64,000 nucleotides of DNA. It comes from Isurus oxyrinchus (taxonomy: Eukaryota). The DNA is taken from the NCBI GenBank assembly GCA_026770705.1, contig JANJGN010000013.1, positions 100,936,001 through 101,000,000 on the forward strand, given 5' to 3'. Below the pieces are notes generated by a model, which searched no databases, was not told the origin of the DNA, and saw only the letters and a list, made by a program, of their open reading frames with translations. Below, piece after piece: positions 1-64,000 of this stretch (positions within the stretch are counted from its first letter, which is position 1; each line of letters begins with the position of its first letter). The position numbers and the translations under genes were made by a program.

Positions 1-88
1 GGAAGTATGTAAATGAGTGCCAGATGAGTTGAGCCATGTAATTGTTGGTAATATTCTTACGTCCTGAATGTGCTTCTTTCATCCTCAG

Positions 89-109
89 CACTGACACTGG
101 TTTCTGATG
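89..109 (+). CDS. Candidate 21-nt microexon D0 (phase 1-1; [A]LTLVSD[G])
   Basis: ttctttcatcctcag|CA CTG ACA CTG GTT TCT GAT G|gtaaaa; diverged homologue of the 12-nt D microexons downstream. Confidence 0.5.
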
Positions 110-3100
110 GTAAAATTGTCAAATGATGGTCAATGCTTTTGTCATCTTTGGTACAATTTCTGTGCCCTATGTTAAAAAATATGAGCACAAGTATCTTGGT
201 ATTTTACTTGCCTCACTGCTTATTAATGCATATTTATTTTGAGATTGAAAGACCTTCTCATTGAATAGTTATTGGAAAAGTGATATAATAGATATCTGGC
301 ATTATCAAGTATAACTTTCAATGGAGGACGTGTTGTTCAATAAGCTTGTTGAATTTAATGGATAATGTTCAATGTTGCACGACTGAGAGCATTAATGGGA
401 ACACTTTTGAATTAAAAATAGATACTAATAATGAAGACTGCCCTATTGAACAGTGGATTTGACAGTCTCCATTTGTGTTTTTGATGCAAGTACTAAAATG
501 GAAAATTGGGGATTATTTGCTTTTTGCTTTCATGTTTTGAAGCGCTAGGAGCTTGCTGTCATTAATTTTGAAAACCCCAATACACTTATTTGCATGCATG
601 ATGATAGCAGAGGACATCAGGTCACCTGATGAGTAGAGAAGTGCTTGTCTGTCCTGAATAGAAGAGAACGTGCTTGAAAGCATCTCATTTGAAGAATTGC
701 AAAATGAGACGATTCTTTTCGGGTGATTTTGGACAATGATGATCCTTCCATGTGAAATATCTATTTGGAAAGACAGACAAATTTATTTCCTCAAAATGAA
801 TAAAGCAAAGTGCTCATTATCGAGAAATTGATGAAGTAGTAGTGAGAAGTGCCAGGGGTTCAGTGAGATTTTTGAATAACACTCTTTAGTCTTGGGAATT
901 TAAATCGTTTAGAAACTTTGAAGATAAAGTTTTTGCTGATAAACAGACCCTCAATCTTCTCAAGAAAAGTTAATGAAATGTTTGCTTCCACCATGTTATT
1001 TAAGATGTTCTTTTCTGAAAAGATATCCCTTTTGCAGGTAGGAATTGTAGTCGAGGAATGGCTCTAAAGGGTAACCACTACAGTTTGGGAAGGGAATTAC
1101 TGATAGGAAAATTTAGGGACAACTATAGTTCTGTTGCTTGCCTTTGAAGAAGAATTTCTAACTTGGCCCTTCAGCTGATCGAAACGATATGAATATTTAA
1201 ACATAAAATGTTGAAGCCAGTGGTGAATTAATATGCAGCACCATTTTCTCTGGTATTTAGGACCAACACCATTTGGAGGAACAGGAAGACCAACAACTCC
1301 AGAGACCACCATCAGTGGTGAGTGTTGTTCTTCTCATCAGCATGTTAAGTTAATTTTCTGTGATTCGTGTATTAATATTATGTAATATTTCATCTGCTAC
1401 ATAGCGCCAACACCAACTACTGTGACAGGTGTAATTGCCGCTTCAGAGACTGGCATTACGGGTGAGTAGAGCTCATTCTTGTCATGAAAAGATAATGAAG
1501 TGTTTGTTGACACAATGTCATTAATGATATTCTTGCCTGAAAAGAAATGCCTTTTGCAGGCAACTTGCTCCAGCAGCTGCTATGGAGGTTAACTGCTAGA
1601 TTTTGAGAATTGAATTAGTGATAAGAGATTTTGGGTATAATTTTTTTTCTGTCTCTTACGTTTCGAGTATCATCTCTAACTTGCTCCTTCAACTGATGTA
1701 AATTTAGTGTACATTTTCTAGGAAAGCGATGCAACCAGTAGTGAATTAATATGCTTTATCATTTTCTCTGGTATTTAGGGCCAACACCATTTGGAGGAAC
1801 AGAAAGACCAATCATTTCAGAGAACACCATCAATGGTGAGTATTGTTCTTCTCCTCATCTGCATGTTAAATTAAGTGATTGCAACGCGTGCATTATTATC
1901 CTGTAACATTTCCTCTGCTATATGAAATGTAATCTTTGCATGTAAACATCCGCTCATCCTTGTCATGAAAAGATAATGAAGCATTAATTGACACCATGTC
2001 ATAATGATATTCTTGCCTGAAAAGCAAATGCCTTTTGCAGCCAACTTGCTCCAGCAACTGCTCTGGAGGTTAATCGCTAGATTTTGAGAATTGAATTAGT
2101 GATAAGAGATTTTGGGTATAATTATTTTTCTGTTTCTTACCTTTGTAGTATCATCTCTAGCTTGCTCCTTCAACTGATGTAAATTTAGTATACATTTTCT
2201 AGGAAAGTGATGCAACGAGTAGTGAATTAATATATTGTAAGATTTTCTCTGGTATTTAGGGCCAACACCATTTGGTGGAAGAGGAAGACCAAGAATTTCA
2301 GAGACCACCATCAGTGGTGAGTATTGTTCTTCTCCTCATGAGTGTGTTAAGTTTAATTTCTGCGATTTGTGTATTAGTATGCTGAAATATTTCCTCTGCT
2401 ACATGAAATATAATCTTTCCTTGTAAACAAATGCTCATTCTTGTCAACAAAAGATAATGAAGTGTTTGTTGACACCATGTCAATCATGATATTCTTGCTT
2501 GAAAAGCAAATGCCTTTTGCAGGCAACTTGCTCCAGCAACTGCTCTGGAGTTTAACCGCTAGATTTTGAGAATTGAATTAGTGATAAGAGATTTTGGGTA
2601 TAATTATTTTTCTGTTTCCTACCATTCTAATATCATCTGTAATGTGCTCCTTCAACTGAAGTAAATTCAGTGTACAATATGTAGGAAAGCGATGCAGCCA
2701 GCAGGGAATTAACATGCTGTACCATTTTCTCTGGTATTTAGGGCCAAAACCATTTGGAGGAACAGGAAGACCAACAACTTCAGAGACCACCATCAGTGGT
2801 GGTGAGAATTGTTCTTCTCCTCATCAGCATGTTAAGTTAATTTTGTGCGATTCGTATATTAATATTCTGTAATATTTCCTCTGCTTCATAGTGCCAACAC
2901 TAACGACAGTGACAGGTGCATTTTCCACTTCAGAGACCAGCATTTCTGGTGAGTAGAGATTATTTCATTTCATTAGGTGAAATTATTTCAGAGGGATTTG
3001 TGATTTAGCGCTCTGCAATATCATCTCTGCCTCATAGGCCCAACTGTAGCTACAGGGACAGGCATTGCCATAGTTTCAGAAACCAGGATTGGTGGTGAGC

Positions 3101-6100
3101 ACATGTTTTCTCATTGCCATGTGAAGTTTGCCCTGCCAACCATAGGCAGTCAGGGATTTTGATGTTTTTGCAAAATTGAAGTTGATGATATGTTGAGTCC
3201 AATCACATGGAAATGTCTAAATGAGTGCCAAATGAGTTGTTCCACAGTATTATTGGTAATATTCTTACTTCATAAATGTGCTTCTTTATGCTTTGTTCTG
3301 TCAGTGGTTTCTGATGGTAAAATTGTCAAATGATAATAAATTGTTAACGCTTTGTGTAACCTTAGGATAATTTCTGTGCCACATTTTACAAAATGTGAGC
3401 ACAAACACCTTGTCCCTTAACTTACCTCACTGCTTATTGATGCATATTAGTTTTGTGATTGTAAGAGGTGTTGATTGAAGAGCTATGAGAATTGAGATTG
3501 TTAGCAGTTATAGTAGATATCTGGCATTGTCAAGTATTTCTTTTGGTGAGGATGGAGCAGTTAAGTAAGCTTGTTGAATTGATTGGAGTCAGTCCACTGT
3601 GTCATTGTTGGATGAGTGGTTGTGTTATTGGCAGTATCTTTGAATCAGTAAGCGATACGGATAATGAAGACGGCCGAAAACTTTTTGAGAAGTGGAGGAA
3701 CTGGGGCCTGACAATTCCAATTGTTTTTTCGAAGCAAGGATTGAAATTGAAAATTTGCGATTATTTGCTTTTTTGCATTTGTACTTTGAAGAACTATCAG
3801 GTTGCTGTTATTAATTTTAGAAACCTAAATGCACTTATTTGAACGAATGATGATAGCAGAAGACATCAGGTTATCTGATGAGTAGAGAAATGCATGTCTG
3901 TCCTGAGGCCAAGAGGATGTGCTTAAAAGCATCTCAATTGATGAACTGGAAAATGAAAGGATTCTTTTGTGGTGATTTTGGGCAATGATAAGGCTTCCAT
4001 GTGAAATATGTTTTTGAAAAGACAGAGAACATTATTTTCTCAAAATGGAATACAGCAAGGTTTCCATTAGCAAATAATTGGTAAAGTCGTGATGAGAAGT
4101 GCCATGTGCTGAGTGGGATTTTTAAATTACGCCCTTGAAGTTGTTAGAAATATCAATCAGTTTGAAATCTTTCAAATTAAATCTTGACTGTTAAGAAGTG
4201 CTCAATGTCATGAAGAAAAGCAAATGAAGCATTTGCTGACACCATGTCATTGAAGATATCATTGCCTGAAAATGAAGTGCCTTTTATCGACAATTTGGTC
4301 CAGGAATTGCTCTGGAAGTTAATCTCTATCTGATGGGAAGGGAATTGCTGCTGGGCTGTTGTATATAATTATTGTTCTATTCCTTATCATTGTAGAATTA
4401 ATTGTAAGTTGCTCCTTCAGCTGAACTAGATGATGCAAATATCTCAACATTATCTCAGAAGCCGATGCAGCCAGTAGTGAATTAATAATCTGCCATTTCC
4501 TGTGGCATATAGGGCCAAAGCCATTTGGAGGAACAGGAAGACCAAGAACTTCAGAGACCACCATCAGTGGTGAGTATTGTTCTTCTCCTCATCAGCATGT
4601 TAAGTTAAATTCCTCTGATTCGTATATAGGTATTTTGTAATATTTCCTCTGCTACGTTAAATATAATCTTCCCTAGTAAACAACCGCTCATTCTTGTCAA
4701 CAAAAGATAATGAAGCGTTTGTTGTCCCCATGTCATTAATGATATTCTAGCCGGAAAAGCAAATGCATTTTGCAGGCAACATGCTCCAGCACCTGCTCTG
4801 GAGGTTAACCACTAGATTTTGAGAATTGAATTGGTGATAGGAGATTTTGTGTATAATTATTTTTCTGTTTCTTACCTTTGTAATATCATCTCTAGCTTGC
4901 TCCTACAACTGATGTAAATTCAGTGTACATTTTCTAGGAGAGCGATGCAGCCAGTAGTGATTTAATATATTGTCCCATTTTCTCCGGTATTTAGGGCCAA
5001 CACCATTTGGTCGAAGAGGAAGACCAAGAACTTCAGAGACCACCATCAGTGGTGAGTATTGTTCTTCTCCTCATCAGAATATTAAGTAAAATTTCTGCGA
5101 TTCAGGTATAAGTATTCTGCAATATTTCCTCTGCTACATCAAGTATAATCTTTCCTTGTAAACAATCGCTCATTCTTGTCAACAAAAGACAATGAATTGT
5201 TTGTTGACATTTGTTGACACCATGTCATTCATGATATTCTTGCCTGAAAAGCAAATGCCTTTTGCAGGCAATTTGCTCCAGCAACTGCTCTGGGGTTTAA
5301 CTGCTTGATTTTGAGAATTGAATTAGTGATAGGAGATTTTGGGTATAACTATTTTTCTGTTTCTTACCTTTCTAGTATCATCTCTAACATGTTCCTTCAA
5401 CTGAAGTAAATTCAGTGTACATTATGTAGGAAAGCGATGCAGCCAGCAGTGAATTAATATGCTTTACCATTTTCTCTGGTATTTAGGGCCAACACCATTT
5501 GGAGGAACAGGGAGACCAACAACTTCAGAGACCACCATCAGTGGTGAGTATGGTTCTTTTCCTCATCAGCATGTTAAGTTAAATTTCTGCGATTTGTGTA
5601 TTAGTATGCTGAAATATTTCCTCTGCTACCTTAAATATGATCTTTCCTTGTAAACAATCGCTCATTCTTGTCGACAAAAGATAATGAAGCGTTTGCTGAC
5701 ACCATGTCATTGAAGATATCATTGCCTGTAAATTAAGTGCCTCTTATCGGCAACTTTGTCCAGGAATTGCTCTGGAAGTTAACCTCTACCTTATGGGAAG
5801 GGAATTGCTGCTAGGCTGTTGTATATAATTATTGTTCTGTTCCTATCTTTGTAGAAGTAATTGTAAGTTGCTCCTTCAACTGAACTAGATGATGCGAATA
5901 TCTCAACATTATCTCAGAAGCTGATGCAGCCAGTAGTGAATTAATAATCTGCCATTTCCTCTGGCATTTAGGGCCAACACCATTTGGAGGAACAGGAAGA
6001 CCAAGAACTTCAGAGACCACCATCAGTGGTGAGTATTGTTCTTCTCCTCATCAGCATGTTAAGTTAAATTTCTGTGATTTGGGTAGAAGTAGTCTGCAAT

Positions 6101-9100
6101 ATTTCCTCTGCTACGTTAAATATATTCTTTCCTTGTAAACAACTGCTCATTCTTGTCAACAAAAGATTATGAAGCGTTTATTGACACTGCGTCATTAATG
6201 ATATTCTTGGCGGAAAAGCAAATGCCTTTTGCAGGCAACTTGCTCCAGCACCTGCTCTGGATGTTAACCGCTAGATTTTGAGAATTGAATTGGTGATAGG
6301 AGATTTTGGAAATAATTATTTTTCTGTTTCTTACTTTTGTAGTATCATCTCTAGCTTGCTCCTTCAACTGATGTAAATTTAGTTTACATTTTCTAGGAAA
6401 GCAATGCAGCCAGTAGTGAATTAATATATTGTATCATTTTCACTGGTATTTAGGGCCAACACCATTTGGTGGAACTGGAAGACCAAGAACTTCAGAGACC
6501 ACCATCAGTGGTGAGTATTGTTCTTCTCCTTATCAGCGTGTTAAGTAAAATTTCTGCGATTTTTGTATTAGTATGCTGAAATATTTCCTCTGCTACATTA
6601 AGTATAATGTTTCCTTGTAAACAATCGCTCATTCTTGTCGACAAAAGACAATGAATTGCTTGTTGACATTTGTTGACACCATATTCTTGCCTGAAAAGCA
6701 AATGCCTTTTGCAGGCAATTTGCTCCAGCAACTGCTCTGTAGATTAACTGCTGGATTTTAAAAATTGAATTAGTGATAAGCGATTTTGGGTATAACTATT
6801 TTTCTGTTTCTTACCTTTCTAGTATCATCTCTAACATGTTCCTTCAACTGAAGTAAATTCAGTGTGCATTATGTAGGAAAGTGATGCAGCCAGCAGTGAA
6901 TTAATATGCTTTACGATTTTCTCTGGTATTTAGGGCCAACACCATTTGGAGGAACAGGGAGACCAACAACTTCAGAGACTACCATCAGTGGTGGTGAGAA
7001 TTGTTCTTCTCCTCATCAGCATGTTAAGTTAATGCTGTGAAATTCGTGTATTAATATTCTGTACTATTTCCTCTGCTACATAGTGCGAACACCAACGACA
7101 GTGACAGGTGTACTTCCTGCTTCAGAGACCAGCATTTCTGGTGAGTAGAGCTAATTTCATTTGATTAGGTGAAATTATTTCAGAGCGATTTGTGATTTAC
7201 GCTCTGCAATATGATCTCTGCTGCATAGGACCAACCCAAGCTACAGGGACAGGATTTGCAATGGTTTCAGAAACCAGGATTACTGGTGAGCACATGTTTT
7301 CTCATTGCCATGTGAAGTTTGCCCTGCCAACTGCAGGCAGTCAAGGGACTTGATGTTTTTGCAAAATTGAAGTTGATGATATGTTGAGTCCAATCACATG
7401 GAAATATCTAAATGAGTGCCAAATGAGTTGTTCCACAGTATTATTGGTAGTGTTCTTACTTCATAGATGTGATTCTTTATGCTTTGTTCTGGCAGTGGTT
7501 TCTGATGGTAAAATTGTCAAATGATAATAAATTGTTAATGCTTTGTGTAAGCTTAGGTTAACTATTAGATTTTGAGAATTGAATTGCTGATAGGAGATTT
7601 TGGGTATAATTATTGTTCTGTTTCTTACCTTTCTAGTATCATCTCTAACATGTTCCTTCAACTGAAGTAAATTCAGTGTACATTATGTAGGAAAGCGATG
7701 CAGCCAGCAGTGAATTAATATGCTTTACCATTTTCTCTGGTATTTAGGGCCCACACCATTTGGAGGAACAGGGAGACCAAAAACTTCAGAGACCACAATC
7801 AGTGGTGGTGAGAATTGTTCTTCTCCTCATCAGCATGTTAAGTTAATGTTGTGCGATTCGTCTATTAATATTCTGTGATATTTTCTCTGCTACATAGTGC
7901 CAACATTAACTACAGTGACAGGTGTACTTCCTTCTTCAGAGACTAGCATTTCTGGTGAGTAGAGCTAATTTCATTTGATTAGGTGAAATTATTTCAGAGC
8001 GATTTGTGTTTTAGCTTTCTGCCATATGATCTCTGATACATAGGACCAACTCCAGCTACAGGCACAGGCATTGCCATGGTTTCAGAAACCAAGATTACTG
8101 GTGAGGGCATGTTTTCTCATTGCCATGTGAAGTTTGCACTGCTAACTGTGGGTAGTCAAGGGTCTTGATGATTTTTGCAAAATTGAAGTTGATGACGTGT
8201 TGAGTCTAATCACATGGAAATGTATAAATGAGTGCCACATGAGTTGTTCCATAGAATTATTGGTAATGTTCTTACTTCATAAATGTGCTTCTTTATGCTT
8301 TGTTCTGGCAGTGGTTTCTGATGGTAAAATTGTCAAATGATAATAAATTGTTAACGCTTTGTGTAAGCTTAGGTTCAATTTTTATGCCACATTTTACAAA
8401 ATATGAGCAGAAATACCTTGTGCCTTGACTTACCTCACTGCTTATTGATGCATATTTGTTTTGTGATTAAAAGATGTGTTGATTAAAGAGGTATGAGAAT
8501 TGTGATTGTTGCCAGTTATAGTTGATATCTGGCATTGTCAAGTATTTCTTTTGGTCGAGGATGGAGCAGTTAAGTAAGCTTGTTGAATTGATTGGAGTCA
8601 GTCCGATGTGTCATTGTTGGATGAGTGATTGTGTTATTGGCAGTATCTTTGAATTCGCAAGTGATGCGGATAATGAAGATGGCCCAAAACTTTTTGAGAA
8701 ATGGAGGAACTGGGACCTGACAATTCCATTTGTTTTGTCGAAGCAAATATGGAAATTGAAAATTTGCGACTATTTGCTTTTTTACATTTGCAGATTGAAG
8801 AACTATCAGGTTGCTGTTATTAATTTTAGAAACCTGAATGTACTTATTTGAACGAATGATGATAGCAGAAGACATCAGGTTATCTGATGAGTCGAGAAAT
8901 GCTTGTCTGTCCTGAGGCCAAGAGGATGTGCTTAAAAGCATTTCATTTGATGAACTGGAAAATGAAAGGATTCTTTTGGGGTGATTTTGGGCAATGATGA
9001 GGCTTCCATGTGAAATATGTTTTTGGAAAGACAGAGAACATTATTTTCTCAAAATGGAATACAGCAATGTTTCCATTTGCAAATAATTGGTGAAGTAGTG

Positions 9101-12100
9101 ATGAAAAGTGCCATGTGCTGACTGGGACTTTTAAATTGCGCCCTTGAAGTTTTTAGATAAATCAATTAGTTTGAAATCTTTCAAATTAAGTTTCGCCTGT
9201 TAAGAAGCGCTCAATCTTGTGAAGAAAAGCAAATGAAGCATTTGCTGACACCATGTCATTGAAGAAATCATTGCCTGTAAATTAACTGCCTTTTATCGGC
9301 AACTTTGTCCAGGAATTGCTCTGGACGTTAACTGCTACCTTATGGGAAGGTCATTCCTGCTAGGTATATAATTATTGTTCTATTCCTTATCTTTGTAGAA
9401 GTAATTGTAAGTTGCTCCTTCAACTGAACTAGATGATGCGAATATCACAACATTATCTCAGAAGCCGATGCAGCCAGTAGTGAATTAATAATCTGCCATT
9501 TCCTCTGGCATTTAGGGCCAACGCCATTTGGCGGAGCAGGAAGACCAAGAACTTCAGAGACCACCTTCAGTGGTGAGTATGGCTCTTCTCCTCATCAGCA
9601 TGTTAAGTTAAATTTCTGTGATTCGAGTATAAGTATTCTGTAATATTTCCTCTGCTAAGTCAAATATAATCTTTCGTCGTAAACAACTGCTCATTCTTGT
9701 CAACAAAAGATTATGAAGCGTTTGTTGACACCCTGTCATTAATGATATTCTTGGCAGAAAAGCAAATGTCTTTTGCAGGCAACTTGCTCCAGCACCTGCT
9801 CTGGAGGTTAACTGCTAGTTTTTGAGAATTGAATTGGTGATAGGAGATTTTGGGAATAATTATTTTTCTGTTTCTGACCTTTGTAGTATCATCTGTAGCT
9901 TGCTCCTTCAACTGATGTAAATTCAGTGTACATTTTCCAGGAAATCAATGCAGCCAGCAATGATTTAATATATTGTACCATTTTCACTGGTATTTAGGTC
10001 CAACACCATTTGGTGGAACTGGAAGGCCAAGATCTTCAGAGACCACCATCAGTGGTGAGTATTGTTCTTCTCCTCATCAGCATGTTAAGTAAAATTTCTG
10101 TGATTCGGGTATAATTATTCTACAATATTTCCTCTGCTACATTAAGTATAATCTTTCCTTGTAAACAATTGTTCATTCTTGTCAACAGAAGACAATTAAT
10201 TGTTTGTTGACACCATGTCATTCATGATATTCTTGCCTGAAAAGCAAATGCCTTTTGCAGGCAATTTTCTCCAGCAACTGCTCTGGGGTTTAACTGCTAG
10301 ATTTTGAGAATTGAATTAGTGATAGGAGATTTTGGGTATAACTATTTTTCTGTTTCTTACCTTTCTAGTATCATTTCTAACATGTTCCTTCAACTGAAGT
10401 AAATACAGTGTACATGATGTGGGAAAGCGATGCAGCCAGCAGTGAATTAATATACTTTATCATTTTCTCTGGTATTTAGGGCCAACACCATTTGGAGGAA
10501 CAGGGAGACCAACAACTTCAGAGACCACAGTCAGTGGTGGTGAGAATTGTTCTTCTCCTCATCAGCATGTTAAGTTAATGTTGTGCGATTCGTCTGTTAA
10601 TATTCTGTAATATTTCCCCTGCTATATAGTGCGAACACTAACGACAGTGACAGGTGTACTTCCTTCTTCAGAGACCAGCATTTCTGTTAAGTTGAGCTAA
10701 TTTCATTTGATTAGGTGAAATTATTTCAGAGCGATTTGTGACTTAGCGCTCTGCCATATGATCTCTGCTGCATAGGACCAACCCAAGCTACAGGGACAGG
10801 ATTTGCAATGGTTTCATAAATTAGGATTACTGGTGAGCACATGTTTTCTCATTGCCATGTGAAGTTTGCCCTGCCAACTGCAGGCAGTCAAGGGTCTTGA
10901 TGTTTTTGCAAAATTGAAGTTGATGTTATGTTGAGCCCAATCACATGGAAATGTCGAAATAAGTGCCAAATGGGTTTTCCACAGTATTATTGGTAATGTT
11001 CTTACTTCATAAATGTGCTTCTTTATGCTTTGTTCTGGCAGTGGTTTCTGATGGTAAAATTGTTAAATGATAATAAATTGTTAACGGTTTGTGTAAGCTT
11101 AGGTTCAACTTTTAAGCCACATTTTACAAAATGTGAGGACAAACACCTTGTTCCTTTACTTTCCTCACTGCTTATTGATGCATATTTGTTTTGTGATTCA
11201 AAGACGTGTTGGTTAAAGAGGTATGAGAATTGTGATTGTTGCCAGTTATAGTTGATATCTGGCATTATCAAGTATTTCTTTTGGTCGAGGACGGAACAGT
11301 TAAGTAAGGTTGTTGAATTGATTGGAGTCAGTCCGCTGTGTCATTGTTGGATGAGTGATTGTGTTATTGGCAGTATCTTTGAATTAGCAAGCGATACGGA
11401 TAATGAAGATGGCCCAAAACTCTTTGAGAAATGGAGGAACTGGGGCCTGACAATTCCATTTATTTTTTCAAAGCAAATATTGACATTGAAAATTTGCGAT
11501 TATTTGCGTTTTTGCATTTGTAGTTTGAAGAACTATCAGGTTGCTGTTATTAATTTTAGAGTCCTAAATGCATTTATTTGAACGAATGATGATAGCAGAA
11601 GACATCAGGTTATCTGATGAGTAGAGAAATGCTTGTCTGTCCTGAGGCCAAGAGGATGTGCTTAAAAGCATCTCAATTGATGAACTGGAAAATGAAAGGA
11701 TTCTTTTGGGGTGATTTTGGGCAATGATGAGGCTTCCATGTGAAATATGTTTTTGAAAAGGCAGAGAACATTATTTTCTCAAAATGGAATACAGCAATGT
11801 TTCCATTTGCAAATAATTGGTGAAGTAGTGATGAGAAGTGCCATGTGCTGAGTGGGATTTTTAAATTGCGCCCTTGAAGTTGTTAGAAAAAACAATCAGT
11901 TTGAAATCTTTCAAATTAAGTTTTGCCTGTTAAGAAGTGCTCAATCTTGTGAATAGATGCAAATGAAGCATTTGCTGATACCATGTCACTGAAGATATTA
12001 TTGCCTGAAAATTAAGTGCCTTTTATTGGCAAATTTGTCCAGGAATTGCTCTGGAAGTTAACCTCTACCTTATTGGAAGGGAATTGCTGCTAGGCTATGT

Positions 12101-15100
12101 TGTATATAATTACTGTTCTATTCCTTTTCTTTGTAGAATTAAGTGTAAGTTGCTCCTTCAACTGAACCAGATGTTGCGAATATCTCAACATTATCTCAGA
12201 AGCCGATGCAGCCAGTAGTGAATTAATAATCTGCCTTTTCCTCTGGCATTTAGGGCCAACGCCATTTGGAGGAGCAGGAAGACCAAGAACTTCAGAGACC
12301 ACCTTCAGTGGTGAGTATTGTTCTTCTCCTCATCAGCATGTTAAGTTAAATTTCTGTGATTCGGATGTAAGTATTCTGTAATATTTCCTCTGCTACGTTA
12401 GATATAATCTTTCCTTGTAAACAACTGCTCATTCTTGTCAACAAAAGATTATGAAGCGTTTGTTGACACTCTGTCATTAATGATATTCTTGCCGGAAAAG
12501 CAAATGCCTTTTGCGAGCAACTTGCTCCAGCACGTGCTCTGGAGGTTAACTGCTAGATTTTGAGAATTGAATTGGTGATAGGAGATTTTGGGAATAATTA
12601 TTTTTCTGTTTCTTACCTTTGTAGTATCATCTCTAGCTTACTCCTTCAACTGATGCAAATTTAGTTTACATTTTCTAGGAAAGCGATGCATCCAGTAGTG
12701 ATTTTATATATTGTACCATTTTCTCCGATATTTAGGGCCAACACCATTTGGTGGATCTGGAAGACCAAGAACTTCAGAGACCACCATCAGTGGTGAGTAT
12801 TATTCTTCTCCTTATCAGCGTGTTAAGTTCAATTTCTGCGATTTTTGTATTAGTATGCTGAAATATTTCCTCTGCTACATTAAGTATAATCTTTCCTTGT
12901 AAACAATCGCTCATTCTTGTCGACAAAAGACAATGAATTGTTTGTTGACATTTGTTGACACCATATGCTTGCCTGAAAAGCAAATGCCTTTTGCAGGCAA
13001 TTTGCTCCAGCAACTGCTCTGTAGATTAACTGCTGGATTTTGAGAATTGAATTAGTGATAAGCGATTTTGGGTATAACTATTTTTCTGTTTCTTACCTTT
13101 CTAGTATCATCTCTAACATGTTCCTTCAACTGAAGTAAATTCAGTGTGCATTGTGTAGGAAAGTAATGCAGCCAGCAGGGAAGTAATATCCTTTACCATT
13201 TTCTCTGGTATTTAGGGCCAACACCATTTGGAGGAACAGGGAGACCAACAACTTCAGAGACTACCATCAGTGGTGGTGAGAATTGTTCTTCTCCTCATCA
13301 GCATGTTAAGTTAATGCTGTAAGATTCGTGTATTAATATTCTGTAATATTTCCTCTGCTACATAGTGCGAACACTAACGACAGTGACAGGTGTACTTCCT
13401 GCTTCAGAAACCAGCATTTCTGGTGAGTAGAGCTAATTTCATTTGATTAGGTTAAATTATTTCAGAGCGATTTGTGATTTAGCGCTCTGCAATATGATTT
13501 CTGCTGCATAGGACCAACCCAAGCTACAGGGACAGGATTTGCAATGGTTTCAGAAACCAGGATTACCGGTGAGCACATGTTTTCTCATTGCCATGTGAAG
13601 TTTGCCCTGCCAGCTGCAGGCAGTCAAGAGTCTTGATGTTTTTGCAAAATTGAAGTTGATGATATGTTGAGTCCAATCACATGGAAATATCTAAATGAGT
13701 GCCAAATGAGTTGTTCCACAGTATTATTGGTACTGTTCTTACTTCATAAATGTGTTTCTTTATGCTTTGTTCTGGCAGTGGTTTCTGATGGTAAAATTGT
13801 CAAATGATAATAAATTGTTAATGCTTTGTGTAAGCTTAGGTTAACTACTAGATTTTGAGAATTGAATTGCTGATAGGAGATTTTGGGTATAATTATTTTT
13901 CTATTTCTAACCTTTCTAGTATCATCTCTAACATGTTCCTTCAACTGAAGTAAATTCAGTGTGCATTATGTAGGAAAGCGATGCAGCCAGCAGTGAACTA
14001 ATATGCTTTACCATTTTCTCTGGTATTTAGGGCCAACACCATTTGGAGGAACAGGGAAACCAACAACCTCAGAGACTACCATCAGTGGTGGTGAGAATTG
14101 TTCTTCTCCTCATCAGCATGTTAAGTTAATGTTGTGCGATTCGTCTGTTAATATTCTGTGATATTTTCTCTGCTACATAGTGCCAACATTTACTACAGTG
14201 ACAGGTGTACTTCCTTCTTCAGAGACTAGCATTTCTGGTGTGTAGAACTAATTTCATCTGATTAGGTGAAATTATTTCAGAGCAATTTGTGATTTAGCTT
14301 TCTGCCATATGATCTCTGATACATAGGACCAACTCCAGCTACAGGGACAGGCATTGCCATGGTTTCAGAAACCAAGATTACTGGTGAGGGCATGTTTTCT
14401 CATTGCCATGTGAAGTTTGCACTGCTAACTGTGGGTAGTCAAGGGTCTTGATGTTTTTTGCAAAATTGAAGTTGATGACATGTTGAGTCCAATCACATGG
14501 AAATGTATAAATGAGTGCCATCTGAGTTGTTCCATAGAATTATTGGTAATGTTCTTACTTCATAAATGTGCTTCTTTATGCTTTGTTCTGGCAGTGGTTT
14601 CTAATGGTAAAATTGTCAAATGATAATAAATTGTTAACGCTTTGTGTAAGCTTTGGTGCAATTTTTATGCCACATTTTACAAAATGTGAGCAGAAATACC
14701 TTGTGCCTTTACTTACCTCACTGCTTATTGATGCATATTTGTTTTTTGATTAAAAGACGTGTTGATTAAAGAGGTATGAGAATTATGATTGTTGCCAGTT
14801 ATAGTTGATATATGGCATTGTCAAGTTTTTCTTTCGGTCGAGGACGGAGCTATTAAGTAAGCTTGTTGAATTGATGGGAGTCAGTCCGCTGTGTCATTGT
14901 TGGATGAGTGATTGTGTTATTGGCAGTATCTTTGAATTAGCAAGCGATACGGATAATGAAGATGGCCCAAAACTCTTTGAGAAATGGACGAACTGGGGCC
15001 TGACAATTCCATTTATTTTTTCAAAGCAAATATTGACATTGAAAATTTGCGATTATTTGCGTTTTTGCATTTGTAGTTTGGAGAACTATCAGGTTGTTGT

Positions 15101-18100
15101 TATTAATTTTAGAGTCCTAAATGCATTTATTTGAACGAATGATGATAGCAGAAGACATCAGGTTATCTGATGAGTAGAGAAATGCTTGTCTGTCCTGAGG
15201 CCAAGAGGACGTGCTTAAAAGCATCTCATTTGATGAACTGGAAAACGAAAGGATTCTTTTGGGGTGATTTTGGGCAATGATGAGGCTTCCATGTGAAATA
15301 TGTTTTTGAAAAGGCAGAGAACATTATTTTCTCAAAATGGAATACAGCAATGTTTCCATTTGCAAATAATTGGTGAAGTAGTGATGAGAAGTGCCATGTG
15401 CTGAGTGGGATTTTTAAATTGCGCCCTTGAAGTTGTTAGAAAAAACAATCAGTTTGAAATCTTTCAAATTAAGTTTTGCCTGTTAAGAAGTGCTCAATCT
15501 TGTGAATAGATGCAAATGAAGCATTTGCTGATACCATGTCACTGAAGATATTATTGCCTGAAAATTAAGTGCCTTTTATTGGCAAATTTGTCCAGGAATT
15601 GCTCTGGAAGTTAACCTCTACCTTATTGGAAGGGAATTGCTGCTAGGCTATGTTGTATATAATTACTGTTCTATTCCTTTTCTTTGTAGAATTAAGTGTA
15701 AGTTGCTCCTTCAACTGAACCAGATGTTGCGAATATCTCAACATTATCTCAGAAGCCGATGCAGCCAGTAGTGAATTAATAATCTGCCTTTTCCTCTGGC
15801 ATTTAGGGCCAACGCCATTTGGAGGAGCAGGAAGACCAAGAACTTCAGAGACCACCTTCAGTGGTGAGTATTGTTCTTCTCCTCATCAGCATGTTAAGTT
15901 AAATTTCTGTGATTCGGATGTAAGTATTCTGTAATATTTCCTCTGCTACGTTAGATATAATCTTTCCTTGTAAACAACTGCTCATTCTTGTCAACAAAAG
16001 ATTATGAAGCGTTTGTTGACACTCTGTCATTAATGATATTCTTGCCGGAAAAGCAAATGCCTTTTGCGAGCAACTTGCTCCAGCACGTGCTCTGGAGGTT
16101 AACTGCTAGATTTTGAGAATTGAATTGGTGATAGGAGATTTTGGGAATAATTATTTTTCTGTTTCTTACCTTTGTAGTATCATCTCTAGCTTACTCCTTC
16201 AACTGATGCAAATTTAGTTTACATTTTCTAGGAAAGCGATGCATCCAGTAGTGATTTTATATATTGTACCATTTTCTCCGATATTTAGGGCCAACACCAT
16301 TTGGTGGATCTGGAAGACCAAGAACTTCAGAGACCACCATCAGTGGTGAGTATTATTCTTCTCCTTATCAGCGTGTTAAGTTCAATTTCTGCGATTTTTG
16401 TATTAGTATGCTGAAATATTTCCTCTGCTACATTAAGTATATTCTTTCCTTGTAAACAATCGCTCATTCTTGTCGACAAAAGACAATGAATTGTTTGTTG
16501 ACATTTGTTGACACCATATGCTTGCCTGAAAAGCAAATGCCTTTTGCAGGCAATTTGCTCCAGCAACTGCTCTGTAGATTAACTGCTGGATTTTGAGAAT
16601 TGAATTAGTGATAAGCGATTTTGGGTATAACTATTTTTCTGTTTCTTACCTTTCTAGTATCATCTCTAACATGTTCCTTCAACTGAAGTAAATTCAGTGT
16701 GCATTGTGTAGGAAAGTAATGCAGCCAGCAGGGAAGTAATATCCTTTACCATTTTCTCTGGTATTTAGGGCCAACACCATTTGGAGGAACAGGGAGACCA
16801 ACAACTTCAGAGACTACCATCAGTGGTGGTGAGAATTGTTCTTCTCCTCATCAGCATGTTAAGTTAATGCTGTAAGATTCGTGTATTAATATTCTGTAAT
16901 ATTTCCTCTGCTACATAGTGCGAACACTAACGACAGTGACAGGTGTACTTCCTGCTTCAGAAACCAGCATTTCTGGTGAGTAGAGCTAATTTCATTTGAT
17001 TAGGTTAAATTATTTCAGAGCGATTTGTGATTTAGCGCTCTGCAATATGATTTCTGCTGCATAGGACCAACCCAAGCTACAGGGACAGGATTTGCAATGG
17101 TTTCAGAAACCAGGATTACCGGTGAGCACATGTTTTCTCATTGCCATGTGAAGTTTGCCCATGCCAGCTGCAGGCAGTCAAGAGTCTTGATGTTTTTGCA
17201 AAATTGAAGTTGATGATATGTTGAGTCCAATCACATGGAAATATCTAAATGAGTGCCAAATGAGTTGTTCCACAGTATTATTGGTACTGTTCTTACTTCA
17301 TAAATGTGTTTCTTTATGCTTTGTTCTGGCAGTGGTTTCTGATGGTAAAATTGTCAAATGATAATAAATTGTTAATGCTTTGTGTAAGCTTAGGTTAACT
17401 ACTAGATTTTGAGAATTGAATTGCTGATAGGAGATTTTGGGTATAATTATTTTTCTATTTCTAACCTTTCTAGTATCATCTCTAACATGTTCCTTCAACT
17501 GCAGTAAATTCAGTGTGCATTATGTAGGAAAGCGATGCAGCCAGCAGTGAACTAATATGCTTTACCATTTTCTCTGGTATTTAGGGCCAACACCATTTGG
17601 AGGAACAGGGAAACCAACAACCTCAGAGACTACCATCAGTGGTGGTGAGAATTGTTCTTCTCCTCATCAGCATGTTAAGTTAATGTTGTGCGATTCGTCT
17701 GTTAATATTCTGTGATATTTTCTCTGCTACATAGTGCCAACATTTACTACAGTGACAGGTGTACTTCCTTCTTCAGAGACTAGCATTTCTGGTGTGTAGA
17801 ACTAATTTCATCTGATTAGGTGAAATTATTTCAGAGCAATTTGTGATTTAGCTTTCTGCCATATGATCTCTGATACATAGGACCAACTCCAGCTACAGGG
17901 ACAGGCATTGCCATGGTTTCAGAAACCAAGATTACTGGTGAGGGCATGTTTTCTCATTGCCATGTGAAGTTTGCACTGCTAACTGTGGGTAGTCAAGGGT
18001 CTTGATGTTTTTTGCAAAATTGAAGTTGATGACATGTTGAGTCCAATCACATGGAAATGTATAAATGAGTGCCATCTGAGTTGTTCCATAGAATTATTGG

Positions 18101-21100
18101 TAATGTTCTTACTTCATAAATGTGCTTCTTTATGCTTTGTTCTGGCAGTGGTTTCTAATGGTAAAATTGTCAAATGATAATAAATTGTTAACGCTTTGTG
18201 TAAGCTTTGGTGCAATTTTTATGCCACATTTTACAAAATGTGAGCAGAAATACCTTGTGCCTTTACTTACCTCACTGCTTATTGATGCATATTTGTTTTT
18301 TGATTAAAAGACGTGTTGATTAAAGAGGTATGAGAATTATGATTGTTGCCAGTTATAGTTGATATATGGCATTGTCAAGTTTTTCTTTCGGTCGAGGACG
18401 GAGCTATTAAGTAAGCTTGTTGAATTGATGGGAGTCAGTCCGCTGTGTCATTGTTGGATGAGTGATTGTGTTATTGGCAGTATCTTTGAATTAGCAAGCG
18501 ATACGGATAATGAAGATGGCCCAAAACTCTTTGAGAAATGGACGAACTGGGGCCTGACAATTCCATTTATTTTTTCAAAGCAAATATTGACATTGAAAAT
18601 TTGCGATTATTTGCGTTTTTGCATTTGTAGTTTGGAGAACTATCAGGTTGTTGTTATTAATTTTAGAGTCCTAAATGCATTTATTTGAACGAATGATGAT
18701 AGCAGAAGACATCAGGTTATCTGATGAGTAGAGAAATGCTTGTCTGTCCTGAGGCCAAGAGGACGTGCTTAAAAGCATCTCATTTGATGAACTGGAAAAG
18801 GAAAGGATTCTTTTGGGGTGATTTTGGGCAATGATGAGGCTTCCATGTGAAATATGTTTTTGAAAAGGCAGAGAACATTATTTTCTCAAAATGGAATACA
18901 GCAATGTTTCCATTTGCAAATAATTGGTGAAGTAGTGATGAGAAGTGCCATGTGCTGAGTGGGATTTTTAAATTGCGCCCTTGAAGTTGTTAGAAATAAC
19001 AATCAGTTTGAAATCTTTCAAATTAAGTTTTGCCTGTTAAGAAGTGCTCAATCTTGTGAATAGATGCAAATGAAGCATTTGCTGATACCATGTCATTGAA
19101 GATATTATTGCCTGAAAATTAAGTGCCTTTTATTGGCAAATTTGTCCAGGAATTGCTCTGGAAGTTAACCTCTACCTTATTGGAAGGGAATTGCTGCTAG
19201 GCTATGTTGTATATAATTACTGTTCTATTCCTTTTCTTTGTAGAATTAAGTGTAAGTTGCTCCTTCAACTGAACCAGATGTTGCGAATATCTCAACATTA
19301 TCTCAGAAGCCGATGCAGCCAGTAGTGAATTAATAATCTGCCTTTTCCTCTGGCATTTAGGGCCAACGCCATTTGGAGGAGCAGGAAGACCAAGAACTTC
19401 AGAGACCACCTTCAGTGGTGAGTATTGTTCTTCTCCTCATCAGCATGTTAAGTTAAATTTCTGTGATTCGGATGTAAGTATTCTGTAATATTTCCTCTGC
19501 TACGTTAGATATAATCTTTCCTTGTAATCAACTGCTCATTCTTGTCAACAAAAGATTATGAAGCATTTGTTGACACTCTGTCATTAATGATATTCTTGTC
19601 GGAAAAGCAAATGCCTTTTGCTAGCAACTTGCTCCAGCACGTGCTCTGGAGGTTAACTGCTAGATTTTGAGAATTGAATTGGTGATAGGAGATTTTGGGA
19701 ATAATTATTTTTCTGTTTCTTACCTTTGTAGTATCATCTCTAGCTTACTCCTTCAACTGATGCAAATTTAGTTTACATTTTCTAGGAAAGCGATGCATCC
19801 AGTAGTGATTTTATATATTGTACCATTTTCTCCGATATTTAGGGCCAACACCATTTGGTGGATCTGGAAGACCAAGAACTTCAGAGACCACCATCAGTGG
19901 TGAGTATTATTCTTCTCCTTATCAGCGTGTTAAGTTAAATTTCTGCGATTTTTGTATTAGTATGCTGAAATATTTCCTCTGCTACATTAAGTATATTCTT
20001 TCCTTGTAAGCAATCGCTCATTCTTGTCGACAAAAGACAATGAATTGTTTGTTGACACCATATGCTTGCCTGAAAAGCAAATGCCTTTTGCAGGCAATTT
20101 GCTCCAGCAACTGCTCTGTAGATTAACTGCTGGATTTTGAGAATTGAATTAGTGATAAGCGATTTTGGGTATAACTATTTTTCTGTTTCTTACCTTTCTA
20201 GTATCATCTCTAACACGTTCCTTCAACTGAAGTAAATTCAGTGTGCATTATGTAGGAAAGCGATGCAGCCAGCAGTGAATTAATATGCTTTACCATTTTC
20301 TCTGGTATTTAGGGCCAACACCATTTGGAGGAGCAGGGAGACCAACAACTTCAGAGACTACCATCAGTGGTGGTGAGAATTGTTCTTCTCCTCATCAGCA
20401 TGTTAAGTTAATGCTGTGAGATTTGTGTATTAATATTCTGTAATATTTCCTCTGCTACATAGTGCGAACACTAACGACAGTGACAGGTGTACTTCCTGCT
20501 TCAGAAACCAGCATTTCTGGTGAGTAGAGCTAATTTCATTTGATTAGGTTAAATTATTTCAGAGCGATTTGTGATTTAGCGCTCTGCAATATGATTTCTG
20601 CTGCATAGGACCAACCCAAGCTACAGGGACAGGATTTGCAATGGTTTCAGAAACCAGGATTACCGGTGAGCACATGTTTTCTCATTGCCATGTGAAGTTT
20701 GCCCTGCCAGCTGCAGGCAGTCAAGAGTCTTGATGTTTTTGCAAAATTGAAGTTGATGATATGTTGAGTCCAATCACATGGAAATATCTAAATGAGTGCC
20801 AAATGAGTTGTTCCTCAGTATTATTGGTACTGTTCTTACTTCATAAATGTGTTTCTTTATGCTTTGTTCTGGCAGTGGTTTCTGATGGTGAAATTGTCAA
20901 ATGATAATAAATTGTTAATGTTTTGTGTAAGCTTAGGTTAACTACTAGATTTTGAGAATTGAATTGCTGATAGGAGATTTTGGGTATAATTATTTTTCTA
21001 TTTCTTACCTTTCTAGTATCATCTCTAACATGTTCCTTCAACTGAAGTAAATTCAGTGTGCATTATGTAGGAAAGCGATGCAGCCAGCAGTGAACTAATA

Positions 21101-24100
21101 TGCTTTACCATTTTCTCTGGTATTTAGGGCCAACACCATTTGGAGGAACAGGGAAACCAACAACCTCAGAGACTACCATCAGTGGTGGTGAGAATTGTTC
21201 TTCTCCTCATCAGCATCTTAAGTTAATGTTGTGCGATTTGTCTGTTAATATTCTGTGATATTTTCTCTGCTACATAGTGCCAACATTTAGTACAGTGACA
21301 GGTGTACTTCCTTCTTCCGAGACTAGCATTTCTGGTGTGTAGAACTAATTTCATCTGATTAGGTGAAATTATTTCAGAGCGATTTGTGATTTAGCTTTCT
21401 GCCATATGATCTCTGATACATAGGACCAACTCCAGCTACAGGGACAGGCATTGCCATGGTTTCAGAAACCAAGATTACTGGTGAGGGCATGTTTTCTCAT
21501 TGCCATGTGAAGTTTGCACTGCTAACTGTGGGTAGTCAAGGGTCTTGATGTTTTTTGCAAAATTGAAGTTGATGACATGTTGAGTCCAATCACATGGAAA
21601 TGTATAAATGAGTGCCATCTGAGTTGTTCCATAGAATTATTGGTAATGTTCTTACTTCATAAATGTGCTTCTTTATGCTTTGTTCTGGCAGTGGTTTCTG
21701 ATGGTAAAATTGTCAAATGATAATAAATTGTTAACGCTTTGTGTAAGCTTAGGTGCAATTTTTATGCCACATTTTACAAAATGTGAGCAGAAATACCTTG
21801 TGCCTTTACTTACCTCACTGCTTATTGATGCATATTTGTTTTGTGATTAAAAGACGTGTTGATTAAAGAGGTATGAGAATTATGATTGTTGCCAGTTATA
21901 GTTGATATCTGGCATTGTCAAGTATTACTTTCGGTCGAGGACGGAGCTATTAAGTAAGCTTGTTGAATTGATGGGAGTCAGTCCGATGTGTCATTGTCGG
22001 ATGAGTGATTGTGTTATTGGCAGTATCTTTAAATAGCAAGAGATACGGTTCATGAAGGCAGCCCAAAACTTTTTGAGAAATGGAGGAACTGGGGCCTGAC
22101 AATTCCATTTGTTTTTTCGAAGCAAATATGGAAATTGGAAATTTGCGATTATTTGCTTTTTTGCATTTGTAATTTGAAGAACTATCAGGTTGCTGTTATT
22201 AATTTTAGAAACCTAAATGCATTTATTTGAATGAATGATGATGGCAGAAGACATCAGGTTATCTGATGAGTCGAGAAATGCTTGTCTGTCCTGAGGCCAA
22301 GAGGATGTGCTTAATAGCATCTCAATTGATGAACTGGAAAATGAAAGGATTCTTTTGGGGTGATTTTGGGCAATGATGAGGCTTCCATGTGAAATATGTT
22401 TTTGGAAAGACAGAGAACATTATTTTCTCAAAATGGAATACAGCAAGGTTTCCATTAGCAAATAATTGGTGAAGTAGTGATGAGAAGTGCCATGTGCTGA
22501 GTGCGATTTTTAAATTGCGCCCCTGAAGTTGTTTGAAAGATTTCAAACTGATTGATATTTCTAATTAATTTTGCCTGTTAAGAAGCGCTCAATCTTGTGA
22601 AGAAAAGCAAATGAAACATTTGCTGACACCATGTCATTGAAAATATCATTGCCTGAAAATGAAGTGCCTTTTATCGGCAACTTTGTCCAGGAATTGCTCT
22701 GGAAGTTATCCTCTACCTTATTGGAAGGGAATTGCTGCTAGGCTTTGTTGTATATAATTATTGTTCTATTCCTTATCTTTGTAGAAGGAATTGTATGTTG
22801 CTCCTTCAACTGAACTAGATGATGCGAATATCTCAACATTATCTCAGAAGTCGATGCAGCCAGTAGTGAATTAATAATCTGCCATTTCCTCTGGCATTTA
22901 GGGCCAACACCATTTGGTGGAACTGGAAGGCCAAGAATTTTAGAGACCACCATCAGTGGTGAGTATGGCTCTTCTCCTCATCAGCATGTTAAGTTAAATT
23001 TCTGTGATTCGGGTATAAGTATTCTGTAATATTTCCTCTGCTACGTTAAATATAATCTTTCCTTGTAAACAACTGCTCATTCTTGTCAACAAAAGATTAT
23101 GAAGCATTTGTTGACACCCTGTCATTAATGATATTCTTGCCGGAAAAGCAAATGCGTTTTGCAGGCAACTTGCTCCAGCACGTGCTCTGGAGGTTAACCG
23201 CTAGATTTTGAGAATTGAATTGGTGATAGGAGATTTTGTGAATAATTATTTTTCTGTTTCTTACCTTTGTAGTATCATTTCTAGCTTGCTTCTTCAACTG
23301 ATGTAAATTCAGTGTACATTTTCTAGGAAAGCAATGCAGCCAGTAGTGATTTAATATATTGTACCATTTTCTCCGGTATTTAGGGCCAACACCATTTGGT
23401 GGAACTGGAAGGCCAAGAACTTCAGAGACCACCATCAGTGGTGAGTATTGTTCTTCTCCTCATCAGCACGTTAAATAAAATTTCTGCGATTCGGGTATAA
23501 GTATTCTGTAATATTTCCTCTGCTACATCAAGTATAATCTTTCCTTGTAAACAATCGCTCATTCTTGTCAACAAAAGACAATGAATTGTTTGTTGCCATT
23601 TGTTGACACCATGTCATTCATGATATTCTTGCCTGAAAAGCAAATGCCTTTTGCAGGCAATTTGCTCCAGCAACTGCTCTGGTGTTTAACTGCTGGATTT
23701 TGAGAATTGAATTAGTGATAGGAGATTTTGGGTATAACTATTTTTCTGTTTCTTACCTTTCTAGTATCATCTCTAACATGTTCCTTCAACTGAAGTAAAT
23801 TCAGTGTACATTATATAGGAAAGCGATGCAGCCAGCAGTGAATTAATATGCTTTACCATTTTCTCTGGTATTTAGGGCCAACACCATTTGGAGGAACAGG
23901 GAGACCAACTACTTCAGAGACTACCATCAGTGGTGGTGAGAATTGTTCTTCTCCTCATCAGCATGTTAAGTTAATGTTGTGCGATTCGTGTATTAATATT
24001 CTGTAATATTTCCCCTGCTACATAGTGCGAACACTAACGACAGTGACAGGTGTACTTCCTGCTTCAGAAACCAGCATTTCTGGTGAGTAGAGCTAATTTC

Positions 24101-27100
24101 ATCTGATTAGGTTAAATTATTTCAGAGCGATTTGTGAATTAGCGCTCTGCAATATGATCTCTGCTGCATAGGACCAACCCAAGCTACAGGGACAGGATTT
24201 GCAATGGTTTCATAAATTAGGATTACTGGTGAGCACATGTTTTCTCATTGCCATGTGAAGTTTGCCCTGCCAACTGCAGGCAGTCAAGGGTCTTGATGTT
24301 TTTGCAAAATTGAAGTTGATGTTATGTTGAGCCCAATCACATGGAAATGTCGAAATAAGTGCCAAATGGGTTTTCCACAGTATTATTGGTAATGTTCTTA
24401 CTTCATAAATGTGCTTCTTTATGCTTTGTTCTGGCAGTGGTTTCTGATGGTAAAATTGTTAAATGATAATAAATTGTTAACGGTTTGTGTAAGCTTAGGT
24501 TCAACTTTTAAGCCACATTTTACAAAATGTGAGGACAAACACCTTGTTCCTTTACTTTCCTCACTGCTTATTGATGCATATTTGTTTTGTGATTCAAAGA
24601 CGTGTTGGTTAAAGAGGTATGAGAATTGTGATTGTTGCCAGTTATAGTTGATATCTGGCATTATCAAGTATTTCTTTTGGTCGAGGACGGAACAGTTAAG
24701 TAAGGTTGTTGAATTGATTGGAGTCAGTCCGCTGTGTCATTGTTGGATGAGTGATTGTGTTATTGGCAGTATCTTTGAATTAGCAAGCGATACGGATAAT
24801 GAAGATGGCCCAAAACTCTTTGAGAAATGGAGGAACTGGGGCCTGACAATTCCATTTATTTTTTCAAAGCAAATATTGACATTGAAAATTTGCGATTATT
24901 TGCGTTTTTGCATTTGTAGTTTGAAGAACTATCAGGTTGTTGTTATTAATTTTAGAGTCCTAAATGCATTTATTTGAACGAATGATGATAGCAGAAGACA
25001 TCAGGTTATCTGATGAGTAGAGAAATGCTTGTCTGTCCTGAGGCCAAGAGGATGTGCTTAAAAGCATCTCATTTGATGAACTGGAAAACGAAAGGATTCT
25101 TTTGGGGTGATTTTGGGCAATGATGAGGCTTCCATGTGAAATATGTTTTTGAAAAGGCAGAGAACATTATTTTCTCAAAATGGAATACAGCAAGGTTTCC
25201 ATTTGCAAATAATTGGTGAAGTAGTGATGAGAAGTGCCATGTGCTGAGTGGGATTTTTAAATTGCGCCCTTGAAGTTGTTAGAAATAACAATCAGTTTGA
25301 AATCTTTCAAATTAAGTTTTGCCTGTTAAGAAGTGCTCAATCTTGTGAATAGATGCAAATGAAGCATTTGCTGATACCATGTCATTGAAGATATTATTGC
25401 CTGAAAATTAAGTGCCTTTTATTGGCAAATTTGTCCAGGAATTGCTCTGGAAGTTATCCTCTACCTTATTGGAAGGGAATTGCTGCTAGGCTTTGTTGTA
25501 TATAATTACTGTTCTATTCCTTTTCTTTGTAGAATTAAGTGTAAGTTGCTCCTTCAACTGAACCAGATGTTGCGAATATCTCAACATTATCTCAGAAGCC
25601 GATGCAGCCAGTAGTGAATTAATAATCTGCCTTTTCCTCTGGCATTTAGGGCCAACGCCATTTGGAGGAGCAGGAAGACCAAGAACTTCAGAGACCACCT
25701 TCAGTGGTGAGTATTGTTCTTCTCCTCATCAGCATGTTAAGTTAAATTTCTGTGATTCGGATGTAAGTATTCTGTAATACTTCCTCTGTTACGTTAGATA
25801 TAATCTTTCCTTGTAAACAACTGCTCATTCTTGTCAACAAAAGATTATGAAGTGTTTGTTGACACTCTGTCATTAATGATATTCTTGCCGGAAAAGCAAA
25901 TGCCTTTTGCTAGCAACTTGCTCCAGCACGTGCTCTGGAGGTTAACTGCTAGATTTTGAGAATTGAATTGGTGATAGGAGATTTTGGGAATAATTATTTT
26001 TCTGTTTCTTACCTTTGTAGTATCATCTCTAGCTTACTGCTTCAACTGATGCAAATTTAGTTTACATTTTCTAGGAAAGCGATGCATCCAGTAGTGATTT
26101 TATATATTGTACCATTTTCTCCGATATTTAGGGCCAACACCATTTGGTGGAACTGGAAGGCCAAGAATTTCAGAGACCACCATCAGTGGTGAGTATTGTT
26201 CTTCTCCTCATCAGCATGTTAAATAAAATTTCTGCGATACGGGTATAAGTATTCTGTAATATTTCCTCTGCAACATCAAGTATAATCTTTCCTTGTAAAC
26301 AATCGCTCATTCTTGTCAACAAAAGACAATGAATTGTTTGTTGACATTTGTTGACACCATGTCATTCATGATATTCTTGCCTGAAAAGCAAATGCCTTTT
26401 GCAGGCAATTTGCTCCAGCAACTGCTCTGGTGTTTAACTGCTGGATTTTGAGAATTGAATTAGTGATAGGAGATTTTGGGTATAACTATTTTTCTGTTTC
26501 TTACCTTTCTAGTATCATCTCTAACATGTTCCTTCAACTGAAGTAATTTCAGTGTACATTATATAGGAAAGCGATGCAACCAGCAGTGAATTAATATGCT
26601 TTACCATTTTCTCTGGTATTTAGGGCCAACACCATTTGGAGGAACAGGGAGACCAACAACTTCAGAGACTACCATCAGTGGTGGTGAGAATTGTTCTTCT
26701 CCTCATCAGCATGTTAAGTTAATGTTGTGCGATTCGTGTATTAATATTCTGTAATATTTCCCCTGCTACATAGTGCGAACACTAACGACAGTGACAGGTG
26801 TACTTCCTGCTTCAGAAACCAGCATTTCTGGTGAGCAGAGCTAATTTCATCTGATTAGGTTAAATTATTTCAGAGCGATTTGTGAATTAGCGCTCTGCAA
26901 TATGATCTCTGCTGCATAGGACCAACCCAAACTACAGGGACAGGATTTGCAATGGTTTCATAAATTAGGATTACTGGTGAGTACATGTTTTCTCATTGCC
27001 ATGTGAAGTTTGCCCTGCCAACTGCAGGCAGTCAAGGGTCTTGATGTTTTTGCAAAATTGAAGTTGATGTTATGTTGAGCCCAATCACATGGAAATGTCG

Positions 27101-30100
27101 AAATAAGTGCCAAATGGGTTTTCCACAGTATTATTGGTAATGTTCTTACTTCATAAATGTGCTTCTTTATGCTTTGTTCTGGCAGTGGTTTCTGATGGTA
27201 AAATTGTTAAATGATAATAAATTGTTAACGGTTTGTGTAAGCTTAGGTTCAACTTTTAAGCCACATTTTACAAAATGTGAGGACAAACACCTTGTTCCTT
27301 TACTTTCCTCACTGCTTATTGATGTATATTTGTTTTGTGATTCAAAGACGTGTTGGTTAAAGAGGTATGAGAATTGTGATTGTTGCCAGTTATAGTTGAT
27401 ATCTGGCATTATCAAGTATTTCTTTTGGTCGAGGACGGAACAGTTAAGTAAGGTTGTTGAATTGATTGGAGTCAGTCCGCTGTGTCATTGTTGGATGAGT
27501 GATTGTGTTATTGGCAGTATCTTTGAATTAGCAAGCGATACGGATAATGAAGATGGCCCAAAACTCTTTGAGAAATGGAGGAACTGGGGCCTGACAATTC
27601 CATTTATTTTTTCAAAGCAAATATTGACATTGAAAATTTGCGATTATTTGCGTTTTTGCATTTGTAGTTTGAAGAACTATCAGGTTGTTGTTATTAATTT
27701 TAGAGTCCTAAATGCATTTATTTGAACGAATGATGATAGCAGAAGACATCAGGTTATCTGATGAGTAGAGAAATGCTTGTCTGTCCTGAGGCCAAGAGGA
27801 TGTGCTTAAAAGCATCTCATTTGATGAACTGGAAAACGAAAGGATTCTTTTGGGGTGATTTTGGGCAATGATGAGGCTTCCATGTGAAATATGTTTTTGA
27901 AAAGGCAGAGAACATTATTTTCTCAAAATGGAATACAGCAAGGTTTCCATTTGCAAATAATTGGTGAAGTAGTGATGAGAAGTGCCATGTGCTGAGTGGG
28001 ATTTTTAAATTGCGCCCTTGAAGTTGTTAGAAATAACAATCAGTTTGAAATCTTTCAAATTAAGTTTTGCCTGTTAAGAAGTGCTCAATCTTGTGAATAG
28101 ATGCAAATGAAGCATTTGCTGATACCATGTCATTGAAGATATTATTGCCTGAAAATTAAGTGCCTTTTATTGGCAAATTTGTCCAGGAATTGCTCTGGAA
28201 GTTATCCTCTACCTTATTGGAAGGGAATTGCTGCTAGGCTATGTTGTATATAATTACTGTTCTATTTCTTTTCTTTGTAGAATTAAGTGTAAGTTGCTCC
28301 TTCAACTGAACCAGATGTTGCGAATATCTCAACATTATCTCAGAAGCCGATGCAGCCAGTAGTGAATTAATAATCTGCCTTTTCCTCTGGCATTTAGGGC
28401 CAACGCCATTTGGAGGAGCAGGAAGACCAAGAACTTCAGAGACCACCTTCAGTGGTGAGTATTGTTCTTCTCCTCATCAGCATGTTAAGTTAAATTTCTG
28501 TGATTCGGATGTAAGTATTCTGTAATACTTCCTCTGCTACGTTAGATATAATCTTTCCTTGTAAACAACTGCTCATTCTTGTCAACAAAAGATTATGAAG
28601 CGTTTGTTGACACTCTGTCATTAATGATATTCTTGCCGGAAAAGCAAATGCCTTTTGCTAGCAACTTGCTCCAGCACGTGCTCTGGAGGTTAACTGCTAG
28701 ATTTTGAGAATTGAATTGGTGATAGGAGATTTTGGGAATAATTATTTTTCTGTTTCTTACCTTTGTAGTATCATCTCTAGCTTACTCCTTCAACTGATGC
28801 AAATTTAGTTTACATTTTCTAGGAAAGCGATGCATCCAGTAGTGATTTTATATATTGCACCATTTTCTCCGATATTTAGGGCCATCACCATTTGGTGGAT
28901 CTGGAAGACCAAGAACTTCAGAGACCACCATCAGTGGTGAGTATTATTCTTCTCCTTATCAGCGTGTTAAGTTCAATTTCTGCGATTTTTGTATTAGTAT
29001 GCTGAAATATTTCCTCTGCTACATTAAGTATAATCTTTCCTTGTAAACAATCGCTCATTCTTGTCGACAAAAGACAATGAATTGTTTGTTGACATTTGTT
29101 GACACCATATGCTTGCCTGAAAAGCAAATGCCTTTTGCAGGCAATTTGCTCCAGCAACTGCTCTGTAGATTAACTGCTGGATTTTGAGAATTGAATTAGT
29201 GATAAGTGATTTTGGGTATAACTATTTTTCTGTTTCTTACCTTTCTAGTATCATCTCTAACGTGTTCCTTCAACTGAAGTAAATTCAGTGTACATTATGT
29301 AGGAAAGCGATGCAGCCAGCAGTGAATTAATATGCTTTACCATTTTCTCTGGTATTTAGGGCCAACACCATTTGGAGGAACAGGGAAACCAACAACCTCA
29401 GAGACTACCATCAGTGGTGGTGAGAATTGTTCTTCTCCTCATCAGCATGTTAAGTTAATGTTGTGAGATTCGTGTATTAATATTCTGTAATATTTCCTCT
29501 GCTACATAGTGCGAACACTAACGACAGTGACAGGTGTACTTCCTGCTTCAGAAACCAGCATTTCTGGTGAGTAGAGCTAATTTGATTTGATTAGGTTAAA
29601 TTATTTCAGAGCGATTTGTGATTTAGCGCTCTGCAATATGATTTCTGCTGCATAGGACCAACCCAAGCTACAGGGACAGGATTTGCAATGGTTTCAGAAA
29701 CCAGGATTACCGGTGAGCACATGTTTTCTCATTGCCATGTGAAGTTTGCCCTGCCAGCTGCAGGCAGTCAAGAGTCTTGATGTTTTTGCAAAATTGAAGT
29801 TGATGATATGTTGAGTCCAATCACATGGAAATATCTAAATGAGTGCCAAATGAGTTGTTCCACAGTATTATTGGTAATGTTCTTACTTCATAAATGTGCT
29901 TCTTTATGCTTTGTTCTGGCAGTGGTTTCTGATGGTAAAATTGTCAAATGATAATAAATTGTTAATGCTTTGTGTAAGCTTAGGTTAACTACTAGATTTT
30001 GAGAATTGAATTAGTGATAGGAGATTTTGGGTATAACTATTTTTCTGTTTCTTACCTTTCTAGTATCATCTCTAACATGTTCCTTCAACTGAAGGAAATT

Positions 30101-33100
30101 CAGACTACATTATATAGGAAAGCGATGCAGCCAGCAGTGAATTAATATGCTTACCATTTTCTCTGGTATTTAGGGCCAACACCATTTGGAGGAACAGGGA
30201 AACCAACAACCTCAGAGACTACCATCAGTGGTGGTGAGAATTGTTCTTCTCCTCATCAGCATCTTAAGTTAATGTTGTGCGATTCGTCTGTTAATATTCT
30301 GTGATATTTTCTCTGCTACATAGTGCCAACATTTACTACAGTGACAGGTGTACTTCCTTCTTCAGAGACTAGCATTTCTGGTGTGTAGAACTAATTTCAT
30401 CTGATTAGGTGAAATTATTTCAGAGCGATTTGTGATTTAGCTATCTGCCATATGATCTCTGTTACATAGGACCAACTCCAGCTACAGGGACAGGCATTGC
30501 CATGGTTTCAGAAACCAAGATTACTGGTGAGGGCATTTTTTCTCATTGCCATGTGAAGTTTGCACTGCTAACTGTGGGTAGTCAAGGGTCTTGATGTTTT
30601 TTGCAAAATTGAAGTTGATGACATGTTGAGTCCAATCACATGGAAATGTATAAATGAGTGCCATATGAGTTGTTCCATAGAATTATTGGTAATGTTCTTA
30701 CTTCATAAATGTGCTTCTTTATGTTTTGTTCTGGCAGTGGTTTCTGATGGTAAAATTGTCAAATGATAATAAATTGTTAACGCTTTGTGTAAGCTTAGGT
30801 GCAATTTTTATGCCACATTTTACAAAATGTGAGCAGAAATACCTTGTGCCTTTACTTACCTCACTGCTTATTGATGCATATTTGTTTTTTGATTAAAAGA
30901 CGTGTTGATTAACGAGGTATGAGAATTATGATTGTTGCCAGTTATAGTTGATATCTGGCATTGTCAAGTATTTCTTTCGGTCGAGGACGGAGCTGTTAAG
31001 TAAGCTTGTTGAATTGATTGGAGTCAGTCCGATGTGTCATTGTCGGATGAGTGATTGTGTTATTGGCAGTATCTTTGAATAGCAAGAGATACGGATCATG
31101 AAGACAGCCCAAAACCTTTTGAGAAATGGAGGAACTGGGGCCTGACAATTCCATTTGTTTTTTTGAAGCAAATATGGAAATTGGAAATTTGCGATTATTT
31201 GCTTTTTTGCATTTGTAGTTTGAAGAACTATCAGGTTGCTGTTATTAATTTTAGAAACCTAAATGCATTTATTTGAACGAATGATGATGGCAGAAGACAT
31301 CAGGTTATCTGATGAGTCGAGAAATGCTTGTCTGTCCTGAGGCCAATAGGATGTGCTTAATAGCATCTCAATTGATGAACTGGAAAATGAAAGGATTCTT
31401 TTGGGGTGATTTTGGGCAATGATGAGGCTTCCATGTGAAATATGTTTTTGGAAAGACAGAGAACATTATTTTCTCAAAATGGAATACAGCAAGGTTTCCA
31501 TTAGCAAATAATTGGTGAAGTAGTGATGAGAAGTGCCATGTGCTGAGTGGGATTTTTAAATTGCGCCCCTGAAGTTGTTAGAAATATCAATCAGTTTGAA
31601 ATCTTTCAAATTAATTTTGCCTGTTAAGAAGCGCTCAATCTTGTGAAGAAAAGCAAATGAAGCATTTGCTGACACCATGTTATTGAAGATATCATTGCCT
31701 GAAAATGAAGTGCCTTTTATCGGCAACTTTGTCCAGGAATTGCTCTGGAAGTTATCCTCTACCTTATTGGAAGGGAATTGCTGCTAGGCTTTGTTGTATA
31801 TAATTATTGTTCTATTCCTTATCTTTGTAGAAGTAATTGTATGTTACTCCTTCAACTGAACTAGATGATGCGAATATCTCAACATTATCTCAGAAGTCGA
31901 TGCAGCCAGTAGTGAATTAATAATCTGCCATTTCCTCTGGCATTTAGGGCCAACACCATTTGGTGGAACTGGAAGGCCAAGAATTTTAGAGACCACCATC
32001 AGTGGTGAGTATGGCTCTTCTCCTCATCAGCATGTTAAGTTAAATTTCTGTGATTCGGGTATAAGTATTCTGTAATATTTCCTCTGCTACGTTAAATATA
32101 ATCTTTCCTTGTAAACAACTGCTCACTCTTGTCAACAAAAGATTATGAAGCGTTTGTTGACACTCTGTCATTAAGGATATTCTTGCCGGAAAAGCAAATG
32201 CCTTTTGCTAGCAACTTGCTGCAGCACCTGCTCTGGAGGTTAACTGCTAGATTTTGAGAATTGAATTGGTGATAGGAGATTTTGTGAATAATTATTTTTC
32301 TGTTTCTTTCCTTTGTAGTATCATTTCTAGCTTGCTCCTTCAACTGATGTAAATTCAGTGTACATTTTCTAGGAAAGCAATGCAGCCAGTAGTGATTTAA
32401 TATATTGCACCATTTTCTCCGGTATTTAGGGCCAACACCATTTGGTGGAACTGGAAGGCCAAGAACTTCAGAGACCACCATCAGTGGTGAGTATTGTTCT
32501 TCTCCTCATCAGCATGTTAAATAAAATTTCTGCGATTCGGGTATAAGTATTCTGTAATATTTCCTCTGCTACATCAAGTATAATCTTTCCTTGTAAACAA
32601 TCGCTCATTCTTGTCAACAAAAGACAATGAATTGTTTGTTGCCATTTGTTGACACCATGTCATTCATGATATTCTTGCCTGAAAAGCAAATGCCTTTTGC
32701 AGGCAATTTGCTCCAGCAACTGCTCTGGGGTTTAACTGCTTGATTTTGAGAATTGAATTAGTGATAGGAGATTTTGGGTATAACTATTTTTCTGTTTCTT
32801 ACCTTTCTAGTATCATCTCTAACATGTTCCTTCAACTGAAGTAAATTCAGTGTACATTATGTAGGAAAGCGATGCAGCCAGCAGTGAATTAATATGCTTT
32901 ACCATTTTCTCTGGTATTTAGGGCCAACACCATTTGGAGGAACAGGGAGACCAACAACTTCAGAGACTACCATCAGTGGTGGTGAGAATTGTTCTTCTCC
33001 TCATCAGCATGTTAAGTTAATGTTGTGCGATTCGTGTATTAATATTCTGTAATATTTCCCCTGCTACATAGTGCGAACACTAACGACAGTGACAGGTGTA

Positions 33101-36100
33101 CTTCCTGCTTCAGAAACCAGCATTTCTGGTGAGTAGAGCTAATTTCATTTGATTAGGTGAAATTATTTCAGAGCGATTTGTGAATTAGCGCTCTGCAATA
33201 TGATCTCTGCTGCATAGGACCAACCCAAGCTACAGGGACAGGATTTGCAATGGTTTCATAAATTAGGATTACTGGTGAGCACATGTTTTCTCATTGCCAT
33301 GTGAAGTTTGCCCTGCCAACTGCAGGCAGTCAAGGGTCTTGATGTTTTTGCAAAATTGAAGTTGATGTTATGTTGAGCCCAATCACATGGAAATGTCGAA
33401 ATAAGTGCCAAATGGGTTTTCCACAGTATTATTGGTAATGTTCTTACTTCATAAATGTGCTTCTTTATGCTTTGTTCTGGCAGTGGTTTCTGATGGTAAA
33501 ATTGTTAAATGATAATAAATTGTTAACGGTTTGTGTAAGCTTAGGTTCAACTTTTAAGCCACATTTTACAAAATGTGAGGACAAACACCTTGTTCCTTTA
33601 CTTTCCTCACTGCTTATTGATGTATATTTGTTTTGTGATTCAAAGACGTGTTGGTTAAAGAGGTATGAGAATTGTGATTGTTGCCAGTTATAGTTGATAT
33701 CTGGCATTATCAAGTATTTCTTTTGGTCGAGGACGGAACAGTTAAGTAAGGTTGTTGAATTGATTGGAGTCAGTCCGCTGTGTCATTGTTGGATGAGTGA
33801 TTGTGTTATTGGCAGTATCTTTGAATTAGCAAGCGATACGGATAATGAAGATGGCCCAAAACTCTTTGAGAAATGGAGGAACTGGGGCCTGACAATTCCA
33901 TTTATTTTTTCAAAGCAAATATTGAAATTGAAAATTTGTGATTATTTGTGTTTTTGCATTTGTCGTTTGAAGAACTATCAGGTTGCTGTTATTAATTTTA
34001 GAGTCCTAAATGCATTTATTTGAACGAATGATGATAGCAGAAGACATCAGGTTATCTGATGAGTAGAGAAATGCTTGTCTGTCCTGAGGCCAAGAGGATG
34101 TGCTTAAAAGCATCTCATTTGATGAACTGAAAAATGAAAGGATTCTTTTGGGGTGATTTTGGGCAATGATGAGGCTTCCATGTGAAATATGTATTTGGAA
34201 AGGCAGAGAACATTATTTTCTCAAAATGGAATACAGCAAGGTTTCCATTAGCAAATAATTGGTGAAGTAGTGATGAGAAGTGCCATGTGCTGAGTGGGAT
34301 TTTTAAATTGCGCCCTTGAAGTTGTTAGAAATAACAAACAGTTTGAAATCTTTCAAATTAAGTTTTGCCTGTTAAGAAGTGCTCAATCTTGTGAATAGAT
34401 GCAAATGAAGCATTTGCTGATACCATGTCATTGAAGATATTATTGCCTGAAAATTAAGTGCCTTTTATTGGCAAATTTGTCCAGGAATTGCTCTGGAAGT
34501 TATCCTCTACCTTATTGGAAGGGAATTGCTGCTAGGCTATGTTGTATATAATTACTGTTCTATTCCTTTTCTTTGTAGAATTAAGTGTAAGTTGCTCCTT
34601 CAACTGAACCAGATGTTGCGAATATCTCAACATTATCTCAGAAGCCGATGGAGCCAGTAGTGAATTAATAATCTGCCTTTTCCTCTGGCATTTAGGGCCA
34701 ACGCCATTTGGAGGAGCAGGAAGACCAAGAACTTCAGAGACCACCTTCAGTGGTGAGTATTGTTCTTCTCCTCATCAGCATGTTAAGTTAAATTTCTGTG
34801 ATTCGGATGTAAGTATTCTGTAATGTTTCCTCTGCTACGTTAGATATAATCTTTCCTTGTAATCAACTGCTCATTCTTGTCAACAAAAGATTATGAAGCG
34901 TTTGTTGACACTCTGTCATTAAGGATATTCTTGCCGGAAAAGCAAATGCCTTTTGCTAGCAACTTGCTCCAGCACGTGCTCTGGAGGTTAACTGCTAGAT
35001 TTTGAGAATTGAATTGGTGATAGGAGATTTTGGGAATAATTATTTTTCTGTTTCTTACCTTTGTAGTATCATCTCTAGCTTACTGCTTCAACTGATGCAA
35101 ATTTAGTTTACATTTTCTAGGAAAGCGATGCATCCAGTAGTGATTTTATATATTGTACCATTTTCTCCGATATTTAGGGCCAACACCATTTGGTGGATCT
35201 GGAAGACCAAGAACTTCAGAGACCACCATCAGTGGTGAGTATTATTCTTCTCCTTATCCGCGTGTTAAGTTCAATTTCTGCGATTTTTGTATTAGTATGC
35301 TGAAATATTTCCTCTGCTACATTAAGTATAATCTTTCCTTGTAAACAATCGCTCATTCTTGTCGACAAAAGACAATGAATTGTTTGTTGACATTTGTTGA
35401 CACCATATGCTTGCCTGAAAAGCAAATGCCTTTTGCAGGCAATTTGCTCCAGCAACTGCTCTGTAGATTAACTGCTGGATTTTGAGAATTGAATTAGTGA
35501 TAAGTGATTTTGGGTATAACTATTTTACTGTTTCTTACCTTTCTAGTATCATCTCTAACGTGTTCCTTCAACTGAAGTAAATTCAGTGTACATTATGTAG
35601 GAAAGCGATGCAGCCAGCAGTGAATTAATATGCTTTACCATTTTCTCTGGTATTTAGGGCCAACACCATTTGGAGGAACAGGGAAACCAACAACCTCAGA
35701 GACTACCATCAGTGGTGGTGAGAATTGTTCTTCTCCTCATCAGCATGTTAAGTTAATGTTGTGAGATTCGTGTATTAATATTCTGTAATATTTCCTCTGC
35801 TACATAGTGCGAACACTAACGACAGTGACAGGTGTACTTCCTGCTTCAGAAACCAGCATTTCTGGTGAGTAGAGCTAATTTCATTTGATTAGGTTAAATT
35901 ATTTCAGAGCGATTTGTGATTTAGCGCTCTGCAATATGATTTCTGCTGCATAGGACCAACCCAAGCTACAGGGACAGGATTTGCAATGGTTTCAGAAACC
36001 AGGATTACCGGTGAGCACATGTTTTCTCATTGCCATGTGAAGTTTGCCCTGCCAGCTGCAGGCAGTCAAGAGTCTTGATGTTTTTGCAAAATTGAAGTTG

Positions 36101-39100
36101 ATGATATGTTGAGTCCAATCACATGGAAATATCTGAATGAGTGCCAAATGAGTTGTTCCACAGTATTATTGGTAATGTTCTTACTTCATAAATGTGCTTC
36201 TTTATGCTTTGTTCTGGCAGTGGTTTTTGATGGTAAAATTGTCAAATGATAATAAATTGTTAATGCTTTGTGTAAGCTTAGGTTAACTACTAGATTTTGA
36301 GAATTGAATTAGTGATAGGAGATTTTGGGTATAATTATTTTTCTGTTTCTTACCTTTCTAGTATCATCTCTAATATGTTCCTTCAACTAAAGTAAATTCA
36401 GTGTACATTATATAGGAAAGCGATGCAGCCAGCAGTGAATTAATATGCTTTACCATTTTCTCTGGTATTTAGGGCCAACACCATTTGGAGGAACAGGGAA
36501 ACCAACAACCTCAGAGACTACCATCAGTGGTGGTGAGAATTGTTCTTCTCCTCATCAGCATCTTAAGTTAATGTTGTGCGATTCGTGTATTAATATTCTG
36601 TGATATTTTCTCTGCTACATAGTGCCAACATTTACTACAGTGACAGGTGTACTTCCTTCTTCAGAGACTAGCATTTCTGGTGTGTAGAACTAATTTCATC
36701 TGATTAGGTGAAACTATTTCAGAGCGATTTGTGATTTAGCTTTCTGCCATATGATCTCTGATACATAGGACCAACTCCAGCTACAGGGACAGGCATTGCC
36801 ATGTTTTCAGAAACCAAGATTACTGGTGAGGGCATGTTTTCTCATTGCCATGTGAAGTTTGCACTGCTAACTGTGGGTAGTCAAGGGTCTTGATGTTTTT
36901 TGCAAAATTGAAGTTGATGACATGTTGAGTCCAATCACATGGAAATGTATAAATGAGTGCCATCTGAGTTGTTCCATAGAATTATTGGTAATGTTCTTAC
37001 TTCATAAATGTGCTTCTTTATGCTTTGTTCTGGCAGTGGTTTCTGATGGTAAAATTGTCAAATGATAATAAATTGTTAACGCTTTGTGTAAGCTTAGGTG
37101 CAATTTTTATGCCACATTTTACAAAATGTGAGCAGAAATACCTTGTGCCTTTACTTACCTCACTGCTTATTGATGCATATTTGTTTTTTGATTAAAAGAC
37201 GTGTTGATTAAAGAGGTATGAGAATTATGATTGTTGCCAGTTATAGTTGATATCTGGCATTGTCAAGTATTTCTTTCGGTCAAGGACGGAGCTATTAAGT
37301 AAGCTTGTTGAATTGATGGGAGTCAGTCCGATGTGTCAATGTCGGATGAGTGATTGTGTTATTGGCAGTATCTTTGAATAGCAAGAGATACGGATCATGA
37401 AGACAGCCCAAAACCTTTTGAGAAATGGAGGATCTGGGGCCTGACAATTCCATTTGTTTTTTCGAAGCAAATATGGAAATTGAAAATTTGCGATTATTTG
37501 CTTTTTTGCATTTGTAGTTTGAAGAACTATCAGGTTGCTGTTATTAATTTTAGAAACCTAAATGCATTTATTTGAACGAATGATGATGGCAGAAGACATC
37601 AGGTTATCTGATGAGTCGAGAAATGCTTGTCTGTCCTGAGGCCAATAGGATGTGCTTAATAGCATCTCAATTGATGAACTGGAAAATGAAAGGATTCTTT
37701 TGGGGTGATTTTGGGCAATGAAGAGGCTTCCATGTGAAATATGTTTTTGGAAAGACAGAGAACATTATTTTCTCAAAATGGAATACAGCAAGGTTTCCAT
37801 TAGCAAATAATTGGTGAAGTAGTGATGAGAAGTGCCATGTGCTGAGTGGGATTTTTAAATTGCGCCTCTGAAGTTGTTAGAAATATCAATCAGTTTGAAA
37901 TCTTTCAAATTAATTTTGCCTGTTAAGAAGCGCTCAATCTTGTGAAGAAAAGCAAATGAAGCATTTGCTGACACCATGTCATTGAAGATATCATTGCCTG
38001 AAAATGAAGTGCCTTTTATCGGCAACTTTGTCCAGGAATTGCTCTGGAAGTTATCCTCTACCTTATTGGAAGGGAATTGCTGCTAGGCTTTGTTGTATAT
38101 AATTATTGTTCTATTCCTTATCTTTGTAGAAGTAATTGTATGTTGCTCCTTCAACTGAACTAGATGATGCGAATATCTCAACATTATCTCAGAAGTCGAT
38201 GCAGCCAGTAGTGAATTAATAATCTGCCATTTCCTCTGGCATTTAGGGCCAACACCATTTGGTGGAACTGGAAGGCCAAGAATTTTAGAGACCACCATCA
38301 GTGGTGAGTATGGCTCTTCTCCTCATCAGCATGTTAAGTTAAATTTCTGTGATTCGGGTATAAGTATTCTGTAATATTTCCTCTGCTACGTTAAATATAA
38401 TCTTTCCTTGTAAACAACTGCTCATTCTTGTCAACAAAAGATTATGAAGCATTTGTTGACACCCTGTCATTAATGATATTCTTGCCGGAAAAGCAAATGC
38501 GTTTTGCAGGCAACTTGCTGCAGCACCTGCTCTGGAGGTAACCGCTAGATTTTGAGAATTGAATTGGTGATAGGAGATTTTGTGAATAATTATTTTTCTG
38601 TTTCTTACCTTTGTAGTATCATTTCTAGCTTGCTCCTTCAACTGATGTAAATTCAGTGTACATTTTCTAGGAAAGCAATGCAGCCAGTAGTGATTTAATA
38701 TATTGCACCATTTTCTCCGGTATTTAGGGCCAACACCATTTGGTGGAACTGGAAGGCCAAGAACTTCAGAGACCACCATCAGTGGTGAGTATTGTTCTTC
38801 TCCTCATCAGCACGTTAAATAAAATTTCTGCGATTCGGGTATAAGTATTCTGCAATATTTCCTCTGCTACATCAAGTATAATCTTTCCTTGTAAACAATC
38901 GCTCATTCTTGTCAACAAAAGACAATGAATTGTTTGTTGCCATTTGTTGACACCATGTCATTCATGATATTCTTGCCTGAAAAGCAAATGCCTTTTGCAG
39001 GCAATTTGCTCCAGCAACTGCTCTGGGGTTTAACTGCTTGATTTTGAGAATTGAATTAGTGATAGGAGATTTTGGGTATAACTATTTTTCTGTTTCTTAC

Positions 39101-42100
39101 CTTTCTAGTATCATCTCTAACATGTTCCTTCAACTGAAGTAAATTCAGTGTACATTATGTAGGAAAGCGATGCAGCCAGCAGTGAATTAATATGCTTTAC
39201 CATTTTCTCTGGTATTTAGGGCCAACACCATTTGGAGGAACAGGGAGACCAACAACTTCAGAGACTACCATCAGTGGTGGTGAGAATTGTTCTTCTCCTC
39301 ATCAGCATGTTAAGTTAATGTTGTGCGATTCGTGTATTAATATTCTGTAATATTTCCCCTGCTACATAGTGCGAACACTAACGACAGTGACAGGTGTACT
39401 TCCTGCTTCAGAAACCAGCATTTCTGGTGAGTAGAGCTAATTTCATTTGATTAGGTGAAATTATTTCAGAGCGATTTGTGAATTAGCGCTCTGCAATATG
39501 ATCTCTGCTGCATAGGACCAACCCAAGCTACAGGGACAGGATTTGCAATGGTTTCATAAATTAGTGAGCACATGTTTTCTCATTGCCATGTGAAGTTTGC
39601 CCTGCCAACTGCAGGCAGTCAAGGGTCTTGATGTTTTTGCAAAATTGAAGTTGATGTTATGTTGAGCCCAATCACATGGAAATGTCGAAATAAGTGCCAA
39701 ATGGGTTTTCCACAGTATTATTGGTAATGTTCTTACTTCATAAATGTGCTTCTTTATGCTTTGTTCTGGCAGTGGTTTCTGATGGTAAAATTGTTAAATG
39801 ATAATAAATTGTTAACGGTTTGTGTAAGCTTAGGTTCAACTTTTAAGCCACATTTTACAAAATGTGAGGACAAACACCTTGTTCCTTTACTTTCCTCACT
39901 GCTTATTGATGTATATTTGTTTTGTGATTCAAAGACGTGTTGGTTAAAGAGGTATGAGAATTGTGATTGTTGCCAGTTATAGTTGATATCTGGCATTATC
40001 AAGTATTTCTTTTGGTCGAGGACGGAACAGTTAAGTAAGGTTGTTGAATTGATTGGAGTCAGTCCGCTGTGTCATTGTTGGATGAGTGATTGTGTTCTTG
40101 GCAGTATCTTTGAATTCGCAAGCGATACGGATAATGAAGATGGCCCAAAACTCTTTGAGAAATGGAGGAACTGGGGCCTGACAATTCCATTTATTTTTTC
40201 AGAGCAAATATTGAAATTGAAAATTTGCGATTATTTGTGTTTTTGCATTTGTCGTTTGAAGAACTATCAGGTTGCTGTTATTAATTTTAGAGTCCTAAAT
40301 GCATTTATTTGAACGAATGATGATAGCAGAAGGCATCAGGTTATCTGATGAGTAGAGAAATGCTTGTCTGTCCTGAGGCCAAGAGGATGTGCTTAAAAGC
40401 ATCTCATTTGATGAACTGAAAAATGGAAGGATTCTTTTGGGGTGATTTTGGGCAATGATGAGGCTTCCATGTGAAATATGTATTTGGAAAGAGAACATTA
40501 TTTTCTCAAAATGGAATACAGCAAGGTTTCCATTAGCAAATAATTGGTGAAGTAGTGATGAGAAGTGCCATGTGCTGAGTGGGATTTTTAAATTGCGCCC
40601 TTGAAGTTGTTAGAAATAACAATCAGTTTGAAATCTTTCAAATTAAGTTTTGCCTGTTTCGAAGTGCTCAATCTTGTGAATAGATGCAAATGAAGCATTT
40701 GCTGATACCATGTCATTGAAGATATTATTGCCTGAAAATTAAGTGCCTTTTATTGGCAAATTTGTCCAGGAATTGCTCTGGAAGTTATCCTCTACCTTAT
40801 TGGAAGGGAATTGCTGCTAGGCTATGTTGTATATAATTACTGTTCTATTCCTTTTCTTTGTAGAATTAAGTGTAAGTTGCTCCTTGAACTGAACCAGATG
40901 TTGCGAATATCTCAACATTATCTCAGAAGCCGATGCAGCCAGTAGTGAATTAATAATCTGCCTTTTCCTCTGGCATTTAGGGCCAACGCCATTTGGAGGA
41001 GCAGGAAGACCAAGAACTTCAGAGACCACCTTCAGTGGTGAGTATTGTTCTTCTCCTCATCAGCATGTTAAGTTAAATTTCTGTGATTCGGATGTAAGTA
41101 TTCTGTAATATTTCCTCTGCTACGTTAGATATAATCTTTCCTTGTAATCAACTGCTCATTCTTGTCAACAAAAGATTATGAAGCGTTTGTTGACACTCTG
41201 TCATTAAGGATATTCTTGCCGGAAAAGCAAATGCCTTTTGCTAGCAACTTGCTCCAGCACGTGCTCTGGAGGTTAACTGCTAGATTTTGAGAATTGAATT
41301 GGTGATAGGAGATTTTGGGAATAATTATTTTTCTGTTTCTTACCTTTGTAGTATCATCTCTAGCTTACTGCTTCAACTGATGCAAATTTAGTTTACATTT
41401 TCTAGGAAAGCGATGCATCCAGTAGTGATTTTATATATTGTACCATTTTCTCCGATATTTAGGGCCAACACCATTTGGTGGATCTGGAAGACCAAGAACT
41501 TCAGAGACCACCATCAGTGGTGAGTATTATTCTTCTCCTTATCAGCGTGTTAAGTTCAATTTCTGCGATTTTTGTATTAGTATGCTGAAATATTTCCTCT
41601 GCTACATTAAGTATAATCTTTCCTTGTAAACAATCGCTCATTCTTGTCGACAAAAGACAATGAATTGTTTGTTGACATTTGTTGACACCATATGCTTGCC
41701 TGAAAAGCAAATGCCTTTTGCAGGCAATTTGCTCCAGCAACTGCTCTGCAGATTAACTGCAGGATTTTGAGAATTGAATTAGTGATAAGTGATTTTGGGT
41801 ATAACTATTTTTCTGTTTCTTACCTTTCTAGTATCATCTCTAACGTGATCCTTCAACTGAAGTAAATTCAGTGTACATTATGTAGGAAAGCGATGCAGCC
41901 AGCAGTGAATTAATATGCTTTACCATTTTCTCTGGTATTTAGGGCCAACACCATTTGGAGGAACAGGGAAACCAACAACCTCAGTGACTACCATCAGTGG
42001 TGGTGAGAATTGTTCTTCTCCTCATCAGCATGTTAAGTTAATGTTGTGAGATTCGTGTATTAATATTCTGTAATATTTCCTCTGCTACATAGTGCGAACA

Positions 42101-45100
42101 CTAACGACAGTGACAGGTGTACTTCCTGCTTCAGAAACCAGCATTTCTGGTGAGTAGAGCTAATTTCATTTGATTAGGTTAAATTATTTCAGAGCGATTT
42201 GTGATTTAGCGCTCTGCAATATGATTTCTGCTGCATAGGACCAACCCAAGCTACAGGGACAGGATTTGCAATGGTTTCAGAAACCAGGATTACCGGTGAG
42301 CACATGTTTTCTCATTGCCATGTGAAGTTTGCCCTGCCAGCTGCAGGCAGTCAAGAGTCTTGATGTTTTTGCAAAATTGAAGTTGATGATATGTTGAGTC
42401 CAATCACATGGAAATATCTAAATGAGTGCCAAATGAGTTGTTCCACAGTATTATTGGTAATGTTCTTACTTCATAAATGTGCTTCTTTATGCTTTGTTCT
42501 GGCAGTGGTTTCTGATGGTAAAATTGTCAAATGATAATAAATTGTTAATGCTTTGTGTAAGCTTAGGTTAACTACTAGATTTTGAGAATTGAATTAGTGA
42601 TAGGAGATTTTGGGTATAATTATTTTTCTGTTTCTTACCTTTCTAGTATCATCTCTAACATGTTCCTTCAACTAATGTAAATTCAGTGTACATTATATAG
42701 GAAAGCGATGCAGCCAGCAGTGAATTAATATGCTTTACCATTTTCTCTGGTATTTAGGGCCAACACCATTTGGAGGAACAGGGAAACCAACAACCTCAGA
42801 GACTACCATCAGTGGTGGTGAGAATTGTTCTTCTCCTCATCAGCATCTTAAGTTAATGTTGTGCGATTCGTGTATTAATATTCTGTGATATTTTCTCTGC
42901 TACATAGTGCCAACATTTACTACAGTGACAGGTGTACTTCCTTCTTCAGAGACTAGCATTTCTGGTGTGTAGAACTAATTTCATCTGATTAGGTGAAACT
43001 ATTTCAGAGCGATTTGTGATTTAGCTTTCTGCCATATGATCTCTGATACATAGGACCAACCCAAGCTACAGGGGCAGGCATTGCCATGGTTTCAGAAACC
43101 AAGATTACTGGTGAGGGCATATTTTCTCATTGCCATGTGAAGTTTGCACTGCTAACTGTGGGTAGTCAAGGGTCTTGATGTTTTTTGCAAAATTGAAGTT
43201 GATGACATGTTGAGTCCAATCACATGGAAATGTATAAATGAGTGCCATCTGAGTTGTTCCATAGAATTATTGGTAATGTTCTTACTTCATAAATGTGCTT
43301 CTTTATGTTTTGTTCTGGCAGTGGTTTCTGATGGTAAAATTGTCAAATGATAATAAATTGTTAACGCTTTGTGTAAGCTTAGGTTCAATTTTTATGCCAC
43401 ATTTTACAAAATGTGAGCAGAAATACCTTGTGCCTTTACTTACCTCACTGCTTATTGATGCATATTTGTTTTTTGATTAAAAGACGTGTTGGTTAAAGAG
43501 GTATGAGAATTATGATTGTTGCCAGTTATAGTTGATATCTGGCATTGTCAAGTATTTCTTTCGGTCAAAGACGGAGCTATTAAGTAAGCTTGTTGAATTG
43601 ATGGGAGTCAGTCCGATGTGTCAATGTCGGATGAGTGATTGTGTTATTGGCAGTATCTTTGAATAGCAAGAGATACGGATCATGAAGACAGCCCAAAACC
43701 TTTTGAGAAATGGAGGAACTGGGGCCTGACAATTCCATTTGTTTTTTTGAAGAAAACATCGAAAGTGAAAATTTGTGATAATTTGCGTTTTTGCATTTGT
43801 ACTTTGAAGAAATATCAGGTTGCTATTATTAATTTTAGAAACCTAAATGCATTTATTTGAACGAATGATGATGGCAGAAGACATCAGGTTATCTGATGAG
43901 TCGAGAAATGTTGTCTGTCCTGAGGCCAAGAGGATGTGCTTAAAAGCATCTCAATTGATGAACTGGAAAATGAAAGGATTCTTTTGGGGTGATTTTGGGC
44001 AATGATGAGGCTTCCATGTGAAATATGTTTTTGGAAAGACAGAGAACATTATTTTCTCAAAATGGAATACAGCAAGGTTTCCATTAGCAAATAATTGGTG
44101 AAGTAGTGATGAGAAGTGCAATGTGCTGAGTGCGATTTTTAAATTGCGCCCCTGAAGTTGTTAGAAATATCAATCAGTTTGAAATCTTTCAAATTAATTT
44201 TGCCTGTTTAGAAGCGCTCAATCTTGTGAAGAAAAGCAAATGAAGCATTTGCTGACACCATGTTATTGAAGATATCATTGCCTGAAAATGAAGTGCCTTT
44301 TATCGGCAACTTTGTCCAGGAATTGCTCTGGAAGTTATCCTCTACCTTATTGGAAGGGAATTGCTGCTAGGCTTTGTTGTATATAATTATTATTCTATTC
44401 CTTATCTTTGTAGAAGTAATTGTATGTTGCTCCTTCAACTGAACTAGATGATGTGAATATCTCAACATTATCTCAGAAGCCGATGCAGCCAGTAGTGAAT
44501 TAATAATCTGCCATTTCCTCTGGCATTTAGGGCCAATGCCATCTGGAGGAACAGGAAGACCAAGATCTTCAGAGACCACCATCAGTGGTGAGTATGGCTC
44601 TTCTCCTCATCAGCATGTTAAGTTAAATTTAAATGATTCGGGTATAAGTATTCTGTAATATTTCCTCTGCTAAGTTAAATATAATCTTTCCTTGTAAACA
44701 ACTGCTCATTCTTGTCAACAAAAGATTATGAAGCATTTGTTGACATCCTGTCATTAATGATATTCTTGCCGGAAAGGCAAATGCGTTTTGCAGGCAACGT
44801 GCTGCAGCACCTGCTCTGGAGGTTAACCGCTAGATTTTGAGAATTGAATTGGTGATAGGAGATTTTGTGAATAATTATTTTTCTGTTTCTTACCTTTGTA
44901 GTATCATCTCTAGCTTGCCCCTTCAACTGATGTAAATTCAGTGTACATTTTCTAGGAAAGCAATGCAGCCAGTAGTGATTTAATATATTGTCCCATTTTC
45001 TCTGGTATTTAGGGCCAACACCATTTGGTGGAACTGGAAGACCAAGAACTTCAGAGACCACCATCAGTGGTGAGTATTGTTCTTCTCATCAGCATGTTAA

Positions 45101-48100
45101 GTAAAATTTCTGCGATTCGGGTATAAGTATTCTGTAATATTTCCTCTGCTACATTAAGTATAATCTTTCCTTGTATACAACTGCTCATTCTTGTCAACAA
45201 AAGACAATGAATTGTTTGTTGCCATTTGTTGACACCATATCATTCATGATATTCTTGCCTGAAAAGCAAATGCCTTTTGCAGGCAATTTGCTCCAGCATC
45301 TGCTCTGGGGTTTAACTGCTAGATTTTGAGAATTGAATTAGTGATAGGAGATTTTAGGTATAACTATTTTTCTGTTTCTTACCTTTCTAGTATCATGTCT
45401 AACATGTTCCTTCAACTGAAGTAAATTCAGTGTGCATTATGTAGGAAAGCGATGCAGCCAGCAGTGAATTAATATGCTTTATCATTTTCTCTGGTATTTA
45501 GGGCCAACACCATTTGGAGGAACAGGGAGACCAACAACTTCAGAGACCTCCATCAGTGGTGGTGAGAATTGTTCTTCTCCTCATCAGCATGTTAAGTTAA
45601 TGTTGTGCGATTCGTGTATTAATATTCTGTAATATTTCCTCTGCTACATTGTGCGAACACTAACGACAGTGACAGGTGTACGTCCTGCTTCAGAAACCAG
45701 CATTTCTGGTGAGCAGAGCTAATTTCATTTAATTAGGTGAAATTATTTCAGAGCGATTTGTGATTTAGCGCTCTGCAATATGATCTCTGCTGCATAGGAC
45801 CAACCCAAGCTGCAGGGACAGGATTTGCAATGGTTTCATAAATTAGGATTACTGGTGAGCACATGTTTTCTCATTGCCATGTGAAGTTTGCCCTGCCAAC
45901 TGCAGGCAGTCAAGGGTCTTGATGTTTTTGCAAAATTGAAGTTGATGTTATGTTGAGTCCAATCACATGGAAATGTCGAAATAAGTGCCAAATGGGTTTT
46001 CCACAGTATTATTGGTAATGTTCTTACTTCATAAATGTGCTTCTTTATGCTTTGTTCTGGCAGTGGTTTCTGATGGTAAAATTGTCAAATGATAATAAAT
46101 TGTTAACGGTTTGTGTAAGCTTAGGTTCAACTTTTATGCCACATTTTACAAAATGTGAGGACAAACACCTTGTTCCTTTACTTTCCTCACTGCTTATTGA
46201 TGCATATTTGTTTTGTGATTCAAAGACGTGTTGGTTAAAGAGGTATGAGGATTGTGTTTGTTGCCAGTTATAGTTGATATCTGGCATTATCAAGTATTTC
46301 TTTTGGTCGAGGACGGAACAGTTAAGTAAGTTTCCAACCTGATTGTCGCCCAACCTCGGACGGCCCGCTTCTATCTCCTACCCAAAATCCACAAACAGAA
46401 CTGCCCCGGTAGACCGATCATCTCAGCTTGCTCCTGCCCCACAGAACTCATTTCTCGTTATCTTGACTCCCTTCTCTCTCCCCTTGTCCAGTCCCTTCCC
46501 ACCTACATCCGTGATTCCTCTGACACCTTTCGTCACATCAACAATTTCCAGTTCCCTGGCCCCAACCGCTTCCTCTTCACCATGGACGTCCAATCCCTCT
46601 ACACCTCCATCCCCCACCAGGATGGTCTGAGGGCCCTTAGCTTCTTCCTCGAACAGAGGCCCGAACAATCCCCATCCACCACTACTCTCCTCCGTCTGGC
46701 TGAACTTGTTCTCACGTTGAACAATTTCTCCTTCAACTCCTCTCACTTCCTCCAAATAAAACGTGTGGCTATGGGTACCCACATGGGCCCCAGCTATGCC
46801 TGTCTCTTTATGGCGTATGTGGAACATTCCTTGTTGCAGTCCTACTCCGGCCCCCTTCCACAACTTTTTCTCCGGTACATCGATGATTACTTTGGTGCCG
46901 CTTCATGCTCTCGTCGGGACTTGGAAAAATTTATTAATTTTGCTTCCAATCTCCACCCCTCTATCATTTTCACGTGGTCCATCTCTGACACTTCCCTTCC
47001 CTTCTTTGACCTCTCTGTCTCAATCTCTGGTGATAGACTGTCCACCAATATCCATTACAAACCCACCGACTCCCACAGCTACCTAGACTACAGCTCCTCA
47101 CACCCCGCTTCCTGTAACGACTCCATCCCATTCTCCCAGTTCCTTCGCCTTCGTCGCATCTGTTCCGATGATGCTACCTTCAGAAACGGTTCCTCTGACA
47201 TGTCCTCCTTCTTCGTTAACCGAGGTTTTCCACCCACGGTCGTTGACAGGGCCCTCCACTGTGTCTAGCCCATCTCCCGCGCATCCGCCCTCACGCCTTC
47301 TCCTGCCTCCCTGAAACATGATAGGGTCCCCCTTGTCCTCACTTATCACCCCACCAGCCTCCGCATTCAAAGGATCATCCTCCGCCATTTCCGCCAACTC
47401 CAGCATGATGCCACCACCAAACACATCTTCCCTTCACCCCCCTTATCGGCATTCCGTAGGGATCGCTCCCTCTGGGACACCCTGGTCCACTCCTCCATCA
47501 CCCCCTACTCCTCAACCCCCTCCTATGGCACCACCCCATGCCCATGCAAAAGATGTAACACCTGCCCCTTCACTTCCTCTCTCCTCACCGTCCAAGGGCC
47601 CAAACACTCCTTTCAAGTGAAGCAGCATTTCACTTGCTTTTCCCCCAACTTAGTCTACTGCATTCGTTGCTCCCAATGTGGTCTCCTCTACATTGGAGAG
47701 ACCAAACGTAAACTGGGCGACCGCGTTGCAGAACACCTGCGGTCTGTCCGCAAGAATGACCCAAACCTCCCTGTCGCTTGCCATTTTAACACTCCACCCT
47801 GCTCTCTTGCCCACATGTCTGTCCTTGGCTTGCTGCATTGTTCCAGTGAAGCCCAACGCAAACTGGAGGAACAACACCTCATCTTCCGACTAGGCACCTT
47901 ACAGCCTTCCGGACTGAATATTGAATTCAACAACTTTAGGTCGTGAGCTCCCCCCCGCCCCCCTCCCCCATCCCCACCCCCTTTCTGTTCCCCCCCTTTT
48001 TTTCCCCAATAAATTATATAGATTTTTCTTTTCCCACCTATTTCCATTATTTTTAAATATTTTAAAATCTTTTATGCTCCCTCCACCCCCACTAGAGCTG

Positions 48101-51100
48101 TACCTTGAGTGCCCTACCATCCATTCTTAATTAGCACATTTGTTTAGATAATATCACCAACTTTAACTTTATCACCTATGTGTTCTTTTGTACCATTGTC
48201 GCTGACATCTTTTGATGATCTGCTTCTATCACTGCTTGTTTGTCCCTACAACCACACACCCCCCCCCTCTCTCTCTATCTCTCCGCCCCCCACACACGCA
48301 CCTTAAACCAGCTTATATTTCAACTCTTTCTTGGACTCGAAATCAAGTTCTGTCGAAAGGTCATGAGGACTCGAAATGTCAACTCTTTTCTTCTCCGACG
48401 ATGCTGCCAGACCTGCTGAGTTTTTCCAGGTAATTCTGTTTTAGTTAAGTAAGCTTGTTGAATTGATTGGAGTCAGTCCGCTGTGTCATTGTTGGATGAG
48501 TGATTGTGTTATTGGCAGTATCTTTGAATTAGCAAGCGATACAGATAATGAAGATGGCCCAAAACATTTTGAGAAATGGAGGAACTGGGGCCTGACAATT
48601 CCATTTATTTTTTCAAAGCAAATATAGAAATTGAAAATTTGCGATTATTTGCGTTTTTGCATTTGTAGTTTGAAGAACTATCAGGTTGCTGTTATTAATT
48701 TTAGAGTCCTAAATGCATTTATTTGAATGAATGATGATAGCAGAAGACATCAGGTTATCTGATGAGTAGAGAAATGCTTGTCTGTCCTGAGGCCAAGAGG
48801 ATGTGCTTAAAAGCATCTCCTTTGATGAACTGGAAAATGAAAGGATTCTTTTGGGGTGATTTTGGGCAATGATGAGGCTTCCATGTGAAATATGTTTTTG
48901 AAAAGGCAGAGAACATTATTTTCTCAAAATGGAATACAGCAAGGTTTCCATTAGCAAATAATTGGTGAAGTAGTGATGAGAAGTGCCATGTGCTGAGTGG
49001 GATTTTTAAATTGCGCCCTTGAAGTTGTTAGAAATAACAATCAGTTTGAAATCTTTCAAATTAATTTTGCCTGTTAAGAAGTGCTCAATCTTGTGAATAG
49101 ATGCAAATGAAGCATTTGCTGATACCTATTGTCATTGAAGATATTATTGCCTGAAAATTAAGTGCCTTTTATTGGCAAATTTGTCCAGGAATTGCTCTGG
49201 AAGTTATCCTCTACCTTATTGGAAGGGAATTGCTGCTAGGCTATGTTGTATATAATTACTGTTCTATTCCTTTTCTTTGTAGAATTAAGTGTAAGTTGCT
49301 CCTTGAACTGAACCAGATGTTGCGAATATCTCAACATTATCTCAGAAGCCGATGCAGCCAGTAGTGAATTAATAATCTGCCTTTTCCTCTGGCATTTAGG
49401 GCCAACGCCATTTGGAGGAGCAGGAAGACCAAGAACTTCAGAGACCACCTTCAGTGGTGAGTATTGTTCTTCTCCTCATCAGCATGTTAAGTTAAATTTC
49501 TGTGATTCGGATGTAAGTATTCTGTAATATTTCCTCTGCTACGTTAGATATAATCTTTCCTTGTAAACAACTGCTCATTCTTGTCAACAAAAGATTATGA
49601 AGCGTTTGTTGACACTCTGTCATTAATGATATTCTTGCCGGAAAAGCAAATGCCTTTTGCGAGCAACTTGCTCCAGCACGTGCTCTGGTGGTTAACTGCT
49701 AGATTTTGAGAATTGAATTGGTGATAGGAGATTTTGGGAATAATTATTTTTCTGTTTCTTACCTTTGTAGTATCATCTCTAGCTTACTCCTTCAACTGAT
49801 GCAAATTTAGTTTACATTTTCTAGGAAAGCGATGCATCCAGTAGTGATTTTATATATTGTACCATTTTCTCCGATATTTAGGGCCAACACCATTTGGTGG
49901 ATCTGGAAGACCAAGAACTTCAGAGACCACCATCAGTGGTGAGTATTATTCTTCTCCTTATCAGCGTGTTAAGTTCAATTTCTGCGATTTTTGTATTAGT
50001 ATGCTGAAATATTTCCTCTGCTACATTAAGTATAATCTTTCCTTGTAAACAATCGCTCATTCTTGTCGACAAAAGACAATGAATTGTTTGTTGACATTTG
50101 TTGACACCATATGCTTGCCTGAAAAGCAAATGCCTTTTGCAGGCAATTTGCTCCAGCAACTGCTCTGTAGATTAACTGCTGGATTTTGAGAATTGAATTA
50201 GTGATAAGTGATTTTGGGTATAACTATTTTTCTGTTTCTTACCTTTCTAGTATCATCTCTAACATGTTCCTTCAACTGAAGTAAATTCAGTGTACATTAT
50301 GTAGGAAAGCGATGCAGCCAGCAGTGAATTAATATGCTTTACCATTTTCTCTGGTATTTAGGGCCAACACCATTTGGAGGAACAGGGAAACCAACAACCT
50401 CAGAGACTACCATCAGTGGTGGTGAGAATTGTTCTTCTCCTCATCAGCATGTTAAGTTAATGCTGTGAGATTCGTGTATTAATATTCTGTAATATTTCCT
50501 CTGCTACATAGTGCGAACACTAACGACAGTGACAGGTGTACTTCCTGCTTCAGAGACCAGCATTTCTGGTGAGTAGAGCTAATTTCATTTGATTAGGTTA
50601 AATTATTTCAGAACGATTTGTGATTTAGCGCTCTGCAATATGATTTCTGCTGCATGGGACCAACCCAAGCTACAGGGACAGGATTTGCAATGGTTTCAGA
50701 AACCAGGATTACCGGTGAGCACATGTTTTCTCATTGCCATGTGAAGTTTGCCCTGCCAACTGCAGGCAGTCAAGAGTCTTGACGTTTTTGCAAAATTGAA
50801 GTTGATGATATGTTGAGTCCAATCACATGGAAATATCTAAATGAGTGCCAAATGAGTTTTCCACAGTATTATTGGTAGTGTTCTTACTTCATAAATGTGC
50901 TTCTTTATGCTTTGTTCTGGCAGTGGTTTCTGATGGTAAAATTGTCAAATGATAATAAATTGTTAATGCTTTGTGTAAGCTTAAGTTAACTACTAGATTT
51001 TGAGAATTGAATTGCTGATAGGAGATTTTGGGTATAATTATTTTTCTGTTTCTTACCTTTCTAGTATCATCTCTAACATGTTCCTTCAACTGAAGTAAAT

Positions 51101-54100
51101 TCAGTGTGCATTATGTAGGAAAGCGATGCAGCCAGCAGTGAATTAATATGCTTTACCATTTTCTCTGGTATTTAGGGCCAACACCATTTGGAGGAACAGG
51201 GAAACCAACAACCTCAGAGACTACCATCAGTGGTGGTGAGAATTGTTCTTCTCCTCATCAGCATCTTAAGTTGATGTTGTGCGATTCGTCTGTTAATGTT
51301 CTGTGATATTTTCTCTGCTACATAGTGCCAACATTTACTACAGTGACAGGTGTACTTCCTTCTTCAGAGACTAGCATTTCTGGTCTGTAGAACTAATTTC
51401 ATTTGATTAGGTGAAATTATTTCAGAGCGATTTGTGATTTAGCTTTCTGCCATATGATCTCTGATACATAGGACCAACCCAAGCTACAGGGGCAGGCATT
51501 GCCATGGTTTCAGAAACCAAGATTACTGGTGAGGGCATATTTTCTCATTGCCATGTGAAGTTTGCACTGCTAACTGTGGGTAGTCAAGGGTCTTGATGTT
51601 TTTTGCAAAATTGAAGTTGATGACATGTTGAGTCCAATCACATGGAAATGTATAAATGAGTGCCATCTGAGTTGTTCCATAGAATTATTGGTAATGTTCT
51701 TACTTCATAAATGTGCTTCTTTATGTTTTGTTCTGGCAGTGGTTTCTGATGGTAAAATTGTCAAATGATAATAAATTGTTAACGCTTTGTGTAAGCTTAG
51801 GTTCAATTTTTATGCCACATTTTACAAAATGTGAGCAGAAATACCTTGTGCCTTTACTTACCTCACTGCTTATTGATGCATATTTGTTTTTTGATTAAAA
51901 GACGTGTTGGTTAAAGAGGTATGAGAATTATGATTGTTGCCAGTTATAGTTGATATCTGGCATTGTCAAGTATTTCTTTCGGTCAAAGACGGAGCTATTA
52001 AGTAAGCTTGTTGAATTGATGGGAGTCAGTCCGATGTGTCAATGTCGGATGAGTGATTGTGTTATTGGCAGTATCTTTGAATAGCAAGAGATACGGATCA
52101 TGAAGACAGCCCAAAACCTTTTGAGAAATGGAGGAACTGGGGCCTGACAATTCCATTTGTTTTTTTGAAGAAAACATCGAAAGTGAAAATTTGTGATAAT
52201 TTGCGTTTTTGCATTTGTACTTTGAAGAAATATCAGGTTGCTATTATTAATTTTAGAAACCTAAATGCATTTATTTGAACGAATGATGATGGCAGAAGAC
52301 ATCAGGTTATCTGATGAGTCGAGAAATGTTGTCTGTCCTGAGGCCAAGAGGATGTGCTTAAAAGCATCTCAATTGATGAACTGGAAAATGAAAGGATTCT
52401 TTTGGGGTGATTTTGGGCAATGATGAGGCTTCCATGTGAAATATGTTTTTGGAAAGACAGAGAACATTATTTTCTCAAAATGGAATACAGCAAGGTTTCC
52501 ATTAGCAAATAATTGGTGAAGTAGTGATGAGAAGTGCAATGTGCTGAGTGCGATTTTTAAATTGCGCCCCTGAAGTTGTTAGAAATATCAATCAGTTTGA
52601 AATCTTTCAAATTAATTTTGCCTGTTTAGAAGCGCTCAATCTTGTGAAGAAAAGCAAATGAAGCATTTGCTGACACCATGTTATTGAAGATATCATTGCC
52701 TGAAAATGAAGTGCCTTTTATCGGCAACTTTGTCCAGGAATTGCTCTGGAAGTTATCCTCTACCTTATTGGAAGGGAATTGCTGCTAGGCTTTGTTGTAT
52801 ATAATTATTATTCTATTCCTTATCTTTGTAGAAGTAATTGTATGTTGCTCCTTCAACTGAACTAGATGATGTGAATATCTCAACATTATCTCAGAAGCCG
52901 ATGCAGCCAGTAGTGAATTAATAATCTGCCATTTCCTCTGGCATTTAGGGCCAATGCCATCTGGAGGAACAGGAAGACCAAGATCTTCAGAGACCACCAT
53001 CAGTGGTGAGTATGGCTCTTCTCCTCATCAGCATGTTAAGTTAAATTTAAATGATTCGGGTATAAGTATTCTGTAATATTTCCTCTGCTAAGTTAAATAT
53101 AATCTTTCCTTGTAAACAACTGCTCATTCTTGTCAACAAAAGATTATGAAGCATTTGTTGACATCCTGTCATTAATGATATTCTTGCCGGAAAGGCAAAT
53201 GCGTTTTGCAGGCAACGTGCTGCAGCACCTGCTCTGGAGGTTAACCGCTAGATTTTGAGAATTGAATTGGTGATAGGAGATTTTGTGAATAATTATTTTT
53301 CTGTTTCTTACCTTTGTAGTATCATCTCTAGCTTGCCCCTTCAACTGATGTAAATTCAGTGTACATTTTCTAGGAAAGCAATGCAGCCAGTAGTGATTTA
53401 ATATATTGTCCCATTTTCTCTGGTATTTAGGGCCAACACCATTTGGTGGAACTGGAAGACCAAGAACTTCAGAGACCACCATCAGTGGTGAGTATTGTTC
53501 TTCTCATCAGCATGTTAAGTAAAATTTCTGCGATTCGGGTATAAGTATTCTGTAATATTTCCTCTGCTACATTAAGTATAATCTTTCCTTGTATACAACT
53601 GCTCATTCTTGTCAACAAAAGACAATGAATTGTTTGTTGCCATTTGTTGACACCATATCATTCATGATATTCTTGCCTGAAAAGCAAATGCCTTTTGCAG
53701 GCAATTTGCTCCAGCATCTGCTCTGGGGTTTAACTGCTAGATTTTGAGAATTGAATTAGTGATAGGAGATTTTAGGTATAACTATTTTTCTGTTTCTTAC
53801 CTTTCTAGTATCATGTCTAACATGTTCCTTCAACTGAAGTAAATTCAGTGTGCATTATGTAGGAAAGCGATGCAGCCAGCAGTGAATTAATATGCTTTAT
53901 CATTTTCTCTGGTATTTAGGGCCAACACCATTTGGAGGAACAGGGAGACCAACAACTTCAGAGACCTCCATCAGTGGTGGTGAGAATTGTTCTTCTCCTC
54001 ATCAGCATGTTAAGTTAATGTTGTGCGATTCGTGTATTAATATTCTGTAATATTTCCTCTGCTACATTGTGCGAACACTAACGACAGTGACAGGTGTACG

Positions 54101-57100
54101 TCCTGCTTCAGAAACCAGCATTTCTGGTGAGCAGAGCTAATTTCATTTAATTAGGTGAAATTATTTCAGAGCGATTTGTGATTTAGCGCTCTGCAATATG
54201 ATCTCTGCTGCATAGGACCAACCCAAGCTGCAGGGACAGGATTTGCAATGGTTTCATAAATTAGGATTACTGGTGAGCACATGTTTTCTCATTGCCATGT
54301 GAAGTTTGCCCTGCCAACTGCAGGCAGTCAAGGGTCTTGATGTTTTTGCAAAATTGAAGTTGATGTTATGTTGAGTCCAATCACATGGAAATGTCGAAAT
54401 AAGTGCCAAATGGGTTTTCCACAGTATTATTGGTAATGTTCTTACTTCATAAATGTGCTTCTTTATGCTTTGTTCTGGCAGTGGTTTCTGATGGTAAAAT
54501 TGTCAAATGATAATAAATTGTTAACGGTTTGTGTAAGCTTAGGTTCAACTTTTATGCCACATTTTACAAAATGTGAGGACAAACACCTTGTTCCTTTACT
54601 TTCCTCACTGCTTATTGATGCATATTTGTTTTGTGATTCAAAGACGTGTTGGTTAAAGAGGTATGAGGATTGTGTTTGTTGCCAGTTATAGTTGATATCT
54701 GGCATTATCAAGTATTTCTTTTGGTCGAGGACGGAACAGTTAAGTAAGTTTCCAACCTGATTGTCGCCCAACCTCGGACGGCCCGCTTCTATCTCCTACC
54801 CAAAATCCACAAACAGAACTGCCCCGGTAGACCGATCATCTCAGCTTGCTCCTGCCCCACAGAACTCATTTCTCGTTATCTTGACTCCCTTCTCTCTCCC
54901 CTTGTCCAGTCCCTTCCCACCTACATCCGTGATTCCTCTGACACCTTTCGTCACATCAACAATTTCCAGTTCCCTGGCCCCAACCGCTTCCTCTTCACCA
55001 TGGACGTCCAATCCCTCTACACCTCCATCCCCCACCAGGATGGTCTGAGGGCCCTTAGCTTCTTCCTCGAACAGAGGCCCGAACAATCCCCATCCACCAC
55101 TACTCTCCTCCGTCTGGCTGAACTTGTTCTCACGTTGAACAATTTCTCCTTCAACTCCTCTCACTTCCTCCAAATAAAACGTGTGGCTATGGGTACCCAC
55201 ATGGGCCCCAGCTATGCCTGTCTCTTTATGGCGTATGTGGAACATTCCTTGTTGCAGTCCTACTCCGGCCCCCTTCCACAACTTTTTCTCCGGTACATCG
55301 ATGATTACTTTGGTGCCGCTTCATGCTCTCGTCGGGACTTGGAAAAATTTATTAATTTTGCTTCCAATCTCCACCCCTCTATCATTTTCACGTGGTCCAT
55401 CTCTGACACTTCCCTTCCCTTCTTTGACCTCTCTGTCTCAATCTCTGGTGATAGACTGTCCACCAATATCCATTACAAACCCACCGACTCCCACAGCTAC
55501 CTAGACTACAGCTCCTCACACCCCGCTTCCTGTAACGACTCCATCCCATTCTCCCAGTTCCTTCGCCTTCGTCGCATCTGTTCCGATGATGCTACCTTCA
55601 GAAACGGTTCCTCTGACATGTCCTCCTTCTTCGTTAACCGAGGTTTTCCACCCACGGTCGTTGACAGGGCCCTCCACTGTGTCTAGCCCATCTCCCGCGC
55701 ATCCGCCCTCACGCCTTCTCCTGCCTCCCTGAAACATGATAGGGTCCCCCTTGTCCTCACTTATCACCCCACCAGCCTCCGCATTCAAAGGATCATCCTC
55801 CGCCATTTCCGCCAACTCCAGCATGATGCCACCACCAAACACATCTTCCCTTCACCCCCCTTATCGGCATTCCGTAGGGATCGCTCCCTCTGGGACACCC
55901 TGGTCCACTCCTCCATCACCCCCTACTCCTCAACCCCCTCCTATGGCACCACCCCATGCCCATGCAAAAGATGTAACACCTGCCCCTTCACTTCCTCTCT
56001 CCTCACCGTCCAAGGGCCCAAACACTCCTTTCAAGTGAAGCAGCATTTCACTTGCTTTTCCCCCAACTTAGTCTACTGCATTCGTTGCTCCCAATGTGGT
56101 CTCCTCTACATTGGAGAGACCAAACGTAAACTGGGCGACCGCGTTGCAGAACACCTGCGGTCTGTCCGCAAGAATGACCCAAACCTCCCTGTCGCTTGCC
56201 ATTTTAACACTCCACCCTGCTCTCTTGCCCACATGTCTGTCCTTGGCTTGCTGCATTGTTCCAATGAAGCCCAACGCAAACTGGAGGAACAACACCTCAT
56301 CTTCCGACTAGGCACCTTACAGCCTTCCGGACTGAATATTGAATTCAACAACTTTAGGTCGTGAGCTCCCCCCCGCCCCCCTCCCCCATCCCCACCCCCT
56401 TTCTGTTCCCCCCCTTTTTTTCCCCAATAAATTATATAGATTTTTCTTTTCCCACCTATTTCCATTATTTTTAAATATTTTAAAATCTTTTATGCTCCCT
56501 CCACCCCCACTAGAGCTGTACCTTGAGTGCCCTACCATCCATTCTTAATTAGCACATTTGTTTAGATAATATCACCAACTTTAACTTTATCACCTATGTG
56601 TTCTTTTGTACCATTGTCGCTGACATCTTTTGATGATCTGCTTCTATCACTGCTTGTTTGTCCCTACAACCACACACCCCCCCCCTCTCTCTCTATCTCT
56701 CCGCCCCCCACACACGCACCTTAAACCAGCTTATATTTCAACTCTTTCTTGGACTCGAAATCAAGTTCTGTCGAAAGGTCATGAGGACTCGAAATGTCAA
56801 CTCTTTTCTTCTCCGACGATGCTGCCAGACCTGCTGAGTTTTTCCAGGTAATTCTGTTTTAGTTAAGTAAGCTTGTTGAATTGATTGGAGTCAGTCCGCT
56901 GTGTCATTGTTGGATGAGTGATTGTGTTATTGGCAGTATCTTTGAATTAGCAAGCGATACAGATAATGAAGATGGCCCAAAACATTTTGAGAAATGGAGG
57001 AACTGGGGCCTGACAATTCCATTTATTTTTTCAAAGCAAATATAGAAATTGAAAATTTGCGATTATTTGCGTTTTTGCATTTGTAGTTTGAAGAACTATC

Positions 57101-60100
57101 AGGTTGCTGTTATTAATTTTAGAGTCCTAAATGCATTTATTTGAATGAATGATGATAGCAGAAGACATCAGGTTATCTGATGAGTAGAGAAATGCTTGTC
57201 TGTCCTGAGGCCAAGAGGATGTGCTTAAAAGCATCTCCTTTGATGAACTGGAAAATGAAAGGATTCTTTTGGGGTGATTTTGGGCAATGATGAGGCTTCC
57301 ATGTGAAATATGTTTTTGAAAAGGCAGAGAACATTATTTTCTCAAAATGGAATACAGCAAGGTTTCCATTAGCAAATAATTGGTGAAGTAGTGATGAGAA
57401 GTGCCATGTGCTGAGTGGGATTTTTAAATTGCGCCCTTGAAGTTGTTAGAAATAACAATCAGTTTGAAATCTTTCAAATTAATTTTGCCTGTTAAGAAGT
57501 GCTCAATCTTGTGAATAGATGCAAATGAAGCATTTGCTGATACCTATTGTCATTGAAGATATTATTGCCTGAAAATTAAGTGCCTTTTATTGGCAAATTT
57601 GTCCAGGAATTGCTCTGGAAGTTATCCTCTACCTTATTGGAAGGGAATTGCTGCTAGGCTATGTTGTATATAATTACTGTTCTATTCCTTTTCTTTGTAG
57701 AATTAAGTGTAAGTTGCTCCTTGAACTGAACCAGATGTTGCGAATATCTCAACATTATCTCAGAAGCCGATGCAGCCAGTAGTGAATTAATAATCTGCCT
57801 TTTCCTCTGGCATTTAGGGCCAACGCCATTTGGAGGAGCAGGAAGACCAAGAACTTCAGAGACCACCTTCAGTGGTGAGTATTGTTCTTCTCCTCATCAG
57901 CATGTTAAGTTAAATTTCTGTGATTCGGATGTAAGTATTCTGTAATATTTCCTCTGCTACGTTAGATATAATCTTTCCTTGTAAACAACTGCTCATTCTT
58001 GTCAACAAAAGATTATGAAGCGTTTGTTGACACTCTGTCATTAATGATATTCTTGCCGGAAAAGCAAATGCCTTTTGCGAGCAACTTGCTCCAGCACGTG
58101 CTCTGGTGGTTAACTGCTAGATTTTGAGAATTGAATTGGTGATAGGAGATTTTGGGAATAATTATTTTTCTGTTTCTTACCTTTGTAGTATCATCTCTAG
58201 CTTACTCCTTCAACTGATGCAAATTTAGTTTACATTTTCTAGGAAAGCGATGCATCCAGTAGTGATTTTATATATTGTACCATTTTCTCCGATATTTAGG
58301 GCCAACACCATTTGGTGGATCTGGAAGACCAAGAACTTCAGAGACCACCATCAGTGGTGAGTATTATTCTTCTCCTTATCAGCGTGTTAAGTTCAATTTC
58401 TGCGATTTTTGTATTAGTATGCTGAAATATTTCCTCTGCTACATTAAGTATAATCTTTCCTTGTAAACAATCGCTCATTCTTGTCGACAAAAGACAATGA
58501 ATTGTTTGTTGACATTTGTTGACACCATATGCTTGCCTGAAAAGCAAATGCCTTTTGCAGGCAATTTGCTCCAGCAACTGCTCTGTAGATTAACTGCTGG
58601 ATTTTGAGAATTGAATTAGTGATAAGTGATTTTGGGTATAACTATTTTTCTGTTTCTTACCTTTCTAGTATCATCTCTAACATGTTCCTTCAACTGAAGT
58701 AAATTCAGTGTACATTATGTAGGAAAGCGATGCAGCCAGCAGTGAATTAATATGCTTTACCATTTTCTCTGGTATTTAGGGCCAACACCATTTGGAGGAA
58801 CAGGGAAACCAACAACCTCAGAGACTACCATCAGTGGTGGTGAGAATTGTTCTTCTCCTCATCAGCATGTTAAGTTAATGCTGTGAGATTCGTGTATTAA
58901 TATTCTGTAATATTTCCTCTGCTACATAGTGCGAACACTAACGACAGTGACAGGTGTACTTCCTGCTTCAGAGACCAGCATTTCTGGTGAGTAGAGCTAA
59001 TTTCATTTGATTAGGTTAAATTATTTCAGAACGATTTGTGATTTAGCGCTCTGCAATATGATTTCTGCTGCATGGGACCAACCCAAGCTACAGGGACAGG
59101 ATTTGCAATGGTTTCAGAAACCAGGATTACCGGTGAGCACATGTTTTCTCATTGCCATGTGAAGTTTGCCCTGCCAACTGCAGGCAGTCAAGAGTCTTGA
59201 CGTTTTTGCAAAATTGAAGTTGATGATATGTTGAGTCCAATCACATGGAAATATCTAAATGAGTGCCAAATGAGTTTTCCACAGTATTATTGGTAGTGTT
59301 CTTACTTCATAAATGTGCTTCTTTATGCTTTGTTCTGGCAGTGGTTTCTGATGGTAAAATTGTCAAATGATAATAAATTGTTAATGCTTTGTGTAAGCTT
59401 AAGTTAACTACTAGATTTTGAGAATTGAATTGCTGATAGGAGATTTTGGGTATAATTATTTTTCTGTTTCTTACCTTTCTAGTATCATCTCTAACATGTT
59501 CCTTCAACTGAAGTAAATTCAGTGTGCATTATGTAGGAAAGCGATGCAGCCAGCAGTGAATTAATATGCTTTACCATTTTCTCTGGTATTTAGGGCCAAC
59601 ACCATTTGGAGGAACAGGGAAACCAACAACCTCAGAGACTACCATCAGTGGTGGTGAGAATTGTTCTTCTCCTCATCAGCATCTTAAGTTGATGTTGTGC
59701 GATTCGTCTGTTAATGTTCTGTGATATTTTCTCTGCTACATAGTGCCAACATTTACTACAGTGACAGGTGTACTTCCTTCTTCAGAGACTAGCATTTCTG
59801 GTCTGTAGAACTAATTTCATTTGATTAGGTGAAATTATTTCAGAGCGATTTGTGATTTAGCTTTCTGCCATATGATCTCTGATACATAGGACCAACCCAA
59901 GCTACAGGGGCAGGCATTGCCATGGTTTCAGAAACCAAGATTACTGGTGAGGGCATATTTTCTCATTGCCATGTGAAGTTTGCACTGCTAACTGTGGGTA
60001 GTCAAGGGTCTTGATGTTTTTTGCAAAATTGAAGTTGATGACATGTTGAGTCCAATCACATGGAAATGTATAAATGAGTGCCATCTGAGTTGTTCCATAG

Positions 60101-63100
60101 AATTATTGGTAATGTTCTTACTTCATAAATGTGCTTCTTTATGTTTTGTTCTGGCAGTGGTTTCTGATGGTAAAATTGTCAAATGATAATAAATTGTTAA
60201 CGCTTTGTGTAAGCTTAGGTTCAACTTTTAAGCCACATTTTACAAAATGTGAGCAGAAATATCTTGTGCCTTTACTTACCTCACTGCTTATTGATGCATA
60301 TTTGTTTTTTGATTAAAAGACGTGTTGATTAAAGAGGTATGAGAATTGTGATTGTTGCCAGTTATAGTTGATATCTGGCATGGCCAAGTATTTCTTTCGG
60401 TCGAGGACGGAGCAGTTAAGTAAGCTTGTTGAATTGATTGGAGTCAGTCTGCTGTGTCATTGTCGGATGAGTGATTGTGTTGTTGGCAGTATCTTTGAAT
60501 TCGCAAGTGATACGGATTATGAAGATAGCCCAAAACTTTTTGAGAAATGGAGGAATTGGGGCCTGACAATTCCATTTGTTTTTTTGAAGAAAACATCGAA
60601 AGTGAAAATTTGTGATAATTTGCTTTTTTGCATTTGTACTTTGAAGAAATATCAGGTTGCTGTTATTAATTTTAGAAACCTAAATGCATTTATTTGAACG
60701 AATGATGATGGCAGAAGACATCAGGTTATCTGATGAGTCGAGAAATGCTTGTCTGTCCTGAGGCCAAGAGGATGTGCTTAAAAGCATCTCAATTGATGAA
60801 CTGGAAAATGAAAGGATTCTTTTGGGGTGATTTTGGGCAATGATGAGGCTTCCATGTGAAATATGTTTTTGGAAAGACAGAGAAAATTATTTTCTCAAAA
60901 TGGAATACAGCAAGGTTTCCATTAGCAAATAATTGGTGAAGTAGTGATGAGAAGTGCAATGTGCTGAGTGCGATTTTTAAATTGCGCCCCTGAAGTTGTT
61001 AGAAATATCAATCAGTTTGAAATCTTTCAAATTAATTTTGCCTGTTTAGAAGCGCTCAATCTTGTGAAGAAAAGCAAATGAAGCATTTGCTGACACCATG
61101 TTATTGAAGATATCATTGCCAGAAAATGAAGTGCCTTTTATTGGCAACTTTGTCCAGGAATTGCTCTGGAAGTTATCCTCTACCTTATTGGAAGGGAATT
61201 GCTGCTAGGCTATGTTGTATATAATTATTGTTCTATTCCTTATCTTTGTAGAAGTAATTGTATGTTGCTCCTTCAACTGAACTAGATGATGCGAATATCT
61301 CAACATTATCTCAGAAGCCGATGCAGCCAGTAGTGAATTAATAATCTGCCATTTCCTCTGGCATTTAGGGCCAATGCCATCTGGAGGAACAGGAAGACCA
61401 AGATCTTCAGAGACCACCATCAGTGGTGAGTATGGCTCTTCTCCTCATCAGCATGTTAAATTAAATTTCTGTGATTCGGGTATAAGTATTCTGTAATATT
61501 TCCTCTGCTAAGTTAAATATAATCTTTCCTTGTAAACAACTGCTCATTCTTGTCAACAAAAGATTATGAAGCATTTGTTGACACCCTGTCATTAATGATA
61601 TTCTTACCGGAAAGGCAAATGCGTTTTGCAGGCAACTTGCTGCAGCACCTGCTCTGGAGGTTAACCGCTAGATTTTGAGAATTGAATTGGTGATAGGAGA
61701 TTTTGTGAATAATTATTTTTCTGTTTCTTACCTTTGTAGTATCATCTCTAGCTTGCCCCTTCAACTGATGTAAATTCAGTGTACATTTTCTAGGAAAGGA
61801 ATGCAGCCAGTAGTGATTTAATATATTGTCCCATTTTCTCCGGTATTTAGGGCCAACACCATTTGGTGGAACTGGAAGACCAAGAACTTCAGAGACCACC
61901 ATCAGTGGTGAGTATTATTCTTCTCCTTATCAGCGTGTTAAGTTCAATTTCTGCGATTTTTGTATTAGTATGCTGAAATATTTCCTCTGCTACATTAAGT
62001 ATAATCTTTCCTTGTAAACAATCGCTCATTCTTGTCGACAAAAGACAATGAATTGTTTGTTGACATTTGTTGACACCATATGCTTGCCTGAAAAGCAAAT
62101 GCCTTTTGCAGGCAATTTGCTCCAGCAACTGCTCTGTAGATTAACTGCTGGATTTTGAGAATTGAATTAGTGATAAGTGATTTTGGGTATAACTATTTTT
62201 CTGTTTCTTACCTTTCTAGTATCATCTCTAACGTGTTCCTTCAACTGAAGTAAATTCAGTGTACATTATGTAGGAAAGCGATGCAGCCAGCAGTGAATTA
62301 ATATGCTTTACCATTTTCTCTGGTATTTAGGGCCAACACCATTTGGAGGAACAGGGAAACCAACAACCTCAGAGACTACCATCAGTGGTGGTGAGAATTG
62401 TTCTTCTCCTCATCAGCATGTTAAGTTAATGTTGTGAGATTCGTGTATTAATATTCTGTAATATTTCCTCTGCTACATAGTGCGAACACTAACGACAGTG
62501 ACAGGTGTACTTCCTGCTTCAGAAACCAGCATTTCTGGTGAGTAGAGCTAATTTGATTTGATTAGGTTAAATTATGTCAGAACGATTTGTGATTTAGCGC
62601 TCTGCAATATGATTTCTGCTGCATAGGACCAACCCAAGCTACAGGGACAGGATTTGCAATGGTTTCAGAAACCAGGATTACCGGTGAGCACATGTTTTCT
62701 CATTGCCATGTGAAGTTTGCCCTGCCAGCTGCAGGCAGTCAAGAGTCTTGATGTTTTTGCAAAATTGAAGTTGATGATATGTTGAGTCCAATCACATGGA
62801 AATATCTAAATGAGTGCCAAATGAGTTGTTCCACAGTATTATTGGTAATGTTCTTACTTCATAAATGTGCTTCTTTATGCTTTGTTCTGGCAGTGGTTTC
62901 TGATGGTAAAATTGTCAAATGATAATAAATTGTTAATGCTTTGTGTAAGCTTAGGTTAACTACTAGATTTTGAGAATTGAATTAGTGATAGGAGATTTTG
63001 GGTATAACTATTTTTCTGTTTCTTACCTTTCTAGTATCATCTCTAACATGTTCCTTCAACTGAAGGAAATTCAGACTACATTATATAGGAAAGCGATGCA

Positions 63101-63720
63101 GCCAGCAGTGAATTAATATGCTTACCATTTTCTCTGGTATTTAGGGCCAACACCATTTGGAGGAACAGGGAAACCAACAACCTCAGAGACTACCATCAGT
63201 GGTGGTGAGAATTGTTCTTCTCCTCATCAGCATCTTAAGTTAATGTTGTGCGATTCGTCTGTTAATATTCTGTGATATTTTCTCTGCTACATAGTGCCAA
63301 CATTTACTACAGTGACAGGTGTACTTCCTTCTTCAGAGACTAGCATTTCTGGTGTGTAGAACTAATTTCATCTGATTAGGTGAAACTATTTCAGAGCGAT
63401 TTGTGATTTAGCTATCTGCCATATGATCTCTGTTACATAGGACCAACTCCAGCTACAGGGACAGGCATTGCCATGGTTTCAGAAACCAAGATTACTGGTG
63501 AGGGCATTTTTTCTCATTGCCATGTGAAGTTTGCACTGCTAACTGTGGGTAGTCAAGGGTCTTGATGTTTTTTGCAAAATTGAAGTTGATGACATGTTGA
63601 GTCCAATCACATGGAAATGTATAAATGAGTGCCATATGAGTTGTTCCATAGAATTATTGGTAATGTTCTTACTTCATAAATGTGCTTCTTTATGTTTTGT
63701 TCTGGCAGTGGTTTCTGATG
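89..63720 (+). CDS. Internal part of a multi-exon mucin-like (Thr/Ser/Gly/Pro-rich) gene; array of ~125 exons of 57/60 nt plus ~29 candidate microexons; start and end outside window
   Basis: Repeated blocks are bounded by a pyrimidine tract + (t/c)ag acceptor and a G|gtgag donor. They are 57 or 60 nt long, phase 1 at both ends, and translate to xPTxxxxTGxxxxSETxI[S/T]. Many differences between A copies are synonymous third-position changes. Confidence 0.85.
1261..1317 (+). CDS. Type A exon, 57 nt (GPTPFGGTGRPTTPETTIS)
   Basis: ttttctctggtatttag|GA CCA ACA CCA TTT GGA GGA ACA GGA AGA CCA ACA ACT CCA GAG ACC ACC ATC AGT G|gtgagt. Confidence 0.85.
1405..1461 (+). CDS. Type B exon, 57 nt (APTPTTVTGVIAASETGIT)
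   Basis: tttcatctgctacatag|CG CCA ACA CCA ACT ACT GTG ACA GGT GTA ATT GCC GCT TCA GAG ACT GGC ATT ACG G|gtgagt; 87-nt intron after the A exon. Confidence 0.85.
1779..3316 (+). CDS. Exon cluster 1 (remainder): A A A60 B C D
   Basis: A 1779-1835, A 2260-2316, A60 2742-2801, B 2892-2948, C 3038-3094 (GPTVATGTGIAIVSETRIG), D 3305-3316. All have AG/GT and are open in frame. Confidence 0.8.
4513..8323 (+). CDS. Exon cluster 2: A A A A A A60 B C D A60 B C D
   Basis: A 4513-4569, 4995-5051, 5487-5543, 5972-6028, 6454-6510; A60 6934-6993; B 7084-7140; C 7229-7285; D 7496-7507; A60 7748-7807; B 7898-7954; C 8044-8100; D 8312-8323. Confidence 0.8.
9516..11053 (+). CDS. Y cassette: A A A60 B(donor lost) C*(TAA) D
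   Basis: A 9516-9572, 9998-10054; A60 10480-10539; B 10630-10686 followed by ttaagt instead of gtgagt; C 10776-10832 with TAA at 10817-10819; D 11042-11053. Confidence 0.7.
12254..14606 (+). CDS. X cassette: A A A60 B C D A60 B C D
   Basis: A 12254-12310, 12736-12792; A60 13216-13275; B 13366-13422; C 13512-13568; D 13779-13790; A60 14031-14090; B 14181-14237; C 14327-14383; D 14595-14606. Confidence 0.78.
15807..18160 (+). CDS. X cassette (copy of previous at +3553/3554)
   Basis: A 15807-15863, 16289-16345; A60 16769-16828; B 16919-16975; C 17065-17121; D 17333-17344; A60 17585-17644; B 17735-17791; C 17881-17937; D 18149-18160. Confidence 0.78.
19361..21703 (+). CDS. X cassette
   Basis: A 19361-19417, 19843-19899; A60 20313-20372; B 20463-20519; C 20609-20665; D 20876-20887; A60 21128-21187; B 21278-21334; C 21424-21480; D 21692-21703. 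Confidence 0.78.
22902..24449 (+). CDS. Y cassette: A A A60 B C*(TAA) D
   Basis: A 22902-22958, 23384-23440; A60 23876-23935; B 24026-24082; C* 24172-24228 (TAA 24213-24215); D 24438-24449. Confidence 0.72.
25650..27197 (+). CDS. Y cassette (X/Y hybrid 5' end): A A A60 B C*(TAA) D
   Basis: A 25650-25706, 26132-26188; A60 26624-26683; B 26774-26830; C* 26920-26976 (TAA 26961-26963); D 27186-27197. Confidence 0.72.
28398..30749 (+). CDS. X cassette
   Basis: A 28398-28454, 28880-28936; A60 29360-29419; B 29510-29566; C 29656-29712; D 29923-29934; A60 30174-30233; B 30324-30380; C 30470-30526; D 30738-30749. Confidence 0.78.
31948..33495 (+). CDS. Y cassette: A A A60 B C*(TAA) D
   Basis: A 31948-32004, 32430-32486; A60 32922-32981; B 33072-33128; C* 33218-33274 (TAA 33259-33261); D 33484-33495. 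Confidence 0.72.
34696..37048 (+). CDS. X cassette
   Basis: A 34696-34752, 35178-35234; A60 35658-35717; B 35808-35864; C 35954-36010; D 36221-36232; A60 36473-36532; B 36623-36679; C 36769-36825; D 37037-37048. Confidence 0.78.
38247..39784 (+). CDS. Y cassette: A A A60 B C*(TAA, 9-nt deletion) D
   Basis: A 38247-38303, 38728-38784; A60 39220-39279; B 39370-39426; C* 39516-39563 (48 nt, TAA 39557-39559); D 39773-39784. Confidence 0.72.
40981..43333 (+). CDS. X cassette
   Basis: A 40981-41037, 41463-41519; A60 41943-42002; B 42093-42149; C 42239-42295; D 42506-42517; A60 42758-42817; B 42908-42964; C 43054-43110; D 43322-43333. Confidence 0.78.
44531..46075 (+). CDS. Y cassette: A A A60 B(acceptor lost) C*(TAA) D
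   Basis: A 44531-44587, 45013-45069; A60 45502-45561; B 45652-45708 preceded by cattg rather than catag; C* 45798-45854 (TAA 45839-45841); D 46064-46075. Confidence 0.7.
46333..47946 (+). pseudogene. Penelope-like RT-GIY-YIG ORF, 5'-truncated, one in-frame TAG
   Basis: One reading frame runs from 46333 (SNLIVAQPRTARFYLLPKIHK) through the RT (YIDD), a TAG at 47266-47268, PLVLTYHP, PCPCKRCNTC and the GIY-YIG domain to TGA at 47946. The track ORFs 46582-47268 and 47617-47946 are in this same frame. Confidence 0.9.
48346..48384 (+). ncRNA. Degenerate minimal type I hammerhead ribozyme motif in the PLE 3' terminal region
   Basis: agtt-CTGTCGA-a-aggtc-atgag-gactc-GAAA-tg-TC-aact: stem I agtt/aact, CUGANGA-like core with A6>U, stem II ggtc/gact, GAAA, UC site. 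Minimal hammerheads are an established feature of PLE terminal repeats. Confidence 0.55.
49400..51751 (+). CDS. X cassette (first C acceptor lost)
   Basis: A 49400-49456, 49882-49938; A60 50362-50421; B 50512-50568; C 50658-50714 preceded by catgg; D 50924-50935; A60 51176-51235; B 51326-51382 (donor gtctgt); C 51472-51528; D 51740-51751. Confidence 0.75.
52949..54493 (+). CDS. Y cassette (copy of 44531-46075 at +8418)
   Basis: A 52949-53005, 53431-53487; A60 53920-53979; B 54070-54126 (acceptor lost); C* 54216-54272 (TAA 54257-54259); D 54482-54493. Confidence 0.7.
54751..56364 (+). pseudogene. Penelope-like RT-GIY-YIG ORF, copy 2
   Basis: The track translations match copy 1 except CSSEAQ>CSNEAQ; in-frame TAG at 55684-55686. 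Confidence 0.9.
56764..56802 (+). ncRNA. Degenerate hammerhead motif, copy 2
   Basis: Same sequence as 48346-48384. Confidence 0.55.
57818..60169 (+). CDS. X cassette (copy of 49400-51751 at +8418)
   Basis: A 57818-57874, 58300-58356; A60 58780-58839; B 58930-58986; C 59076-59132 (acceptor lost); D 59342-59353; A60 59594-59653; B 59744-59800; C 59890-59946; D 60158-60169. Confidence 0.75.
61369..63720 (+). CDS. X cassette with Y-type 5' end
   Basis: A 61369-61425, 61851-61907; A60 62331-62390; B 62481-62537; C 62627-62683; D 62894-62905; A60 63145-63204; B 63295-63351; C 63441-63497; D 63709-63720. Confidence 0.78.
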
Positions 63721-64000
63721 GTAAAATTGTCAAATGATAATAAATTGTTAACGCTTTGTGTAAGCTTAGGTGCAATTTTTATGCCACATTTTACAAAATG
63801 TGAGCAGAAATACCTTGTGCCTTTACTTACCTCACTGCTTATTGATGCATATTTGTTTTTTGATTAAAAGACGTGTTGATTAACGAGGTATGAGAATTAT
63901 GATTGTTGCCAGTTATAGTTGATATCTGGCATTGTCAAGTATTTCTTTCGGTCGAGGACGGAGCTGTTAAGTAAGCTTGTTGAATTGATTGGAGTCAGTC

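Follow-up and report, generated by a model that had tools for sequence, protein, structure and literature searches.

The window analyzed here (64,000 nt of the Isurus oxyrinchus genome; coordinates are those of the window, extended beyond it where needed) lies within an array of exon-like blocks. We consider it probable that one class of these blocks, A, builds a PTS domain of ~2,500 amino acids (aa) that grows by unequal crossover in a gel-forming mucin of the Muc19 family, and that two other classes, B and C, are passengers. BLAST with one seed per class recovered 68 A, 29 B and 28 C blocks, all on the plus strand and exactly the counts of the initial annotation. Block length is 57 nt, 60 nt or (a single C copy) 48 nt; every length is a multiple of 3, and the phase 1-1 proposed for all three classes is borne out. 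The 60-nt form accounts for 28 A copies in the window, with the additional codon at the donor end. The "~150" mini-exons of the initial annotation are reached only if a fourth block, D, is counted (29 in the window), as A, B and C alone give 125. D is a 12-nt AG..GT stretch, with the AG and an open frame in 28 of the 29 copies.

The statement that nearly all blocks lie between an acceptor and a donor holds fully for A and in part for B and C. Overall, 113 of 125 combine both splice dinucleotides (AG and GT) with a stop-free frame (A 68/68, B 26/29, C 19/28). Two C and two B copies have lost the AG and one B the GT, and seven C copies retain both sites yet carry an in-frame TAA. The main features are as follows.

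1261..63497, plus strand: window portion of the mini-exon array, with 68 A, 29 B and 28 C in higher-order units AAABC and AAABCABC
89..109, plus strand: 21-nt variant of the D block, at the start coordinate of the initial annotation
2260..2316, plus strand: class A exon of 57 nt in phase 1-1, rich in Thr/Gly/Pro and with a strong acceptor; putative working repeat exon
2742..2801, plus strand: class A exon, 60 nt, with the extra donor-end codon
2892..2948, plus strand: class B block, 57 nt, 90 nt past an A exon, weak acceptor, no detectable splice-site selection
3038..3094, plus strand: class C block, 57 nt, 89 nt past B, weakest acceptor, no detectable selection
3305..3316, plus strand: D block of 12 nt, a candidate micro-exon in phase 1-1 whose splice sites score well
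10776..10832, plus strand: first C block with AG, GT and an in-frame TAA
Starting at 24172, 26920, 33218, 39516, 45798 and 54216: further TAA-bearing C blocks in the window

The array appears to be the central PTS domain of a complete gel-forming mucin gene. Upstream of it are a signal-peptide-like first exon and 27 stop-free VWD/C8/TIL exons, which join without a stop, include three VWD starts with Pfam matches, and show 66%–70% identity to three shark proteins. Downstream, five VWC-like/cystine-knot exons give a single open frame. There is no stop or frameshift in the 33 non-repeat coding exons on both sides of the array. Pfam matched mucin domains in seven of nine ORFs tested: VWD on five exon ORFs, TIL on one, and Cys_knot on the last exon (E 3.1e-5, 24.6 bits against a cut-off of 24, with the frame open to the stop). 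The signal-peptide, VWD and cystine-knot exons that had been predicted to flank the array are thus present. In terms of what defines a gel-forming mucin, we found a signal peptide and three VWD-C8-TIL units, a central PTS region in phase with its flanks (its splicing being a prediction), and a C-terminal cystine knot. The blocks are not a chance pattern: they have the size of exons, lie between AG and GT, and are enclosed in compatible phase by exons for the two termini of a single mucin gene. The original reading of them as symmetric exons of a mucin PTS domain is supported. A non-coding satellite is ruled out by the in-phase mucin exons on both sides together with the selection on A sites described below; a gene on the minus strand is ruled out as well, none of the minus-strand matches being strong.

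The exons from the signal peptide to D1 were not pinned down (there is one 30-nt candidate at -103,841), a PTS exon at -13,327 lacks a good donor, and a coiled-coil-like ORF at -114,676 has a weak Pfam match only (E 0.08). A search downstream of the PTS domain with the C-terminal 650 aa of 12 homologues, D4 being present in at least one of them, found no fourth VWD; mucin-domain matches fell only on the downstream VWC-like and cystine-knot exons, and the few others were weak or to repeat-derived tails of models. Nor was any remnant of CysD detected in or around the array by tblastn, local alignment, or DNA and protein profiles (best E 0.14 for DNA and 0.64 for protein). The two cysteines of the TIL C1-C7 disulfide (pairing taken from PMC4567993), both of which occur in all 43 aligned relatives, have been lost together, which would fit selection against free thiols. 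Also missing is a conserved E3 cysteine (40 of 41 relatives), with no evident loss of a partner. The A exons are composed of T 27%, G 18%, P 16%, S 12% and R 8%, so that T+S is 39%, versus 53%–63% in the paralogues' exons; a Ser-Gly pair arises at each A-A junction. A single A exon, translated together with the adjacent read-through sequence, gave 13 candidates in a protein search, none at E≤0.01. For 1200–4200, no RNA data set was listed as a match, and six runs of unstated type contained 0.21–0.22 of its words. Presumed-RNA contigs from four of eight runs, of unstated tissue, were aligned to the two cystine-knot exons; they covered no more than short intronic repeat pieces and yielded no joint. 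Neither outcome has a bearing on expression.

As the initial annotation held, neither end of the array is visible within 64 kb. The whole array spans ~150 kb, from a first A exon at -818 to a last A-like exon at ~148,573 (end at ~148,600), with degraded copies at both ends. It contains 242 blocks (132 A, 57 B and 53 C; nhmmer, E<1e-3, including a few end relics out of register), 204 of them with AG, GT and no stop; 13 C copies combine canonical AG/GT with a stop. The A peptides are near-identical, with 36 types among 132 copies. Growth by unequal crossover, as originally suggested, is supported by repeated blocks of 2.7–8.4 kb that share 95.6%–99.97% identity. The 8.4-kb block carries an intronic insertion with it:

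46333..48444, plus strand: RT + GIY-YIG (Penelope-like) retroelement fragment, intronic, with a short direct repeat at each end, duplicated with the 8.4-kb block
54751..56862, plus strand: second copy of that insertion, 99.95% identical
85,590–87,701, past the window: third copy

One might ask whether the assembly has inflated the copy number of a far shorter array, and one 6.2-kb block pair is indeed 99.97% identical (two mismatches). We regard this as extremely unlikely. The remaining 11 full-length pairs that were tested show 0.2%–4.4% difference, the first 8.4-kb copy is only 99.5%–99.6% identical to the other two, and the 414-kb region is free of Ns. In any case, such inflation would alter the count and not the gene structure.

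In the core array used for these tests (127 A, 52 B, 50 C), parsimony gave observed versus expected disruptive changes of 0 versus 12.9 for A, 4 versus 4.4 for B, and 5 versus 2.1 for C. Counting alleles, which is free of homoplasy, splice-site and stop alleles in A are 0 of 20 versus 67 of 222 in the flanks (p=0.001), and disruptive alleles 0 of 20 versus 44 of 154 among other exon alleles (p=0.002). Depletion is not seen in B (2/16) or C (4/17), in tests that have little power. Class A is therefore the only one depleted of alleles that kill splicing or introduce a stop; B and C evolve as intron DNA does, and are two decaying classes with weak acceptors. Median acceptor scores are 7.1 bits for A, 3.2 for B and 1.9 for C, using a rough matrix trained on the gene's 32 non-repeat acceptors (31 of 32 of which score ≥4.1 leave-one-out), whereas donor medians are normal in B (8.2 bits) and C (6.8 bits). 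The dN/dS of A exons is ~0.74. Eleven C copies share one common TAA and are up to 3.4% divergent, indicating that this stop spread while A stayed intact. It should be noted that a full-length mucin must skip all 13 C copies with AG/GT and a stop; by simple arithmetic, ~95% skipping of each would be needed for half of the transcripts to be full length. We infer that A exons are included and that B and C are mostly skipped, although B could be a true optional exon because it has no stop allele (0/4).

The predicted gene belongs to the Muc19 family and is the LRRK2-adjacent member of a six-gene cluster. In a D'D3 tree of 42 rows (41 hand-picked homologues plus the Isurus gene; no MUC6 row), it groups with proteins from Mustelus, Rhincodon and Heterodontus (100/100), within a chondrichthyan clade (100/99) inside a Muc19 clade (100/100) that is apart from 10 MUC2/MUC5-type rows. 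Membership in MUC2, MUC5AC or MUC5B is ruled out, as the gene lacks D4 and CysD and falls outside that clade. An LRRK2 WD40 exon lies 32 kb upstream of the start codon on the same strand; we take human MUC19 to be directly adjacent to LRRK2, and CNTN1 is presumably the downstream neighbor of MUC19. Human MUC19 and LRRK2 fall within one 742-kb region, according to the cited part of PMC10557577. Five further paralogues follow downstream over 1.4 Mb; none of the next paralogue's N-terminal exons was found in 166,100–264,000 with four queries. A different contig, C10, holds four weaker matches. Three of the other paralogues also have mini-exon arrays, plus the CysD exons that are absent from the Isurus gene. 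A 40-kb stretch of each of the five paralogues was sampled. Those from the second and fifth genes contained no mini-exon array and may have missed the PTS domain; the one from the second has one CysD piece. CysD has been described as typical of MUC2/MUC5 (PMC4948705), but the exons in the neighboring paralogues suggest that it is not confined to them and was lost in the Isurus gene.

With the Muc19/spiggin family, the gene shares three N-terminal VWD-C8-TIL units, a PTS domain, no fourth VWD, a VWC-like segment and a cystine knot, as well as its tree clade and its place beside LRRK2. It differs in that its PTS domain is split into ~240 57/60-nt blocks over 150 kb, with two classes decaying, and in sitting among six clustered paralogues in a cluster with CysD. 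Numerous short repeat exons are likewise a feature of MUC19 in mouse and human. A 30-bp VNTR of human MUC19 is in a single ~12-kb exon (PMC10557577, cited part), and Callorhinchus milii has three Muc19 paralogues (PMC4948705). The closest relatives, RefSeq "mucin-19-like" of Mustelus asterias (P0002) and Heterodontus francisci (P0005) and "mucin-2-like" of Rhincodon typus (whale shark; P0003), are orthologues by the tree and identity values given above. The whale-shark model contains A-, B- and C-like units, and its last exon is A-like and read into the same intron as in the Isurus gene, where the model ends. P0002 and P0003 carry CysD; none was found in the Isurus gene.

Mucins with one repeat per exon, and the idea that splicing sets their length, are already published. 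Chicken Muc13 has at least 12 repeats of ~20 aa, one per exon, with length control by alternative splicing proposed by its authors; it is, however, a transmembrane SEA mucin and not gel-forming, and the cited part of that paper does not report decaying or stop-bearing classes (PMC1552070). Xenopus tropicalis MucXS/Otogl is a skin gel-forming mucin with a multi-exonic central domain without CysD (PMC5789918), and X. laevis FIM-C.1 is a skin gel-forming mucin called polymorphic via alternative splicing (PMC7177656). The former is of the otogelin-like family and the latter a TFF-module mucin, and neither publication presents its mucin as an array of satellite scale containing exon classes in decay. 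Our literature search, outside of which most subscription journals lay, found no publication on chondrichthyan Muc19 mini-exon arrays or the six-gene cluster.

In the scenario that we favor, the ancestral unit would have combined a small number of PTS mini-exons with one CysD exon, an arrangement that persists in three neighboring paralogues and the whale-shark orthologue. The Isurus gene would have lost CysD and multiplied units of exon plus intron by unequal crossover; as the exons are all frame-neutral, the frame would survive any addition or removal of complete units. The A exons (131–132 copies, ~2,540 aa) would be the spliced-in class, with selection holding their splice sites and frame and not their amino acids. 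B and C, with their weak acceptors, would mostly be skipped and carried along, and for that reason stop-bearing C copies would have been able to spread. Gel-forming mucins polymerize through D3 and the cystine knot, and the product, presumably a secreted mucin of ~3,900–4,000 aa, would do the same. Its length may vary mainly among alleles, perhaps also through incidental skipping of A exons.

The initial annotation envisaged a free combinatorial library of all ~150 blocks. In that form it is not supported, with only A depleted of disruptive alleles and 13 C cassettes carrying stops. A narrower version, in which A, B, D and intact C are alternatively included to give isoforms differing in length and glycosylation sites with the stop-bearing C copies tuning output as poison or terminal exons, seems to us unlikely. 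Alternatively spliced cassette arrays of this kind are known from schistosome micro-exon genes and Dscam-like systems, and every block here is frame-neutral, the great majority having both sites and no stop. D, a micro-exon candidate, retains AG and GT in each of its 50 core copies, and its sites score well; its 0 of 12 splice alleles are weakly informative against a flank rate of 19/222. The idea is kept alive by RefSeq models of paralogues that differ by single repeat cassettes: in the skate Leucoraja, 7 of 13 listed isoforms differ from X1 by a single clean 13–17-aa PTS deletion, and in the sawfish Pristis, 10 of 14 listed isoforms (cluster of 42) have clean 37- or 74-aa deletions. However, these are automatic models in repetitive DNA, in which mapping artefacts are possible. 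B and C lose splice sites at the intron rate and C gains stops, and the cassettes are not all functional and diversified: the A copies are so homogeneous that skipping them would mainly alter length. Less likely still is a broader picture in which some six shark/ray Muc19 genes have PTS domains that are evolving libraries of symmetric mini-exons. Here the spliceosome would include ~130 A exons and skip 13 decoys that have canonical sites and a stop, with B and the 12-nt D as optional cassettes; mucin length and glycan spacing would be set per cell, stop cassettes would act as a dosage/length filter through decay, and the Gly/Pro/Arg/Phe-rich A repeat would possibly form a specialized gel.

Very unlikely, in our judgment, is a gene recently dead or truncated, in which all canonical blocks are spliced, translation stops short of the cystine knot at the first TAA-bearing C (10,776), and the array now multiplies as satellite DNA. 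The stop-bearing C copies, the degraded copies at both ends, the lack of a CysD that two orthologue models have, and the one unpaired cysteine loss would all fit, and five nearby paralogues could cover the function. Nevertheless, the non-repeat coding exons remain intact, including the five downstream of the supposed truncation, and A exons past the first stop still lack disruptive alleles. The TAA lineage is also old enough for its divergence, and the TIL' cysteine losses are paired.

For the three closest orthologues, the automatic models break off ahead of the PTS array or shortly into it, so they lack the mucin domain, although muc19 serves as a mucosal-cell marker in dogfish skin (PMC13558645, cited part). 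The locus would represent a frame-neutral exon-intron unit that has been amplified like a satellite while selection keeps one exon class alive. As such, it may offer a natural test of exon definition among ~240 near-identical sites, and also of the 2006 proposal that splicing can set mucin length.

The array is real and makes up a large part of a gene whose family is known: the gel-forming mucins, which are secreted, O-glycosylated and polymerised through D3 and the cystine knot. The window sits on a 147-Mb contig (genome 4.98 Gb), and the sequence was read for 150 kb before it and 200 kb after it (zero N); coordinates below 1 or above 64,000 carry the window numbering into these flanks. Cysteine-rich exons on the + strand were located by motif scan, with three shark homologues guiding placement; of nine ORFs tested with Pfam, five matched VWD, one TIL and one Cys_knot. 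The signal-peptide, VWD and cystine-knot exons predicted by the initial annotation were indeed found in the flanks, in phases compatible with the array:

Host gene and array (L numbers, stretches read outside the window)
137 kb upstream of the window, 32 kb before the mucin start (L034:2631-2852), + strand: late LRRK2 WD40 exon, upstream neighbour (exon match)
-105,445 (L031:4555-4603), + strand: signal-peptide-like first exon (homologue-guided placement)
-96,437 to -21,755 (L030:3563 to L023:8245), + strand: 27 exons, D1-D2-D'-D3 (Pfam, homologue-guided)
-818 (L021:9182-9238), + strand: first A exon (block search outside the window)
64,919 to about 148,629 (L001-L009), + strand: downstream rest of the array, ~85 kb, with older, more diverged copies at its far end (block search)
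153,692 to 166,028 (L009:9692 to L011:2028), + strand: five 3' exons, VWC-like segment and cystine knot (single open frame to the stop)

The 27 N-terminal exons join in frame (1,173 residues, zero stops) and end in phase 1, which is the array phase. Their donors are 26 GT-AG and one GC-AG, the latter closing the D2 exon at -67,480 to -67,388 (L027). The 3' exons have phases 1-0, 0-0, 0-1, 1-2 and last, with polyA-type hexamers within 250 nt after the cystine-knot exon. No exon between signal peptide and D1 could be placed, no fourth VWD matched downstream of the array, and CysD was not found in the array gene; according to PMC4948705, mammalian Muc19 also lacks the fourth VWD, and CysD is typical of MUC2/MUC5. 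LRRK2 and MUC19 share a human region as well (PMC10557577). A 73-aa coiled-coil-like ORF (weak Pfam match only) lies between LRRK2 and the mucin start, at -114,676 to -114,458 (L032:5324-5542).

Within the window, BLAST with one seed per class recovered exactly the annotated 68 A, 29 B and 28 C blocks, all + strand, phase 1-1 and 57 or 60 nt long (one at 48 nt). The accompanying figure of about 150 mini-exons stands only if another block class is included, the 12-nt AG..GT stretch D (29 copies); A, B and C alone number 125. AG, GT and freedom from stops are combined in 113 of these 125 (A 68/68, B 26/29, C 19/28), and seven C copies carry an in-frame TAA with both splice sites kept. Both array ends lie outside the window (-818 to about 148,600), where copies are older and more diverged, and the whole array comprises 242 blocks (132 A, 57 B, 53 C; E<1e-3). 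Higher-order units are AAABC and AAABCABC, with introns of ~425 (A-A), ~90 (A-B), ~89 (B-C) and ~460 or ~1,420 nt (C-A). Some 482-bp units are A-only (e.g., ~147 nt past window 4513) and keep a B-acceptor relic, so whole-exon loss of B and C came before amplification. The class A repeat is Gly-, Pro-, Arg- and Phe-rich for a mucin; each A-A junction would make a Ser-Gly pair four residues past Glu, speculatively a glycosaminoglycan site.

The classes differ in signs of function. In the homogeneous core (1,000-120,000; 127 A, 52 B, 50 C; end relics excluded), parsimony gave 0 splice-dinucleotide or stop changes in A versus 12.9 expected from flanks, 4 versus 4.4 in B and 5 versus 2.1 in C. Because recombination inflates such counts, each allele was also counted once: 0 of 20 possible disruptive alleles occur in A versus 67/222 in flanks (p=0.001; once indel-bearing copies were dropped, 86 and 119 of the 127 remained for the two flanks) and 44/154 other exon alleles (p=0.002). 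Neither B (2/16) nor C (4/17) shows this depletion. Within A, amino-acid changes and silent ones are equally frequent (31/109 vs 13/45). A matrix built from 32 acceptors and donors of the gene's non-repeat exons gives median acceptor scores of 7.1 (A), 3.2 (B) and 1.9 bits (C), the donors being closer (9.0, 8.2 and 6.8). Array-wide, 13 C copies of two origins combine AG, GT and a stop; 11 share one TAA, with up to 3.4% divergence among them. Given that the 3' exons are intact, a full-length protein would require all 13 to be skipped nearly every time. D is a candidate 12-nt phase 1-1 micro-exon (e.g., window 3305-3316), with AG/GT kept in 50/50 core copies and scores of ~7 bits; its 0/12 splice-site alleles versus 19/222 in flanks come from a test low in power.

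Large blocks of 2.7-8.4 kb are mutually 95.6-99.97% identical, and a retroelement fragment was copied three times along with the 8.4-kb block, together the signature expected of repeated unequal crossover, which the initial annotation had proposed as a source of diversity between individuals. The two GC-rich interruptions in the window are copies of this RT + GIY-YIG fragment, whose copies could serve to date the 8.4-kb duplications:

Copies of the RT + GIY-YIG (Penelope-like) element
46333-48444 and 54751-56862 in the window, 85590-87701 outside: array copies, 5'-truncated, 99.95% identical
-10128 to -8029, upstream of the window: fourth copy, 96% identical

Beside the observed gene anatomy, exon phases, class-specific depletion and block duplications, we place a model that we judge fairly probable as a whole: A exons would be spliced into a PTS (the central O-glycosylated domain) of ~2,540 residues, B and C would be weak-acceptor passengers, and length would change mainly through unequal crossover. 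The initial annotation saw the blocks instead as alternative splicing cassettes, which we consider unlikely. In RefSeq, 7/13 isoform comparisons for a skate paralogue do show a difference of one 13-17 aa cassette, and 10/14 for a sawfish paralogue show one of 37 or 74 aa, but both sets are automatic models in repetitive DNA. For a live gene we count the 33 non-repeat exons with zero stops or frameshifts, the A-specific depletion, and the joint loss of TIL' cysteines C1 and C7, each kept in 43/43 relatives and paired in a disulfide (PMC4567993). Against it count one E3 cysteine lost singly, a PTS exon at -13,327 without a good donor, T+S of 39% versus 53-63% in paralogue exons, and the CysD absence. 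The first TIL C3-C5 pair is also jointly lost, as in coelacanth and rat Muc19; VWD3 lacks two cysteines, absent from the closest orthologues as well.

The gene is almost certainly a Muc19-family mucin. A tree built from 42 D'D3 rows (own gene plus 41 homologues hand-picked to span taxa, with no MUC6 row) joins it with proteins of Mustelus, Rhincodon and Heterodontus (100/100), nested in a chondrichthyan clade (100/99) and that in Muc19 (100/100). A D3-exon search of its own genome gave 12 matches (six strong, four weaker, two marginal):

D3-exon matches (C13, the window's own contig; C10, another)
C13, 100.9-102.3 Mb (L036-L055): six Muc19-like genes, five + strand, one - strand (strong matches)
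C10, 89.5-92.6 Mb: four weaker matches, probably the MUC2/5/6 cluster

A further VWD-like match lies at C13:97.27 Mb, 3.6 Mb upstream. Sampling 40 kb behind each of the five paralogous D3 exons revealed 57/60/63-nt phase 1-1 PTS exon arrays interleaved with stop-free CysD exons in three (the third, fourth and sixth cluster genes) and no array in two; one of these CysD exons shares 95% identity with a Carcharodon carcharias model, which makes a lamnid-like shark the probable source. The whale-shark orthologue has A-like units ahead of its CysD domains; its end consists of B-, C- and A-like units (B/C likeness by eye) and extends into what is, in the array gene, the intron after an A exon. This orthologue and the paralogue arrays indicate that the exon design is old, and CysD was probably lost from the array gene.

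In mammals, MUC19 contains numerous small repeat exons. The design principle is already known. In chicken Muc13 each exon carries one 20-aa repeat, with splicing proposed to control its length (PMC1552070), the Otogl/MucXS mucin domain is multi-exonic (PMC5789918), and the human MUC19 VNTR lies within one ~12-kb exon (PMC10557577); FIM-C.1 is polymorphic by splicing, and the passages on it do not confirm the exon claim made initially for FIM-B.1 (PMC7177656). C. milii has three Muc19 paralogues and frog Muc19 is expressed in skin (PMC4948705), muc19 marks dogfish skin mucosal cells (PMC13558645), and spiggin is a Muc19 orthologue, the middle of the bovine gene being unresolved (PMC2180178, PMC3056801). 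No description of chondrichthyan Muc19 mini-exon arrays turned up in the literature searched. As far as our searches reach, the new details are the scale, the mix of exon classes, some live and others decaying, the canonical blocks that bear stops, the clustering of six genes and the loss of CysD.
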